In this document: positions 1 through 64,000 of the stretch, piece after piece | Numbering within the stretch: the stretch's first letter is position 1 | How the letters are laid out: each line of letters starts with the position of its first letter | Notes under the pieces: model-generated | What the model was told of the DNA's origin: nothing | Databases searched by the model: none | What the model saw: the letters and a program-made list of their open reading frames with translations, nothing else | Assembly: GCA_030390025.1 (NCBI GenBank) | Contig: JASTWF010000495.1 | Coordinates: 248,001-312,000 of the forward strand | Length of the DNA: 64,000 bases | Source: Squalus acanthias | Taxonomy: Eukaryota | Reading direction: 5' to 3' | Made by a program: the position numbers and the translations under genes

Positions 1-440
1 CCAATTTAGAGAGAGCTTTACTCTGTACCTAACTTGTGCAATACCTGACCTGGGAGTGTTTGATGGGACAGTGTAGAGGGAGCTTTAACCCATTATTGCC
101 CATGATTTCCCCTCCAATTATTGCTCCGAAGGTCCCTGAACCTGATATCCCTGATGATATCACTGATTATTTCTGCTGACACCACTTCCTATTACAGGGT
201 ATAGACTGGTTTCAGAACAGAGAGGAGGTTGTAATATCCCTGCCGTATCCCAAAACCATTGTCTGAAGCTCCCACTCACCGCCAAAGCAGGAGGGAGACA
301 CACTGCCTGATTGAAAGAGAACGGAGACTTTGAGGTGTATAAAGCAAGAGGTGGACATGGGGGTCATTGAATAGTGGGTCCTCACAGTTTGAGGATGGGA
401 GGGAGAATTTATAACGGGTAATTTTGGGAGTCTGTGCTTC

Positions 441-628
441 CTGCAGCACCAGCGGACCCACACCAGAGAGAAGCCATTCGAAGGCACAGTGTGTGGAAGC
501 CGTTTAGCCAGTCGGGTCACTTTACAGCACACCAGCGAACTCACCCCGGGGTGAAACGATTCAGACGCACAGTGTGTGCGAAGGGGTTTAATTCATCCTG
601 CTGTTTGTTGCGACATCAGCAAACCACC
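441..628 (+). pseudogene. C2H2 (Krueppel-type) zinc-finger gene remnant
   Basis: LQHQRTHTREKPF..VC / KPFSQSGHFTAHQRTHPGVKRFRRTVCAKGFN...HQQT with a frameshift and lost cysteines; degraded TGEKPF linkers. Confidence 0.85.
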
Positions 629-974
629 CTGTGGAGACCACTTGAGTTGTACTGTGTGTGAAATGAAATTTGACACATCTGGTTAGCTGCCACACCCGTG
701 AATTGACACCAGAGGGAAACTGTTGAATGGATTGGATTCACAACTGTCCCTGTTTCACTGAGATTCACAGAGTGAAACCAACTAAAAACACTTGTTTCAG
801 TAATTTGATGTTTAGAATGGTCTCCTCTGCTGCAGTAACTGTGCCAATGAAGTTGATTATATCACTGCTCACAATCTCACGGCACAATATCGCACTTTGT
901 CCCTTTCACTTTCTCTGAAGTACAGATTAAGTGTCGGCTAGAAACATTGTATTTCCACAAGGGAGAGTGTAATT

Positions 975-1640
975 ATAGGAACAGGAGTCGGCCACTTAGC
1001 CCCTCGAGCTGTTCCGCCATTCAGTGAGATCCTGGCTGATCTGTGACCTAACTCCATATACCCGCCTTTGCCCATATCCCTTAATACATTTAGTTAACAA
1101 AAATATGTCAATATCAGATTTAAATTTAACAATTGATCTCGAATTAATAGCCGTTTGCGGAAGAGAGTTCCAAACTTCTACCACCCTTTGTGTGTAGAAT
1201 TATTTCCTAACTTCGCTCCTGAAAGGCCTCCCCAAGCAGTGGAAATGGTTTCTCTCTATCTACCCTATCAGCAACGCTCCCTCAGTCCCGACAGCCTGGG
1301 ACCGGTTTCTTCAGTGATAAATTTTGCGTGTGCGAAACTGAGACTGGGCCGCGCACCCAAAAAATTAGGCGGAACATTGCCTCTCGCTTCCCCTTAATAT
1401 CTTGAAAACTTCGATCAAATCACCCCTGAACCTTCTAAATTCCAGAAATACAACCCGGGTTTGTGTAATCTCTCCTCGTAATTTAACCCTTGGAGACCAG
1501 GAATCATTCTGGTCAATCTACGCTGCACTCCCTCCAAGGCCAATATATCCTTCCTAAGGTGTGGTGCCCAGAACTGCTCCCAGAACCCCAGGTGTGGTCT
1601 AACCAGGGCTCTGTATAGCTGCAGCATAACTTCTACCCTA
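975..1640 (-). mobile_element. CR1 LINE 3' fragment containing a ~108-bp MITE-like insertion (1272-1379)
   Basis: LYRALVRPHL..QFWAPHLRKDILALE..QRR; insertion ends CAACGCTCC...GGAACATTG form imperfect inverted repeats. Confidence 0.85.
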
Positions 1641-3064
1641 ATAATAGATTCAAAGAAATTCTAGCACATCGAGAGGCCACCCCGCCCATTGTACCCTTCT
1701 AGCTCAGTAACTGGGACCCTTTCACTCCAATCCCGGATTCCTCTTTTCCAAATGTCGATATTACAAGTTTGGGTCTGCTGTTAGATATTCTCTCGAGTAC
1801 AGCGGTGCTCATCTCTCCTGTAAGCGGTCAGCGCCTGACGTTTAGGACTGTGTCCTCGCTGCCCGATGTCTAATTATACAATAGTGTAGCCCCCAAGTGT
1901 AACATTAACACCCCCTTGTGGTCTGAACCAGATATCCGAGTCTTTTCTAGATGCCTCTCCAATCTTCCCACGGAGGTGCCGCAAAAACACTTGGGAAAAT
2001 GCAAATCGATAAACTGCATTGGTTCACAGTGAGTGAACATACAGAGCAACAGTTCCAATGGGACTCCCTTCAGTCAGTACAATGTGCCCACGTATTAACA
2101 TCGAATAACCAACATGCTATGCTGCCCTACAGCAGTGGGTGTCTTGCTTGAGTTAAACCAAATTACTTAATTCCTAACCCTCAGAGTCTCAGTAAGAGCC
2201 CTCATAGTTCATAGAATCATAGAATGTTACAGCAGAGAAGGAGGCCATTCGGCCCATCGTGCCTGTGCCGGCTCTGTGCAAGAGCTATTCATAGTCCCAC
2301 TCCCTGGCTCTGTCTCCATAGCCCAGCAAATCTTTCCCTTCAAGTATTGATCCAATTCCCTTTTGAAAGTTACTGTTGAATCTGTTTCCACCGCCCTTTC
2401 AGGCAGCACATTCCAGATCACAACAACTCGCTGCCTATTTTTTTCCCCGTGTCGCCTCTAGTTTTCTCTTTTTAAAAACCTGACTGCCAACCTGTGGGTC
2501 TTTGTACTCTTGTCTCCTGTCCATCAGGAAGTTGATGCTTGGTTCGTGATTCTTCCTCATGTCCAGGGGTTAGTTCGAGAGCAGGAAGCTCACAGCAGGT
2601 CAGTCAGCATCGATGGAGAGATCAGAAAAGTTAATGTTTTGGGGCTCCTGAAATGGCAGCTTTTCCGTTCTCTCCACCCCACTGATGCTGAGTGACAGGT
2701 TGTGTTTCCAGCATTTTCTGTTTCTTGTTTGAAGCTGCTGAATCAAGGCTGCTGCTGTGCCTCTCTCCATCCCTCCCCATTTTGAAACCAGCTTCATGTA
2801 AAGCTCCACAGGAAGGGCCATTCCAACACGGCATGGTGGGAATGTTTCTTTGGAGTCCCCAAGTTGAGATCGTGACTCTCCTCTTGTTCCCAATCATCAT
2901 GGGCAACAGATTTAATGTCTGACTCTTTAATGCACATTCTGTAAATGCCTATAGCCTTTCTTTTAAAATCTGTGTGGATTCACTTTCTTTTAGAATCCAG
3001 CACTTAAAACACAACTCTTTTCCAATTCTATCTGTGGAAAAATCGTCAAAAAGTGTTAAAATGG

Positions 3065-4030
3065 GACTTCGGAACAGGCCATTCGGCCCCTTGTGCCTGT
3101 TCCACCATTCTGTGAGATCATGGTTGATCTGGACCTCAACTCCATTTACCCGCCTTTTCACCATCTCCCCTGATATCCTTACCCAGAAACATCTGTCAAT
3201 CTCAGTCTTGAAAATTTCAATTGACCCCGAGCATCCACAGCCTTTTGGGGAGAGAGTTCCAGATTTCCACGACCCTTTGTGTGAAAAAGTTCTTCCTGAT
3301 TTCACTCCTGAATGGCCAAGCTGTAATTTTAAGATTTTGCTCCTTGTTTTGGTTTCTCTGTATCTACCCGAGCGAATCCTATTATCATTTTTAACACTTT
3401 GGTTGGATCCCCCCTCAAGCTTCTAAACTCAAGCGAATACAAACCGAGTTTCTGTAACCTGTCCCCATAATTGAACCCTTTAAATTCTGGTGAATCTGCG
3501 CTGCCCCCCCTCCAAAGCCCAGATATCCTTCCTGAGGTGCGGTGCCCAGAATCCATCCTATTCCCCGATCAGTGCTTTTATAATCTCTGCCCCAACAATC
3601 ACCCCTTGCAGAGCATTCCGTATCTTTGGAGAGGCTGGAGAAGCTGGGATTGTTATCATTAGAGCAGAGAAGGTTAAGGGGAGATTTGATAGAAGTGTTC
3701 AAAATGCTGAGGGGTTTTGAGAGTAAATAAGGAGAAACTGTTTCCACTGACAGGAGGGTCAGTAACCAGAGCTCACAGATTTCAGATAATTGGCAAAAGA
3801 ACCAGGGCGGAGATGAGAAGACAGTTTTTTAGGCAGAGAATTGTTGTGATCTGGAACGCACTGCCTGAAAGGTTGGTGGAAGCAGATTCAATAGTAACTT
3901 TCAAAAGGGATTCGGATAAATACTTGAAAAGGATAAACTTTCAGGGGAGTGGGACTAATTGGAGAGCTCTTTCAAAGAGCCAACACTGACACGATGGGCC
4001 GAATGGCCTCCTTCAGTGCGCCATGATCTC
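3065..4030. mobile_element. Two CR1 3' fragments in opposite orientations
   Basis: CR1 ORF2 C-terminal motifs (LGLYSLEFR; FFRQRIVVIWNALP) on opposite strands. Another CR1 tail lies at 2215-2460 (minus). Confidence 0.8.
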
Positions 4031-6710
4031 AATGAAAAGTTTTCTCCAACTTTCCCCTCCTTGTTCCCCTGCCAAACCTGAGCCGATGCACTTCTATTAC
4101 AGCCTCACCGACCAATGTAACAATCCCTTGCCACCAACCCCCACAGAACTGTATAAATCGCTGAAGATCCCCAGTAAGAAAAGCCCCAATTCTTTCAGCC
4201 ATTCTTTATAAAGTGTTCAGCTTGGATTCACAATCTTCATCTAGCCCTGTCTGTCCTGATCTCTCTCTCTCTTGAGCTGATTTTTCGGTTGTATTCCAGT
4301 ATAACCGGAACAACTTGTCCAAAATCATAAAGGATAGCTGATGGAGTTTTATATTTTATATCCATATTCTTTCCATCCAGATTATGCCATTGGCAATACC
4401 GGTCTCGGATGGTTATATTATTTAATAGATCGACAGGGATGCATCCCTGTATTGTTTGTTCTAATGATCTGCTCAAGATGTTTACTATCTGTTGTTGATT
4501 CACTAGGTGTACACGGTCTCGAGGCAGTCAATTGCTCACATCTACTTGTTTCTCAGTTATAACTATCAGGAAAGGATGAGCAGGCTGGGCCTTTTTTTTC
4601 TTCAAAAGATAAGGCTGAGGGATGACCGAATAGAGGTGTTTAAAATTCTGAAATTTTTGATAGATTAGACAGAGAGAATGTTTTCACTTGTGGGGAAGAG
4701 CAAAACTAGAGGCCATCAATATAAGATAGTTACCAAGAAATCAAATAGGGAATTCAGAAGAAACTGCTTCACCCAGAGAGTGGTGAGAATGTGGAACTTG
4801 CTACTGCGAGGAGTAGTTGAGGGGAATAGTATAGACGCATTTAAGGGGAAGCTAGATAATGATATGAGGGAGAAGGGAATAGAGGGTTCTGCTGATAGAG
4901 TTAGATGAGGAAGGATGGGAGGAGGCTCGAGTGGAGCATCAATGCCGGCATGGCCTGGTTGGGCCGAATGGCCTGTTTCTGTGCTGTATATTCTATGTAA
5001 TTCTATTCTGGCCAGAGTTTTTAAGTCCACAATAGTCTCGATTTCTTCCAGAGCCAGTCCTATGATGTCCTGTGCCACCTCCCGACTGTCCGTATAGCCT
5101 CTCTGGGGATATTTTTAAATTTGTCTTCCTGAATTTCCAAATCCTTAACGGATGGGATATTCCAACCAGTTGCTGTACCGAATCCTCCCATTCCCAACTT
5201 GTCTCATAGGGACCTTTTCCTTCCCTTCTCACTCTCTTCCTCCTCTGGATCATTCTGTGGTTCCTTACAGTCCAGGGCATGTTTTTTATATCCGTGCAGT
5301 AGATTGGCAAATTCACAGTCCGGGATCAAGGTTTGTTCTTGGATCCTGAATTCAAAGAATCCTTGCTTGAATTCTTGAAATTGATTGTTGTTTACTTCTT
5401 CTTCCCCAGTTCTCCTGTCACAGTACCTCGAAGTCTGAGCTTCCCTTCATACTGCAGTATCTTGTCCTATGATCAAACTTTGGCAGACCGGTCCAATTGG
5501 TCTGGACTATCGGTGCCCATTTTTGTAAATCAATGACCAGTGGTTTTACCACATATTATACATTCTGAATTATAATACATAATACTCCTGGGTCAGGACT
5601 CCCCAATCAGTGGGCCAAATTTTATTTCTGGTCAGTTGCTTACCACTTTCGCATTGTCTCTTTGATAAGGTTTTGTTTGGTCCACATGGTCCCACTTACC
5701 CTCCATTTGTCATTTGGTGTCCTTAGTTCTAACCGTTTGGACCCAGTGTCTCCATTACTGTGAACGGTGCTCTCCACTTGGGATACAGTGAGTGGGAAGG
5801 ATTACCGAACCATTTTAACAGAACCTTATCACCAGCTAGGTACAAATAGTCCATATGTGTAAGTTCCTGGTTTCCTTTTATTGTATCAGCAGCCCTTCCC
5901 AATTGGTGAGCCATCCACCCATTCATTTCCCTGATGCCCGCCTTCAGATGAATGACAGACTCGGTTTGATCAACTACTCCCTTCAGAGAGTCCGACAACC
6001 CCTCGTACATGAGGTGCTCTGGGCGTCTCGTACTTCGCCCTGTCATTAGGGTCTCAATCCCAGAGCGCAGCAAGGAGTGGATCTGCTGGCCAGCGAGGCT
6101 AATGGCAACTTCACATCCCAATCCCTGCCATTTATTGCTCCAAATTTTCTGGAAATTATTTATAAAGTGCAGTTTGCTCTTTCCACTGTCCCTGGTGACT
6201 GTGTGAATTGTGGAACTGGTTTTATGTCCAACAAATTCATGCATTGAGCCATGACCTCTTTTGGCGAACCTCACTGAGTGGTTTATTGTCCTACCAGAGC
6301 TTTAGCAATGGGGATAGCTTGCACCCATTTCGAAAACTAATCCGCTCCAAGTAAAATATATTTGTTTGCTATTGCGGTTGAAGTTTAAGGCTCTATCCAA
6401 TCGATTTGTAATGAGCACCATGGTCCCTGTTTTAGTCGGGTCACAGGGTGGGTGGGGTTCCTTTATTTTGTAGTGATCATATTTACATGGGCGCGTGTGA
6501 GACATTGGTTCCAGCGTATTGTTCCATTCATTGCCATTTCTGGCCAACAGCCCAAGTCTCTCACCCACTGTAAGGTTTTCACTGCTGTTCAGCTGTTGAG
6601 GCATTGTGAGCTGTGTCCAGTAATATGGCCCAACTCTCTCAACCCTCCTTCGCTATTGGTAAATGGATTGTATGGAACGCAGTTTCTTGTTCTAAGGTCA
6701 ACTTATTGAA
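4030..6710 (-). mobile_element. Fragmented Gypsy-like LTR retroelement (integrase C-terminus plus env-like region), interrupted by CR1 at ~4560-5000
   Basis: GRDWDVKLPLASLASRST...LMTGR and GDKVLLK...LYPKWRAPFTVME (GPF/Y-like) at 5730-6135; basic IQRRKRVRR at 5221-5250. No LTRs identified. Duplicate at ~53660-56325. Confidence 0.6.
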
Positions 6711-6711
6711 A

Positions 6712-8740
6712 TCATAAAATGATACAACATAGAAGGAGGCCATTGGGCCCATCGTGCCTGTGCCGGCTCTTTGGTCGAGCTATCCAGTTAATCCCACTGC
6801 CCTGCTCTTTCCCTATAGCCCTGCACATTTTCCCCTTCAAGTATTTATCCAATTCTCTTTTGAAAATTACTATTGAATCTGCTTCCACCGCCCTTTCAGG
6901 CAGTGCAGTCCAGATCACAACAACTCGCTGCTTAAAAAAACTGTCTTCTCATCTCCCCCCTGGTTCTTTTGCCAATTATCTGAAATCTGTTTGCTCTGGT
7001 TACTGACCCTCCTGTCAGTGGAAGCAGTTTCTCCTTATTTACTCTCACACCTCGATCAAATCTCCACTTAACCTTTTCTGCTCTAAGGAGAACAACCCCA
7101 GCTTCTCCAGTCTATCCCCGTAACTGAAGTCCCTCATCCCTGGTACCATTCCAGTAAATCTCTTCTGCCCCCTCTCCTAGGCCTTGACATCCTTCCTATA
7201 GTGTGGTGTATTGAACACAATACTCCAGCTGGGGCCTAACCTGTCTTTATAAAGGTTGAGCATAACTTCTTGCTTTTACATTCTATTCCTCTATTAATAA
7301 AGCCAAGGATCCCATCTGCTTTTTAACAGCCTTCTCAACTTGTCCTGCTCCCTTCAAAGATTTGTGTCCATGCACCTCATGTCTCTCTGTTCCTGCACCC
7401 CCTTTAATTTTGTACCATTTAGTTCATATTGCCTCTTCCTACCAAAATGTATCAACTCACACTTCTCTCTGTTAAATTTCATCTGCCATGTGTCTGTCCA
7501 TTTCACCAGTCTGTGTGTGCTCCTGAAGTCTGTTACTATCCTCCTCATTGTTCACTACATTTGAGTTTCGTGTCATCTGCAAACTTTGAAATTATCCCCT
7601 GTTTTGCCAAGTGTGAGGTGATACATTTTGGTAGGAAGAATGAGGAGAGACCATACACACTAAACAGTACAATTTTAAATGGAGTGCAAGAACAGAGAGA
7701 CCTGGGGGTACTTGCGCATAAATCTTTGAAGGTGGCAGGACAGGTTAACACAGCAGTTAATAAACCACATGGGATCCTGGGCTTCATAAATAGAGGCAGA
7801 GAGTACAAAAGCCAGGAAGTTCTGCCAAACCTGTATAAAACGCTAGTTCGGCCCCAGCTTGTGTCCAATTCTGAGCACCACACTTTTGGAAGGACATGAC
7901 GGCTTTGGAGACGGTGGAGAGATTTACTATAATGGTTCCAGGGATGAGGGATTACAGTTCCGGGGACAGACTAGAGAAGCTGGGTTGTTCTCCTTGGAGC
8001 AGAGAAGGCTAAGAGGAGATTTGACAGGTGTTTAAAAGCATAAAGGATTTAGATGGAGTAAATAAAGAGAAACAGTGCTGAGAGGTTGTTTCCCCTGGCT
8101 GGCGAGTCTAGAACTAGGGGGAATAGTCTCAGGATAAGGGGTCGGCCATTTAAGACTGAGATGAGGAGGAATTTCTTCACTCAGAGGGTTGTGAATCTTT
8201 GCAATTCTCTACTCCAATGGGCTGTGGATGCTGAGTCATTGAGTGTATTTAAGGCTGAGATAGATTTTTTGGACTCTAGGGGAATGAAGGGATCTGGGGA
8301 TCTGGCGGGGAAGTGGAGTTGAGATCGAAGATCAGCCATGATCTCATTGAATGGCGGAGCAGGCTCGAGGGGCCGTATGACCGACACCTGCTCCTAATTC
8401 TTATGTTCTTAGTTTCCAATGGCTGAAGGCTCGATCACGAGAGGGCACAGATTTAAGGTGATTGGCAAAAGAACCAGAGGCGACATGAGCAAAAACATTT
8501 TTACGTAACGTGTGGTTAGGATTTGGATTGCTCTGCCTGATAGGGTGGTGGATACAGATTCATTGTAGCCTTCAAAAGGGAACTGGATACATACTTGAGG
8601 GGAGAGAATTGCAGGGATATGGGGTACGAGCGGGGCAGTGGGACTAACTCGATTGCTCTTTGAAAGAGCCAGTGCAGACTCGATGGACCGAATGGCCTCC
8701 TTCTGTGATGTACTACTGAGATTCGATTCTATGAAACAAC
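6712..8740. mobile_element. Cluster of nested and inverted CR1 fragments
   Basis: [20 protein letters not shown] and FFTQRVVNLWNSL motifs; minus strand 6712-7600, plus strand 7605-8740. Confidence 0.88.
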
Positions 8741-9482
8741 CCCTCTGACAGTGCAGCGCTCCCTCCGTACTGCCCCTCTGACAGTGCAGCACTCCCTCAG
8801 TACTGCCCCTCTGACAGTGCAGCACTCCCTCAGTACTGCCCCTCTGACAGTGCAGCACCCCCTCAGTACAGCCCCTCTGACAGTGCAGCACCCCCTCAGT
8901 GTTGCCCCTCTGACAGTGCAGCACTCCCTCAGTACTGCCCCTCTGACAGTGCAGCACCCCCTCAGTACTGCCCCTCTGACAGTGCAGCACCCCCTCAGTA
9001 CTGCCCCTCTGACAGTGCAGCACCCCCTCAGTGTTGCCCCTCTGACAGTGCAGCACTCCCTCAGTACTGCCCCTCTGACAGTGCAGCACCCCCTCAGTAC
9101 TGCCCCTCTGACAGTGCAGCACTCCCTCAGTACTGCCCCTCTGACAGTGCAGCACTCCCTCAGTGTTGCCCCTCTGACAGTGCAGCACTCCCTCAGTACT
9201 GCCCCTCTGACAGTGCAGCACCCCCTCAGTACTGCCCCTCTGACAGTGCAGCACTCCCTCAGTACTGCCCCTCTGACAGTGCAGCACTCCCTCAGTGTTG
9301 CCCCTCTGACAGTGCAGCACTCCCTCAGTGTTGCCCCTCTGACAGTGCAGCACTCCCTCAGTACTGCCCCTCCGACAGTGCAGCGCTCCCTCAGTACTGC
9401 CCCTCCGACAGTGCAGCGCTCCCTCAGTACTGCCCCTCCGACAGTGCAGATCTCCCTCCGTACTGCCCCTCCGATAGTGCCA
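8740..9482 (+). repeat. 33-bp minisatellite (CCCCTCTGACAGTGCAGCACTCCCTCAGTACTG)n, ~22 units
   Basis: Tandem repeat with an 11-aa period in the ORF track; only ~5-6 units at the paralogous site 58360-58540. Confidence 0.97.
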
Positions 9483-11283
9483 ATAAAATGTCCACGAATG
9501 GCCTACTCCTGCTCCTATCTTCTATGTTTCTATGTTTAAGACGCTCCTTAAAACCCACCTCTTCGACCAAGCTTTTAGTCTCTGTCCTAAAATCTCCTGA
9601 TGTGGTTCGGTATACGCTCCTGTGAAGAACCTTGAGGCGTTTTACTACGTTAAAGGAGCTAAATAAATCCAAGTTGTTGCTGAGCTGCCTGGATTTGCCC
9701 AGTGCTGGGAGACAGACCTGGAATCGCTTCTCTATTTACTGTACAGCTGACTCTGTGCAACCCTCAGATTTGATGTACTTGTGCTGCACAATGTTTAACC
9801 AGGCTCCACAATTCAGGGTTTGCAGCACTGTCCCCAGATTTAGAAAGCATTCATCGAAAGATCAAATAAAGGAGTAATTGTGCTGGGGATTGAAAAACGT
9901 CTCGTACAAAGCTGCTGTAAAAGGGAGGTGAGAATGTGGGACTGTGTCATGGAGTTCGTGTATCTGGGAAGTAGAAGGCGGCCTGATGCGGGTTACAGTT
10001 GTTAGGTGTGGGGTTATAGAAAGGTCCTAAGTGCGATATATATGGCGCCGACTGAGTTTCGCAGAATGTGCAAAGACTCGAATCCATTGCACAAGGGAGC
10101 TGCTGCCCCTGGATCCGCAGTGACCCCATCGTGAACTGTCTCCAGGACCCCATTTGCTCTTTGCTCTCTGACCCTGAGGAGCAAACAAAAGCTCGAGGCG
10201 TGTGTCAGGACAGCAGTAATATCAGCAACCCGAGTTTTAAACATGGCCGGAAATTCTCTGCAGTATTAAATTGCATTGCTTAATTTTAGATCCTAGAATT
10301 GTCTTTCTGTATGAACCTAATTCTAACCCAGGAGACGATTTCCTCTGTGCATTGTGCTCAAGGAGATCCCAAACCCGCTCATAAGTGCGGATTTACCATC
10401 TCACTAGTGTGAATTTTCCTCTCAGTTGCCAAATATCTATTTCAACATAAATAAAAGTGAGCTGGTATATTTTAGTTTGAGGAATAAGGAGGCCACATAC
10501 TGCTTGCAAAATAAGAGTCTAAATGGGGTAGAGCAGCAAAAAGATCTAAAGTAAACACTCACAGATCAGTAAAAGTAGCAGCGCAAGTTAACAAAGCCAC
10601 ACAAAGTGCAAACAAAGCACTGGGATTCATTTCTAGAGGAATAGAATTCTAAAGCAGAGAGGTTATGTTAGACTTGTATTGAACCTTGGTTAGATCACAT
10701 TTAGAGTTCGGTGCACAGTTATGGTTCATATTATAAAAAGGAAGTAGAGGCATTGGAGAAAGGACAAAACAGATTCAAAAGGATGATCCCAGACCGGAGA
10801 GGTTATAACTCTCAGGAATGTCTGAGCAGACTGGGGCTCCTTTCTCTAGAAAGACTGAGAGGAGCCCTTTTAGAGGTCTTTAAAATTCTGAAGGGATTCG
10901 ATAGAGCAGACATGGAGAAGATGCTTCCAGCAGCAGATCTGGTGGGACAAGACCCCCAGTGTCGGAGACAGGATAAAACAGGAAGCTTCAACAATAATTG
11001 TAAAGGTGAGGAACTCTACTGAGAATCCCATCAGTCCAGGGTTTTGCTGAGGTGAGAGTCTAACCAGCTACTGGGAGCTGTTCAACATCTGCCATCAGGC
11101 TCCGTCTTTGATGCAGCCAGTTGATCAGAGCTTAACTTGTATGTAAACTTTGGCTGTGCTTGGTGAACCAATTTAGAGAGAGCTTTTAGACTGTATCCAC
11201 CCCATGCTGTACCTGACGTGGGAGTGTTTGATGGGACAGTGTAGAGGGAGCTATCTCATGATTGCCCATGATGTCCTCTCCAA

Positions 11284-12360
11284 TTATTTCTCTGATGGTC
11301 CCAACACTTGATAACCCCGATGATCGCTCCTCTTATGGCTTTTGACGCCTGTACCTGTTACAGGGAATAGACTGGTTTCAGAAAACAGAGGTTGCTTAAC
11401 CCCTGCCTTATCCCAACACCATTCCCTCAAATTGATTCTCACTGTCGAAGCTGTTGGGAGGCACGGTGCCTGATATAAAGAGAGGGGAGACTTGGAAGTG
11501 TATAAAGCAAGAGTTGGACATGGGGGCCATTGAATAGTGGGTCCTCATATTTGGAGAATGGGAGGGAGAATTCGTAAGGGGTAATTTTGGGAGTCTGTGC
11601 TCCCTGCCTGGAGTCTCCGTACATGGGAGCGGGTTCGGAGACAGGACTGATTGTACAACCTGCGTTCATGCCCAGTGAGACTGTACATCAGGAGCAGGGT
11701 GTGGTCATGTGACCTGGTAATACATGGATTGGGAGGGGCTTGGGCTGCTTTGTGACATCGTTCCTGGCTGCTGTTGTGATTGGCTTGTGGCTCCTTTGTG
11801 ATGTCACCTGGAGACAAGTTTACGCCCCTGGTTACACATCAGCGGGATGTCACTGTGGGAGGAGCTGGAGTCGGCAGCAGTCTGGCGAGTGAGTTTAGTC
11901 CCTGTAAATAGGGGCAAGGAAAGAAAAGAACAATTTAATAGTAAAGTCAGTAATTCAACTAAATGTCATTAATTGTAAATATATTGAACTGATCATAGTC
12001 ACAAAAACAATCCCACTGTATCCCAGTTACAGATTGTAAAATTAATCTTTTTTATATTACCAGTTTCTTGGAGTGAGCAATATCTCTGGAAGGTGGAGAG
12101 AGAGAAGTCGAATCATCACCACACTAACTGGGACTGGAGAAATGTCACTGGGTTCACAGAGCAGATCTGGTGGGACAAGACCTCCAGTGTCGATGACAGG
12201 ATAAAACGGGAAGCTTCAACAATGATTGGAAAGGTAAGGAACTCGACTGAGAATCCCATTAGTTCAGGATTCAGAGCTGAGAGTCTAACCAGATACTGGG
12301 AGCTGTGCAACATCTGTCATAAGGCTTGGACTTTGATGCGGCATTTGACCAGAGCTTACC
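11284..12360 (-). pseudogene. Two-exon remnant of an unidentified multi-copy gene
   Basis: Donor CTG|GTAATA at 12060 and a strong acceptor TTCTTTTCTTTCCTTGCCCCTATTTACAG at 11902 define a ~160-bp intron; the mostly open frame ends ...NYPLRILPPILQI*. Homologous pieces at 90-440, 10925-11140, 18525-19180, 19440-19800 and 61715-63150. Confidence 0.45.
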
Positions 12361-12825
12361 TCGTACATAAACCTTACCCGCACCTCACCTGGGAGTGTTT
12401 GACACCTACATGTAGAGGGATTTTTATTCTGTATTGATCCCATGCTGTGCCTGAGCTGGTGCACTTCATTGGGTAGTGTAAAGGGAGCTGTACACTGCAC
12501 TGAACACATTCTGTATCTGAGTTGGCTGTGCTTGGTGAACTAATTTAGAGGGAGCTTTTCTCTATCTAACCCGTGCTCTGCGAGTGTTTGATGGGACAGT
12601 GTAGAGGGAGCTTCACTCTGTATTCAACCCGTGCTGTACCTGCCCTGGGACAGTTTGATGTGACTGTGTAGCGGGATCTTTTCACTCTATCTAACCCGTG
12701 CTCTACCTGATCTGAGAGTTATTGATGCAACAATGTAGAGGGAGCTTTACTCTTTATCTAACCCGTGCTGTACCTTCCCTGGGATTGTTTGATAGGACAG
12801 TGTTAGAGGGTTATTTACAGTATAC

Positions 12826-13653
12826 AGTATAACAAAAAAAATGTGTTGCATTTAAAACGAGAGAGAGAGCAAGCGAAAAAAAAATCTTTTTTTTTTAGGT
12901 CTTTTGGTTTTTGAAGTGATTTTCGGTTTAAATTTGGAACCGTGACGGAGTTGCTGCAGTTATATAAGGTATTGGTGAGACCGCATCTGGAATACTGCAT
13001 ACCGTTTTGGTGTCCATACTTAAGAAAAGACATACTTGCTCTCGAGGCAGTACAAAGAAGGTTCACTCGGTTAATCCCCGGGATGAGGGCGTGGACATAC
13101 GAGGAGAGGTTGAGTAGATTGGGACTCTACTCATTGGAGTTCAGAAGAATGAGAGGCGATCTTATTGAAACATATAAGATTGTGAAGGGGCTTGATCGGG
13201 TGGATGCGGTAAGGATGTTCCCAAGGATGGGTGAAACTAGAACTAGGGGGCATAATCTTAGAATAAGGGGCTGCTCTTTCAAAACTGAGATGAGGAGAAA
13301 CTTCTTCACTCAGAGGGTAGTAGAACTGTGGAATTTGCTGCCCCAGGAAGCTGTGGAAGCTACATCATTAAATAAATTTAAAACAGAAATAGACAGTTTC
13401 CTGGAAGTAAAGGGAATTAGGGGTTACGGGGAGCGGGCAGGAAATTGGACATGAGGCTGAGTTCGGATCGGTCGAGGCCCTGTGGGTGGCGTAGCGGGCC
13501 CAGGGGCTGAGTGGCCGGGTCCTGCTCCTACTTCTTGTGTTCTTTAGATTTGAGGTGAGGATCAGATCAGCCATGATCTTATTGAATGGCGGAGCAGGCT
13601 CGAAGGGCCGATTGGCCTACTCCTGCTCCTATTTCTTATGTTCTTATGTTCTT
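12826..13653 (+). mobile_element. Young short CR1-derived insertion, absent from duplication copy 2
   Basis: Open 170-aa CR1 ORF2 C-terminus and a (TTCTTATG)n tail; empty site at 63740-63755; possible TSD TATAC. Confidence 0.9.
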
Positions 13654-13964
13654 ATACCTAACCCGTGCTATAGCTGACCTGGGAGTATTTGATGGAACTG
13701 TATAGAGGGAGCTTTACTCTTTATCTAACCCGTGCTATAGCTGCCCTGCGAGTGTTTGATGGGACTGTGTACAGGGAACCTTACACTGTTCTAACCCTTG
13801 CTGTACCTGACCTGAGAATTTTTGATGGGACAGTGTAGACAGAAATCTACGCCGTATCTAACCTGTGCTATACCTGCACTGGGACTGTATGGTGGGACAG
13901 TGTAGAGGGAGCTTTACTCTGTAGCTAACCCGTGCTATACCCGACTTGGGAGTGTTTGATAGAA

Positions 13965-14395
13965 CCATAGAATAGTTACAGAACAGAGGAGGCCATTCAG
14001 CCCGTCGAGTCCGTGCCAGCTCTCTGCAAGAACACTTCAGCAAGCCCCACTCCCCTACCCTTTCTCCGGAGCACTGCAACATTTTCTTCCTTCAGGTACA
14101 TATCCAATTCCCTTTTGAAAGCCACGATTGAATTTGCCTCCATCACACTTTCAGGCAGTGCATTCCAGATCCTAATCCCGCCCGATCTCCATATCCCTTG
14201 ATTCCTCAAAATTCGATCAATCTCAACCTTGAATATACTCGAAGACTCAGCATCCACAGCCTTCTGGGGCAGAGAATTCAAAAGATTCACAACCCTCTGA
14301 GTGAAGAAATTCCTCCTCATCTCGGTCTTAAATGGCCTACCCCTTATCCTGAGACAATGCCCCCTAGTTCTAGACACTCCAGCCAGGGGACCTCA
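13965..14395 (-). mobile_element. Fused CR1 3' fragments
   Basis: RTRGH.LRIRGRPFKTEMRRNFFTQRVV joined to a second CR1-family tail. Confidence 0.8.
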
Positions 14396-15099
14396 TCCCT
14401 CTTTGTCGAGGGATACGTACACTATTCCTAACCCGTGCGATACGCAACTTGGAAGTGTTTGATGGGACAGTGTAGAGGGAGCTTTACTCTGATCTAACCC
14501 AGGCTGTACCTGACTTGGGAGTGTTTGATTTAGATGCTGCAGAGGGAACTTTACTTTGTATCTTACCCGTGCTATACCTCACCTGAGCGTGTATGTTGGT
14601 TCAGTGTAGAGGGATATTTACACTATACCTAACCTGTGCGATACCTGACTGGGGAGTGTTTCATGCGACTGTGTACAGGGTGCTTTACACTGTATCTAAC
14701 CCGTGCTGTACCTGACCTGGGAATTTTTGATGGGACAGTGTAGAGGGAGCGATACTCTGTATCTAACTTGTGCTATACCTGCCCTCAAATTGTTTGATGG
14801 GACAGTGTAGAGGGAGATATTCTCTGTATCTAACACATGCTGTACCTTCCCTGGGACTGTTTGATAGGACAGTGTACAGGGAACTTTACACTGTTCTAAC
14901 CCGTGCTATACCTGACCTGAGAATTTTTGATCGGACAGTGTAGACAGAAATTTACGCCATATCTAACCCATGCTTCACCTGTCCTGGGAGTATTTGATGG
15001 GACAGTGTAGAGGGATATTTACTCTGTATCTAACCTGTGCTATACCTGACCTGGGAGTGTTTGATGGGAGCTTTACTCTACATCTAACCTATGCTATGC

Positions 15100-17870
15100 A
15101 CAAGAAATAGGAGGAGGAGGAGGCCATTCGGCCCTTCGAGCCTGCTCCGCCATTTAATAAGATCATGGCTGATCTTCTACCTCATCTCCACTTTCCTGCC
15201 CTATCCCCATATCCCTTGATTCCCTTAATATTCAAAAATCTATGGATCTCTGTCTTGAATATACTCAACGACTGAGCCTCCACAGCCCTCTGGGGTAGAA
15301 AATTCCAAAGATTCACCAGCCTCTGAGTGAAGAAATTTCTCCTCATCTCAGTCCTAAATGGACGACCCCTTATTCTGAGACTGTGACCCCTGGTTCTAGA
15401 CTCCCCAGCCAGGGGAAACATCCTCCCTGCATCTACCCTGTCAAACCCTGTAAGAATTTTGTATGTTTCAATGAGATCACCTCTCATTCTTCTAAACTCT
15501 AGAGAATATAGGCCTAGTCTACTCCATCTCTCCTCATAGGAACGAACCTCCTATCCCAGGAACCAGTCTGGTGAACCTTCGTTGCACTCCCTCTATGGCA
15601 AGTATATCCTTCCTTGGGTAAGGAGACCAGAACTGTACACAATACTCCAGGTGTGGTCTCACCAGGGCCCAATATAATTGCAGTAAGACGTCTTTACTCT
15701 TATACTCAAATCCTCTTGTAATAAAGGCCAACATACTATTTGCTTTCCTAATTGCTTGCTGTACCTGCATGTTAACTTTCAGTGATTTGTGTACAAGGAC
15801 ACCCAGGTCCCTCTGAACACCAACATTTCCCAATCTCTCTCCATTTAAACAATATTCTGCTTTTTTATTTTTCCTACCAAAGTGGATAACTTCATATTTC
15901 TACACCTGATATTCCATTTACCATGTTCTTGCCCACTCACTTAGCCTGTCTATATCCCCTTGAAGCCTCCTTGCATCCTCCTCATAACTTACATTCCCAC
16001 CCAGCTTTGTATCATCAGCAAACTTGGATATATTACATATGGTCCCCTCATCCAAATCATTGATGTAGATTGTGAATAGCTGAGGCCCAAGCACTGATCC
16101 TTGCGGTACCCCACTAGTTACAGCCTGCCAACCCGAAAATTACCCGTTTATTCCTACTCTCTGTTTTCTGTCCGTTAACCAATCCTCAGTCCATGCTAGT
16201 ATATTACTCCCAATCCCATGAGCCCTAATTTTGTTTAATAATCTCTTGTGTGGCACCCTATCGAATGCCTTCTGAAAATCCAAATACACCACATCCACTG
16301 GTTCCCCCTTATCTATTCTGCTAGTTACAACCTCAAAAAATGCTAACAGATTTGTCAAACACGATTTCTCTTTCATAAATCCGTGTTGACTCTACCCAAT
16401 CCTATTATTATTTTCTAAGTGCCCTGTTACCACATCCTTAATAATAGATTCTAGCATTTTCCCTACTACTGATGTCAGGCTAACTGGTCTGTAGTTCCCT
16501 GTTTTCCCTCTCCCTCCTTTCTTAAATAGTGGGGTTACATTTGCTACCTTCCAATCTGCAGGAAACATTCCAGAATCTATAGAATTCTGGAAAATGACAA
16601 CCAATGCATCCACTATCTCTGTAGCCACCTCTTTCAAAACCCTAGGATGTAGGCCATCAGGTCCAGGGGATTTATCGGCTTTCAGTCCCATTAATTTCTC
16701 CAGTACTATTTTTTTACTAATACTAATTTCTTTCAGTTCCACATTCTCGCTAGCTCCTTGGTTCTCCTATTTCCGGGAAGTTTTTTGCATCATCTTCTGT
16801 AAAGACAGACACAAAGTATTGTTTAATTTCTTTGCCATTTCCTTATTCCCCATTATAACTTCTCCTGTCTCAGCCTGTAAGGGACCCACATTTACTTTCG
16901 CTAATCTTTTTCTTTTAACATACCTATAGAAGCTTTTACAGTCTGGTTTTATGTCTCTTGCTAGTTTACTCTCATTCTATTTTCCCTTTCTTTATCAATT
17001 TCTTGGTCCTCCTTTGCTAAATTCTAAAATCCTCCCAATCCTCAGGCTTACTATTCTTTTGGCAGCATTATAAGCATCTTCCTTTGATCTAATACTATCT
17101 TTAACTTCTCTTGTTGGCTACGGTTGGACCACTTTTCCTGTGGGGTTTTTGTGCCCTAAAGAAATGTGTATTTGATGTAAATTATGTATTAATTCTTTAA
17201 ATGCTAGCCATTGCTTGTCTACCGCCATACCTTTTAATGTAGTTTCCCAATCTACCGTAGCCAACTCGCCCCTCAAACCTACATAGTTTGCTTTGTTTAG
17301 ATTTAAGACCCTAGTTTCGGATTTAACTAAATCACTTTCAAACTCAATTTAAAATTCTATCATGTCATGGTCACTCTTCCCTGAAGGCCCCTTTACTACA
17401 AGGTTATTAATTAACCCTTTCTCATTGCACAATACTAGATCTAAAATAGCCTGTTCCCTAGTTGGTTCCTTAACATACTGATCTAGAAAACTATCTTGCA
17501 CACATTCCATTAATTCGTCCGCCACACTATTACTGCAAATTTGGTTTGCCCAGTCTGTATGTAGATTAAAGTCCCCCATGATCACTGTATTACCCTTGTT
17601 ACATGCGCCTCTAATTTCCTGATTTATACTCTGCCCTACATTATTATCAGGGCTACCCCTCCTCCTTTTCAATTTTGCCTATCTCTTCTAAAAGTGAAGT
17701 ATCCTGGAATATTTAGTTCCCAACCTTGGCCACTTTGTAGCCACGTCTCCGTTATGGCTATTAGATCACACCTGTTAATTTCTATCTGCGCTATTAATTC
17801 ATCTATTTTGTTGCGAATGCTTTGCACATTCAGATATAGTGCCTTTAGATTTGACATTTCTTTTTTTCCC
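15100..17870 (-). mobile_element. Long degenerate CR1 LINE ORF2 (APE endonuclease to RT to 3' UTR), internally deleted
   Basis: LKALYLNVQSIRNK..DLIAITETWL, MGDFN, SDH, SPGPDGLHPRVLKE, NYRPVSLTS, DVVYLDFQKAFD; many stops and frameshifts. Confidence 0.93.
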
Positions 17871-18524
17871 TGATGTCACCTTAGTCACTGATGCCTTATT
17901 ACCTTTGTTACTCTCTCTGTTCCTTCCTGACCCACTCTGCTTATTTTTACCCAAAACTCTGCTTTAGAGCCTTGATATTTCTCTTGCTGCTTTTAAATTT
18001 AATCTTTCCTGAATCCTCCCACCCCCGCTTCATTAGTTTAATGATGTAAAAGTGTTTAATGGGACCATGGAGAGGGAGCTTTACTCTGTATCTAACTCCT
18101 GCTATAGCTGACCTGTGAGTGTTTGATGGGACCATGGAGAGGGAGCTTTACTCTGTATCTAACTCCTGCTATACCTGACCTGTGAGTGTTTGATGGGACA
18201 GTGCAGAGGGAGCTTTACTCTATCTCGAACCCTTGCTGTACCTCCTGTGGGACTGTTTGATGGGACCGTGTAGAGGGAGCTTTACTTTGTATCCTAACTG
18301 TACTATATGTCACTTGCCAGTGCTAGTTGCGACAATGAAGAAGGAGCTTTACTCTGTATCTAACCTGTGCTATACCTCACCTGAGCGTGTATGATGGTAC
18401 AGTGTAGAGGGATAGTTACACTATACCTAACCTGTGCGATACCTGACTGGGGAGTGTTTGATGGGACAGTGTACAGGGAGCTTTACTCTGTATCTAACCC
18501 GTGCTGTACCTGCCCTGGGATTAC

Positions 18525-20490
18525 CTCGACTGGGAGGGGCTTGGGCTGCTTTGTGACATCGTACCTGGCTGCTGCTGTTATTGGCTTCTGGCTCCTTTGT
18601 GATGTCACCTGGAGACAGGTTTACGCCCCTGGTTACACACCATCAGTGGCATTTCACTGTGGGAGGAGATGGAGTTGGCAGCAGATATGGAGAGTGAGTT
18701 TAATCAATATAAATAAGGGTAAAGAAAGAAAAGAACAATTTAATAGTAAAATAAGTAATTCAACCAAATGTCATTAATTGCAAATATATTGAACTAATCA
18801 TAGTCACAAAAACAGTCCCACTGTATTCCAGTTACAGATTCTAGAATTATTAATCTTTTTTATATTACAAGTTTCTTGGAGTGAGCAATATCTCAGGAAG
18901 GTGGAGAGAGAGAAGTCGAATCATCACCACACTAACTGGGACTGGAGAAATGTCACTGGGTTCACAGAGCAGATCTGGTGGGACAAGACCTCCAGTGTCG
19001 GAGATGGGATAAAGCGGGAAGCTTCAACAATGATTGGAAAGGTAAGGAACTCGACTGAGAATCCCATCAGTCCAGGATTTTGTCAAGGTGAGAGTCTAAC
19101 CAGCTACTGGGAGCTGTTCAACATCTGCCATTAGGCTCACCCTTTGATGCAGCAAGTTGACCGGAGCTTAACTCGTATATAAACCTTGCCCAGACCTCAC
19201 CTGGGAGTGTTTGACACCTCCGTGTAGAGGGATTTTTATTCAGTATCAATCCCATGCTGTACCTGAGCTGGTGTGCTTCATTGGGTAGTGTAAAGGGAGC
19301 TGTACGCTGCATTGAACACATTCTGTATCTGAGGTGGCTGTGCTTGGTGAACCAATTGAGAGAGAGCTTTACTCTGTATCTCGCCTGTGCTGTACCTGCC
19401 CTGGGAGGAATGTTTGATGTGACAGTGTAGAGGGAGCTTTAACCCATTATAGCAAATGATTTCCTCTCCAATTATTGCTCCGATGGTCCCTGAATCTGAC
19501 ACCCCTGATGATATCACTGATTATTGCTGCTGACACCACTTCCTATTACAGGGTATAGACTGGTTTCAGAACAGAGAGGAGGTTGTAATATCCCTGCCGT
19601 ATCCCAAAACCATTGCCTGAAGCTGCCACTCACCGCCAAAGGAGGAGGGAGACACACTGCCTGATATAAAGAGAAGGGAGACTTTGAGGTGTATAATGCA
19701 AGAGGTGGACATGGGGGCCATTGAATAGTGGGTCCTCACAGTTTGAGGATGGGAGGGAGAATTCGTGAGGGGTAATTTTGGGAGTCTGTGCTCCCTGTGG
19801 CACCAGTGAACTCACCCCGGGGAGAAGCTGTTCGAATGCACCGTGTGCACGAAGCGGTTTAACTCCTCCAGTTTGTTGCAGCACCAGCGGATCCACACCG
19901 AGGAGGCCACTTGAGTTGTACTGTGTGTGAAATGCAATTTGACACATCTGGTTAGCTTCCACATCAGTGAATTAACACCAGACAGAAACTGTTGAATGGA
20001 CTGGATTCACAACTGTCCCTGTTTCATTGAGATTCACAGAGTGAAACCAACTATAAACACTTGAGGTTTCAGTAATTTGATGTTTAGAATGGTCTCCTTT
20101 GCTGCAGTAACTGTGCCAATGAAGTTGATTATATCACTGCTCACAATCTCACGGCACAATATCGCACTTTCCCCCGGAGAGTTACAGAAATAAGTGTCGG
20201 CTAAAAACATTGTATTTCCACAAGGGAGAGTGTAATTATAGGAACAGGAGTCGGCCACTTAGCCCCTCGAGCTGTTCCGCCATTCAGTGAGATCATGGCT
20301 GATCTGTGACCTAACTCCATATACCCTCCTTTGCCCCATATCCCTTCATACCGTTGGTTAACAAAAATCTATCAATCTCAGATTTAAAATTAACAATTGA
20401 CCTCATCAATTGCCGTTTGCGGAAGAGAGTTCCAAACTTCGACCACCCTTTGTGTGTAGAAGTGTTTGCTAACTTCGCTCCTTAAAGGCC
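18525..20490 (+). repeat. Older, more diverged local duplication: 18525-19440 resembles 11725-12615; 19350-20490 resembles 1-1230
   Basis: Shared ORF translations (MEREKSNHHHTNWDWRN at 12093 and 18901; AQTPKIT...LLLWR at 276 and 19630). Confidence 0.9.
19801..19905 (+). pseudogene. C2H2 zinc-finger remnant
   Basis: [34 protein letters not shown] with an in-frame stop. A third fragment lies at 50192-50260. Confidence 0.85.
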
Positions 20491-21396
20491 TGGCTCTAAT
20501 TTTGAGATTGTGCCCCGGAACACGATGGATATCCTGATCCTGGAGCGATTGAGCCCAGTTTGATACTTGACCTTCTTGTAGGCGTGGACAATTCACAAAC
20601 AAAGTCTGTGGTGTGAAGAGTGCAGGTCAATTCTGGCTCTAGATGAAAGGCAAATGGCACAGAATGAAAGACAGCTGCCATGTGGGAGAGAGAAAAAAAT
20701 ATATATAATAAATGAAATGAATGGAGAAAAAAAAGGAATAGGGGCCGAGGTTATGGTCTGAAATTGTTGAACTCTATGTTGAGTCCAGATGGCTGTAAAG
20801 TGCCTAATCGAAAGATGAGATGCTGTTCCTCGAGTTTACGTTGAGCTTCCTTGGAACAGTGTAAGAGGGTGAGGTCTGAGTGGGAGTGGAGCGGAGAATT
20901 AAACTGATAGGCGACCAGAAGCTCGGGGTCACCCTTACGGACTGACTATAAACAGTGTTGATCTCGGTGGAGAAAGTAATTGGGGTGGAGATGGGAAGGT
21001 GCTTCACAGGAGCGTTATCAAACAAAATTTGACAGCGAGCTACATAAGGAGATATTAGGAAAGATAACCAAAAGCTTTATCAAAGAGGTAGGTGAGAAAT
21101 AGGAGGGGGCGAAGGATAGATGCTTAGGGCACTCCAGAGGTAATGGTGCGGGAGCAGGAAGAGAAGCCATTGCAGGTGATTCATCTTCTCCGATCTCTCC
21201 ACGTTACTGAAGTCCCTCATCCCTGGTACTATTCCAGTAAATCTCCTCTGCACCCTCTCCAAGGCCTTGACATCCTTCCACGAGTGTGGTGCCCAGAATT
21301 AGACAATATACTCCAGCTGTGTCCTAACCAGTGTTTTATAAACGTTTAGCATAACGTCCTTGCTTTTGAACTCTTTGCCTCTATTTATTAAAAAAA

Positions 21397-22655
21397 GACT
21401 TGCAATACTGCGCCTTTCACGACCGCAGGACATCCCAAAGCGCTTTACAGCCAAATAAGTACTCCTCCAACATGATCCCCCCCACCAAACGCATCTTCCC
21501 CTCACCTCCGCATTCAGCATTCCGAAGGGATCGCTCCCTCCGCGACACTCTGGTTCACTCCTCAATCACTCCCAACAGCCCTTCCCCTTCTCCCGGCACC
21601 TTCCCGTGCAAGCGCAGGAGATGCAACACCTGCCCTTTTACCTCCTCCCTTCCCACTGTCCAGGGCCCCAAACACTCCTTCCAGGTGAAACAGCGATTTA
21701 CTTGTACTTCTTGCAATTTAATATACTGTATTCGCTGCTCACGATGCGGTCTCCTCTACATTGGGGAGACCAAACGCAGATTGGGTGACCGCTTTGCGGA
21801 ACACCTCCGTTCAGTCTGTAAGGGTGACCCCGAGCTTCCGGTCGCCTGTCACTTTAATTCTCCGCTTCACTCCCACTCTGACCTCACCATCCTCGGCCTC
21901 TTACACTGTTCCAATGAAGCTCAACGTAAGCTCGCGGAACAGCACCTCATCTTTCGATTCGGCACTTTACAGCCTTCTGGACTCAACATTGAGTTTAACA
22001 ATTTCAGACTATAACCCCTGCCCCCATTTTTCAGGCTGTATGATTCTGCCATCCCCATTTGCAACATTGAATCTCTCCTGCCTCCTACCCCCGCACAGAA
22101 TGTTCCTTCCTCCCCACCCCTCCCCCTTTCCCTGCCTCTGCCCCTGCTTAAAACCAGTTACATCTCCAGCCTTTTCCAGTTCTGAACCGTTAACTCTGTT
22201 TCTGTCTCCACGGATGCTGCCTGGCCTGCTGAGTGCTTCCAGCATTTTCTGTTGTTATTTAAGTACTTTTGAAGTGTGGTTGCTGTTATAATGTAAGGAA
22301 ACGTGGCAGCCAATATATGCACAGCAAGCTCCCACAAACAGCAATGTGATAATGACCAGATCATTTGTGTTTTTTAGTGATGTTGATTGAGGGATAAATA
22401 TTGGCCAGGACACCGGGGATAACTCCCCTGCTCTTCTTCGAAATAGTGCCATGGGATCTTTTACGTCCACCTGAGAGAGTAGACTCAGTTTAACGTCTCA
22501 TCCGAAGGACGGCACCTCCGACAGTGCAGCACTCCCTCAGCACTGCACTGGAGTGTCAGTCTCGATTTTTGTGCTCAAGTCCCTGGAGCGGGACTTAAAC
22601 CCACAACCTTCTGACTCAGCGGCGAGGGTGCTACCAACTGAGCCACAGCTGACAG
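21397..22655 (-). mobile_element. DeuSINE (SacSINE1/AmnSINE1-like) tRNA SINE split by the PLE insertion
   Basis: Head TGGCTCAGTTGGTAGC...GGTTTAAGTCCC; core GGATGAGACGTTAAAC...AAAGATCCCATGGCACTATTT...GGTGTCCTGGCCAATATTTATCCCTCAA recognised from memory; tail at 21397-21463. Confidence 0.75.
21464..22259 (+). mobile_element. Penelope-like element fragment (GIY-YIG endonuclease plus tail) inserted into a SINE
   Basis: NLIYCIRCSRCGLLYIGETKRRLGDRFAEH...GLN; 8-bp TSD TAAGTACT at 21456-21463 and 22260-22267. A second PLE fragment lies at 20740-20945 (minus). Confidence 0.9.
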
Positions 22656-23694
22656 TTAAGGGCTGGCTCGATGAGCACGAGGGAGAAAGGAATAGAAGGA
22701 TATGCTGATAGGGTTAGATGAAGAGTGGTGGGAGGAGGCTCGTGTGGAGTACAAATGCCGACATAGACCAGTTGGGCTGAAAGGCCTGTTCCTGTGATCC
22801 AGACTCTGTTCCCACTGTGAAATCTGTATAGAATTACACAATCAGTTTTCTCGCATCTCAGTTATTAAATACAAGCTGGAACACTCTTTGAACACTGGCT
22901 CACCTTCTCACTGGAGTGTCAGCCTAGATTTTAGTGCTAGAGTGGGACTTGAACCCACTGCCTTCTGACTGAGGGGCAAGGGTGCCCACTGAGCTGTGGC
23001 TGACTCTGTAAAACCCAGGAGCCCTTAGGCTTTTTTAAGCAGCCTTCTCAAATTGTCCTGCCACCTTCAGCGATTTGTGCAGATACACCCCCAGGTCTCT
23101 CTGTTCCTGCGCCTCCTTTAAAATGGTCCCATTTAGTTTATATGTGCCTCCCCTCAACCAAGTACCCAGACTGATTCACTTCCACATGGAAGTACTGGAA
23201 ATGACACACCCACCCAGATCTGTGGTGGGCCATCAAAGGCAGGAACCACTGCTTGGGGAGGTGGAGCTGGACAGGGTCTTGAAGGTTAATTGTGGTCAGC
23301 TTCCTGCATTCTAGGTCCTAATCTGAAATGCCGGGCTGGTATGGTACAAGGACATTGCGGTCCGGCTAAAGCCTTCTTTTGTGAAGACAGATGCAAAGTA
23401 CTCATTTAATCTTCTCCAATAATCCCCCGTGTGGCACCTTGTCAAAGGCTTTCCTAAAGTCCATGTGCACCACATTCACTGCATTTCCCCATCACCATGT
23501 CTGTCACCTCCCCAAAGAATGCTGTGAGCTTTGGCAAGCACGATCTTCCCTTTTGAAATCTGTGCTTGCAACTTATTTACTGTTATTATTTCCTCTTCCC
23601 CTGGATACCTGGTAGCTTCATCCTTAAAACACTCAATTTTCCCCAATACAGGTTCATTAGTTTTGAACTGAGGAGTGTGCAGACAGAGACAGTA

Positions 23695-24182
23695 AGTGGA
23701 GTACGGACCTCCTTTATTGAAGAAATTGCAGGAAAGACCATCAGCAGGAACAGATTCCCGTTTGCAAAGCACAAGCCCCCCGTCCCCACCCAAAAAAAAC
23801 CTCATGCACAGGTTCCCTGACCTCCCCCCGACGATAACCCCCCCAATACCCCCACCTGGAGACTCTGAGGGAGCAGACCCCCGCTCTACACACTCCCCTC
23901 GCAGTGAATGAATCGGCACTGAGTAAATCAGAATCCTGGAGTATGTGCAGAGTAAACAGAGCAGAGCAAAGCTCAAATCATCCGGCTCAAAGAGAGAAAT
24001 CCCAGACATTTAATAATCTGCAATTGCCACAATTCCTATTACAGAGTCACAGATGTGGAGCCGCCTTCAGTCACTCGCCGTCACCTCGATGAAATCACAA
24101 CCTTCCCGACCTCTCATCAACTCCTGCTGCTGATCTCGGGGAACTCAAGTCCCTTGAGTACCAGCCGGGACACGGGAGGCCA
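23695..24182 (-). other. Probable non-coding last exon (exon 8, 3' UTR) of the MHC-I gene
   Basis: Strong acceptor CTAATTCTCTTCCCCAG at 24183 with a branch-point-like CTAAT; AATAAA at 23713-23718 (minus strand) followed by TG/TC-rich sequence. The 3' end is approximate. Confidence 0.6.
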
Positions 24183-24214
24183 CTGGGGAAGAGAATTAGA
24201 TTGTTACATAGAAA

Positions 24215-25410
24215 GGAAAACCCATCAGACCCAGTAAACCCCCGCAAACACCAGCAGCAAAACTGTGCAGACAAACCACCCGCACAAACTCCAGCAGCAA
24301 AACCCAGCAGACCCCTCCACCCCACAAACACCAGCAGCACTTGCCTGGATGAGTGCAGCTCCAACAACACTCAAGAAGCTCGACACCATCAAGGACAAAG
24401 CAGCCCGCTTGATTGGCACCCCATCCACCACCTTAAACATTCACACCCTCCACCACCGGCGTACCGTGGCTGCAGTGTGTACCATCTACAAGATGCACTG
24501 CAGCAACTCACCAAGGCTTCTTCGGCAGCAACTCCCAAACCCGCAACCTCTTCCACCTAGAAGGACAAGGGCAGCAGGTGCATGGGAACACCACCACCTC
24601 CAAGTTCCCCTCCAAGTCACACCAACCTGACTTAAAAATATATCGCCAGTCATTCATCGTCGCTGGGTCAAAATCCTGGAACTCCCTACCTAACAGCACT
24701 GTGGGAGTACCTTCACCACGCGGACTGCAGCGGTTCAAGTAGGAGGCTCACCACCACCTTCTCAAGGGCAATTAGGGATGGGCAATAAATGCTGGCCTTG
24801 AGAGCGACGCACGCATGCCATAAAAAATAATTAAAAAAACCAGCAGACGCCTCACTCCAACAAACACCATCAAAACCCATCAGTGCCACCCAACAAACAC
24901 CAGAAAAAAACCATCAGACCCACCCCAAAACACGAGCAAAACCCATCAGACCCACCCCAAAACACCAACAAAATCCATCAGACCCACCCCGAAACACCAG
25001 CAAAACCCTTCAGACCCACACCCAAACACCATCAAAACCCATCAGACCCACACCCAAACACCAGCAAAACCCATCAGACCCACCCCAAAACACAAGCAAA
25101 ACCCATCAGACCCACACCACAAACACCAGCAAAACCCATCAGACCCACCCCACAAACACCAGCAAAACCCATCAGACCCACACCCAAACACCAGCAAAAT
25201 CCATCAGACCCACACCCAAACACCAGCAAATCCATCAGACCCACCCGAAACACCAGCAAAACCCATCAGACCCACACCCAAACACCATCAAACCCACACC
25301 CAAACACCATCAAAACCCATCAGACCCACACCACAAACACCAGCAAAACCCATCAGACCCACACCCAAACACCAGCAAAATCCATCAGACCCAACGCACA
25401 AACACCAGTA
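24215..25410 (+). repeat. ~33-bp C/A-rich minisatellite (AAACACCAGCAAAACCCATCAGACCCACACCC)n in MHC intron 7, interrupted by a LINE 3' fragment (24335-24830)
   Basis: Tandem repeat; the LINE peptide WMSAAPTTLKKLDTIKDKAARLIG is shared with 40290-40890, 42350-42760 and 49735-50191. Confidence 0.9.
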
Positions 25411-25755
25411 ATATTGAATCCTGGGGGAGCAACAACACTGGGAAATTCGACTCCCCTGAGGAAATCGATTATCTGACAGGAGGCCACATCCAGGGTGAGA
25501 GGTTTCTGGACACCTTTACCCCACTCCCCTCCCCCACAAGATATCTCCAGCCTCAGACCGTACAGGACCAGCCATCTCCAGAAGGCCCGTCTCAGTGCTG
25601 AATTTACGGCCCGGTCTTTAGGGACAAGACAGGGAGAGGCAGGCACTGTGCTCAGATTCCACCCTTGAGATTGTACAGTAAACACCTGCTGTAATAGCCC
25701 AGTTAGAAGGCCAGGGAAGGATCTGCTCACACTATTGATCAACACTTTTCATACC

Positions 25756-25802
25756 TCAGGCATTGGCGGAGGAGCTGCAGGAGGATTCCCCTTGATTAGA
25801 AG
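25756..25802 (-). CDS. MHC-I exon 7, Ser-rich tail TSNQGESSCSSSANA-stop
   Basis: Acceptor TTAACAG, in frame with exon 6; the TGA is followed 1 nt later by donor G|GTATGA. Lies beyond the N gap, so linkage to the upstream exons depends on the scaffold join. Confidence 0.78.
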
Positions 25803-28800
25803 CTGTTAATGGAAGGACAGGCATTAATAAACTGTTCATTGTCATAGAGAGAGAGAGAGCGAGACAGAGAGAAATAGAGAGACAGAAGGAGGGAGACAGA
25901 GCCAGAAAAAGAGAGACAGAGCCAGTCACAGAGTGAGAGACAGAGCCAGAAACAGAGANNNNNNNNNNNNNNNNNNNNNNNNNNNNNNNNNNNNNNNNNN
26001 NNNNNNNNNNNNNNNNNNNNNNNNNNNNNNNNNNNNNNNNNNNNNNNNNNNNNNNNNNNNNNNNNNNNNNNNNNNNNNNNNNNNNNNNNNNNNNNNNNNN
26101 NNNNNNNNNNNNNNNNNNNNNNNNNNNNNNNNNNNNNNNNNNNNNNNNNNNNNNNNNNNAGACAGTCACAGAGAGAGAGAGAGAGAGACAGAGACAGAGA
26201 GCCAGACAGACAGAGGGAGACACAGAGTAATAAACTGTTCAGTGTATCAGACACAGAATGAGCAACGATTCAGTGTTCCAGAGATGCAGAGGATGTTTGA
26301 TGATCAGCTTACTGGTTGTAGGATTGTAGCCGCTCTTCCCTCCCACTGTAAAACAAGGAACGCTCAGTGAGTGACGAGACACCGACAGTCAGAGAAGAGA
26401 GAGGATCACCCCCCAACGTGGCTCTGCCCACCCAGAGCCCCAGCCCCGCCCCCTCCCCCAGATCCTCTCGCCCTCACCCAGAGCCCCTCCCCCCTAACCC
26501 AGAGCCCCAGCCCCTCACCCTGGGCCCCTTCCCCTCACCCAGAGCCCCTCCCCCTCACCCAGAGACCCGCCCCCTCACCCAGATCCTCTCGCCCTCACCC
26601 AGAGCCCCGCCGCCTCACCCAGAGCCCCTCCCCCACACCCAGAGCCCCTACACCTGGGCCCTTCACCCTCCAGCCCAGTACACTTCCACCCACCACCGGG
26701 CCATCCCCCTGACACTGGGCCCCTGCCCCCCCCTTAAAGGACCCCGCCACCTCCAACCTGGCCCCTCCTCCCAATCCAGGCCCCTCCCTCCCTCCCCCAG
26801 TGGGGACGCGACCATTTTGTCTCCATTTCCTACCTTTCTTTCTGTAGATGACGACAGCTACAATGGTGAGAGCGATGAGCAGCCCGAGGACCCCAATCAC
26901 ACCAACAATAGCAGGGACCATGGACTCAGACTTCGGTACTGAGAGAGAGAGAGAGTGAGAGAATCAGAGACAGACAGGGATACACCGTGTCCTCATACTG
27001 TAATATCCCAAAATACACCGTGGACTGTAATATCCCAGGATCCACCGTGGACAGTAATATCCCAGGATCCACCGTGGACTGTAATATCCCAGGATCCACC
27101 GTGGACTGTAATATCCCAGGATCCACCGTGGACTGTAATATCCCAGGATACACCGTGGACTGTAATATCCCAGGATCCACCGTGGACTGTAATATCCCAG
27201 GATCCACCGTGGACTGTAATATCCCAGGATCCACCGTGGACTGTAATATCCCAGGATCCACCGTGGACTGTAATATCCCAGGATCCACCGTGGACTGTAA
27301 TATCCCAGGATCCACCGTGGACTGTAATATCCCAGGATCCACCGTGGACTGTAATATCCCAGGATCCACCGTGGACTGTAATATCCCAGGATCCACCGTG
27401 GACTGTAATATCCCAGGATCCACCGTGGACTGTAATATCCCAGGATCCACCGTGGACTGTAATATCCCAGGATCCACCGTGGACTGTAATATCCCAGGAT
27501 CCACCGTGGACTGTAATATCCCAGGATCCACCGTGGACTGTAATATCCCAGGATCCACCGTGGACTGTAATATCCCAGGATCCACCGTGGACTGTAATAT
27601 CCCAGGATCCACCGTGGACTGTAATATCCCAGGATCCACCGTGGACTGTAATATCCCAGGATCCACCGTGGACTGTAATATCCCAGGATCCACCGTGGAC
27701 TGTAATATCCCAGGATCCACCGTGGACTGTAATATCCCAGGATACAGCGGCTCGATAAATGCTGTGATGACATGAACATGTTGAAAGTTAATAATTCTTC
27801 CGCTCTCTCTGTAGCCTGACTCCAACCTGTCCCGGGCTGGGAGCTCAGCACTGACCCTCCCTCCTGTGGGCTTGTCCCGGGCTGGGAGATCAGCACTGAC
27901 CCTTCCTCCAGTGGGTCTGTCCCGGGCTGGGAGCTCAGCACTGACCCTCCCTCCTGTGGGCCTGTCCCGAGGCTGGGAGCTCAGCACTGACCCTTCCTCC
28001 AGTGGGTCTGTCCCAGGCTGGGAGCTCAGCACTGACCCTTCCTCCAGTGGGTCTGTCCCGGGCTGGGAGCTCAGCACTGACCCTCCCTCCTGTGGGTCTG
28101 TCCCAGGCTGGGAGCTCAGCACTGACCCTCCCTCCTGTGGGTCTGTCCCGGGCTGGGAGCTCAGCACTGACCCTCCCTCCTGTGGGTCTGTCCCGGGCTG
28201 GGAGCTCAGCATTGACCCTCCCCCTTGTGGGTCTGTCCCAGGCTGGGTTCCCTCTAACAGTGAGAGAGAGTCTTACCATAAATCACCATCACCATCTCCT
28301 CCAGCCCACTGTGCTCCACCTGACAGGAATACTCAGCCTGGTCCTTGGGGTCAAACTCCACCCATTTCTGGATCTGGTAGGTGCTGTCGTGATTGGGCAG
28401 GATCCCACTGGACTGAGTCTCATCGACCAACATTCCATCTCTCCACAGAGTCACCTCGATGGCTTGAGGGTAAAACCCGGTGACGACACAGGAGAGCCGG
28501 TTAGCTTCCCCCGGACGGATAAAGGACACGATGGGTGGGACTGAGAGAGAAAGAAAGAGGATTTAGTATAGGAACCGCGATATCGAGAGTCACTGCACCT
28601 CACTCGCCCACTCTCAGTCCCCCCTCACTCTCAGTCCCCCCCTCACTCTCAGTCCCCCCCTCACTCTCAGTCCCCCCCTCACTCTCAGTCCCCCCCCTCA
28701 CTCTCAGTCCCCCCCCTCACTCTCAGTCCCCCCCCTCACTCTCAGTCCCCCCCTCACTCTCAGTCCCCCCCTCACTCTCAGTCCCCCCCTCACTCTCAGT

Positions 28801-31800
28801 CCCCCCCTCACTCTCAGTCCCCCCCTCACTCTCAGTCCCCCCCTCACTCTCAGTCCCCCCCCTCACTCTCAGTCCCCCCCCTCACTCTCAGTCCCCCCCT
28901 CACTCTCAGTCCCCCCCTCACTCGCCCACTCTCAGTCCCCCCTCACTCGCCCACTCTCAGTCCCCCCTCACTCGCCCACTCTCAGTCCCCCCTCACTCGC
29001 CCACACTCAGTCCCCCCTCACTCGCCCACACTCAGTCCCCCCTCACTCGCCCACTCTCAGTCCCCCCTCACTCGCCCACTCTCAGTCCCCCCTCACTCGC
29101 CCACTCTCAGTCCCCCCTCACTCGCCCACTCTCAGTCCCCCCTCACTCGCCCACTCTCAGTCCCCCCTCACTCGCCCACTCTCAGTCCCCCCTCACTCGC
29201 CCACTCTCAGTCCCCCCTCACTCGCCCACTCTCAGTCCCCCCTCACTCGCCCACTCTCGGTCCCCCCCTCACTCGCCCACTCTCGGTCCCCCCTCACTCG
29301 CCCACTCTCAGTCCCCCCTCACTCGCCCACTCTCAGTCCCCCCTCACTCGCCCACTCTCAGTCCCCCCTCACTCGCCCACTCTCAGTCCCCCCTCACTCG
29401 CCCACTCTCAGTCCCCCCTCACTCGCCCACTCTCAGTCCCCCCTCACTCGCCCACTCTCAGTCCCCCCTCACTCGCCCACTCTCAGTCCCCCCTCACTCG
29501 CCCACTCTCAGTCCCCCCTCACTCGCCCACTCTCAGTCCCCCCTCACTCGCCCACTCTCAGTCCCCCCTCACTCGCCCACTCTCAGTCCCCCCTCACTCG
29601 CCCACTCTCAGTCCCCCCTCACTCGCCCACTCTCAGTCCCCCCTCACTCACCCACTCTCAGTCCCCCCTCACTCACCCACTCTCAGTCCCCCCTCACTCA
29701 CCCACTCTCAGTCCCCCCTCACTCACCCACTCTCAGTCCCCCCTCACTCACCCACTCTCAGTCCCCCCTCACTCACCCACTCTCAGTCCCCCCTCACTCA
29801 CCCACTCTCAGTCCCCCCTCACTCACCCACTCTCAGTCCCCCCCTCACTCACCCACTCTCAGTCCCCCCCTCACTCACCCACTCTCAGTCCCCCCCTCAC
29901 TCACCCACTCTCAGTCCCCCCTCACTCACCCACTCTCAGTCCCCCCCTCACTCACCCACTCTCAGTCCCCCCTCACTCACCCACTCTCAGTCCCCCCTCA
30001 CTCACCCACTCTCAGTCCCCCCTCACTCACCCACTCTCAGTCCCCCCCTCACTCACCCACTCTCAGTCCCCCCTCACTCACCCACTCTCAGTCCCCCCTC
30101 ACTCACCCACTCTCAGTCCCCCCTCACTCACCCACTCTCAGTCCCCCCTCACTCACCCACTCTCAGTCCCCCCTCACTCACCCACTCTCAGTCCCCCCCT
30201 CACTCACCCACTCTCAGTCCCCCCTCACTCACCCACTCTCAGTCCCCCCTCACTCACCCACTCTCAGTCCCCCCTCACTCACCCACTCTCAGTCCCCCCT
30301 CACTCACCCACTCTCAGTCCCCCCTCACTCCCCACTCTCAGTCCCCCCTCACTCACCCACTCTCAGTCCCCCCTCACTCACCCACTCTCAGTCCCCCCTC
30401 ACTCACCCACTCTCAGTCCCCCTCACTCACCCACTCTCAGTCCCCCCTCACTCACCCACTCTCAGTCCCCCCTCACTCACCCACTCTCAGTCCCCCCCTC
30501 ACTCACCCACTCTCAGTCCCCCCTCACTCACCCACTCTCAGTCCCCCCTCACTCACCCACTCTCAGTCCCCCCCTCACTCACCCACTCTCAGTCCCCCCC
30601 TCACTCACCCACTCTCAGTCCCCCCTCACTCACCCACTCTCAGTCCCCCCTCACTCACCCACTCTCAGTCCCCCCTCACTCACCCACTCTCAGTCCCCCC
30701 TCACTCACCCACTCTCAGTCCCCCCTCACTCACCCACTCAGTCCCCCCTCACTCACCCACTCTCAGTCCCCCCTCACTCACCCACTCTCAGTCCCCCCTC
30801 ACTCACCCACTCTCAGTCCCCCCTCACTCACCCACTCTCAGTCCCCCCTCACTCACCCACTCTCAGTCCCCCCTCACTCACCCACTCTCAGTCCCCCCTC
30901 ACTCACCCACTCTCAGTCCCCCCCTCACTCACCCACTCTCAGTCCCCCCTCACTCACCCACTCTCAGTCCCCCCTCACTCACCCACTCTCAGTTCCCGCT
31001 GCCCGTACTGCAGGTATTTCCTCAGCCACTCGATACACTCCTCCTCCAGGTAATTCTTCCACCGCAGTTTGCCGCCTGTGTCCTGGTCCCACTTGTTCTT
31101 GATGCTCTGTGCCCATGGGACTGGAGTGACCCACACCAGGTGATCCTTGTCGAAGCTGATGTAGTCTCGCCCGTCCCAGCCGAACTGGACAAACCCGCTC
31201 GTGGTCCCATCGTCCCTCAGGTCACAGCCAATCATCACCTGGTACGTGTGGATCCCTGTCAATCAAACACACACACAGCCAATCAGACCCAGTCCCACCG
31301 GGAGACCCGCCCCACTGTCCCTCAGCTGGTCAGACACACCTGGGAAGCAGGCGGTATTTAAAGGAACCCCCAACCCTGGTTCCAGATCTGTGCATTTAAA
31401 GGACCCCCGGAACCCGAGCTATGAACTAAAAACACCGAAAACCAATCTGCATTCTAAAAACTAAAGACATTGATGTCTAATAAAAGGAACCAAAGAACAT
31501 GGTATATAAATTTGAAGGACCCCCCAATTCCTGATCTAAATATTTTCGGGGCCTCCACCCCCACCCCTCGGTTCCTGATCTGTGTATTTAAAGGACTGAT
31601 GTGAGGCCGCTCCCCATTGGTCGCTGCCCCTGGTCTGGGAGATGGAGTGCCTCTTTTCCCGGGGACCCTGGCTCCCTGAGCTCGCTCCACTCCACAGCTC
31701 GCTCCCCATTCCCACCCGGCCACCCTCAACCCAGAGAAAGAGCCCGACCGTGGCGGGAGGGCGAGGACTCACCTCCCGACTGAATGGTCCGGGTCATGAG

Positions 31801-34120
31801 TTGCTGAATATAGGCCTTCTGATACACCTCCCGTTCCCGCACCAGCTGAAATTTCCGCTCCCAGGACTCGGGCCCCTCACTCTCCACCATCCACTGCTCC
31901 CGCGGGATCAACTCCTTCCGATCGCTGTCGTACGTAACAAACTGGACCTCGTCCACATACCCGACACCCACAAACTGCGGCAGACCGGGAATTGGAGTTA
32001 TGGTGGTAAGGAAATACCGGAGAGAGTGAGAGCCTGAAACACAGAGAGAGAGAGAGATATCAGGGCATGAACCCCAAAACACCAACCCCACCCACACACA
32101 CACAGACATAAGGGTATGAACCCCAAAACACCAAACAAAAACGCACACGGACATCAGGGCATGAACCCCAAAACACCAACCCCACACTCAGTGGACTCAG
32201 GGCATGAACCCCAAAACACCAACCCCCACACTCAGTGTGACATCAGGGCATGAACCCCAAAACACCAACCCCCACACTCAGTGTGACATCAGGGCATGAA
32301 CCCCAAAACACCAACCCCCACACTCAGTGTGACATCTGGGCATGAACCCCAAAACACCAACCCCCACACTCAGTGTGACATCAGGGCATGAACCCCAAAA
32401 CACCAATCCCACCCCCGAAACCAACAGACAGAGAGAGATAGACATTCAGGGCCCTCAACACTCCTGATGAGTCCCGTGTCCTACAATCTCCCTCCCCGAT
32501 CCCTGATCAGGGACTCCGAGGCCCACCCGTTCCTCCTCCAGACCCCCGCGACCCAACCCCATCCCTTACTGTAACCTGGAGCACTGACCTGCGCGGCCTC
32601 CTCCTGAGGTGCCATCTCCAGTGCACTGGGGTCCGAGGCCAAGAATCCGCGGGCTTCTCAGACCTCAGTGTTTGAGCGCGGGTTGTAACACAGTGTTGGG
32701 GGCGGGGGGCTCCCGAGGTTAACCCCAGACACTTGTATATCTCAGTTTGCTGACGACACTAAGTCAGGTGACCCAGTAAATTGTGTAGACGGGGGCAGCA
32801 AGTTGCAAAGGGTCATTGAGAGAGTAAGTGAGCGGGCAAAACTGTGGCAGATGGACCTCAATGTGGGCAACTGAGAGCTCATCCACTTTGGAGCTAAGAA
32901 AGTCAATCTGAATATATTCCACATGGTGGGAAACTCTGACCTGTGGAGGAGCACATGGAGAAATCATTAAAAGCCAGTGGACAGGTACAATAAGGATTGG
33001 GAAAAGCTCATGGAATGTTGGTCTTTATCTCGAGGGCTGGAATACAAGGGCTGGAAGTTCTGTTACAGCTGGACCACTCTCTGGTTAGACCCTATCTGGA
33101 GTAACTGTGTTCAGATCTGGGCATCGCACCTCAGGAAGGAGAAACTGGCCTTGGAGGGAATCCAGCGCAGATTCACCAGAGTGATACCGGGGCTTAGAGG
33201 GTTGAATTATGAGGACAGGTTGCATAGACTCGGCTTGTATTCCCTTGAGTATAGAAGATTGAGGGGGAATCTAATTGAGGTGTTTAAAATGTTACAAGGA
33301 TTTGATAGAATCAATCTGGGGAAACTAGTGCCTCTGGTGGGTGAATCAGGAACGAGGGGACAGAATCTTAAAATTAGAGCCAGACCGCTCAGGAGCGGAA
33401 TCAGGAAGCACTTTTACACACAAAGGGTAGTGGAAATCTGGAACTGTCTGCCCCAAAAGGTGTGGATGCTGGGGCTCAACTGGAGCTTTCAGACCTAAGG
33501 TCGATGGATTTATGTTAGGTCAGGATATCAGGAATATGGAGCAAAGGCAGGGAAATGGAGTTAAGATACAAATCAACCAGGATCGAATTGAATGGCGGAA
33601 CAGACTCGAGGGGCTGAATGCTCTACTCCTGTTCCTGTGGACCTCTCTCTCCACTCTCCAGCCCACTGCCCCTGTCCCTCACTCCCCGCCATGGTCTCTC
33701 TCTCTCCAGCCCCAGTACCCAGCCTGGCACTGAGACCCTCTCACACCCCATTACTCACTGACCGAGGGTTAATGCCCAGTACCCAGCCTGGCACTGAGAC
33801 CCATTCACACCCCATTACCCACTGACCGAGGGTTAATGCCAGTACCCAGCCTGGCACTGCCCCTCTCACACCCCATTACTCACTGACCGAGGGTTAATGC
33901 CCAGTACCCAGCCTGGCACTGAGACCCTCTCACACCCCATTACTCACTGACCGAGGGTTAATGCCCAGTACCCAGCCTGGCACTGCCCCTCTCACACCCC
34001 ATTACTCACTGACCGAGGGTTAATGCCCAGTACCCAGCCTGGCACTGCCCCTCTCACACCCCATTACTCACCTGCAGAGACCCCTCCACACAGAAGGGCC
34101 AGCACTATCAGTCCAATCAT
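25756..34120 (-). CDS. MHC class I heavy (alpha) chain, probably non-classical; spliced CDS join(34072-34120, 31773-32033, 30983-31255, 28277-28540, 26834-26938, 26313-26345, 25756-25802), 343 aa
   Basis: Exon lengths 49+261+273+264+105+33+47 = 1032 nt, in frame, with GT-AG phase-1 introns. Leader, a1 (GSHSLRYF), a2 (C..C, DGRDYI, KNKW, YLEEECIEWLRKYL), a3 Ig-C1 (LSCVVTGFYP...YSCQVEH), TM and cytoplasmic exons follow canonical class I organisation. Lineage (UAA/UBA/UDA etc.) not assigned. Confidence 0.95.
25959..26159. other. Assembly gap (~200 N) inside a GA-rich microsatellite in MHC intron 6
   Basis: Run of N flanked by (GA/GACA)n. Confidence 0.99.
26313..26345 (-). CDS. MHC-I exon 6, 33-nt cytoplasmic exon (VGGKSGYNPTT)
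   Basis: Acceptor TTTTACAG, donor GTAAGC; same 33-nt length and conserved Tyr as exon 6 of mammalian class I genes. Confidence 0.85.
26410..26675 (+). repeat. Imperfect ~19-20-bp C-rich repeat (CCCTCACCCAGAGCCCCTC) in intron 5
   Basis: Degenerate tandem units visible directly. Confidence 0.8.
26834..26938 (-). CDS. MHC-I exon 5, connecting peptide and transmembrane segment
   Basis: VPKSESMVPAIVGVIGVLGLLIALTIVAVVIYRKK; acceptor CTCTCAG, donor AAG|GTAGGA. Confidence 0.92.
26975..27745 (+). repeat. 27-bp minisatellite (CCAGGATCCACCGTGGACTGTAATATC)n, ~28 near-identical units, intron 4
   Basis: Tandem repeat; each unit has a BamHI site and the interrupted palindrome TCCAC-C-GTGGA. Confidence 0.98.
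27825..28250 (+). repeat. 45-bp minisatellite (CTGTCCCGGGCTGGGAGCTCAGCACTGACCCTCCCTCCTGTGGGT)n, ~9 units, intron 4
   Basis: Tandem repeat with a 15-aa period in the ORF track. Confidence 0.95.
28277..28540 (-). CDS. MHC-I exon 4, alpha-3 Ig C1 domain
   Basis: VPPIVSF...LSCVVTGFYPQAIEVTLWRDG...ILPNHDSTYQ...YSCQVEHSGL; pyrimidine-rich acceptor, donor ATG|GTAAGA. Confidence 0.96.
28598..30993 (+). repeat. 24-bp minisatellite (CCCCCTCACTCACCCACTCTCAGT)n filling intron 3
   Basis: Three sub-domains: ~15-16-bp units (28615-28920), ACTCGC variant (28920-29640), ACTCAC variant (29640-30993). The last unit overlaps the exon 3 donor. Confidence 0.98.
30983..31255 (-). CDS. MHC-I exon 3, alpha-2 domain
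   Basis: GIHTYQVMIGCD...GWDGRDYISFDK...KNKWD...YLEEECIEWLRKYLQYGQRELRV; both cysteines present; acceptor GACAG, donor TGG|GTGAGT. Confidence 0.96.
31773..32033 (-). CDS. MHC-I exon 2, alpha-1 domain
   Basis: GSHSLRYFLTTITPIPGLPQFVGVGYVDEVQFVTYDSD...PESWERK...LMTRTIQSG; acceptor GTTTCAG, donor GAG|GTGAGT. Confidence 0.96.
32056..32415 (+). repeat. ~45-bp minisatellite near the intron 1 acceptor
   Basis: (CATCAGGGCATGAACCCCAAAACACCAACCCCCACACTCAGTGTGA)n, ~8 units. Confidence 0.93.
32740..33640 (+). mobile_element. Degenerate CR1 3' portion in MHC intron 1, antisense to the gene
   Basis: FADDTK; LEGIQRRFTRVIPGLRGLNYEDRL; HFYTQRVVEIWNCLP. Confidence 0.9.
33705..34071 (+). repeat. ~60-bp minisatellite abutting the exon 1 donor, ~6 units
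   Basis: (CCCTCTCACACCCCATTACTCACTGACCGAGGGTTAATGCCCAGTACCCAGCCTGGCACTG)n. Confidence 0.95.
34072..34120 (-). CDS. MHC-I exon 1 coding part, signal peptide MIGLIVLALLCGGVSA
   Basis: ATG in context ACAATG (A at -3), hydrophobic core, donor CAG|GTGAGT; the final G joins GC of exon 2 to give GSHSLRYF. Confidence 0.9.
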
Positions 34121-34315
34121 TGTTGCTTCCCTCGACAGGCTGTGAGGAGCAGTTTACGGACAATCCTTTTCCAAGCGAGCAGCTCAGACCGTCATCTGTG
34201 CCCAGTGCGGACCGTGTGAGTCCTGAGCCCTGCTCTGATTCTGTGCCTCAGCCTGTGCCCTGGGTCTGTGGTTCCTGAGCCCTGCGCTCTGAGTCTGAGC
34301 AGCGCCCTGGACTGA

Positions 34316-34370
34316 CTATATTAAACCAGCAGATGTTCCTGGGCGCTCAGACACCTCCGTACTGATTGGT
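34316..34370 (-). promoter_or_regulatory. Core promoter: CCAAT box (34365-34369) and TATA-like TTTAATATAG (34316-34325)
   Basis: Motifs ~200-250 bp upstream of the ATG in the expected order; TSS inferred near 34290. Confidence 0.55.
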
Positions 34371-34494
34371 TCGACGTATGTTTGTGTCCAACCAGAATAA
34401 AACCAGGCTGGGAGTCGGCAGGCTCCGGGTAGGAGAGTCCCAGAGAGTTTGAGTAAAAGAGTCAGAAATAAACTTTCCAAACATCGTGAACTGT

Positions 34495-34536
34495 CCAATC
34501 AGAGAAATACTGCTAGGCACGTCATCAGTTGCCAGG
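34495..34536 (-). promoter_or_regulatory. X1-X2-Y module (RFX / CREB-ATF / NF-Y) of the MHC promoter
   Basis: Minus strand reads CCTGGCAACTGATG-ACGTGCCTAGCAGTATTTCT-CTGATTGG: X1 box, overlapping TGACGT (CRE-like X2), and Y box 20 bp after X1. Confidence 0.8.
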
Positions 34537-34584
34537 CAGGATGAGCTGAACTGAAATAAGTTTGATGCAGAAAGTGACAGAGGG

Positions 34585-35570
34585 AAGAACAGGAGGAGGC
34601 CATTCAGCCCCTCTGGTCTGCTCCGCCATTCAATTAGATCACTGGCTGATCTGTATCTTTACTCCATTTTCACGGCTTTTTCCATCTCCCTTGATACCGT
34701 TACCCAACAAAATCGATCAATCTTAGTCTTAAACACTCCAGTGGGACCAACACCCACAGCCTTTGGGGGAGAGAGTTCCAAATGTTTACTACCCTTTGTG
34801 AAAATCTGCTTCCTGATTTCCCTCTGAAACAGCCCAGCTCTAATTTTAAGATTAAGTCCCCTTGTTCTTGATTCCCCCACCACAGGAAATAGATTAGATC
34901 ACCCCTCAACCTTCGATACTCAAGGGAATACAAGACAAGTTTACACAACCTCCCTTTAAGCCCTGGTATAATTCCGGTCAATCTGAGCTGCTCCCCCTCC
35001 AAGGTCAATCTATCCTTCCTGAGGTGTGGTGCCCAGAACTGAACACAGTTACTCCAGATGGGGTCTGACCAAGGCTCTGGACACCTGAAGCATCACTTCC
35101 TCCACTTTGTATTCCAGCCCCCTCGAGATAAAGGCCAACATCCCATTGGACAGACTGGTGAAATGGGCGGACACATGGCAGATGAAATGCAATGCAGAGA
35201 AGTGTTTAAGTGCTGCATTTTGGAAGGAAGAATGAGGAGAGGCAATATAAACTAAATGGTACAATTGTAAAGGTGGAGCAGGAACAGAGACACCTGGGAG
35301 TGAACGTACACCGATCATTGAAGGTGGCAGGACAAGTTGATAAGGCTGTTAAAAAAGGCATTTGGGATCCTTGTCTTTATAAATAGAGACAAAAGCAAGG
35401 AAGTTATGCTAAACGTTTATAAATCACTGATTAGGCCCCAGCTGGAGTATTGTGTCCAATTCTGGGCCACACTTTAGGAAGGATGTCAAGGCCTTGGAGA
35501 GGGTGCAGAGGAGATTTACTCGAATGGTACCAGGGATGAGGGACTTCAGTTACGTGAAGAGATTATTCAG
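34585..35570. mobile_element. Two CR1 fragments in opposite orientation just upstream of the MHC promoter
   Basis: CR1 ORF2 C-terminal motifs on minus (34585-35150) and plus (35150-35570). Confidence 0.85.
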
Positions 35571-35847
35571 TGACCAAGTTTTGTGGGTGCTTTTTTCAGA
35601 CGTGTGTGATTTATTTAATGTTATTTTGAGTTGGGCACTGCCCTGACTGAACCAACAAGGTCCCACCACCAGTGGGAGGGACATTTTGAGCAACTTGATT
35701 GACTTTGAAATTGAGTGACAGATTTAATTGGCCAATGATCTCTCATTGTACTTTATGCTCGATTGTTCACATTTAGTCAGTCAGATATTTGATTAGCAGT
35801 GGGTCCGGTACCATAGTGGTTATGTCACTGGACTAGTAATTCAAAGA

Positions 35848-35931
35848 AACAACAGAGGCCAGGCAGCATCCGTGGAGAGAGAAACAGAGTTAACGTTTCA
35901 GGTCGAAGACCTTTCGTCAGAACTGGAAAAA
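35848..35931 (-). mobile_element. 84-bp Penelope terminal-repeat fragment inserted into a SINE head
   Basis: Flanked by a 13-bp direct repeat AGTAATTCAAAGA (35835-35847 and 35932-35944); homologous to the PLE tail at 22170-22230. Confidence 0.75.
35888..35924 (-). ncRNA. Minimal type I hammerhead ribozyme motif of Penelope-like element type
   Basis: Minus strand AGTT-CTGACGA-A-AGGTC-TTC-GACCT-GAAAC-GTT-AACT: CUGANGA and GAAA cores, 5-bp stem II, palindromic minimal stem III (AACGTT), GUU triplet, and AGTT/AACT stem I. Confidence 0.75.
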
Positions 35932-36977
35932 AGTAATTCAAAGATCCTGGGCTAATAAACTGGAGATATGAGTTCAAATCCCACCATGGCAGCTGGGGAA
36001 TTTCAAATCGAACTTTTTAAAATAAATCTGGAATTTTAAGAAAAAGCTAGTTTCAGTAATAGTAACCATGAAACTACCGGATTGTCATTAAAAACCCATC
36101 TGGTTCACGAATGTCCTTAGGGAAGGAAATCTGCCGTCCTTACCTGGTCTGGCCTATATGTGACTCCAGACCCACAGCAATGTGGTTGACTCTTAACTGC
36201 CCTCTGAAATGGCCGAGCAAGCCACTCAGTTGTATTCAAGAAGTGTCTCACCACCACCTTCTCAAGGGCAATCAGAGATGGGCAATAAATGCTGTCCTCG
36301 CCAGCGACGCCCACATCTCTGAGGTGTGACACTCTGAGGAGTTACTTTCTGTGGTTTGATACCTTGAGTGACATTCTGAGGCTGAACACAGAAGCTGGGA
36401 TCGGGAGATGATTCTGGGCCGAGTCCGGTGCAGTTGTGACTCACACACTGTGAGTGGGAGTCCCGTGCTCGATGCGAGGGTTACAGAATGAGTAAACATT
36501 ATCTTCTCAGAAGAAGCTGGACTGCAGCCAGTGCAGAGACTGTGGACTGTGACAGGGGATTGCCAGGGTTGTGTAACAGTATCGTGCTGACCTCAGCGGG
36601 CAGGATTCAAGCCCAGATACTCAGCGACCTGTTAAAACAACAGTTTCAAATAATTCACAGGCTGTGAGGCGTCCTGGGGACATGAACCGTGCTGTATAGA
36701 CGTGGGTTTGATCAACAACTTTCTAAAACTTACTTCAGTGACTTTCCAACAGAGATAAACACAAGGGAGGGGCAGCGAGCAGACAAGTACGTGGGTGGGT
36801 CCAGACACAACTAGATATAGCAACCAAGGAGAGTGAGGAGAGTGTGTGCAGGGTCATAGTGAAATGGAGGAGGGTTAGAACATGTAGACTGCAGGCAATC
36901 AAACCTCTGAAACAGCTCTCTGCTCAGTCCCATTCCCAGCCCTTCCCCCATTCACCCATCACACTGTGCCCACCACC

Positions 36978-38792
36978 CCCCAGTAATAAACTGTAGACCC
37001 AGTAATAAACCGTATACCCAGTAATATACCGTACACCCAGAAATGAACCGTACACCCAGTAATAAACCGTACACCCAGAAATATACCGTACACCCAGTAA
37101 TAAACCGTACACCCAGTAATATACCGTACACCCAGTAATATACCGTACACCCAGTAATAAACCGTACACCCAGAAATAAACCGTACACCCAGAAATATAC
37201 CGTACACCCAGTAATATACCGTACACCCAGTAATAAACTGTACACCCAGTAATAAACCGTACACCCAGAAATAAACCGTACACCCAGTAACAAACCGTAC
37301 ACCCAGTAATATACCGTACACCAGAAATATACCGTACACCCAGTAATAAACCGTACACCCAGTAATAAACCGTACACCAGAAATATACCGTACACCCAGT
37401 AATATACCGTACACCCAGAAATAAACCGTACACCCAGTAATATACCGTACACCCAGTAATAAACCGTACACCCAGTAATAAACCGTACACTCAGAAATAT
37501 ACCGTACACCCAGTAATAAACCGTACACCCAGTAATATACCATACACCCAGTAATGTACCGTACACCCAGTAATATACCGTACACCCAGTAATGTACCGT
37601 ACACCCAGTAATGTACCGTACACCCAGTAATATACCGTACACCCAGTAATGTACCATACACCCAGTAATATACCGTACACCCAGTAATGTACCATACACC
37701 CAGTAATATACCGTACACCCAGCAATATACCGTACACCCAGAAATAAACCGTACACCCAGTAATAAACCGTACACCAGTAATAAACCGTACACCCAGTAA
37801 TATACCGTACACCCAGAAATAAACCGTACACCCAGTAATATACCGTATACCCAGAAATAAACCGTACACCCAGAAATAAACCGTACACCAGAAATATACC
37901 GTACACCCAGAAATATACCGTACACCCAGTAATAAACCGTACACCCAGTAATAAACCGTACACCCAGTAATATACCGTACACCCAGAAATAAACCGTACA
38001 CCCAGTAATAAACCATACACCCAGTAATAAACCGTACACCCAGTAACAAACAATACATCAAGTAATAAACCGCACACCCAGAAATAAACCGTACACCCAG
38101 AAATAAACCGTACACCAGTAATAAACCGCACACCCAGAAATAAACCGCACACCCAGTAATATACCGTACACCCAGAAATAAACCGTACACCCAGTAATAA
38201 ACCGTACACCCAGTAATAAACCGTACACCCAGTAATAAACCGTACACCCAGAAATAAACCGTACACCCAGTAATAAACCGTACACCCAGAAATAAACCGT
38301 ACACCCAGTAATAAACCATACACCCAGAAATAAACCGTACACCCAGTAATAAACCGTACAACCAGTAATAAACCGTACCCCCAGAAATAAACCGTACACC
38401 CAGTAATAAACCGTACACCCAGAAATAAACCGTACACCCAGAAATATACCGCACACCCAGTAATAAACCGTACCCCCAGAAATAAACCATACACCCAGTA
38501 ATAAACCGTACACCCAGAAATAAACCGTACACCCAGAAATAAACCGTACACCCAGTAATAAACCGTACACCCAGGAATATACCGTACACCCAGTAATATA
38601 CCGTACATCCAGTAATATACCGTACACCCAGTATTATACCGTACACCCAGTAATATACCGTACACCCAGTAATATACCGTACACCCAGAAATATACCGTA
38701 CATCCAGTAATATACCGTACACCCAGTAATATACCGTACACCCAGTAATATACCGTACACCCAGTAATATGCCATACACCCAGTAATAAACA
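36978..38792 (+). repeat. ~19-bp minisatellite (CCGTACACCCAGTAATAAA)n, ~95 units with interspersed variants
   Basis: Tandem repeat with variants AGAAATAAA, AGTAATATA and AGTAATGTA. Confidence 0.98.
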
Positions 38793-39845
38793 GGGCTTTT
38801 ACAAAAGCAAAGAACAGTAGAGATCCCGTGGACTGAGTGAGATATAAAGAACAGCAAAGGGATGCACAGAAAGTAGTAAGAGCTGCAAAAAAGGAATATG
38901 AGGAACATCAAGGACACTCCCTCATCGACACTCCCTCATTGACCACGTTAGTTACCTCCTCAATACATTTAACTAGTTTCGTTAGACATGACTTAACCTT
39001 TACAAATCAAAGCTGGCTCTCTCTGATCAGCTCATATTAGCCCAAATGCTCCATCACTCTGTCCCTAATAATCGATTCTAGTAACTTCCCCACAACTGAC
39101 GTTAAACTAACAGGCCCATCATTTCCTGGTTTCTCTCTCCCACTGTTCTTAAATAATGGAGTGACATTGGCAATTTCCCAATCCAAGGGAATAATTCCTG
39201 AATCGAGCGAGTTCTAGTTAGTTCCTATCCTTGATTTATTTTTAGTTGTCCTTGTATCTCTGGTACGTTATCTTCATTCTCTACTGTGAAGACCAATATA
39301 AAGTAGCCAGCTAGTAAGTCTGCCAGTCACTTATTTCCAATGACAATATCACCGGTATCTCTCTTTAAGGGACCCACATTACTCTTACCCACCCTCTTTC
39401 TCGTAATATCCTTGTAAAAACCTTTAGTGTTATCCTTGATGTTCCTCGCAAGCTTTTCTCATATTCCTTTATTGCGGCTCTTACTACTTTCTGTGCATCC
39501 CTTTGCTGTTCTTTATCTCTCCCCCAGTCCACGGGATCTCTACTGTTCTTTGCTTTTGTATAAGCCCAGTCTTTTCATTTTATACTATCTCTCACTTCCC
39601 TTGTTGACCAAGGTTGTTTAATTACACACATGGAGCTCTTGTCCTTTAGGGCTCCCGACAGGTCCTGTAATCTACCAAGTGCTGTTTTGAACACCGCCCA
39701 CTGTTCATCTGTAGTTTTACCCGTTAACAGTTCTGCCCAGTCTATTGTGGTCAATTCTTGACTCATCCCTCCAAAGTCGGCCTTACCTCAATTTAAAACC
39801 TTGGTTTGTGACTCACCCTTCTCCCGCTCGAACCTAATATCGATA
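38792..39845 (-). mobile_element. Old CR1 ORF2 internal fragment with a terminal inverted segment
   Basis: IDWAELL..KTTDEQWAVFK; GPVSLTSVVGKLLESII-like motif at 39065-39120. Confidence 0.75.
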
Positions 39846-40289
39846 TAATGGCCCCGATCTTGACAGGGGAGGGTTGCGTAGGCGGGGAGCGGAGTTTCGG
39901 TCGGGAAACCCGGAACTTCATGCTGTGGAGTTTTGACTTCATACCGTGCGACTCTTTCTTTGCCAGTGTCCCCGCGAGTGGGAGCACTCCGGAGCAGGCA
40001 GCAGGAGTAGGTAGATCCAGTCCCCGACCCCGGGGGGGTTCGATCCCGGGGGTCTTTGTATCGGGCGGGGTCTGATGTGGGGAGGGTGCGATCCAAAGCA
40101 AGAGGGTGAGCTTGGGGGGGCTGGGGGGAAACACTCCTGCTCCTCCAGGCCCACAAGCAGTGCTGGAAAGGCACTTACCTCCTCCCCGAAAGCTGACCTC
40201 GCCCCCCCTTCAACTGCCGGGTTTCCCCAGGCCTGGGAAACCTGGGTGGCCGTTGTTAAACCTATAAAGCAGGTTAAAATATTTAAATG

Positions 40290-42870
40290 ACCAACCTGCC
40301 TCCTGGAGGGAGTTCCAGGATTTTGACCCAGCAATGATGAAGGATCGGCGCTATTTTTCCAAGTCAGGATGGTGTGTGACTTGGAGGGGAACTTGGAGGT
40401 GGTGGTGTTCCCATGCGCCTGCTGTCCTTGTCCTTCTAGGTGGAAGAGGTCGCGGGTTTGGGAGGTGCTGCCGAAGAACCCTTGGCGAGTTGCTGCAGTG
40501 CATCTTGTAGATGGTACACACTGCAGCCACGGTACGCCGGTAGTGGAGGGAGTGAATGTTTAAGGTGGTGGATGGGGTGCCAATCAAACGGGCTGCTTTG
40601 TCTTGGATGGTGTCGACCTTCTTGAGTGTTGTTGGAGCTGCACTCATCCAGGCAAGTGGAGAGTATTCCATCACACTCCTGACTTGTGCCTTGTAGATGG
40701 TGGAAAGGCTTTGGGGAGTCTGGAGGTGAGATACTCGCCGCAGAATACCTAGCCTCTGACCTGCTGTTGTTGCCACAGTATTTATGTGGCTGGTCCAGTT
40801 AAGTTTCTGGTCAATGGTAACCCCCCAGGATGTTGATGGTGGTGGATTTGGCGAAGGTAATGCCGTTGAATGTCAAGAGGAGGTGGTTAGAACATAGAAA
40901 ACATAGATAAATAGGAGTAGGAGTAGGCCATTCGGCACTTCGAGCCTGCTCCGCCATTCAATATGACCATGGCTGATCCTCTATCTCAATACCATATTCC
41001 CGCTCTCTCCCCATACCCCTTGATGCCTTTTGTGTCTAGAAATCTATCTATCTCCTTCTTAAATATATTCAGTGACTTGGCCTCCACAGCCTTCTGTGGT
41101 AGAGAATTCCACAGGTTCACCACCCTCTGAGTGAAGAAATTTCTCCTCATCTCAGTCCTAAATGTCCTACCCCGTACCCTGAGACTGTGACCCCTCGTTC
41201 TAGACCCCCAGCCAGGGGAAACATCCTCCCTGCATCCAGTCTGTCTAGCCTTGTCAGAATTTTATACGTTTCAATGAGATCCCCTCTCATTCTTCTAAAC
41301 TCTAGGGAATATAGGCCGAGTCTACTCAATCTCTCCTCATAGGGCAATCCCCTCATCCCAGGAATCAGTCTGGTGAACCTTCACTGCACTCCCTCTATCG
41401 CAAGTATATCCTTTCTTAGGTAAGGAGACCAAAACTGCACACAGTACTCCAGGTGTGGTCTCACCAAGGCCCTGTATAACTGTAGTAAGACATCCTTGCT
41501 CCTGTACTCAAATCCTCTTGCAATGAAGGCCAACATACCATTTGCCTTCCTAACTGCTTGCTGCACCTGCATGTTTGCTTTCAGTGACTGGTGTACAAGG
41601 ACACCCAGGCCCCTTTGTACATCAGCATTTCCCAATCTATCACCATTTAAATAATACTCTACCTTTCTGTTTTTTCCTACCGAAGTGGATAACTTCACAT
41701 TTATCCACGTTACACTGCATCTGCCATGTATTTGCCCACTCACTCAACTTGTCTAAATCGCCTTGAAGCCTCTTTGCATCCTCCTCACAACTCACAGTTA
41801 GACGCTCGCTTGTTGGAGATAGTCATTGCTTGGCACTTGTGTGGCGCGAATGTTACCAGCCACTTATCAGCCCAAGCCTGAATGTCGTCCAGGTCTTGCT
41901 GCATGCGGGCATGGACTGCTTCATTATCTGAGGAGTTGTGAATGGCACTGAACACTGTGCAGTCATCAGCAAACATCCCCACTTCTGACCTTATGATGGA
42001 GGGAAGGTCATTGATGAAGTAGCTGAAGATGGTTGGTCCTAAGACACTGCCTTGAGGAACACCTACAGCGATGTCCTGGGGCTGTGATGATTGACCTCCA
42101 TCCACCACAACCATCTTCCTTTGTGCTCGGTATGCCTCCAGCCAGTGGAGAGTTTCTCCCCCCCCCGATTCTCATTGACTTCGGTTTTACTAGGGCTCCT
42201 TGATGCCACACTCGGTGAAATGGTGCTTTGATGTCAAGGGCCTCACTCTCAGCTCACCTCTGGAATTCAGCTCTTTCTCCATGTTTGGACTAAGGCTGTA
42301 ATGAGGTCTAGAGCCGAGTTTTGTTTTTAATTCGTTTGTGGGATCTGGGCGTCGCTGGCAAGGCCAGCATTTATTGCCCATCCCTAATTGCCCTTGAGAA
42401 GGTGGTGGTGAGCCGCCTTCTTGAACCGCTGCAGTCCGTGTGGTGAAGGTACTCCCACAGTGCTGTTGGGTAGGGAGTTCCAGGATTTTGACCCAGCGAT
42501 GATGAAGGATCTAAGTCAGGATGGTGTGTGACTTGGAGGGGAACTTGGAGGTGGTGGTGTTCCCATGCGCCTGCTGCCCTTGTCCTTCTCGGTGAAAGAG
42601 GTCGCGGGTTTGGGAGGTGCTGCCGAAGAAGCCTTGGCGAGTTGCTGCAGTGCATCTTGTAGATGGTAGACACTGCAGCCACGGTACGCCGGTGGTGGAG
42701 GGAGTGAATGTTTAAGGTGGTGGGTGGGGTGCCAATCAAACAGGCTGCTTTGTCCTGGCGGAACCCAAACTGGCCATCAGTGAGCAGGTTATTGCTGCTT
42801 GATAGCACTGTCGACGACACCTTCCATCACTTTGCTGATGATTGAGAGTAGACTGATGGAGCGGTAATTG
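40290..42870 (-). mobile_element. Nested LINE cluster: second LINE family (40290-40890, 41790-42870) and CR1 (40890-41790)
   Basis: [17 protein letters not shown]; IYKAQVRSVMEYSPLAW; CR1 LYRALVRPHLEYCVQFWSP. Confidence 0.9.
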
Positions 42871-43409
42871 AAAGTGTCGTTGAAAATTGAAACACAGAAA
42901 AGTGCTCGGCCTTTAACTGAATACAGAGAGTGGATTTTCCCCGGTTTCTCTCTCTTTCACACACACTCTGACAAACTGTTGAAAACCATGCTCCTTTTCC
43001 ACCATATTTTGACTACATCAAAGGATAATGTCGTGCAGGAGGCTGTATGATGTATCTATTTCCCAAATCCTTTGAAAACAGACTCTCTATGTTAACAGTT
43101 TGCAATTGTTAACCTCAGAACCACTTCCCCGACACGAGACTTCCTGACTTAACATCTGTTCGCATCTTTGAAGTAAAAGCTGTACCAACTGCTCTCTGTA
43201 TCTAACGGATTGCTACCCCTGTTTTATTACCCTAAAACTAAACTTTACATTTTATAACCTGCACTTATTCCCTTACACAAGCACTTTACATCTCAGAAAA
43301 CAAGCAATGCTATTTTTTGACTTCAAAGTCATCCTGCTTATATCTTGGAAAGTCTGGAAGCCTGTTAATGCAAAATACAAAGAAGTTTGACTATTAACCC
43401 TTAACTCCC

Positions 43410-46400
43410 CAAGGTGTCCAACATACATCTCTCCAGGATGTCCAACACTATGTCACCTCTGACCTTCCCTTCTCTGATCTCGAACAATCAGTTCGCAGCA
43501 AAGGCCTCAGCTTCATCCCCTTATGCTTCCACCTCAATGAATTTCCAGCTCAGCACGATGCAGAGTTCTTTTTCCATTGCCTTCACCTCCGCCCCAACTT
43601 CTTTGGCCAGGAGACTTCCCCCGCACAGCGGAAGCTATCTCCAACCTTCACAATTTTCGTTCCACCTGGACCCCTCCCACTGGCCTCTTACCCTCTCTAG
43701 ATCTTTCATTGGGAACCGCTGGCGTGACATCGGCTGTCTCAATTTAATACTCTGCTCACAAATCTACTCAAACCTACCTCCCTCTGAACTTGCAGCACTC
43801 CGTTCCCTCAGATCCAACCCTAACATTGTCATTAAACCTGCTGACAAGGGTGGCGCTGATGTTGTTTGGCGAACTGGCCTCTACCTTGTGGAGGCTGAAC
43901 GTCATTGTTTCCCAGTCTGTCACTGACCTCATCTCCTCTGGAAATCTTCCCTCCATGGCCTCCAACCTCATAGTCCCCAACCCCGCACAGCCCGCCTCTA
44001 CCTCCTTCCCAAGATCCACAAACAGGACTGCCCTGGTAGACCCATCGATTCAGTCTGTTCTTGCCCCACGGAACAGATTTCTTCATATTCGACTCTATTT
44101 TTTCTCCCCTCGTCCACTTTCTTTCCACCTACATCCGCGACTCTTCTGACACCCTCCACCACTTTAACAGTTTCCAGTTTCCTGGCCCTAACTCTCTCCT
44201 TTTCACCATGGACGCCCTGTCCCTCTACACCTCCATCCCCCACCAGGACGGCTTGAGGGTCCTCCGCTTATTCCTTGAACGGTGGCCCAATCAGTCCACA
44301 TCCACCAACACCCTCCTCCACCTGGCTGAACTTGTTCTAACATTGAACAGCATCTCCTTTGACTCCACTCACTTCCTCCAAATAAAAGATCTTTCAAAGT
44401 TCCCTATATTCTAGATCGGTCCCAGCGGATTGGAAGGTAGCAAATGTAACCTCGCTATTCAAGAAAGAAGGGAGAGAGGAAACAGGGAACTGCAGGCCAG
44501 TTAGCCTGACATCAGTCATCGGGAAAATGCTGGAATCCATTATTAAGGAAGTGGTAACAGGGCACTTGGAAAATCATAATATGATTAGACAGAGTCAACA
44601 TGGTTTTATGAAAGGGCAATCCTGTTTAACAAATTTATTAGAGAATTTTTGAGGATGTAACTAGCAGGATAGATAAAGGAGAATCAGGGGATGTGGAATA
44701 TTTGAATTTCCAAAAGGCATTCGATAAGGTGCCACATAAAAGGTTGCTACATAAGATAAGGGCTCATGGGGTTGGGAGTAATATATTAGCATGGATAGAG
44801 GATTGGTTAATGGACAGAAAACAGAGAGCAGGGATAAACGGGTCATTTTCCGGTTGGCAGGCTGCAACTAGTGGGGTGTCGCTAGGATCAGTGTTTGGGC
44901 CTCAGCTATTTACAATCTATATTAATGACTTAGATGAAGGGACCGAGTGGAATGTATCCAAGTTTGCTGATGATACAAAGCTAGGTGGGACAGTAAGCTG
45001 TGAGGAGGACACAAAGAGCCTGCAAAGGGGTATAGACAGGTTAAGTGAGTGGGCAATAAGGTGGCAGATGGAGTATAATGTGGGGAAATGTGAGGTTATT
45101 CACTTTGGTAGGAAGAATAGAAAAACAGAATATTTTTTAAATGGTGAGGAACTATTTAATGTTGGTATTCAGAGAGATTTAGGTATCCTCGTACAGGAAA
45201 CACAGAAAGTGAGCATGCAAGTACAGCAAGCAATTAGGAAGGCAAATGGCATGTTGGCCTTTATTGCAAGGGGGATGGAGTACAAGAGTAGGGAAGTCTT
45301 GCTCCAATTGTACAGGGCTTTGGTGAGATCACACCTGGAGTACTGTGCACAGTTCTGGTCTCCTTATCTAAGGAAGGATATACTTGCCTTGGAGGCAGTG
45401 CAACGAAGGTTTACCAGATTGATCCCTGGGATGAGAGGGTTGTCCAGTGAGGAGAGATTAAGTAGATTGGGCCTATGCTCTCTGGAGTTTCGAAGAATGA
45501 GAGGTGATCTCATTGAAATATATCAGATTCTGAGGGGGATTGACAGGGTAGATGCGGAGAGGCTGTTTCCTCTGGCTGGAGAGTCTAGGACACGGGGGCA
45601 TCGTCTCAGGATAAGGGACATGGCATGTTGGCCTTTATTGCAAAGGGGGTTAAGACTGAGCTGAGGAGGAATTTCTTCACTCAGAGGGTTGTGAATCTTT
45701 GGAATTCTCTGCCCCAAAGGGCTGTGGTGGATGCTGAATCATTGAGTATATTCAGTGCTGAGGTAGATAGATTTTTGGACTCCTGGGGAATTGAGGGATA
45801 TGGGGATCGGGTGGGAAAGTGGAGTTGAGCTCAATGATCAGCCATGTTCATACTGAATGGCAGAGCAGGCTCGAAGGGCCAGATGGCCTGCTCCTGCCCC
45901 AATTCTTATGTTCTTATTCTCTTAAAAGGTGTTGCTATGGGAACCCGTATGCACCAACTCAGGTCCCCTCCCTCACCTCCTTTTCCTACATTGATGACTG
46001 TATCAGTGTATCTTCCTGCTCTCGCCCAGAACTGGAAAACTTCATCAAATGTGCTTCCAGTTTCCACTCCTCCGTCGCCTTCACATGGTCCATCTCCGAC
46101 TCTTCCCTTCCCTTCCTCGACTTCTCTATCTCAGTTTCTGGGGATAGGCTATCGAAAAACAACCACCACTGTAAGCCCACTGACTGCCACAGCTACCTTG
46201 ATTACATTCCTCCCACCCCGCTTCCTGTAAGGTCTCTTTTCCATTCTTCCAGTTTCTCCGTCGCATCTGTTGAGACGAGGCCACCTTCCATACTAGTGCT
46301 TCCGATATGTCTTCCTTTTTCCTCAATCGAGGATTCCCGTTCACCGTGGTTGACATGGCCCTCGACCGTGTCTTACCCATTTCCCACACCCCTTCCCCTC

Positions 46401-47290
46401 CCTCCCTCAACCACAATAGAGTTCCCCCGTCCTCACCTACCACCCCACCAGCCTCCACATTCAACGGATCACCCTCCACCAATTCCGCCATATCCAACGT
46501 GATGCCACCACTAAACACATCTTCCCCTTTCCGCCCCTTTCAGCATTCCAGGGACCGTCCCCTCCACGACACCCTGGTCCACTCCTCAATCACCCCCAAC
46601 ACCCACTTCCCATCCCACGGCACCTTCCCGTGCAAGCGCAGGAGATGCAACACCTGCCCTTTCACCTCCTCCCTTCCCACTGTCCAGGGCCCCAAACACT
46701 CCTTCCAGTTGAAGCAGCGATTTATTTGTACATCTTTCTATTGAGTTCACTGTATTTGCTGCTCACGATGCGGTCTCCTCTACTTTTGGGAGACCAAATG
46801 CAGATTGGATGATAGCTTTGCGGAACACCTCCGTTCAGTCTGCAAGCGTGACACTGAGCTTCTAGTTGCTTGTCATTTTAATTCTCCGCCCTACTCCAAC
46901 TCTGACCTCGACCTCCTACTCTGTTCTAATGCAGCTCAACAGAAGCTCGAGGAACAGCACCTCATCTTTCCATTAGGCACTTTACAGCCTTCCGGACTCA
47001 ACATCGAGTTCAACAATTTCAGGTCATAACCACTGCTCGCATTTTTTGGATAGCAGCTGTTGGTAATGATTCTGTTTTTGTCATTTTCAGCTCCTCTAGA
47101 CTCATCTTTTGTTTCTTTTACTGTCCCATTACCACCTGTTTTTGCCTTGCACCATCAACCCCTTGTCATTTCATCTCTCCTGCCTTCCACCCTATCACAG
47201 ACCTTCGCTTTTGTTCTTTCCTCCCCTGACTTTCGCTGCCTCTGTATTTGCTTAAAACCTGTTATATCTCGAACTTTTTCCAGTTCCTCC
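43410..47290 (+). mobile_element. Degenerate Penelope-like element (RT plus GIY-YIG) split by a CR1 insertion
   Basis: IVIKPADKGG, LFTMDALSLYTSIPH, KGVAMGT, YIDD, LPFLD, CKRRRCNTC, QPSGLNIEF; the two halves join across 44390-45920 (LQIK|GVAMG). Confidence 0.9.
44390..45915 (+). mobile_element. CR1 LINE RT half with 3' UTR
   Basis: 323-aa ORF: FQKAFDKVPHKRLL...YINDLD...[11 protein letters not shown]...FWSPYLRKD. Confidence 0.95.
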
Positions 47291-48490
47291 AATCCTGGTT
47301 CCATTCTTATCTATCCAACTATAGACAGAGAATCACCTGCAATGTTCCCGCTCCCGCTCCGTTTCCTCTGGTGTCCCTGAAGGATCTATGCTTGGCCTCC
47401 TCCCATTTCTCATCTACATGCTGCCCCTCGGCAACATCATCCGAAAACACAGCATCAGTTTCCACATATACGCTGACGACACCCAGCTCTACCTCACCAC
47501 CATCTCTCTCGACCCCTCCACTGGCTCTAAATTGTCAGACTGCCTGTCCGACCTCCAGTCCTTCAACTAAATATTGGGAAGACTGAAGCCACTGTCTTCG
47601 GTCCCTGCCACAAACTCCTTTCCCTAAACACCGACTCTATCCCTCTCCCTGGCAACTGTCTGTGGCTGAACCAGACTGTTCGCAACCTTGGTGTTATATT
47701 TGACCCTGACAGGAGCTTCTGACCATATATCAGCGCCAATACCACCTATTTCCACCTTTGTAACATCATCCGACTCCGCCCCTGCCTCAGCTCATCCGCT
47801 GCTGAAACCCTCATCCATGCCTTTGTTACCTCTGGACTTGACTATTCCAGCGCTCTCCTGGCCGGCCTCCCACATTCTACCCTCCGTAAACTTGAGCTCA
47901 TCCAAAACTCTGCTGCCGGTGTCCTAACTCGCACCAAGTCCCGTTCACCCATCACCCTTGTGCTCACTGACCTACATTGGCTCCCGGTTAAGCAATGCCT
48001 CGATTTTAAAATTCTCTTCCTTGTTTTCAAATCCCTCCATGGCCTCGGCCCTCCCGAACTCTGGAATGTCCTCCAGCCCCACAACCAACGGTCCTGCACA
48101 GCCGGCTCACCCGCTTTTAAATGTCTGGTGTTTTCAATGGGCCCCGCAGCCAAAAAAGTGAAAGGGAACATTGCCCACAACCCTCCAATATATCTGTGCT
48201 TCTCCAATTCTGGCCTCTGGAGATTCCCCGACTTTAATCGCTCCACCATTGGCGGCCGTGCCTCCAGCTGCCCTGAGCTCTGGAATTCTCTCCTAACCCT
48301 CTCCGCCTCTCTCTCCTCCTTTAAGATGCTCCTTAAAACCTACCTCTTTGACCAAGCTTTTAGTCACCTGTCTTAATATCTCTTTCTGTGGCTCGGTGTC
48401 AAATTTTGTTTGATAATCGCTCCTGTGGAGCGCCTTGTGACGTTTCACTCCGTTAAAGGTGCTGCATAAACACAAGGTGTTGTTGACAGG
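47290..48490 (+). mobile_element. L2-like LINE 3' portion
   Basis: [30 protein letters not shown]; LTDLHWLPVKQ..FKI; FK.LLKTYLF. Same family at 58735-60440 and 9535-9680. Confidence 0.85.
48086..48173. mobile_element. 88-bp hAT-type MITE remnant
   Basis: 8-bp TSD CCCACAAC (48078-48085 and 48174-48181); imperfect TIRs CAACGGTCC / GGAACATTG. Confidence 0.65.
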
Positions 48491-48512
48491 TCATCGAGCT
48501 GGACCGGTAACT

Positions 48513-48626
48513 CTGTGACGCTGCAGGCCCCGCCCACTCCAGGCCCTGTGACGCTGCAGGCCCCGCCCACTCCAGGCCCTGTGACGCTCCAGGCCCCGCC
48601 CACTCCAGGCCCTGTGACGTTGCAGG
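48513..48626 (+). repeat. 33-bp tandem repeat (~3.4 units) containing a GC box and a CRE half-site
   Basis: (CTGTGACGCTGCAGGCCCCGCCCACTCCAGGCC)n. Confidence 0.9.
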
Positions 48627-48724
48627 AGGGGATCAGGTGCGCATGTGCGGTTCCAGTATACTGCACACATGTGCAGAAGGCCACAAAAATGTTCGTGCAC
48701 ATAATCACTTTGGCCAAACAATGG

Positions 48725-50191
48725 TAAGAACATAAGATAAGAACATAAGAAATAGGAGCAGGAGTAGGCCATTCGGCCCTTCGAGCCTGCTCCGCCATTC
48801 AATGAGATCATGGCTGATCTTCTGCCTCAACTCCATTCACCGGCCCTATCGCCATATCCCTTGATGCCTTTACTAGTCAGAAATCTATCGACTTCTGTTT
48901 TGAATATACCCAATGACTGAGCCTCCACAGCCCTCTGGGGTAGAGAATTCCAAAGATTCACCACCCTCTGTGTGAAGAAATTTCTTCTCATCTCAGTCCT
49001 GAATGGCCTACCCTTTATCCTGAGGCTGTGGCCCCTGGTTCTAGACTCCCCAGCCAAGGGAAACATTCTCCCAGCATCCACCCTATCAAGCCCTGTAATA
49101 ATTTTGTATGCTTCAATGAGATCTCCTCTCATTCTTCTGAATTCAAGAGAATACAGGCCTAGTTTACTCAATCTCGTCTCATACGACAGTCCCGCCATCC
49201 CAGGAATCAATCTCGTGAACCTTCGTTGTACTCCCTCTATGGCAAGTATATCCTTCCTTCGGTAAGGAGACCAAAATTGTAAACAGTACTCCAGGTGTGG
49301 TCTCACCAAGGCCCTATATAATTGGATAAGACTTCTTTACTCCTGTACTCAAATCCTCTTGTATTGAAGGCCAGCATACCATTTACCTTCCTCATGGCTT
49401 GCTGCACCTGCACATTCACTTCCAGTGACTCATGTACAAGGACACCCAGGTCTCTTTGAGCATCTGCATTCCCCAATCTTTCACCATTTAGGAAATACTC
49501 TGCCTTTCTGTTTTTTCTACCGAAGTGGATAACTTCACATTTATCCACGTTATATTCTATCTGCCATGTTCTCGCCCACTCACTGAGCCTGTCGAGATCC
49601 CCTTGAAGCCTCTTCACATCCTCTTCACGACTGACATTGTCACCTAGCTTTGTATCAGGTAGAGGTTAGGGGAGGTGACTGAAGGTCAGAAAGATGAGTG
49701 ATGAGGAGGTTTTCAAAAGAAAGTGGCTGGGATGTGGGCGTCGCTGTAAGGCCAGCATTTATTGCCCATCCCTAATTGCCCTTGAGAAGGTGGTGGTGAG
49801 CCACCTTCTTGAACCGCTGCAGTCCTTGTGGTGAAGGTACTCCCACAGCCTGTTCAGGAGGGAGTTCCAGGATTTTGACCCAGCGCCGATGAAGGAACAG
49901 CAATATATTTCCAAGTCAGGATGGTGTGTAACTTGAAGGGGAACTTGGAAATGGTGGTGTTCCCATGCGCCTGCTGCTCTTACCCTTCGAGGTGGAAGAG
50001 GTCGCGGGTTTGGGAGATGCTGCCGAAGAAGGCTTGATGAGCTGCTGCAGTGCATCTTGTAAATGGTACACACTGCAGCCACGGTGCGCCGGTGGTGGAG
50101 GGAGTGAATGTTTAAGGTGCTGGATGGATTGCCAATCAAGCGGGCTGCTTTGTCCTGGATGGTGTCGAGCTTCTTGAGTGTTGTTGGAGCT
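48725..50191 (-). mobile_element. CR1 3' half (48725-49660) and second-family LINE tail (49735-50191)
   Basis: ORFs 48827-49309, 49303-49617 and 49759-50139. Confidence 0.9.
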
Positions 50192-53100
50192 GATTCAGAC
50201 GCACAGTGTGTGCGAAGGGGTTTAATTTATCCTGCTGTTTGTTGTGACATCAGCAAATCCACCCTGGGGAGACCACTTGAGTTGTACTGTGTGTGAAATG
50301 AAATTTGACACATCTGGTTAGCTGCCACACCCGTGAATTGACACCAGAGAGAAACTGTTGAATGGACTGGATTCACAACTGTCCCTGTTTCACTGAGATT
50401 CATAGAGTGAAACCAACTAAAAGCACTTAAGGTTTGCAGTAATTTGATGTTTAGAATGGCTTCCTCTGCTGCAGTAACTGTGCCAATGAAGTTGATTATA
50501 TCACTGCTCACAATCTCACGGCACAATATCGCACTTTGTCCCTTTCACTTTCTGTGAAGTACAGATTAAGTGTCGGCTAAAAACATTGTATTTCCACAAG
50601 GGAGAGTGTAATTATAGGAACAGGAGTCGGCCACTTAGCCCCTCGAGCTGTTCCGCCATTCAGTGAGATCCTGGCTGATCTGTGACCTAACTCCATATAC
50701 CCGCCTTTGCCCATATCCCTTAATACATTTAGTTAACAAAACTATGTCAATCTCAGATTTAAATTTAACAATTGAACGAGAATTAATAGCCATTTGCGGA
50801 AGAGAGTTCCAAACTTCTACCACGCTTTGTGTTTAGAATTATTTCCTAACTTCGCTCCTGAAAGGCCTCCCCAAGCAGTGGAAATGGTTTCTCTCTATCT
50901 ACCCTATCAGCAACGCTCCCTCAGTCCCGACAGCCTGGGACCGGTTTCTTCAGTGATAAATTTTGCGTGTGTGTGAAACTGAGACTGGGCCGCACACCCA
51001 AAAAATTAGGCGGAACATTGCCTCTCGCTTCCCCTTAATATCTTGAAAACTTCGATCAAATCACCTCTGAACCTTCTAAATTCCAGAAATACAACCCGGG
51101 TTTGTGAAATCTCTCCTCGTAATTTAACCCTTAGAGACCAGGAATCATTCTGGTCAATCTACGCTGCACTCCCTCCAAGGCCAATATATCCTTCCTAAGG
51201 TGTGGTGCCCAGAACTGCTCCCAGAACCCCAGGTGTGGTCTAACCAGGGCTCTGTATAGCTGCAGCATAACTTCTACCCTAATAATAGATTCAAAGAAAT
51301 TCTAGTACATCGGGAGGCCACCCTTCTAGCTCAGTAACTGGGACCCTTTCACTCCAATCCCGTATTCCTCTTTTCCAAATGTCGATATTACAAGTTTGGG
51401 TCTGCTGTTCGATATTCTCTCGAGTACAGCGGTGCTCATCTCTCCTGTAAGCGGTCAGCGCCTTACGTTTAGGACTGTGTCCTCGCTGCCCGATGTCTAA
51501 TTATACAATAGTGTAGCCCCCAAGTGTAACATTAACACCCCCTTGTGGTCTGAACCAGATATCCGAGTCTTTTGTAGATGCCTCTCCAATCTTCCCACAG
51601 AGGTGCTGCAAGAACACTTGGGAAAATGCAAATCGATAAACTGCATTGGTTCACAGTGAGCGAACATACAGAGCAACAGTTCCAATGGGACTCCCTTCAA
51701 TCAGTGCAATGTGCCCACGTATTAACATCGAATAACCAACATGCTATGCTGCCCTACAGCAGTGGGTGTCTTGCTTGAGTTAAACCAAATTACTTAATTC
51801 CTAACCCTCAGAGTCTCAGTAAGAGCCCTCATAGTTCATAGAATCATAGAATGTTACAGCAGAGAAGGAGGCCATTCGGCCCATCGTGCCTGTGCCGGCT
51901 CTGTGCAAGAGCTATTCATAGTCCCACTCCCTGGCTCTGTCTCCACAGCCCAGCAAATCTTTCCCTTCAAGTATTGATCCAATTCCCTTTTGAAAGTTAC
52001 TATTGAATCTGTTTCCACCGCCCTTTCAGGCAGCACATTCCAGATCACAACAACTCGCTGTGTATTTTTTTTCCCCTTGTCGCCTCTAGTTTTCCCTTTT
52101 TAAAAACCTGACTGCCAACCTGTGGGTCTTTGTACTCTTGTCTCCTGTCCATCAGGAAGTTGATGCTTGGTTCGTGATTCTTCCTCATGTCCAGGGGTGA
52201 GTTCGAGAGCAGGAAGCTCACAGCAGGTCAGTCAGCATCGATGGAGAGATCAGAAAAGTTAATGTTTTGGAGCTCCTGAAATGGCAGCTTTTCCGTTCTC
52301 TCCACCCCACTGATGCTGAGTGACAGGTTGTGTTTCCAGCATTTTCTGTTTCTTGTTTGAAGCTGCTGAATCAAGGCTGCTGCTGTGCCTCTCTCCATCC
52401 CTCCCCATTTTGAAACCAGCTTCATGTAAAGCTCCACAGGAAGGGCCATTCCAACACGGCATGGTGGGAATGTTTCTTTGGAGTCCCCAAGTTGAGATCG
52501 TGACTCTCCTCTTGTTCCCAATCATCATGGGCAACAGATTTAATGTCTGACTCTTTAATGTATTTTCTGTAAATACCTATAGCCTTTCTTTTAAAATCTG
52601 TGTGGATTCACTTTCTTTTAGAATCCAGCACTTAAAACACAACTCTTTTCCAATCGTATCTGTGGAAAAATCATCAAAAAGTGTTAAAATGGGACTTTGG
52701 AACAGGCCATTCGGCCCCTTGTGCCTGTTCCACCATTCTGTGAGATCATGGTTGATCTGGACCTCAACTCCATTTACCCACCTTTTCACCATCTCCCCTG
52801 ATATCCTTACCCAGAAACATCTGTCAATCTCAGTCTTGGAAATTTCAATTGACCCCCAGCAACCACAGCCTTTTGGGGAGAGAGTTCCAGATTTCCACAA
52901 CCCTTTGTGTGAAAAAGTTCTTCCTGATTTCACTCCTGAATGGCCAAGCTGTAATTTTAAGATTTTGCTCCTTGTTTTGGTTTCTCTGTATCTACCCGAG
53001 CGAATCCTATTATCATTTTTAACACTTTGGTTGATCCCCCCTCAAGCTTCTAAACTCGGGCGAATACAAACCGAGTTTCTGTAACCTGTCCCCATAATTG

Positions 53101-56100
53101 AACCCTTTAAATTCTGGTGAATCTGCGCTGCCCCCCCTCCAAAGCCCAGATATCCTTCCTGAGGTGCGGTGCCCAGAATCCATCCTATTCCCCGATCAGT
53201 GCTTTTATAATCTCTGCCCCAACAATCACCCCTTGCAGAGCATTCCGTATCTTTGGAGAGGCTGGAGAAGCTGGGATTGTTATCATTAGAGCAGAGAAGG
53301 TTAAGGGGAGATTTGATAGAAGTGTTCAAAATGCTGAGGGGTTTTGAGAGAGTAAATAAGGAGAAACTGTTTCCACTGACAGGAGGGTCAGTAACCAGAG
53401 CTCACAGATTTCAGATAATTGGCAAAAGAACCAGGGCGGAGATCAGAAGACAGTTTTTTACGCAGAGAATTGTTGTGATCTGGAATGCACTGCCTGAAAG
53501 GTTGGTGGAAAAAGATTTAATCGTAACTTTCAAAAGGGATTTGGATAAATACTTGAAAAGGATAAACTTTCAGGGGAGTGGGACTAATTGGAGAGCTCTT
53601 TCAAAGAGCCAACACTGACACGATGGGCCGAATGGCCTCCTTCAGTGCTCCATGATCTCAATGAAAAGTTTTCTCCAACTTTCCCCTCCTTGTTCCCCTG
53701 CCAAACCTGAGCCGATGCACTTCTATTACAGCCTCACCGACTAATGTAACAATCCCTTGCCACCAACCCCCACAGAACTGTATAAATCGCTGAGGTTCCC
53801 CAGTAAGAAAAGCCCCAATTCTTTCAGCCATTCTTTATACTGTGTTCAGCTTGGATTCACAATCTTCATCTAGCCCTGTGTGTCCTGATCTCTCTCTCTC
53901 TTGAGCTGATTTATTGGTTGTATTCCAGTATAACCGGAACAACCTGTCCAAAATCATAAAGGATAGCTGATGGAGTTTTATATTTTATATCTGTATTCTT
54001 TCCATCCAGATTATGCCATTGGCAATACCGGACTCGGATGGTTATATTATTTAATAGATCGACAGGGATGTATCCCTGTATTGTTTGTTCTAATGATCTG
54101 CTCCAGATGTTTACTATCTGTTGTTGATTCACTAGGTGTACACGGTCTCGAGGCAATCAATTGCTCACATCTACTTGTTTCTCAGTTATAACAATCAGGA
54201 AAGGATGAACAGGCTGGGCCTTTTTTTTCTTCAAAAGATGAGGCTGAGGGTTGACCGAATAGAGGTGTTTAAAATTCTGAAAGATTTTGATAGATTAGAC
54301 AGAGAGAGTGTTTTCACTTGTGGGGAAGAGCAAAACTAGAGGCCATCAATATAAGATAGTTACCAAGAAAGCAAATAGGGAATTCAGAAGAAACTGCTTC
54401 ACCCAGAGAGTGGTGAGAATGTGGAACTTGCTACTGCGAGGAGTAGTTGAGGGGAATAGTATAGACGCATTTAAGGGGAAGCTAGATCAGTATATGAGGG
54501 AGAAGGGAATAGAGGGTTCTGCTGATAGAGTTAGATGAGCAAGGCTGGGAGGAGGCTCGAGTGGAGCATCAATGCTGGCATGGCCTGGTTGGGCCGAATG
54601 CCCTGTTTCTGTGCTGTATATTCTATGTAATTCTATTCTGGCCAGAGTTTTTAAGTCCACAATAGTCTCGATTTCTTCCAGAGCCAGTCCTATGATGTCC
54701 TGCGCCACCTCCCGACTGTCCGTATAGCCTCTCTGGGGATATTTTTAAATTTGTCTTCCTGAATTTCCAAATCCTTAACTGATGGGGTATTCCAACCAGT
54801 TGCTGTACCGAATCCTCCCATTCCCAACTTGTCTCATAGGGACCTTTTCCTTCCCTTCTCACTCTCTTCCTCCTCTGGATCATTCTGTGGTTCCTTACAG
54901 TCCAGGGCATGTTTTTTATATCCGTGCAGTAGATTGGCAAATTCCCAGTCCGGGATCAAGGTTTGTTCTTGGATCCTGAATTCAAAGAATCCTTGCTTGA
55001 ATTCTTGAAATTGATTGTTGTTTACTTCTTCTTCCCCAGTTCTCCTGCCACAGTACCTCGAAGTCTGAGCTTCCCTTCATACTGCAGTATCTTGTCTTAT
55101 GATCAAACTTTGGCAGACCGGTCCAATTGGTCTGGACTATCGGTGCCCATTTTTGTAAATCAATGACCAGTGGTTTTACCACATATTATACATACTGAAT
55201 TATAATACATAATACTCCTGGGTCAGGACTCCCCAATCAGTGGGCCAAATTTTATTTCTGGTCAGTTGCTTACCACTTTCGCATTGTCTCTTTGATAAGG
55301 TTTTGTTTGGTCCACATGGTCCCACTTACCCTCCATTTGTCATTTGGTGTCCTTAGTTCTAACCGTTTGGACCCAATGTCTCCATTACTGTGAACGGTGC
55401 TCTCCACTTGGGATACAGTGAGTGGGAAGGATTACCGAACCATTTTAACAGAACCTTATCACCAGCTAGGTACAAATACTCCATATGTGTAAGTTCCTGG
55501 TTTCCTTTTATTGTATCAGCAGCCCTTCCCAATTGGTGGGCCATCCACCCATTCATTTCCCAGATGAATGACAGACTCGGTTTGATCAACTACTCCCTTC
55601 AGAGAGTCCGACAACCCCTCGTACATGAGGTGCTCTGGGCGTCTCGTACTTCGCCCCGTCATTAGGGTCTCAATCCCAGAGCGCAGCAAGGAGTGGATCT
55701 GCTGGCCAGCGAGGCTAATGGCAACTTCACATCCCAATCCCTGCCATTTATTGCTCCAAATTTTCTGGAAATTATTTATAAAGTGCAGTTTGCTCTTTCC
55801 ACTGTCCCTGGTGACTGTGTAAATTGTGGAACTGGTTTTATGTCCAACAAATTCATGCATTGATCCATGACCTCTTTTGGCGAACCTCACTGAGTGGTTT
55901 ATTGTCCTACCAGAGCTTTAGCAATGGGGATAGCTTGCACCCATTTCGAAAACTAATCCGCTCCAAGTAAAATATATTTGTTTCCTATTGCGGTTGTAGT
56001 TTAAGGTTCTATCCAATCAATTTGTAATGAGCACCATGGTCCCTGTTTTAGTCGGGTCACAGGGTGGGTGGGGTTCCTTTATTTTGTAGTGATCATATTT

Positions 56101-59100
56101 ACATGGGCACGTGTGAGACATTGGTTCCAGCGTATTGTTCCATTCATTGCCATTTCTGGCCAACAGCCCAAGTCTCTCACCCACTGTAAGGTTTTCACTG
56201 CTGTTCAGCTGTTGAGGCATTGTGAGCTGTGTCCAGTAATATGGCCCAACTCTCTCAACCCTCCTTCGCTATTGGCAAATGGGTTGTATGGAACGCAGTT
56301 TCTTGTTCTACGGTCAACTTATTGAAATCATAAAATGATACAACATAGAAGGAGGCCATTGGGCCCATCGTGCCTGTGCCGGCTCTTTGGTCGAGCTATC
56401 CAGTTAATCCCACTCCCCTGCTCTTTCCCCATAGCCCTGCACATTTTCCCCTTCAAGTATTTATCCAATTCTCTTTTGAAAATTACTATTGAATCTGCTT
56501 CCACCGCCCTTTCAGGCAGTGCAGTCCAGATCACAATAACTCGCTGCATGAAAAAACTGTCTTCCCATCTCCCCCCTGGTTCTTTTGCCAATTATCTGAA
56601 ATCTGTTTGCTCTGGTTACTGACCCTCCTGTCAGTGGAAGCAGTTTCTCCTTATTTACTCTCACACCTCGATCAAATCTCCACTTAACCTTTTCTGCTCT
56701 AAGGAGAACAACCCCAGCTTCTCCAGTCTATCCCCGTAACTGAAGTCCCTCATCCCTGGTACCATTCCAGTAAATCTCTTCTGCCCCCTCTCCTAGGCCT
56801 TGACATCCTTCCTATAGTGTGGTGTATTGAACACAATACTCCAGCTGGGGCCTAACCTGTCTTTATAAAGGTTGAGCATAACTTCTTGCTTTTACATTCT
56901 ATTCCTCTATTAATAAAGCCAAGGATCCCATCTGCTTTTTAACAGCCTTCTCAACTTGTCCTGCCCCCTTCAAAGATTTGTGTCCATGCACCTCATGTCT
57001 CTCTGTTCCTGCACCCCCTTTAATTTTGTACCATTTAGTTCATATTGCCTCTTCCCACCAAAATGTATCAACTCACACTTCTCTCTGTTAAATTTCATCT
57101 GCCATGTGTCTGCCCATTTCACCAGTCTGTGTGTGCTCCTGAAGTCTGTTACTATCCTCCTCATTGTTCACTACATTTGAGTTTCGTGCCATCTGCAAAC
57201 TTTGAAATTATGCCCTGTATAGCCAAGTGTGAGGTGATACATTTTGGTAGGAAGAATGAGGAGAGACCATACACACTAAACAGTACAATTTTAAATGGAG
57301 TACAAGAACAGATAGACCTGGGGGTACTTGTGCACAAATCTTTGAAGGTGGCAGGACAGGTTAACACAGCAGTTAATAAACCACATGGGATCCTGGGCCT
57401 CATAAATAGAGGCAGAGAGTACAAAACCAGGAAGTTCTGCCAAACCTATACAAAACGCTAGTTCGGACTCAGCTTGTGTCCAATTCTGAGCACCACACTT
57501 TTGGAAGGACATGACGGCTTTGGAGAGGGTGGAGAGATTTACTATAATGGTTCCAGGGATGAGGGATTACAGTTCCGGGGACAGACTGGAGAAGCTGGGT
57601 TGTTCTCCTTGGGTCAGAGAAGGCTAAGAGGAGATTTGACAGAGGTGTTTAAAAGCATAAAGGATTTAGATGGTGTAAATAAAGAGAAACAGTGCTGAGA
57701 GGTTGTTTCCCCTGGCTGGCGAGTCTAGAACTAGGGGGAATAGTCTCAGGATAAGGGGTCGGCCATTTAAGACTGAGATGAGGAGGAATTTCTTCACTCA
57801 GAGGGTTGTGAATCTTTGGAATTCTCTACCCCAATGGGCTGTGGATGCTGAGTCATTGAGTGTATTTAAGGCTGAGATAGATTTTTTGGACTCTAGGGGA
57901 ATGAAGGGATCTGGGGATCCGGCGGGGAAGTGGAGTTGAGATTGAAGATCAGCCATGATCTCATTGAATGGCGGAGCAGGCTCGAGGGGCCGTATGGCCG
58001 ACACCTGCTCCTAATTCTTATGTTCTTAGTTTCCAATGGCTGAAGGCTCGATCACGAGAGGGCACAGATTTAAGGTGATTGGCAAAAGAACCAGAGGCGA
58101 CATGAACAAAAACATTTTTACATAACGTGTGGTTAGGATTTGGATTGCTCTGCCTGATAGGGTGGTGGATACAGATTTATTGTAGCCTTCAAAAGGGAAC
58201 TGGATAAATCCTTGAGGAGAAAAAATTGCAGGGATATGGGGTGCGAGCGGGGCAGTGGGACTAACTCGATTGCTCTTTCAAAGAGCCAGTGCAGACTCGA
58301 TGGACCGAATGGCCTCCTTCTGTGATGTTCTACTCTGTGATTCTATTCTATGATACAGCCCGTCTGACAGTGCAGCGCTCCCTCAATACTGCCCCTCTGA
58401 CAGTGCAGCACTCCCTCAGTACTGCCCCTCCGACAGTGCAGCACTCCCTCAGTACTGCCCCTCTGACAGTGCAGCACTCCCTCAGTACTACCTCGCTGAC
58501 AGTGCAGCACTCCCTCAGTACTGCCCCTCCGACAGTGCAATAAAATGTCCACGTTTACTTACAGTATTGAACCTGTGGATTTCAATCTCTTCCTTTCACT
58601 TTGGGTACACTGTAAATTTTAATAAATATTTATTTTCTGCCACTTTTTTCTCCTCCTCGTGTTGTAGTATCAAATGTTGTTTGAAAGTCCCTGCAGCAAG
58701 GGGTCCTGAGAGACGGGAACTATCTGGGTGGGACTGCACTCGCCTGGTTCCATTCTTATCTATCCAGTCGTAGACAGAAAATCACCTGCAATGGCTCCTC
58801 TTCCTGCTCCTGCACCGTTACTTCTGGAGTCTCCCAAGGATCTATCCTTGGCCTCCTTCTATTTCTCATCTACATGCTGCCCCTCGGCAACATCATCCCA
58901 AAACACATCAAGTTCCACATGTACGCTGACGACACCCAGCTTTACCTCACCACCACCTCTCCCAACCCCTCCACAGTCTCTAAATTGTCAGACTGTCCGA
59001 CATCCAGTATTGGATGAGCAGAAATTTCCTCCAACTAAATATTGTGAAGACCAAAGACATTGACTTCGGGCCCCGTCACAAACTCCGTTCGCTCGCCACC

Positions 59101-62100
59101 GACTCCATCCCTCTCCCCGGCAACTGTCTGAGGCTGAACCAGACCGTTCACAACCCTGGTGACCTATTTGACCCCGAGATGAGCTTCCGACCACACATCC
59201 ACACCATCACTAAGACGGCCTACTCCCAGCTCCGTAACATCGCCCGACTCCACCCCGCCTCATCTCATCTGCTGCTGAAACCCTCATCCGTGCCTTGTTA
59301 TCTCTAGACTTGACTATTCCAAGGCTCTCCTTGCCGATCTCCCATCTTCCACCCCACATAATCTTGAGCTCATCCAAAACTCTGATGTGCACCAAATCCC
59401 GTTCACCCATCATCCCTGTGCTTGCTGACCTACATTGGCTCCCGGTCCAGCAATCCCTCAATTTTAAAATTCTCAACCTTGTTTTCAAATCCCTCCATGA
59501 ACTCGCCCCTCCCAGCCCTACAACATAGAAACATAGAAGATAGGAGCAGGAGTAGGCCATTCGGCCCCTCAAGCCTGCTCCGCCATTCAATGCAATCATG
59601 GCTGATCATCCAAATTCTGTACCCTGTCCCTGCTTTCTCCCCATATCCCTTGATCCACTTAGCCTTCAGAAATATATCTAACTCCTCCTTGAATATATTT
59701 AATGAATTGGACTCAACTGTCTTCTGTGGTAGAGAATTCCACAGGTTCACCACTCTCTGGGTGAAGAAATTCCTCCTCATCTCAGTCCTAAATGGCTTAC
59801 CCCTTATCCTTCGACTGTGATCCCTGGTTCTGGACTCCCCGCCATCGGGAACATCCTTCCTGCATCTAGTCTGTCTAGTCCTGTGCGAATTTTATAAGTT
59901 TCAATGAGATCCCCTCTCATTCTTCTAAACTTTAGCGAATACAAGCCCAATCGACCCAATCTCTCTCCATACGTCATTCCTGCCATCCCAGGTATCAGTC
60001 TGGTGAATCTTCGCTGCACTCTCTCCATGGCAAGAACATCCTTCCTCAGATAAGGCGACCAAAACTGCACACAATACTGAAGGTGTGGTCTCACCAAGTC
60101 CCTGTACAACTGCAGCAAGACATCCTTGCTCCTGTACTCGAATCCTCTCGCTATGAAGGCCAACAACCCTCCGAGATCTCTGCACTCCTCCAATTCTGGC
60201 CTCTTGAGCTTCCCCGATTTTAATCGCTCCACCATTGGCAGCCGTGCCTTCAGCTGCCAAGGTCCTAAGCTCTGGAATTCGCTCCCTAAACCTCTCCGCC
60301 TCTCTACCTCTCTCTCCTCCTTTAAGACGCTCCTTAAAACCCGCCTCTTCGACCAAGCTTTTGGTCATCTGTCCTAAAATCTCCTGATGTGGCTCGGTAT
60401 ACGCTCCTGTGAAGAACCTTGAGGCGTTTTACTATGTTAAAGGAGCTAAATAAATCCAAGTTGTTGCTGAGCTGCCTGGATTTGCCCAGTGCTGGGAGAC
60501 AGACCTGGAATCGCTTCTCTATTTACTGTACAGCTGACTCTCTGCAACCCTCAGATTTGATGGACTTGTGCTGCACAATGTTTAACCAGGCTCCACAATT
60601 CAGGGTTTGCAGCACTGTCCCCAGATTTAGAAAGCATTCATCGAAAGATCAAATAAAGGGGTAATTGTGCTGGGGATTGAAAAACGTCTCGTACAAAGCT
60701 GCTGTAAAAGGGAGGTGAGAATGTGGGACTGTGTCATGGAGTTTGTGTATCTGGGAAGTAGAAGGCGGCCTGATGCGGGTTACAGTTGTTAGGTGTGGGG
60801 TTATAGAAAGGTCCTAAGTGCGATATATATGGCGCCGACTGAGAGTTTCGCAGAATGTGCAAAGACTCGAATCCATTGCACAAGGGAGCTGCTGCCCCTG
60901 GATCCGCAGTGACCCCATCGTGAACTGTCTCCGGGACCCCATTTGCTCTTTGCTCTCTGACCCTGAGGAGCAAACAAAAGCTCGAGGCGTGTGTCAGGAC
61001 AGCAGTAATATCAGCAACCCGAGTTTTAAACATGGCCGGAAATTCTCTGCAATATTAAATTGCATTGCTTAATTTTAGATCCTAGAATTGTCTTTCTGTA
61101 TGAACCTAATTCTAACCCAGGAGACGATTTCCTCTGTGCATTGTGCTCAAGGAGATCCCAAACCCGCTCATAAGTGCGGATTTACCATCTCACTAGTGTG
61201 AATTTTCCTCTCGGTTGCCAAATATCTATTTCAATATAAATAAAAGTGAGCTGGTATATTTTAGTTTGAGGAATCAGGAGGACACATACTGCTTGGAAAA
61301 TAAGAATCTAAATGGGGTAGAGCAGCAAAAAGATCTAAAGTGCACACTCACAGATCAGTAAAAGTAGCAGCGCAAGTTAACAAAGCCACACAAAGTGCAA
61401 ACAAAGCACTGGGATTCATTTCTAGAGGAATAGAATTCAAAAGCAGAGAGGTTATGTTAGACTTGTATTGAACCTTGGTTAGATTACATTTAGCGTTCGG
61501 TGCACAGTTATGGTTCATATTATAAAAAGGAAATAGAGGCACTGGAGAAAGTACAAAACAGATTCAAAAGGATGATCCCAGACCGGAGAGGTTATAACTC
61601 TCAGGAATGACTGAGCAGACTGGGGCTCTTTTCTCTAGAAAGACTGAGAGGAGCCCTTTTAGAATTCTTTAAAATTCTGAAGGGATTCGATAGAGCAGAC
61701 ATGGAGAAGATGCTTCCAGCAGCAGATCTGGTGGGACAAGACCCCCAGTGTCGGAGACAGGATAAAACAGGAAGCTTCAACAATAATTGTAAATGTGAGG
61801 AACTCTACTGAGAATCCCATCAGTCCAGGGTTTTGCTGAGGTGAGAGTCTAACCAGCTACTGGGAGCTGTTCAACATCTGCCATCAGGCTCCGCCTTTGA
61901 TGCAGCCAGTTGACCGAAGCTTAACTTGTATGTAAACTTTGGCTGTGCTTGGTGAACCAATTTAGAGAGAGCTTTTCGACTGTATCCAACCCATGCTGTA
62001 CCTGACCTGGGAGTCTTTGATGGGACAGTGTAGAGGGAGCTATCTCATGATTGCCCATGATGTCCTCTCCAATTATTGCTCTGATGGTCCCAACACTTGA

Positions 62101-64000
62101 TAACCCTGATGATCGCTCCTCTTACGGCTTTTGACGCCTGTACCTGTTACAGGGAATAGACTGGTTTCAGAAAACAGAGGTTGCTTAAACCCTGCCTTAT
62201 CCCAACACCATTCTCTCAAATTGATTCTCACTGCCGAAGCTGTTGGGAGGCACGGTGCCTGATATAAAGAGAGGGGAGACTTGGAAGTGTATAAAGCAAG
62301 AGGTGAACATGGCGGCCATTGAATAGTGGGTCCTCATATTCGAAGGATGGGAGGGAGAATTCGTAAGGGGTCATTTTGGGAGTCTGTTCTCCCTGCCTGG
62401 AGTCTCAGTACATGGGAGCGGGGTCGGAGACGGGACTGATTGTACAACCTGCGATCATGCCCAGTGAGACTGTACATCAGTAGCAGGGTGTGGTCATGTG
62501 ACCTGGTAATACATGGACTGGGAGGGGCTTGGGCTGCTTTGTGACATCGTTCCTGGCTGCTGTTGTGATTGTCTTGTGGCTCCTTTGTGATGTCACCTGG
62601 AGACAGGTTTACGCCCCTGGTTACAGATCAGCAAGATGTCACTGTGGGAGGAGCTGGAGTCGGCAGCAGTCTGGCGAGTGAGTTTAGTCCCTGTAAATAG
62701 GGGAAGGAAAGAAAAGAACAATTTAACAGTAAAGTAAGTAATTCAACCAAATGCCATTAATTGTAAATATATTGAACTGATCATAGTCACAAAAACAGTC
62801 CCACTGTATTCCAGTTACAGATTGTAAAATTAATAATCATTTTTATATTACCAGTTTCTTGAGTGAGCAATATCTCTGGAAGGTGGAGAGAGAGAAGTCG
62901 AATCATCACCACACTAACTGGAACTGGAGAAATGTCACTGGGTTCACAGAGCAGATCTGGTGGGACAAGACCTTCAGTGTCGATGACAGGATAAAACGGG
63001 AAGCTTCAACAATGATTGGAAAGGTAAGGAACTCTACTGAGAATCCCATTAGTTCAGGATTCAGAGCTGAGAGTCTAACCAGATACTGGGAGCTGTTCAA
63101 CATCTGTCATAAGGCTTGGACTTTGATGCGGCATTTGACCGGAGCTTACCTCGTACATAAACCTTGCCCGCACCTCACCTGGGAGTGTTTGACACCTACA
63201 TGTAGAGGGATTTTTATTCTGTATTGATCCCATGCTGTGCCTGAGCTGGTGTGCTTCATTGGGTAGTGTAAAGGGAGCTGTACACTGCACTGAACACATT
63301 CTGTATCTGAGTTGGCTGTTCTTGGTGAACTAATTTAGAGGGAGCTTTACTCTGTATCTAACCCGTGCTCTGCGACTGTTTGATGGGACAGTGTAGAGGG
63401 AGCTTCACTCTGTATTCAACCCGTGCTGTACCTGCCCTGGAACAGTTTGATGGGACTGTGTAGTGGGATCTTTTCACTCTATCTAACCCGTGCTCTACCT
63501 GACCTGAGAGTTATTGATGCAACGATGTAGAGGGAGCTTTACTCTGCATCTAACCCGTGCTGTACCTGACCTGGGAGTGTTTGATGGGAAAGTGTAGATT
63601 GAGCTTCACTCTTTATCTAACCCTTGCTGTACCTGCCCTGGGACTGTTTGATAGGAAAGTGTAGAGGGAGCCTTACTCTATATCTAACCCGTGCTGTACC
63701 TTCCCTGGGACTGTTTGATAGGACAGTGTTAGAGGGTTATTTACACTATACCTAACCCGTGCTATAGCTGACCTGGGAGTATTTGATAGGACTGTATAGA
63801 GGGAGCTTTACTCTTTATCTAACCCGTGCTGTACCTGCCCTGGGATTGTTTGATGGGACTGTGTACAGGGAACCTTACACTGTTCTAACCCTTGCTATAC
63901 CTGACCTGAGAATTTTTGATGGGACAGTGTAGACAGAAATCTACGCCGTATCTAACCTGTGCTATACCTGCACTGGGACTGTATGGTGGGACAGTGTAGA
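50192..64000 (+). repeat. Segmental duplication, copy 2 (runs off the window end)
   Basis: Begins at GATTCAGACGCACAG (= 558), fused to a LINE fragment; offset 49.6-50.1 kb because of indels. Confidence 0.97.
58735..60440 (+). mobile_element. L2-like LINE with a nested antisense CR1 (59522-60162)
   Basis: YADDTQLY and LADLHWLPVQQ motifs interrupted by a CR1 3' end; mostly deleted in duplication copy 1. Confidence 0.88.

Follow-up and report, generated by a model that had tools for sequence, protein, structure and literature searches.

The class I gene

The window, i.e. the whole 64-kb stretch of Squalus acanthias DNA analysed here, contains one MHC class I gene lying between two copies of a block of about 13 kb that are ~98% identical. 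The gene has seven exons, 343 codons and 1032 nt with no internal stop, and GT-AG borders in 6/6 introns; the class I heavy-chain exon set, from leader to cytoplasmic, lies in one open frame, the last exon being reached across an assembly gap.

34495..34532, minus strand: X1/X2/Y-box-like promoter module, ~375 bp upstream of the start codon
34072..34120, minus strand: exon 1, leader (tblastn, 16/17 identical to a horn shark leader)
31773..32033, minus strand: exon 2, alpha-1, with Y59S and N86I (Pfam MHC_I)
30983..31255, minus strand: exon 3, alpha-2, with T143I (Pfam MHC_I)
28277..28540, minus strand: exon 4, alpha-3 (C1-set, E 2.9e-17)
26834..26938, minus strand: exon 5, transmembrane
26313..26345, minus strand: exon 6, cytoplasmic
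25959..26159, no strand: assembly gap of 201 N in a CT-rich stretch of intron 6
25756..25802, minus strand: exon 7, cytoplasmic tail and stop, beyond the gap

The boxes of the module at 34495-34532 are those we take to be X1, X2 and Y; the search pattern, derived from the site itself and hence leaving its likeness to known boxes unaddressed, gave one match against none in 100 shuffles. The CT-rich stretch around the gap is bounded by a 14-bp direct repeat (26228-26241 and 25825-25838); a shared insertion site at this gap would also be expected from a close paralogue or from the other haplotype. An earlier note on this DNA had described the gene as intact between the copies, which holds for its reading frame and splice sites and is to be qualified by the 201-N gap in its last intron, of which that note makes no mention.

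No class I exon was found a second time in the window: apart from the gene itself, tblastn with five class I proteins gave matches of E 0.49 or worse, blastn of four gene segments returned only the gene's own satellites, and no dispersed match within 13907-50191 reaches 94% over 100 bp. Protein searches (33, 65 and 3 candidates) brought up no near-identical paralogue, an uninformative result, as the class I gene itself was absent from them too; the best identities obtained were 74% for alpha-1 and 81% for alpha-2. Scans of the window for tRNAs and Rfam families gave no hit.

Lineage and residues of the class I chain

In the phylogeny, for which 31 of the 40 fetched proteins were used and which does not contain UCA, UDA, UEA, UFA and UGA, the gene falls into a 100/100 clade with nurse shark UBA and horn shark UBA, the split separating 26 rows from 6. 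Within UBA, the galeomorph subgroup (80/91, not starred) does not include it, and its partner in a smaller tree is Pristiophorus (95/97), a pairing suggestive of a squalomorph shark. Judged by its sequence, the gene is a non-classical class Ib gene of the UBA lineage, and its assignment in the earlier note to a non-classical, multi-copy family is thereby borne out. The reference chains of this lineage are Gici-UBA AAC60347 (the same as O19479) and horn shark O19480; compared by eye in the displayed parts of alpha-1 to alpha-3, P0029 is identical to Gcirratum_UBA_AAC60347 of the PMC10751288 supplement. Full-length identity of the window gene goes no higher than 77%.

The chain shares its domains with classical UAA (the nurse shark 6LUP chain and five classical-type relatives), 6LUP being the best PDB match for both alpha-1 (E 4.5e-27) and alpha-2 (E 3e-32), and it keeps both alpha-2 cysteines as well as 6/8 peptide-terminus anchors, including K146 and W147. 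The two anchors lost, Y59S and T143I, are also lost in 25/25 relatives of the UBA clade, whereas the classical-type rows keep T143 (6/6) and, where a residue is present, Y59 and N86 (5/5), none of which occurs in the window gene. In alpha-3, identity is 64-71 of 87-89 residues with UBA relatives, as against 42-58 of 89 with classical-type chains. A classical UAA identity is ruled out by the tree placement together with the lost anchors. Of the published neighbours, neither c4 and rxrb, which flank UBA, nor psmb8/9 and tap1/2, to which the highly polymorphic and ubiquitously expressed classical UAA is linked, were recognised in the window.

The heavy chain has Ile at position 86 and no N-x-S/T anywhere, i.e. 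no N-glycosylation site, while Asn occupies this position in 30/30 relatives with a residue there in the larger tree, one further row (P0028) in the smaller tree having Gln. The N86 site is near-universal, yet not required for class I membership. According to PMC6859791, the N86 glycan of human class I favours display at the cell surface as well as binding to tapasin, and chains that lack glycosylation prefer TAPBPR. The missing site may mark a specialised molecule or the early decay of a redundant copy; it is a more unusual point than the duplication unit discussed below.

The duplicated flank

558..13906, plus strand: copy 1 of the duplication (self-BLAST and block-wise alignment)
50192..64000, plus strand: copy 2, cut by the window end (self-BLAST and block-wise alignment)
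12820..13652, plus strand: LINE insertion of 833 bp in copy 1 only; its C-terminal frame is open and its 3' end carries a microsatellite tail
9495..9536, minus strand: 42-bp inverted templated piece in copy 1, in place of 58554-60320 (42/42 identical to the reverse complement of 59522-59563)

Self-BLAST resolves the repeat into three collinear blocks on the same strand, namely 558-8920 versus 50192-58539 (97.3% over 8378 columns), 9535-12803 versus 60321-63595 (96.9%) and 13653-13906 versus 63747-64000 (97.2%), with copy 2 extending past the window edge. The identity in the mid-to-high nineties estimated in the earlier note is confirmed; as for the collinear recurrence described there, the recurrence itself, its strand and its order stand, whilst continuity does not, the copies being broken into three blocks by indels and differing in satellite length. 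Block-wise alignment with satellites excluded gives 249 mismatches in 11,429 columns (2.18%; K2P 0.022), made up of 144 transitions and 105 transversions, and the offset grows from 49,634 at the start to 50,094 at the window end. With 11,429 columns at 97.8%, and an alignment that crosses many unrelated repeat and unique segments, the repeat has the size and identity of a segmental duplication in the usual sense (more than 1 kb, more than 90%, beyond shared transposons). Copy 1 comprises zinc-finger remnants, LINE fragments, a degenerate LTR-element-like fragment and satellites; the idea that the whole block is a single large transposon is ruled out, since it is patched together from unrelated repeats and remnants and self-BLAST shows no terminal repeats. 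Counted in bins of 400 columns, the mismatches are over-dispersed (their variance was reached in 1 of 2000 shuffles) and the longest identical run is 399 bp; the over-dispersion is compatible with patchy gene conversion or with rate variation.

Forty mismatches are covered by an older zinc-finger copy serving as outgroup (see below), 16 being derived in copy 1, 22 in copy 2 and 2 unresolved. There are four structural differences: an inserted LINE, the loss of 1.8 kb and unequal lengths of two satellites, with a 33-bp array counting 22.5 units in one copy and 5.6 in the other. This deletion concerns the counterpart of 58554-60320 (1.77 kb), kept in copy 2 and missing from copy 1, where the 42-bp inverted piece shows 2-bp microhomology at both ends. 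The LINE inserted at 12820-13652, presumably a CR1, has no target-site duplication. After the duplication, the copies would have decayed separately, through point changes in both and satellite length changes, copy 1 also undergoing the LINE insertion and the deletion with templated inversion.

Owing to the 201-N gap in intron 6, the two copies lie on different contigs and their 50-kb spacing is nominal. This gap, placed between the copies and within a microsatellite, is what speaks for an assembly artefact, in which the copies would be allelic, or a tandem array would have had its contigs misordered at the gap, so that exon 7 might come from another gene than exons 1-6. MHC haplotypes can, moreover, be unusually divergent. 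Against this stand the differing left flanks and the four structural differences, together with the 14-bp repeat across the gap and the in-phase exons 6 and 7, which point to one insertion site for both contig ends. Furthermore, a divergence of 2.2% is ~11 times the genome-wide diversity of a different species, the epaulette shark (pi 0.002, PMC10587355). The divergence and the structural differences argue for paralogy of the copies, and an artefact appears improbable.

At the epaulette shark pedigree rate, a crude cross-species scaling, 2.2% corresponds to 8-79 million generations. The duplication is probably not young for a shark, and the epithet "young" used in the earlier note is doubtful. 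A per-year shark substitution rate was sought in the literature and none was found, for which reason no age in years is given.

The junction and its LINE

402..658, plus strand: frameshifted C2H2 zinc-finger remnant containing the left breakpoint, 558 (Pfam zf-C2H2)
18511..20491, plus strand: older zinc-finger module copy, the outgroup (~91% in ungapped columns)
49728..50192, minus strand: 5'-truncated LINE, its 5' end joined to copy 2 (labelled from a sister copy)

Copy 2 begins at 50191/50192, where a LINE passes into a zinc-finger remnant with 1-bp microhomology. The abrupt start inside a zinc finger fused to a LINE, reported in the earlier note, is found at the LINE 5' end, at 50192, although the finger is a frameshifted remnant rather than a gene: the stretch 422-658 matches zf-C2H2 at E 1.7e-4, under the curated cut-off, while an older sister finger at 19810-19911 reaches E 9.4e-6, over it. 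Since the older paralogue at 19801-20491 aligns uninterrupted across position 558, the left edge of copy 1 shows the ancestral state, and 50191/50192 is the derived side. The left flanks of the two copies differ, positions 1-557 having no match in 36000-50191. Given the ancestral state at 558 and the lack of a match to 1-557 left of the LINE, there is a single derived junction, tail to head, as a tandem duplication of 558-50191 would leave; two rival explanations predict it too.

One of these is a larger or differently bounded duplication, the present junction having arisen by a later deletion, or by insertion of the LINE with loss of target site. The junction LINE has no Pfam match of its own, a sister copy running into an RVT_1 frame at 41788-42171. 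Measured on the longest copy, the junction LINE has its 5' end at 241, and two sisters have theirs at 223 and 275, as would be the case for an ordinary truncated insertion. Such a typical length for its family suits this rival, as does the deletion at 9495-9536 of copy 1, showing that post-duplication microhomology deletions occur here. No remnant of 1-557, however, is present left of the LINE. In addition, the LINE differs from its three sisters by 9.5-10.2%, and 16 of 264 columns carry changes private to it, which exceeds the 1.1% that each copy has accumulated since the duplication; this divergence leans towards a LINE that predates the junction. Part of it may reflect a different master element, and the LINE may be younger than apparent, given that its 13 changed codons comprise 6 synonymous and 7 non-synonymous ones. 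A larger duplication is, all in all, quite improbable.

The second rival confines the event to the zinc-finger/transposon block (14-25 kb), inserted beside or into a LINE upstream of the class I gene, itself a bystander. It draws on the fact that every duplicated segment seen is gene-free, and on the behaviour of the zinc-finger module, which is also copied locally in 1-2 kb pieces (91% and ~79%) with no adjoining class I remnant; the older partial copies at 10932-11607 and 18511-20491 are likewise devoid of class I exons, and an insertion would give the same junction anatomy. It requires, on the other hand, a second junction outside the window, and direct orientation at 50 kb in a multi-copy family is more simply explained by one tandem event. 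I regard this explanation as possible but unlikely.

A probable tandem duplication at a UBA locus

The duplicated flank is likely the trace of the ordinary tandem duplication behind the multi-copy UBA family. In its specific form, a single head-to-tail duplication of a ~50-kb unit (558-50191) that would include the class I gene, the proposal has about an even chance of being right; inclusion of the gene is pure extrapolation, as nothing in 13907-50191 is seen twice within the window. A break or template switch would have joined the tail of the unit (the LINE) to its head (the dead zinc finger) through the 1-bp microhomology, presumably not via recombination between long repeats. Unequal crossing-over, by which UBA copy number usually changes under birth-and-death evolution, would then be able to act on the resulting repeat. 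A same-strand UBA paralogue is predicted at about 75.9-84.2 kb in window coordinates, ~98% identical in introns and flanks; a neighbouring class I gene at 50 kb would by itself prove little, shark-cluster class Ib genes being spaced 31-98 kb anyway (sawfish table).

If confirmed, the unit would place a breakpoint on the map of a shark class Ib cluster and supply a marker of its copy number, useful but expected. A bolder version, rather improbable, is that a 50-kb duplicon, cut between a LINE and a dead zinc finger, is the working unit of UBA expansion in this shark, amplifying an expressed N-glycan-free class Ib chain that loads its ligand outside the calreticulin/tapasin route; if true, it would provide the first base-level anatomy of a class Ib birth event in cartilaginous fish, and with it a class I molecule that naturally carries no glycan.

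Comparison with other class I clusters

PMC10751288 (section 9) describes UBA in elasmobranchs as a multi-copy cluster with c4 and rxrb on its flanks, and its function as unknown. Along the same line, UBA paralogues cluster by species or order in the tree, and the Mustelus gene model P0001 consists of two whole UBA-like genes fused head to tail. A search of largely open-access literature turned up no article describing how large the UBA duplication units are or where they break. Elasmobranch "MHC-Ia-like" genes near UAA are surrounded by zinc-finger genes (PMC10751288, section 5). The present locus likewise has a class I gene amid multiple C2H2 zinc-finger copies; there, however, the genes are Ia-like, whereas here the gene is UBA by the tree and the fingers are frameshifted remnants.

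In the HLA alpha block, macaque Mamu-B and mouse H2-Q/T/M, class I genes are duplicated in units of tens of kb with shared transposon landmarks, followed by independent decay. The repeated gene is seen in those duplicons, while here only the flank is seen twice. To sum up, the locus is probably a further instance of the known birth-and-death duplication.

The duplicated block

Self-BLAST of the window confirms that the zinc-finger/transposon block at 558-13906 (copy 1) occurs again from 50192 to the window end (copy 2), as an earlier note had proposed, in three direct, collinear blocks:

558-8920 versus 50192-58539, block A
9535-12803 versus 60321-63595, block B
13653-13906 versus 63747-64000, block C

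In a block-wise alignment, satellites left out, 249 of 11,429 columns are mismatched (2.18%), and divergence outside CpG is 1.75%. The zinc-finger module also has an older copy (18511-20491, about 91%), which spans 40 of these mismatches and, used as outgroup, places the derived state in copy 1 at 16 and in copy 2 at 22 (2 unresolved); therefore both copies have aged. Besides mismatches, they differ structurally in four ways: the 33-bp array has 22.5 units in copy 1 versus 5.6 in copy 2; copy 1 has about two units fewer of the 67-bp array before the LINE insertion; that insertion, 833 bp long and with a frame that is open, occurs in copy 1 only; and the segment 58554-60320 of copy 2 is gone from copy 1, where a 42-bp inverted piece from within the lost segment (9495-9536) stands in place, with 2-bp microhomology at both ends. 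I read the deletion, templated inversion and microhomologies as the pattern left by template-switch repair.

No intact gene was found inside the duplicated material, which holds:

frameshifted C2H2 remnants
LINE pieces
about 4100-6710 and about 53750-56325, degenerate fragment resembling an LTR retroelement, interrupted by stops and by an inserted LINE

The last, with motifs that are presumably integrase-like, has no Pfam match in 5 frames. One 2-kb zinc-finger-remnant module is present in three or more generations (about 79%, 91%, 98%; 10932-12613, 18511-20491, 1-1229), the 67-bp satellite being tied to each. The window, shark DNA since all close matches of its class I exons are elasmobranch, is rich in LINE fragments and satellites, self-hits covering 23,375 bases of the 36,285 that separate the copies; tRNA and Rfam scans of it gave no match. 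Retroelement fragments assumed to be Penelope-like lie at:

21370-22014 (GIY-YIG match, E 2.5e-4, below the curated cut-off)
43398-44414
45795-47029

The junction and the age of the duplication

The alignment of the older paralogue (530-1229 versus 19801-20491) crosses position 558, hence copy 1 is ancestral at that edge. At 50192, where copy 2 starts, a minus-strand LINE adjoins it by its 5' end, the two sharing 1 bp of microhomology; a search of 36000-50191 for 1-557 gave no match. A single event, the tandem duplication of 558-50191, explains this derived junction, and a tandem unit containing the class I gene is, in my judgement, an even bet. Insertion of the block alone would give the same junction, and duplication of gene-free material only is unlikely; a later deletion would also give it, and a secondary junction at 50192 is quite improbable. 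Two observations on the junction LINE count against the tandem duplication. Its 5' end, at 241 versus 223 and 275 in its sisters (positions in the longest copy), lies where theirs do, as for an ordinary truncated insertion. Its age is uncertain, despite 16 private changes in 264 columns, because 13 of its codons have changed, 6 of them synonymously.

That the duplication is young, as the earlier note held, is not established: the pedigree-based rate for the epaulette shark, 7e-10 per site per generation (95% interval 1.4-14.1e-10; available part of PMC10587355), turns K = 0.022 into 16 million generations (8-79 million), an estimate that borrows its rate from another species and is not to be taken literally.

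Structure of the class I gene and the assembly gap

The class I gene between the copies has seven exons, encoding 343 codons with no stop, and GT-AG introns (6/6):

34495-34532, minus, X1/X2/Y-box-like promoter module, upstream of the leader exon
34120-34072, minus, exon 1
32033-31773, minus, exon 2
31255-30983, minus, exon 3
28540-28277, minus, exon 4
26938-26834, minus, exon 5
26345-26313, minus, exon 6
25959-26159, run of 201 N (assembly gap) in intron 6, the sole N run in the window
25802-25756, minus, exon 7
26442-30997, 32059-32410 and 33711-34071, intron minisatellites

The promoter module, whose box names are my assumption, suggests from its sequence that the gene may keep an MHC-type promoter. 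Five of the six introns have minisatellites of their own (periods 64, 46, 25/18, 45 and 27, 20), the G-rich 25-bp array of intron 3 beginning at the splice donor.

Lying within intron 6, the gap separates two contigs, the first with exon 7 and copy 1, the second with exons 1-6 and copy 2, and the copy spacing of 49.6-50.1 kb is therefore nominal. Copies on different contigs could point to an assembly artefact; yet the reading frame carries on from exon 6 into exon 7, and a direct repeat of 14 bp, like a target-site duplication, stands on both sides of the gap-bearing CT-rich stretch (25825-26241), which suggests that both contig ends share one insertion site and supports the scaffold join. The same site would be expected in a close paralogue or in the other haplotype, and a chimeric join is possible. 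The copies, however, differ about 11 times as much as average alleles do in another species, the epaulette shark (pi = 0.002; available part of PMC10587355), and an artefact is improbable.

Lineage and residues

Among proteins of solved structure, the closest is nurse shark UAA (6LUP). The alpha-1 to alpha-3 tree, built from the window gene and 31 of 40 fetched proteins (P0001, P0004, P0011, P0017, P0020, P0026, P0027, P0028 and P0035, being fused, isoform, partial or short models, were left out; UCA, UDA, UEA, UFA and UGA are absent), splits 26 rows, window gene included, from 6 classical-type rows at 100/100. Nurse shark UBA (O19479) falls in the clade of 26, and by eye is the same as Gcirratum_UBA_AAC60347 in the available part of the PMC10751288 supplement.

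Scored at eight class I anchors, the window gene keeps Y7, R84, K146, W147, Y159 and Y171 and has lost two (Y59S, T143I), as have 25/25 UBA-clade relatives; in that respect, then, it is like any other UBA member. Unlike those relatives, it has Ile at codon 86 of the mature chain (exon 31773-32033), with no N-x-S/T site in the whole protein; Asn stands there in 30/30 relatives with a residue at that column of the tree alignment, and Gln in one further row, P0028, of another alignment. The difference could be due to a specialised role, to early decay or to a base error.

Heptranchias P0036 combines classical-type anchors in alpha-1/alpha-2 with an alpha-3 nearer UBA (58/89 identical to the window gene, versus 42-51 in the remaining five classical-type rows), and is possibly an intermediate or exon-shuffled class I gene.

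Does the unit contain the gene?

One class I gene is present in the window and no second; the interval between the copies has 0 dispersed matches reaching 94% over 100 bp, and three protein searches turned up no near-identical relative, nor the window gene itself. The prior for a gene-containing unit is favourable: one Mustelus contig carries 11 database matches (some isoforms or fused models), the P0001 model is two whole genes fused head to tail, identity among six Mustelus paralogues is 67-86% in alpha-1/alpha-2 but 91-97% in alpha-3, and the available parts of PMC10751288 (section 9) and PMC12562908 present UBA as a multi-copy cluster. The wider interpretation of the earlier note stands in part: multi-copy UBA and the junction fit tandem duplication; the youth of the duplication is doubtful.

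In the sawfish table (PMC10751288 supplement, available part), the distances between class Ib starts are 31 and 39 kb in a cluster beside C4, here taken as UBA, and 64, 80 and 98 kb in another. Since such starts already lie 31-98 kb apart, a neighbouring class I gene alone is no test of the cassette; the telling criterion is about 98% identity in introns and flanks. Even if the earlier reading were true, it would be a case of birth-and-death duplication in a family already known as expanded.

What the first reader, a model, noticed from the sequence alone, without database searches (positions are those of the whole stretch)
28598..30993. Intron 3 is a 2.4-kb tandem amplification of the alpha-2 exon's own 5' splice site, with an in-frame stop after the true donor
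Seen: the sense unit ACTGAGAGTGG|GTGAGTGAGGGGG equals the last 11 nt of exon 3 plus the first 13 nt of the intron. About 55 perfect copies of the donor follow the real one at ~24-nt spacing. Further in, ~30 units carry GC instead of GT, and the units nearest the acceptor have lost the donor. Reading past the first donor gives GGT GAG TGA, so any downstream donor yields a stop (NMD target or a leader-a1-a2-only product). Inference: a decoy U1-site array whose length could tune productive splicing, with decay polarised toward the acceptor.
Basis: partly seen in the sequence, partly recalled or inferred. Interest (0 to 1): 0.75.

Follow-up and report, generated by a model that had tools for sequence, protein, structure and literature searches.

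The report
Splice-donor minisatellite in shark MHC intron
One intron of a shark-type immune gene (MHC class I) is almost entirely made of about 100 tandem copies of the preceding exon's end and its splice signal; repeats of this kind are already known from human and lancelet genes, the one transcript junction that could be read uses the genuine signal, and the extra copies are likely tolerated passengers rather than a regulator.

Summary
Intron 3 (2,442 nt) of an intact 7-exon shark-type nonclassical MHC class I gene is 98% a 100-unit minisatellite. The unit is 25 nt, not 24: 15 exon bases plus 10 intron bases. 52 exact donor copies follow the real one, then 29 GC units, 16 short units and one last full GC unit. 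The "polarised decay" is two mutations spread in blocks. The GE-stop read-through also follows intron 1's donor. The one junction readable in RNA-like contigs joins the authentic exon 3 end to exon 4; contigs drop rare forms. DNA contigs of two organisms also enter the array. This is a known kind: human F7 and ABCA7 VNTRs, amphioxus "mirages". In F7 only the first donor is used whatever the copy number; in ABCA7 the second donor leaks about 2%, independent of length. This scan has noted the same arrangement on other DNA (shark GIPC1, chimaera and camelid genes). Verdict: new member of a known kind, likely tolerated. Open: a length effect on exon skipping, and whether paralogues share the array.

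The parts
34072..34120 (-). Exon 1 (leader), donor CAG|GTGAGT; read-through also gives Gly-Glu-stop
   Evidence: aligns with shark class I leaders
33711..34071 (-). Intron 1 minisatellite, 61-64 nt x about 5.7, starting exactly at the donor; copies repeat the intron side of the donor without the exon's last G
31773..32033 (-). Exon 2 (alpha-1)
   Evidence: Pfam MHC_I 3e-19; boundaries
30983..31255 (-). Exon 3 (alpha-2), 273 nt, phase 1 at both ends; its last 15 nt are the exon part of the repeat unit
   Evidence: Pfam MHC_I 4.4e-26
30975..30985 (-). Authentic donor TGG|GTGAGT with the TGA stop at intron +6..+8
   Evidence: junction to exon 4 seen in an RNA-like contig
29638..30997 (-). GT block: 54 units of about 25 nt, including the real one; 52 downstream exact donors (first G at 30957 to 29651); one unit lacks the T
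28911..29637 (-). GC block: 29 units with +2 T>C
28619..28910 (-). 16 short units (17-19 nt); a 7-nt deletion between two short direct repeats removes the donor
   Evidence: origin by microhomology is inferred from the unit sequence
28598..28618 (-). Boundary unit: full GC unit ending after intron base 10
28541..28597 (-). Unique 57-nt intron tail with the pyrimidine tract and AG acceptor; with one 10-nt donor segment it gives a 67-nt single-unit intron (inferred ancestor)
28277..28540 (-). Exon 4 (alpha-3)
   Evidence: Pfam C1-set 2.9e-17; spanned end to end by an RNA-like contig
26834..26938 (-). Exon 5 (transmembrane)
26313..26345 (-). Exon 6 (cytoplasmic)
25756..25802 (-). Exon 7, coding part to the stop codon

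Best explanation
Intron 3 of an intact shark-type nonclassical MHC class I gene is a 100-unit minisatellite whose 25-nt unit copies the end of the alpha-2 exon and its splice donor; it likely grew from one local duplication by slippage or unequal exchange, and the spliceosome likely takes the first donor almost every time, so the copies are likely tolerated passengers. Shown: gene structure, unit register, block structure, the stop, and one RNA-like contig joining the authentic exon 3 end to exon 4. Inferred: (1) a 25-nt duplication (15 exon + 10 intron nt, one A>G change) in an intron of about 67 nt started the array; (2) a +2 T>C change and a 7-nt deletion each arose once and spread locally, while the boundary unit escaped homogenisation; (3) the most upstream of identical donors wins, as measured for human F7; (4) a small leak to the second or third donor, as in ABCA7, CBS and the 6-16 gene, would carry the TGA 281 nt or more upstream of the exon 4/5 junction and be removed by nonsense-mediated decay. 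The stop is a safety net that makes the array cheap to carry, not a designed switch.
For: Register and tail. Blocks: 5 class changes against a shuffled mean of 60, minimum 43 in 5,000 shuffles. Open 343-codon frame with no internal stop. The exon end predates the array: RELRVV in 14 of 32 shark homologues, across several orders. Run X6, record 28 (165 nt, depth 67.4): 135 letters beyond exon 4, whose shown 30 letters equal window 30984-31013, including the exon-only bases that no repeat unit has; no cover of the intron in either RNA-like run. Repeat-rich context: 35% of the gene span is tandem repeat even without this array, against 10% outside the gene; the intron 1 array also starts at its donor; intron 5 has 9 donor-like sites at -8 kcal/mol or better. 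Precedents: F7, ABCA7, amphioxus mirages.
Against: The RNA evidence is one junction in 1 of 2 RNA-like runs. It has 30 letters on the exon 4 side, one short of the tool's 31-letter bar. Contigs drop rare forms, steady-state RNA hides NMD targets, and 6 loose-end rows and 307 records were not shown. X6's allele differs from the window at one exon 4 base and is not itself shown to carry the array. A second branch at the same acceptor (X6 record 27, depth 18.8) is not the authentic junction and would fit exon 3 skipping. Both variants that spread widely destroy or weaken the donor, which selection against downstream donors would also predict (two events, too few to test). With 52 exact copies the array exceeds the 4-25 copies of the human cases listed in PMC1557585. 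No shark splicing system was tested.
Confidence: 0.72

Rival explanations
1. ABCA7-like modifier: the first donor still wins, but the long G-rich, U1-binding array changes exon 3 or exon 4 inclusion, or overall mRNA level, in proportion to its length. Both skips are in frame, so they would give alpha-2-less or alpha-3-less class I chains.
For: In ABCA7 a 25-bp donor-containing VNTR raises skipping of the next exon 3.2-fold and lowers expression with length. Skipping exon 3 or exon 4 keeps the frame here (252 and 255 aa). X6 record 27 (33 nt, depth 18.8 against 67.4) matches exon 4 plus two letters that fit an upstream exon ending in AG, as exon 2 does and no repeat donor does. The array holds 45 G-quadruplex-like motifs.
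Against: The two further letters of record 27 were not shown, so a paralogue's exon 3 ending in AG or an acceptor variant fits as well; it is one short contig in one run. No length polymorphism was measured. F7 copy number (8-12) did not change splicing.
Confidence: 0.18
2. One reading: a selected decoy array in which use of +25n donors diverts transcripts to NMD or to a soluble leader-alpha1-alpha2 chain (196 codons), with donor loss near the acceptor selected to limit proximal competition.
For: 52 exact donors with the same U1 pairing as the real one; both widely spread variants hit the donor; downstream donors are used to some extent in CBS, 6-16 and ABCA7.
Against: No repeat-donor junction among the 4 contigs laid from X6, and the authentic junction contig runs 135 letters without a break where such a branch would start. 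The stop also follows intron 1's donor. The unit nearest the acceptor is full length. ABCA7 one-unit retention is 2 +/- 1% and independent of length.
Confidence: 0.06
3. The array came from a pre-existing high-copy 25-nt satellite family that was copied into the junction through chance similarity, not from the exon itself.
For: Look-alike units are very abundant in both DNA runs: summed depth 176,878 against 76.8 on exon 4 in X3, and 29,740 against 59 in X1; most contigs are 90-95% alike (122 of 151 and 105 of 138).
Against: The unit matches the protein-constrained exon end at 14 of 15 bases and ends in register at the unique tail; the encoded junction is conserved across sharks; no other copy lies in the 64 kb. 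Shown variants differ at the third base of the Val codon, as arrays of paralogous class I genes might. Summed contig depth is not a copy number.
Confidence: 0.04

Closest known systems
Human F7 intron 7 37-bp VNTR (Borensztajn et al. 2006, PMC1557585; parts 1, 4 and 5 of 6 and further passages read)
   Same: First unit spans the exon-intron boundary; identical pseudo-donors follow; the donor is nearly the same (TGG/gtgggt there, TGG/GTGAGT here); G runs in the unit; only the upstream donor seen in use.
   Different: 4-8 pseudo-sites there, 52 exact ones here; unit mostly intronic there (4+33 nt), 15+10 here; here blocks of GC and donor-less units and a stop at +6; F7 was tested with 50 constructs, this locus with none.
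Human ABCA7 intron 18 25-bp VNTR (De Roeck et al. 2018, PMC5954066; passages read)
   Same: 25-bp unit carrying the donor, kilobase-long alleles, one-unit retention gives a premature stop and NMD.
   Different: The ABCA7 unit begins at the GT; its stop comes from a frameshift. Length there is shown to affect exon 19 skipping and expression but not one-unit retention; nothing of the kind is measured here.
Amphioxus 'mirage' minisatellites (Ebner et al. 2010, PMC3087553; passages read)
   Same: [quoted passage not shown]
   Different: 3-6 units of about 150 bp in the globin genes against 100 units of 25 nt; length instability shown there, untested here.
CBS intron 13, 6-16 (IFI6) intron 2, LMNB2 and PDGF minisatellites (known here only from the Introduction of PMC1557585; CBS VNTR also in passages of PMC2630376)
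   Same: Donor reiterated 10-25 times in the following intron.
   Different: CBS and 6-16 use the next two pseudo-sites as well; LMNB2 and PDGF only the authentic one. Which pattern holds here at low level is open.
Shark nonclassical class I, UBA lineage (PMC12562908 and PMC10751288; passages read)
   Same: UAA-like sequence, 74% identical to O19480 of Heterodontus; in a 99/98 clade of 25 rows, all lacking Tyr59 and Thr143; lies in a roughly 50-kb tandem segmental duplication, as a multicopy family would.
   Different: The window's protein alone among 29 rows lacks Asn86. That O19480 and O19479 are UBA reference clones is recalled, not from a call.

Membership tests
Junction-spanning minisatellite (F7-type VNTR, amphioxus mirage) | Tandem unit whose first copy spans the exon-intron boundary | tested here: met
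   15 exon + 10 intron nt, 100 units
Junction-spanning minisatellite (F7-type VNTR, amphioxus mirage) | Many but not all units keep an intact splice signal | tested here: met
   52 GT, 30 GC and 17 without the donor among 99 copies
Junction-spanning minisatellite (F7-type VNTR, amphioxus mirage) | Block-wise homogenisation with a deviant boundary unit | tested here: met
   5 class changes against 60 shuffled; last unit differs from its 16 neighbours
Junction-spanning minisatellite (F7-type VNTR, amphioxus mirage) | mRNA made mainly from the authentic (most upstream) donor | tested here: inconclusive
   One contig junction in 1 of 2 RNA-like runs uses it and none listed uses a copy, but it is one letter short of the tool's bridging bar and contigs drop rare forms
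Junction-spanning minisatellite (F7-type VNTR, amphioxus mirage) | Copy number varies between alleles | not testable with these tools
   No genome held; short contigs show only that 3 of 3 listed DNA contigs crossing the boundary unit from the tail enter a further unit
Splicing-regulating tandem repeat (ABCA7-type) | Repeat length correlates with splicing or expression | not testable with these tools
   No paired DNA and RNA of the same individuals; contigs give no levels
Splicing-regulating tandem repeat (ABCA7-type) | Alternative junctions near the repeat exist | tested here: inconclusive
   A minor 33-nt branch at the exon 4 acceptor with unseen letters
MHC class I heavy chain | Leader, alpha-1, alpha-2, Ig C1 alpha-3, transmembrane and tail in one frame | tested here: met
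Classical class Ia (shark UAA) | Conserved peptide-anchoring residues including Tyr59 and Thr143 | tested here: not met
   Ser at 59, Ile at 143; Asn86 also lost; four other rows keep both residues
Shark UBA nonclassical lineage | Groups with UBA reference sequences, apart from classical UAA | tested here: inconclusive
   99/98 clade with O19480 and O19479, midpoint root only; their UBA label is recalled
Shark UBA nonclassical lineage | Multicopy cluster flanked by c4 and rxrb (PMC10751288) | not testable with these tools
   No genome held; the window shows a roughly 50-kb tandem duplication, no flanking genes were identified

The most novel reading that the evidence does not exclude
The donor array is a shared trait of a multicopy shark class Ib family: intron 3 of many paralogues carries its own exon-matched array (thousands of look-alike units in the genome), and array length sets, gene by gene and allele by allele, how often the alpha-2 exon is skipped. 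A mutable repeat would then tune the ratio of full-length to alpha-2-less class I chains across an immune gene cluster.
Probability: 0.1. Interest if true: 0.6.

Novelty: new member of a known kind. Interest (0 to 1): 0.18.

Why it matters
As it stands it is a large natural example (52 identical donors) of a known arrangement, useful for asking whether 'the first donor wins' holds at high copy number and in a cartilaginous fish. It is also a practical warning for assembling and amplifying shark class I genes, whose introns here are filled with minisatellites. It would matter more if array length were shown to tune isoforms or expression across a multicopy immune gene family.

Tried and rejected
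No whole genome is held, so paralogues and the location of the high-copy look-alike units could not be mapped. A scan of metagenome contigs with the alpha-2 exon gave 3 short matches of 11-17 residues, judged spurious and not used. Look-ups of earlier scan notes by sequence and by relatives gave nothing; the 8 same-genome notes shown were other matters. RNA folding of the exon end plus five units shows no structure that could single out the first donor (z +1.98, empty centroid). Rejected: 'graded decay toward the acceptor' (two spread mutations, full boundary unit); 'the stop is special' (same at intron 1); pseudogene (open frame, spliced contigs); pure assembly artefact (DNA contigs of two organisms enter the array); a candidate leader exon near 32570-32615 (the true leader is 34120-34072). 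Paper searches (listings only) found no description of this array; the J Immunol papers on shark class I lineages (Bartl 1997, Almeida 2020 and 2021) were not read and no supplements were opened, so a mention there cannot be excluded.
Full report
Gene. The minus strand carries a seven-exon MHC class I gene: exons at 34120-34072, 32033-31773, 31255-30983, 28540-28277, 26938-26834, 26345-26313 and 25802-25756. All introns are GT-AG and phase 1, and the frame is 343 codons with no internal stop. Exons 2 and 3 match Pfam MHC_I and exon 4 matches C1-set. All 32 proteins found with the alpha-2 exon at E <= 1e-20 (of 65 candidates) carry shark names, and the best solved relative is 6LUP. A tree of 29 rows (P0001, P0002, P0025 and P0032 left out as fused or partial models) puts the window in a 99/98 clade of 25 rows that all lack Tyr59 and Thr143, apart from four rows that keep them. 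So it is a nonclassical, UAA-like chain, probably of the multicopy UBA lineage; the UBA label of the nearest references is recalled. The window is about 1.3 periods of a 50-kb tandem duplication (558-8920 against 50192-58539, 97%).

Array. Intron 3 is 2,442 nt, of which 2,385 are array. There are 100 units: 54 GT-type including the real one (one has lost the T), 29 GC-type, 16 short units of 17-19 nt and a final full GC unit. The modal unit is 25 nt. The exon's last 15 bases match the copy at 14 positions, and the last unit ends after intron base 10, where a unique 57-nt tail with the pyrimidine tract begins. The unit is therefore 15 exon + 10 intron bases, and removing 99 units leaves a 67-nt intron (the ancestor is inferred). 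The direction is exon to array, since the junction peptide RELRVV is found in 14 of 32 homologues and close variants in most others. No other copy of the unit lies in the window.

Decay and stop. The unit classes change only 5 times along the array (shuffled mean 60, minimum 43). The apparent gradient is thus two mutations, a +2 T>C change and a 7-nt deletion between short direct repeats, each spread to neighbours. Both do hit the donor, which is compatible with selection but is two events. U1 duplex energies are -11.2 kcal/mol for GT units, -6.8 for GC units and -5.9 for the best site left in short units. The stop is the TGA at +6..+8; intron 1's donor reads the same Gly-Glu-stop, so this is common for a phase-1 GTGAGT donor. 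Use of the second donor would leave the stop 17 nt before the new junction and 281 nt before the next, an NMD substrate by the usual vertebrate rule (recalled).

Context. Tandem repeats cover 35% of the gene span even without this array, against 10% of the rest of the window (using 16 of the TRF rows). The intron 1 array starts exactly at its donor, the first intron 4 array 29 nt after its donor, and intron 5 has 9 donor-like sites at -8 kcal/mol or better, most in its 20-nt array. Repeats at or near donors are the rule in this gene.

Public runs. Twenty holders were listed, all as contigs, none on record as RNA. Four were laid on 28255-28645. X6 and X11 cover exon 4 and none of the intron, with loose ends at the exon borders, as spliced RNA would. 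In X6, record 25 spans exon 4 with one difference. Record 28 continues from the acceptor into the authentic exon 3 end, including bases that no repeat unit has, for 135 letters without a break. It has 30 letters on the exon 4 side, one short of the tool's bar, and overlaps record 25 by those 30. No junction from a repeat unit is listed among X6's 4 contigs; for X11 no junction letters at this acceptor were shown. Contigs drop rare forms, 6 loose-end rows and 307 records were cut, and X6's allele is not itself shown to bear the array, so this shows that the first donor is used, not that the others are silent. Against the simple reading, X6 record 27 (33 nt, depth 18.8 against 67.4) leaves the acceptor by another route. 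Its first two letters fit an upstream exon ending in AG, as exon 2 does, and fit no repeat donor; its next two letters were not shown. In DNA, 3 of 3 listed contigs that cross the boundary unit from the unique tail go on into another unit (X3 records 19 and 20, with 4 and 8 other letters; X1 record 8), in two coded organisms. The array end is therefore not private to this assembly. Look-alike units are very deep in both DNA runs (176,878 against 76.8 on the exon in X3; 29,740 against 59 in X1) and mostly 90-95% alike. That is no copy number, but it points to many related arrays, perhaps in paralogues.

Known kind. In human F7 the first 37-bp unit spans the exon 7 junction, only the most upstream donor is used, and constructs with 8-12 units splice alike; the paper lists CBS and 6-16 (two further donors used) and LMNB2 and PDGF (none) as other cases (PMC1557585; parts 1, 4, 5 of 6 and passages). 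In ABCA7 a 25-bp VNTR holding the donor gives one-unit retention with a premature stop at 2 +/- 1%, sensitive to NMD block but not to length, while exon 19 skipping and expression do follow length (PMC5954066; passages). Amphioxus 'mirages' show the same anatomy, block homogenisation, deviant boundary units and undisturbed splicing (PMC3087553; passages). A genome-wide human catalogue lists 9,537 splicing-associated repeats (PMC10078293; listing and passages). Earlier notes of this scan report the same arrangement in shark GIPC1, chimaera DCTN1 and MRPS18C, camelid MICALL2 and worm genes (unchecked AI notes, and the source of the mirage lead). I had reached the F7 comparison before seeing them.

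Verdict. A real and large donor-spanning minisatellite, most likely tolerated because the first donor wins and any leak meets a stop (0.72). An ABCA7-like length effect on skipping or expression is the live alternative (0.18). New member of a known kind; interest 0.18.

Noticed in passing
window 33711-34071: A 61-64 nt minisatellite starts exactly at the intron 1 donor and repeats its intron side five more times without the exon's last G; read-through also gives Gly-Glu-stop. A second, weaker donor-repeating array in the same gene.
   Followed up: partly
window 28512-28542 (run X6, record 27): A minor 33-nt branch at the exon 4 acceptor that is not the authentic junction; it would fit in-frame skipping of the alpha-2 exon or a paralogue's exon end. 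Letters not shown.
   Followed up: partly
window 28591-28632 (runs X1, X3): Look-alike 25-nt units reach summed depths 500 to 2,300 times that of exon 4; shown variants differ at the third base of the Val codon before the donor. Possibly arrays of paralogous class I genes, or a dispersed family.
   Followed up: partly
window 558-12807 and 50192-63598: Tandem segmental duplication with a period of about 50 kb at 97% identity; the class I gene lies inside the unit, so neighbouring copies are likely outside the window.
   Followed up: no
window 31773-31830: The protein lacks the Asn86 glycosylation site (Ile instead), alone among 29 aligned shark class I rows.
   Followed up: no
window 26442-26649: The 20-nt G-rich array in intron 5 holds several GG|GTGAGG sites that pair with U1 slightly better (-9.8) than the real intron 5 donor (-9.2).
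   Followed up: partly
window 26997-27743 and 27827-28247: Intron 4 is mostly two further minisatellites (27 nt x 27.7, 99% matches; 45 nt x 9.3); the 45-nt array starts 29 nt after the donor.
   Followed up: no
window 36979-38791: A 19-nt minisatellite of about 96 copies lies 2.9 kb upstream of the start codon.
   Followed up: no
window 25960-26159: A run of about 200 N in intron 6, inside a CT-rich microsatellite.
   Followed up: no
window 34194 and 34369: A CCAAT motif and a TGACG motif lie within 250 nt upstream of the start codon; no ISRE-like or TATA-like match to the simple patterns tried.
   Followed up: no
window 28277-28504 (runs X6, X11): RNA-like contigs of more diverged class I paralogues (33 differences over 228 bases in X6) are present beside the window-like form.
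   Followed up: no

Follow-up and report, generated by a model that had tools for sequence, protein, structure and literature searches.

A UBA-type MHC class I gene of Squalus acanthias with a private loss of the N86 glycosylation site

The window analysed here, a stretch of 64 kb of Squalus acanthias DNA, contains an intact MHC class I gene with seven coding exons on the minus strand (34120-25756). Judged from sequence comparison it belongs to the shark UBA class Ib lineage, and it adds a member to this known lineage, with one private quirk, the loss of N86. By the same comparison, its groove is ordinary for UBA and stands at the classical extreme of the UBA range, whereas the loss of N86 appears private to this copy and separate from the groove changes, not part of one design with them. 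UBA is a multicopy class Ib family (PMC10751288) derived from UAA (PMC12562908). Since it has already been described as a multicopy lineage, a further member is a routine addition.

The frame of 1032 bases is free of shifts and stops and encodes 343 residues, made up of leader, alpha1, alpha2, alpha3, transmembrane segment and tail, in agreement with Pfam; the mature chain has 327 residues. GT donors and AG acceptors are present throughout the exons. In a tblastn search with four relatives, the window yielded no class I gene besides this one. A sequence-only reading had pointed to the interval from 32033 to 30983; the alpha1 exon begins precisely at the former position, and the alpha2 exon ends at the latter. 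The parts of the gene are as follows.

34072..34120, minus strand: exon 1, signal peptide, 16 codons and 1 base, with GT donor; 16 of 17 residues match O19480
31773..32033, minus strand: exon 2, alpha1 domain; PF00129, top PDB match 6LUP (E 4.5e-27)
30983..31255, minus strand: exon 3, alpha2 domain with C101-C164; PF00129, top PDB match 6LUP (E 5.4e-33)
28277..28540, minus strand: exon 4, alpha3 Ig C1 domain; PF07654, top PDB match 6LUP
26834..26938, minus strand: exon 5, connecting peptide and transmembrane segment
26313..26345, minus strand: exon 6, cytoplasmic, with a Tyr motif found in UAA and UBA relatives
25756..25802, minus strand: exon 7, coding part, to the stop codon; tail collinear with O19480 and Triakis O46847
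23713..23718, minus strand: AATAAA, candidate polyadenylation signal

A leader exon at the nearer upstream ATG (32615-32570) was rejected, as it is not hydrophobic, and the one at 34120-34072 matches relatives. Also rejected was a pseudogene: the frame carries neither stop nor frameshift, every splice site is intact, and conserved residues are not lost in excess. The last intron holds an assembly gap of 201 N (25959-26159); since the tail is collinear with that of relatives, no exon appears to be missing there. The tail exon carries a cysteine, mature C321, that none of the 13 displayed relatives has at this position. Among the matches of the homology searches, the best of which had 77% identity over alpha1 to alpha3, the protein of the gene itself was absent.

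Lineage and groove

For the phylogeny, the Squalus gene was aligned with 95 named proteins of chondrichthyans along with five outgroups, excluding four fused models, one unnamed match and the other bony-vertebrate matches. Nine chondrichthyan rows were dropped because they were short, misaligned or duplicates (P0017, P0020, P0026, P0035, P0040, P0064, P0072, P0074 and P0257), leaving 86. In the IQ-TREE analysis of 92 rows, the gene is found inside a 44-row clade together with P0029 (support 100/96). The alpha1 to alpha3 letters of P0029 (O19479) are, compared by eye, those of the entry Gcirratum_UBA_AAC60347 in the supplement of PMC10751288. This clade was delimited after the FastTree result was known, and further tests were added for that reason. 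Single-domain trees from which columns 59, 63, 86 and 143 had been removed recover it with SH-aLRT values of 98, 96 and 93 for alpha1, alpha2 and alpha3, respectively. In AU tests on a 26-row subset, grouping the Squalus gene with four UAA-type rows was rejected (p-AU 5.3e-6); the gene does not cluster with Gici-UAA and Triakis O46847, as a class Ia gene should. A UBA clade excluding the gene was not rejected (p-AU 0.187), so it may represent an early UBA branch, possibly near the sawshark sequence P0002. The latter (Pristiophorus) is the earliest-branching UBA row and is without a transmembrane segment, which would make it an isoform or a secreted form.

A phylogeny against the described shark lineages, which the sequence-only reading had suggested, hence places the gene in UBA and not in UAA, in trees without UCA, UDA, UEA, UFA and UGA. 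In the supplement alignment of PMC10751288, UCA, UDA, UFA and UGA are, by eye only, far less alike to it than UBA or UAA, and a search of this supplement for a labelled UEA sequence gave 0 matches. The elasmobranch UBA sequences in the clade (nurse shark Gici-UBA AAC60347/O19479; horn shark O19480) share with the Squalus gene a residue other than Tyr at 59, K63 and I143, and also the layout of leader, transmembrane segment and tail. Horn shark UBA members are 76-77% identical to it. Identity to Gici-UBA is 178/264 (67%), to Gici-UAA 154/266 (58%). Gici-UAA*01 (6LUP) has the same domain layout and beta-2-microglobulin face as the Squalus gene but differs by Y59, E63, N77, the N86 sequon and T143.

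That the gene might be a divergent classical UAA allele is hardly credible. It keeps six of the peptide anchors, and 6LUP is the best PDB match for each domain, but in the PDB searches nothing came nearer than 6LUP, at 53-61% per domain, so that the top match is just the nearest solved relative; tree and AU test reject this placement, and all eight anchors are kept in 26 out of 40 non-UBA rows.

Residue numbers are those of HLA-A2. They were checked against nurse shark UAA 6LUP (Y59, N86 sequon, T143) and, by eye, against the alignment of HLA-A2, UAA and UBA in the supplement of PMC10751288. The list of eight peptide-anchoring residues is that of PMC4364491. Reading the codons on the minus strand bears out every residue named in the sequence-only reading: Y7, R84 (codon CGG), K146, W147, Y159 and Y171 are present, and positions 59 and 143 are Ser and Ile. 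W60, Q96, G120, D122 and both disulfides (C101-C164; mature C196 and C251 in alpha3) are likewise retained. W167 is also kept, and K63, Y77 and I99 had not been listed. The positions that matter here are the following.

32016-32014, minus strand: Y7, codon TAT
31864..31866, minus strand: S59, codon TCC, Tyr in classical class I; change common to the whole UBA lineage
31852..31854, minus strand: K63, D/E/Q in classical class I; UBA-diagnostic
31783..31785, minus strand: I86, codon ATT, abolishes the N86 sequon; private change
31101..31103, minus strand: I143, codon ATC, where classical class I has Thr; change common to the lineage, with Ile in 35 of 43 UBA rows

With six out of eight anchors kept, and K63 in addition, the gene departs from the classical set of eight that marks UAA as class Ia. 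To separate shared from private changes, 43 UBA rows were counted against 43 other shark and ray rows, with denominators varying with coverage. Y59 is kept in 0 of 43 UBA rows versus 39 of 42 non-UBA rows, T143 in 2 of 43 versus 42 of 43, and K63 is found in 38 of 42 versus about 1 of 42. As Y59 and T143 are nearly universal outside UBA, their loss is meaningful, yet within UBA it is the rule. The sequence-only reading had taken the groove for a non-classical one. Its altered A and F pockets and its class Ib character stand; as a new feature it does not, because the changes to S59 and I143 are marks of the lineage. Twenty UBA-diagnostic columns were derived here from the 43 versus 43 rows, not taken from a paper, and the Squalus gene matches 17 of them, including K63, L66 and I143. 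Seven residues are absent in the 43 UBA relatives: T11, F62, Q72, Q78, I84, E190 and Q221 (mature numbering). Almeida 2020, Almeida 2021 and Bartl 1997 may already describe the UBA groove residues.

Among the 34 UBA rows spanning all eight anchors, six keep 6, 13 keep 5, 15 keep 4 or fewer, and none keeps more than 6. The exact pattern of the Squalus gene is shared by P0011, P0012, P0013 and P0015. K146 is present in only 6 of 43 UBA rows and W147 is also variable; binding of peptide C-termini need therefore not be a general property of the lineage. Compared with its UBA relatives, the Squalus gene retains both K146 and W147, and it lacks the N86 sequon and any other.

The missing glycosylation site

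The sequence-only reading had further noted that the N86 sequon is replaced and that no N-X-S/T occurs in alpha1 to alpha3. This proved correct and extends to the whole mature chain, in which all seven Asn residues lie outside sequons. The change is real in the assembled sequence, rare, and one base from the norm, as ATT is a single base away from an Asn codon. UBA rows have Asn86 in 39 of 43 cases, the other rows in 43 of 43. The described lineage in which the gene clusters therefore shares its changes at 59 and 143 but not the one at 86; with 39 of 43 UBA relatives keeping N86, the loss of the glycan is separate from the groove changes of the lineage, and the glycan-free state is not a lineage property.

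The four other UBA genes without Asn86 are from Mustelus (P0028 and P0196, both Q) and Heterodontus (P0057, K; P0203, G). Their losses are separate from that in Squalus, and each has one or two ectodomain sequons elsewhere and fewer anchors than the Squalus gene. On the tree, parsimony needs four changes for the loss of the N86 sequon, the Squalus gene included. In total the sequon is missing from the N86 column in 6 of 86 rows (in one, P0258, by uncertain alignment), and all six have a site elsewhere. A wholly sequon-free ectodomain was found in 0 of these 86 near-complete shark and ray rows, which are cluster representatives, with alleles lying outside the sample. Two of the dropped rows count against the uniqueness of the Squalus gene. 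The partial P0072 (Pristiophorus, no alpha2) is without N86 and has no sequon in the part present; P0257 has Asn at position 86 but no sequon there.

Could I86 be a base error of the assembly, and the gene an ordinary glycosylated UBA? One wrong base would suffice, N86 is the sole conserved column that is broken, and the assembly contains both the 201-base gap in the last intron and near-identical duplicated segments. However, the 1032-base frame is clean, the 23% of differences from the nearest relative mean that true changes are inferred to far outnumber expected errors, and position 86 is changed in 4 of 43 other UBA genes. We regard such an error as very unlikely.

A greater share of probability, although well short of an even one, goes to the loss being a neutral or mildly harmful allele or copy variant, with poor folding and weak surface display, drifting in a birth-and-death array. 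The single-base distance between ATT and an Asn codon fits this, as does the multicopy nature of UBA (PMC10751288), with a 97% identical repeat bracketing the gene. Removal of N86 lowers surface HLA-A2 (PMC6859791), and each of the six further rows in which the N86 sequon is missing carries a site elsewhere. Against it, there is no other decay: among 70 columns conserved at 90%, N86 is the only broken one, where the UBA median is 2, and the gene thus does not look decayed; its branch length is 0.19 versus a median of 0.15, its splice sites are intact and a promoter-like module is present. Most likely, one copy of a multicopy family has lost the glycan and the change is tolerated. Provided that I86 is real and the gene expressed, it would provide the only wholly sequon-free ectodomain in the set (0 of 86 others) and a natural counterpart of engineered N86 mutants. 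The engineered HLA-A2 variants N86Q and S88R likewise are without the N86 glycan; they are human and classical and serve as a model for the consequence, not as relatives.

Proposed pairing, ligand and loading

The explanation which we consider probable overall is an intact UBA class Ib gene whose product, a membrane heavy chain, would pair with beta-2-microglobulin, likely hold peptides anchored at their C-terminus, have a reshaped N-terminal pocket and likely be loaded without calreticulin. Its parts differ in strength. Thirteen out of 16 positions examined in the beta-2-microglobulin face are identical to 6LUP; of the remaining three, two (G117 and G120) carry the residue most common in sharks. 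From these conserved positions the heavy chain is predicted, with high confidence, to pair with beta-2-microglobulin, through the class I interface described in PMC8236899. Together with S59 and I143, the contact face supports the earlier suggestion of a beta-2-microglobulin-binding class Ib molecule in which the A and F pockets are altered.

In classical class I molecules, the first peptide residue is held by Y7, Y59, D/E/Q63, Y159 and Y171 (PMC8236899), and in HLA-B8 with long peptides a displaced Y59 opens the A pocket (PMC10439229). As Y59 and D/E/Q63 build the bonding of the first residue, Ser and Lys at these places would weaken the hydrogen-bond net and bring a positive charge beside the amino group, while W167 would still cap the groove at its N-terminal end. 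The opposite end keeps R84, K146 and W147 but has lost T143, and its F pocket may be crowded by Y77. The N-terminal pocket would likely take extended or modified peptide ends, with the C-terminus held. The likeliest cargo would be a C-terminally anchored peptide with such a non-standard N-terminus, to which we assign slightly less than an even chance. A model of the catshark proxy P0012, which has the same 6-of-8 pattern, gives a class I fold nearest 6LUP (pLDDT 78) and is silent on pocket shape and on the Squalus glycan.

Across UBA, L45 (40 of 42 rows), L66 (38 of 42) and W156 (33 of 42) are conserved. With the nearly invariant K63, they are the best lead to the UBA ligand, and the signature of S/A59, K63 and I143 offers a concrete hypothesis on its pocket. 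One alternative is that the UBA groove binds a non-peptide ligand, such as a small acidic metabolite, a lipid head group or a lipopeptide, anchored by K63, and works in the manner of MR1 without being MR1. K63, L45, L66, W156 and I143 are conserved in UBA while the anchors erode to 0-6 of 8. MR1, a class Ib molecule with His instead of Tyr at 59, ranks high in both kinds of search: second to 6LUP when a UBA relative was compared by fold, and after 6LUP and Xenopus 6A2B in the alpha1 sequence search. Its rank, however, reflects about 39% general similarity, and the Squalus gene has Leu at both positions aligned with its R9 and K43, on which grounds membership in MR1 was rejected; by identity it is another lineage. 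(4LCW is the K43A mutant of MR1.) Furthermore, the Squalus gene keeps six anchors, the maximum seen in UBA, and its groove differs only modestly in net charge (+4 versus a UBA mean of +2.2 and +1.0 in others) and in hydrophobic count (21 versus 18.9 in UBA and 17.4 in others, over 32 hand-picked positions). A non-peptide ligand is accordingly unlikely in our view.

Regarding loading of the proposed peptide-binding molecule, calreticulin grips class I via the alpha1 glycan (PMC5824609), and in human cells non-glycosylated HLA-A2 prefers TAPBPR over tapasin and reaches the surface less well (PMC6859791). By analogy, a chain without glycan would offer no grip to calnexin and calreticulin, would bind the tapasin complex weakly, and would be loaded by a glycan-independent route such as TAPBPR, probably at the price of lower surface levels; we give this scenario about even chances. 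Since mammalian glycan-free HLA also has lower surface expression, rerouting and impairment of this copy fit equally well, and calreticulin-free loading would be compatible with either adaptation or handicap. The boldest combination, an expressed glycan-free heavy chain which bypasses calnexin, calreticulin and tapasin and whose Lys63 pocket binds N-modified peptides or a non-peptide ligand, is improbable. If true, it would provide a natural test of how class I is loaded when the N86 glycan is absent, and would open a way to the UBA ligand. A glycan-free UBA or a role of K63 was not found in the literature searched, a negative result that coverage gaps make weak.

Surrounding DNA

Three further features of the window lie outside the exons.

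34495..34536, minus strand: X-like box, CRE/X2 hexamer and inverted CCAAT (Y) box, with a spacing of 20 bases
558..12803, plus strand: left copy of a direct repeat of about 12 kb, in two blocks (97.3% over 8378 bp, 96.9% over 3277 bp)
50192..63595, plus strand: right copy of this repeat, about 50 kb downstream

The X-Y set lies 375-410 bases upstream of the ATG and was matched in 0 of 100 shuffles, with a pattern fitted after the site was seen. It is part of what is presumably a wider promoter-like set at 34317-34577, consisting of an ISRE-like octamer, X-like box, CRE hexamer, Y box, kB-like decamer, second CCAAT and TATA-like hexamer. The boxes at 34495..34536 likely form an X-Y promoter module; an X-Y spacing of 20-22 bp is given in PMC4374748 and agrees with the Squalus site. 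Positions 34312-34070 are matched at 43% by the N-terminal extension of the model P0039 from horn shark, suggesting conserved upstream DNA that was annotated as coding there.

The repeat pair that brackets the gene may be the sign of a unit duplicated in tandem, with further UBA copies beyond the window. According to PMC10751288, c4 and rxrb flank the UBA cluster. From the listing of open reading frames and from Pfam searches of nine non-MHC frames, the 64 kb showed no other recognisable host gene, TAP1/2 and PSMB8/9 included; classical UAA is linked to these four, in a class Ia region spanning 87 kb to 1.9 Mb. Among the nine frames, Pfam identified one reverse transcriptase and one weak GIY-YIG below the cut-off, and nothing in the other seven. 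The reverse transcriptase remnant (44642-45661) and the weak GIY-YIG match (21370-22011) look like retroelement debris, and the remainder of the window is minisatellites and apparent retroelement remnants. The introns at 26997-30997 and 32059-34071 are full of homogeneous minisatellites near the exon edges, among them a 25-mer repeated 84 times, an 18-mer 17 times, a 45-mer 9 times, a 27-mer 28 times, a 46-mer 8 times and a 64-mer 6 times.

Follow-up and report, generated by a model that had tools for sequence, protein, structure and literature searches.

The window analysed here (the whole 64-kb stretch of DNA) contains a class I gene on the minus strand, with an X1-X2-Y module upstream of it on the same strand. 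Exon 1 (leader, 34120-34072, ATG at 34120) is 16/17 identical to the horn shark model P0007 and is followed by a GT donor. Exons 2 (alpha 1, 32033-31773), 3 (alpha 2, 31255-30983), 4 (alpha 3, 28540-28277) and 5 (transmembrane, 26938-26834) precede two cytoplasmic exons, 6 (26345-26313) and 7 (25802-25756, to the stop codon). These seven exons are joined at GT-AG junctions into a reading frame of 343 aa with one terminal stop and none internal, by which a pseudogene was ruled out. The best PDB match of both alpha 1 (E 4.5e-27) and alpha 2 (E 3e-32) was 6LUP, which we take to be a shark class I structure. No second class I gene was found in the 64-kb window.

All alpha 2 homologues among the matches listed (32/32) were named from cartilaginous fish, with 63-81% identity, and the nearest relative found among the matches listed was 77% identical. 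Six of eight anchor residues are kept (Y7, R84, K146, W147, Y159 and Y171), with Y59 replaced by S in alpha 1 and T143 by I in alpha 2. In a tree of 28 rows, which omitted 5 of the 32 homologues as partial or odd (P0004, P0005, P0012, P0028 and P0035) and contained no UCA, UDA or UEA rows, the gene was placed within a 99/99 clade of 24 rows including O19479 and O19480. Nearly the whole of this clade has lost Y59 and T143 alike; the four tree rows outside it keep all anchor residues. We take O19479 and O19480 to be the founding shark UBA sequences, hence the label UBA. A classical UAA identity was ruled out by the lost anchors and the tree position, and the gene is likely a non-classical, UBA-type shark class I gene, a character missed by the preliminary description. 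According to reviews, shark UBA is a non-classical family that arose from UAA and expanded (PMC12562908), and it occupies an MHC cluster of its own (PMC10751288).

For a multicopy UBA cluster, reaching from c4 to rxrb, the window provides one class I gene and a flanking duplication. The latter is segmental and direct, recurring at a period of ~50 kb with 97% identity (558-8920 vs 50192-58539; 9535-12807 vs 60321-63598), and would fit a multicopy class I cluster that has expanded recently. Three repeat ends (952-1012, 20215-20275 and 50591-50651) are identical over 61 printed bases, also beyond the usual tail, and the segment is therefore present at least three times. Introns 1 (33711-34071), 3 (28600-30997) and 4 (~26990-27760) and the upstream region (36979-38790) are filled by long minisatellites, the one in intron 1 beginning directly at the leader splice donor. 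An assembly gap of 201 N (25959-26159) lies in the last intron.

The X1-X2-Y module and chance expectation

The module lies on the minus strand in gene orientation, with the gene downstream and 416 bp from the X1 start to the ATG (34120). The X1 box, a predicted RFX site, is found at 34536-34523. Its end is overlapped by X2/site alpha (34524-34518), a predicted CREB/ATF site with TGACGT at 34524-34519. A 20-bp spacer (34522-34503) leads to the Y box/enhancer B (34502-34493), an inverted CCAAT and predicted NF-Y site, whose ATTGG starts 23 bp past X1. The motifs quoted in the preliminary description are all present in the window; its start at 34495 cut off two bases of the Y box, which ends at 34493, and the minus strand was left unstated. 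Within the X-Y spacer there is also a partial second X1 half-site (CCTAGCA, 34517-34511, minus strand).

The mouse references (H2-Eb and H2-K boxes) were taken from primers printed in PMC4374748, and the chicken reference from the annotated BF1/BF2 promoter alignment in the supplement of PMC10514180. The chicken query comprised 27 bases, with ends set by the printed line, and is common to BF1 and most of the BF2 rows seen. X1 matches the X box of H2-Eb at 12/14 positions, that of chicken BF1/BF2 at 11/14 and that of H2-K at 9/14. The match of 12/14 to an HLA-DRA X box given in the preliminary description was counted correctly; that HLA-DRA sequence itself was not found in the papers searched, and the printed H2-Eb box gives the same figure. 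The X2 TGACGT is identical to the chicken X2 and matches 5/6 bases of the site-alpha core printed in PMC1971071. The distance from X to ATTGG is 23 bp in the shark, compared with 23 bp in H2-K, 22 bp in H2-Eb and 24 bp in chicken BF1 (hand counts for the references).

A motif scan gave the shark register as the best in the window with both references. With the H2-Eb X box the top site was the shark X1, and the second-best site (11/14) was without a Y box. The chicken X/X2 line matched the shark in the same register at 21/27, again the top score in the window, with a runner-up of 16. The two references are independent, and both choose one register in 64 kb. An X match of at least 12/14 with ATTGG at 21-25 bp was obtained in 0/20000 promoter shuffles and 1/200 window shuffles, and the chicken score of 21/27 was reached in 1/20000 promoter shuffles and 1/300 window shuffles. 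The X1-X2-Y motif before this shark class I gene is more than chance. A first motif scan (1 match, 0/100 shuffles) was dropped as evidence because its pattern had been fitted to the site.

A convergent or chance match, in which the short RFX, CRE and CCAAT sites of this promoter had an independent origin, is in our estimate highly improbable. Single parts are indeed common by shuffling (TGACG alone in 9872/20000, two CCAAT cores in 2524/20000), and RFX, CREB and NF-Y occur together at thousands of human sites (PMC4381081), but the joint tests gave 0-1/20000, the site lies outside repeats, and the match runs into flank bases with no assigned factor that are common to chicken and mouse class I.

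In a self-BLAST, no other match in the window was found over 34100-34549, by which a repeat origin of the module was ruled out. The upstream border of the promoter is formed by the end of an interspersed repeat (34587-35146, no strand assigned; up to 15 other window matches per position), presumably of a LINE/SINE-like family. Because self-matches are absent and the repeat starts at 34587, the promoter forms a 466-bp island of unique DNA. A second X1-X2-Y module was not found in the 64-kb window, and CpG enrichment was not detected at the module (o/e 0.35-0.37 vs 0.38 window-wide). A stop-free non-coding frame across the module was also submitted to a protein search and rejected, since its three matches (26-39% identity, 3-16 stretches each) were judged to be repeat-protein noise.

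Elements upstream and downstream of the module

The 11 bp directly 5' of X1 (34547-34537, minus strand) share 9/11 positions with chicken, 8/11 with H2-K and 2/11 with H2-Eb (hand counts), with binomial tails of 0.00018, 0.0016 and 0.82, respectively. Adjacent to this flank is a proximal ISRE/IRF-like core, TTTCAGTTC (34556-34548, minus strand), which matches the H2-K ISRE core at 8/9 positions in the same orientation. By shuffling it was obtained anywhere in 413/20000 cases and within a 50-bp slot on the same strand in 34/20000; a looser ISRE core, AANNGAAA, was obtained in 3704/20000. A distal ISRE/IRF-like site, TCACTTTC (GAAAGTGA on the plus strand, as quoted in the preliminary description), lies at 34577-34570 on the minus strand (762/20000 shuffles) and is absent from the repeat tail in 7 other printed repeat copies. 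Both ISRE-like sites had been pointed out in the preliminary description and are present, although each is weak when taken singly.

At the canonical distance of 16 bp from X there is no clear S box, as had also been noted before (0/7 for H2-Eb, 2/7 for H2-K). We therefore describe an X1-X2-Y module and not a complete SXY. The S 7-mers were deduced from the primer swaps and the 16-bp distance given in PMC4374748, in which the published logo is an image. When 20 offsets (10-29 bp) were compared, the H2-Eb S box matched at most 3/7, and the H2-K S box had its top match (5/7) at 21 bp from X1, where a candidate class I-type S box is located (34564-34558, minus strand). Together with the bases upstream of it (34572-34558), 12/15 positions agree with H2-K (hand count; tail 1.9e-5 for a fixed register), a match that is suggestive only, because the register was chosen after looking. 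The S-like element sits half a helical turn off (21 vs 16 bp). The S-X spacer consists of four related 5-mers, two of which make up the proximal IRF core, and this would fit a 5-bp duplication that also made that core.

Enhancer A (NF-kB) was not encountered upstream of the ISRE, where the repeat starts only 10 bp beyond the distal site. The retroelement-like end at 34587 occupies the place in which enhancer A would sit in chicken and mammals, and on inserting it may have cut the promoter off from a kB element further upstream. With the NF-kB consensus GGGRNNYYCC, the sole kB-like site noted in the 466-bp promoter is a weak one downstream of Y (34441-34432, minus strand; 1712/20000 shuffles).

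Further downstream on the minus strand there is a second CCAAT box in forward orientation (34371-34362), 125 bp after Y as compared with 19 bp in chicken BF1, and two extended NF-Y sites within 466 bp were obtained in 33/20000 shuffles. A CRE-like/CCAAT pair (34378-34362, minus strand) consists of TACGTC and, after 3 bp, CCAATCAG, ~40 bp before a TATA-like sequence (34325-34316, minus strand) that was identified by reading the sequence; the pair could be a core promoter independent of the X-Y module. The DNA between 34312 and the ATG can be aligned (E 4e-14) with a class I gene model from the horn shark, over the 5' (N-terminal) extension of that model, and the last 50 bases before the ATG are read through by three further class I gene models. 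The TATA-like box and the gene-model alignments suggest a transcription start near 34290. The presumed 5' UTR (34312-34121, minus strand) is conserved with class I models of horn shark, white shark and cloudy catshark. The 5' extensions of models P0006, P0013, P0024 and P0034 end short of the X1-X2-Y module. In P0034, a classical-like horn shark gene, part of this 5' region has grown into a tandem repeat of 17 codons, and a protein search with its 5' extension matched only itself and one isoform.

Comparison with known class I and class II promoters

The known platform consists of RFX on X1, CREB/ATF on X2 and NF-Y on Y, and spacing matters (PMC11257985, PMC4381081, PMC3987962). X-Y promoter modules have been reported for class I genes of opossum (PMC1351924) and for salmon and trout UBA (PMC1971071, PMC6523485), and are annotated in chicken class I (PMC10514180). 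The presence of X-Y at a class I gene, treated as notable in the preliminary description, is thus the norm in class I promoters. X and Y boxes were reportedly described in the 1990s for the chicken b2m promoter as well. Among the papers listed, none could be recognised by title or abstract start as dealing with an MHC promoter, or its regulators, in sharks or cartilaginous fish; subscription journals and figures are poorly covered by such a search, and absence from print is not established by it.

Chicken BF1/BF2 is the closest published match overall, with 21/27 positions, or 24/29 when three more upstream bases are included. The order ISRE, S, X, Y and CCAAT in chicken BF1 is also that of the shark, with an S-like element in the place of S, and in both the ATTGG is followed downstream by a CCAAT. 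The shark differs from chicken in an X1 core nearer to class II, an S-like element ~5 bp further out, the lack of enhancer A upstream, where the repeat begins instead, and an X1-ATG distance about three times as long (416 bp vs ~130 bp in BF1).

The SXY region of mouse H2-K, an NLRC5 target (PMC4374748), resembles the shark promoter in its 23 bp from X to ATTGG, the flank (8/11), the ISRE core (8/9) and the ISRE tail with S (12/15). It is unlike the shark in X1 (9/14 only), in the S-X distance (16 bp vs 21 bp in the shark) and in the Y flank. Mouse H2-Eb, a CIITA target (PMC4374748), agrees in X1 (12/14), Y (8/10, hand count) and spacing (within 1 bp), whereas the shark is without the class II S box (0/7), matches the H2-Eb flank at only 2/11 positions and has a TGACG site in X2 that H2-Eb lacks. 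For the salmon and trout UBA promoters, an ISRE, W/S, X2/site alpha and enhancer B are reported and no X1 box is named in the accessible parts of the papers (PMC1971071, PMC7573153), so that the likeness is one of description and not at base level.

When X1 and Y are counted together, the shark is nearest to H2-Eb (20/24; chicken 16/24, H2-K 15/24). For the four bases after X1, the order is chicken 4/4, H2-K 3/4 and H2-Eb 2/4, and for flank, X1 and X2 combined (29 bp) it is chicken 24, H2-K 20 and H2-Eb 16 (all hand counts). On these comparisons the RFX and NF-Y cores appear class II-like, or simply near to good RFX and NF-Y sites, and their surroundings appear to be class I. The earlier term 'class II-like' accordingly applies to the X1 core and the Y box, and does not extend to the flank, X2 and the upstream elements, which are nearer to class I promoters. 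The class I specificity of the 11-bp flank is provisional, because one class II promoter (H2-Eb) was compared.

Probable regulation and origin of the module

We consider it probable that a class I-type X1-X2-Y module stands before this intact shark class I gene and works as it does in mammals. Following the known pathway, X1 would be bound by RFX, X2 by CREB/ATF and the Y box by NF-Y, so that the three factors face the same side of the helix, and this platform would provide basal expression and the docking of an NLR co-activator. Interferon induction would be added by IRF1-type factors at the ISRE-like sites further upstream, and the downstream CCAAT and TATA-like boxes would set the start site. 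Interferon inducibility of the gene is plausible. A working platform is supported by the single register chosen by both references, the X-Y distance of 23 bp, inside the reference range of 22-24 bp, the element order of chicken BF1, the class I likeness over 29 bp, the intact gene and the two co-activators of the whale shark (PMC8455134); for CIITA, moreover, functional sites are marked by a high motif score together with correct spacing (PMC4381081). Against it stand the missing S box at 16 bp, the long distances from X1 to the ATG and from Y to the next CCAAT, the class II likeness of X1 core and Y box, the lack of CpG enrichment and the data on RFX5 and IRF1 in salmon cells, where RFX5 transcripts were absent and induction was apparently IRF1-driven (PMC7573153). 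The evidence base is one gene in one genome.

In the known pathway the S box dictates NLRC5 specificity, and the factor reading it is not yet identified (PMC11257985). In mouse reporters, NLRC5 accepted the X box of H2-Eb in exchange for that of H2-K and vice versa, whereas the S box was decisive; non-classical class I genes are among the targets of NLRC5 in the mouse (PMC4374748). The class II-like X1 is therefore no pointer to CIITA. NLRC5 appears the more likely co-activator of the two, because the surroundings are of class I type and a class II S box is absent. The recruitment of NLRC5 at all has, on this comparison, about an even chance, because the S-like sequence lies 5 bp out of place.

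Control by CIITA in antigen-presenting cells through a class II-type module, as the title of the preliminary description suggests, is quite improbable. It would account for the H2-Eb likeness of X1 and Y, the X-Y spacing agrees with that of CIITA-regulated boxes (PMC4381081), and the whale shark has CIITA (PMC8455134). However, the H2-Eb S box is matched at 0/7 positions at 16 bp and at no more than 3/7 over the 20 offsets, the H2-Eb flank at 2/11, specificity is not set by the X boxes (PMC4374748), and in mice neither endogenous CIITA nor endogenous NLRC5 is redundant with the other, with the effects of CIITA on class I coming from overexpression (PMC11257985).

The displaced S-like element also bears on a third alternative, that the module was inherited and co-activator docking was lost when a gain of 5 bp between S and X broke the phase, with expression now driven by the IRF sites and the proximal CCAAT and TATA boxes. 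This course of events would explain the 21 bp in place of 16 and the composition of the spacer from related 5-mers; parts of SXY are lost in other non-classical promoters, such as HLA-G (PMC3987962) and in opossum (PMC1351924), and the salmon data favour IRF1 (PMC7573153). We nevertheless regard it as unlikely, for X1, X2, Y and their spacing are all intact where decay would be expected to erode them, many XY boxes without W/S are bound by CIITA (PMC4381081), and the chicken promoter figure marks two alternative S positions, which argues for a loose placement of S outside mammals (PMC10514180). A module in working order, as in mammals, is thus the reading that we prefer.

By parsimony, the module would go back to the last ancestor that sharks share with bony vertebrates. 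An origin before that split is to be expected, because X-Y modules occur in mammals, marsupials, chicken and teleosts and because orthologues of both CIITA and NLRC5 are present in the whale shark (PMC8455134); in the accessible part of an elephant shark supplement (PMC3964593), CIITA, NLRC5 and RFX did not occur. The earlier proposal of a correctly spaced X1-X2-Y at a shark class I promoter that predates the split is borne out to this extent. The class I RFX/CREB/NF-Y switch would thereby be as old as the last ancestor common to all jawed vertebrates, as specialists expect; a demonstration in sharks was not found in the search described above. What is seen here is a known switch in the oldest lineage with an MHC, and the known mechanism is unchanged.

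A more far-reaching version, tentative and unlikely when taken as a whole, would see the promoter as a mosaic that preserves the ancestral switch, with class II-like RFX and NF-Y cores set in class I flanks that, after ~450 million years, can still be recognised in chicken and mouse. In that case the 11-bp flank would represent a class I element kept by conservation and a candidate part of NLRC5 specificity, and the 5-bp duplication would have rewired the UBA gene, at once shifting S out of phase and giving rise to an IRF site.

Of more use as a lead is the class I alignment of shark, chicken and mouse, in which the conserved bases between S and X offer targets for mutation; the natural variant in S-X spacing lends itself to testing the phase rule.
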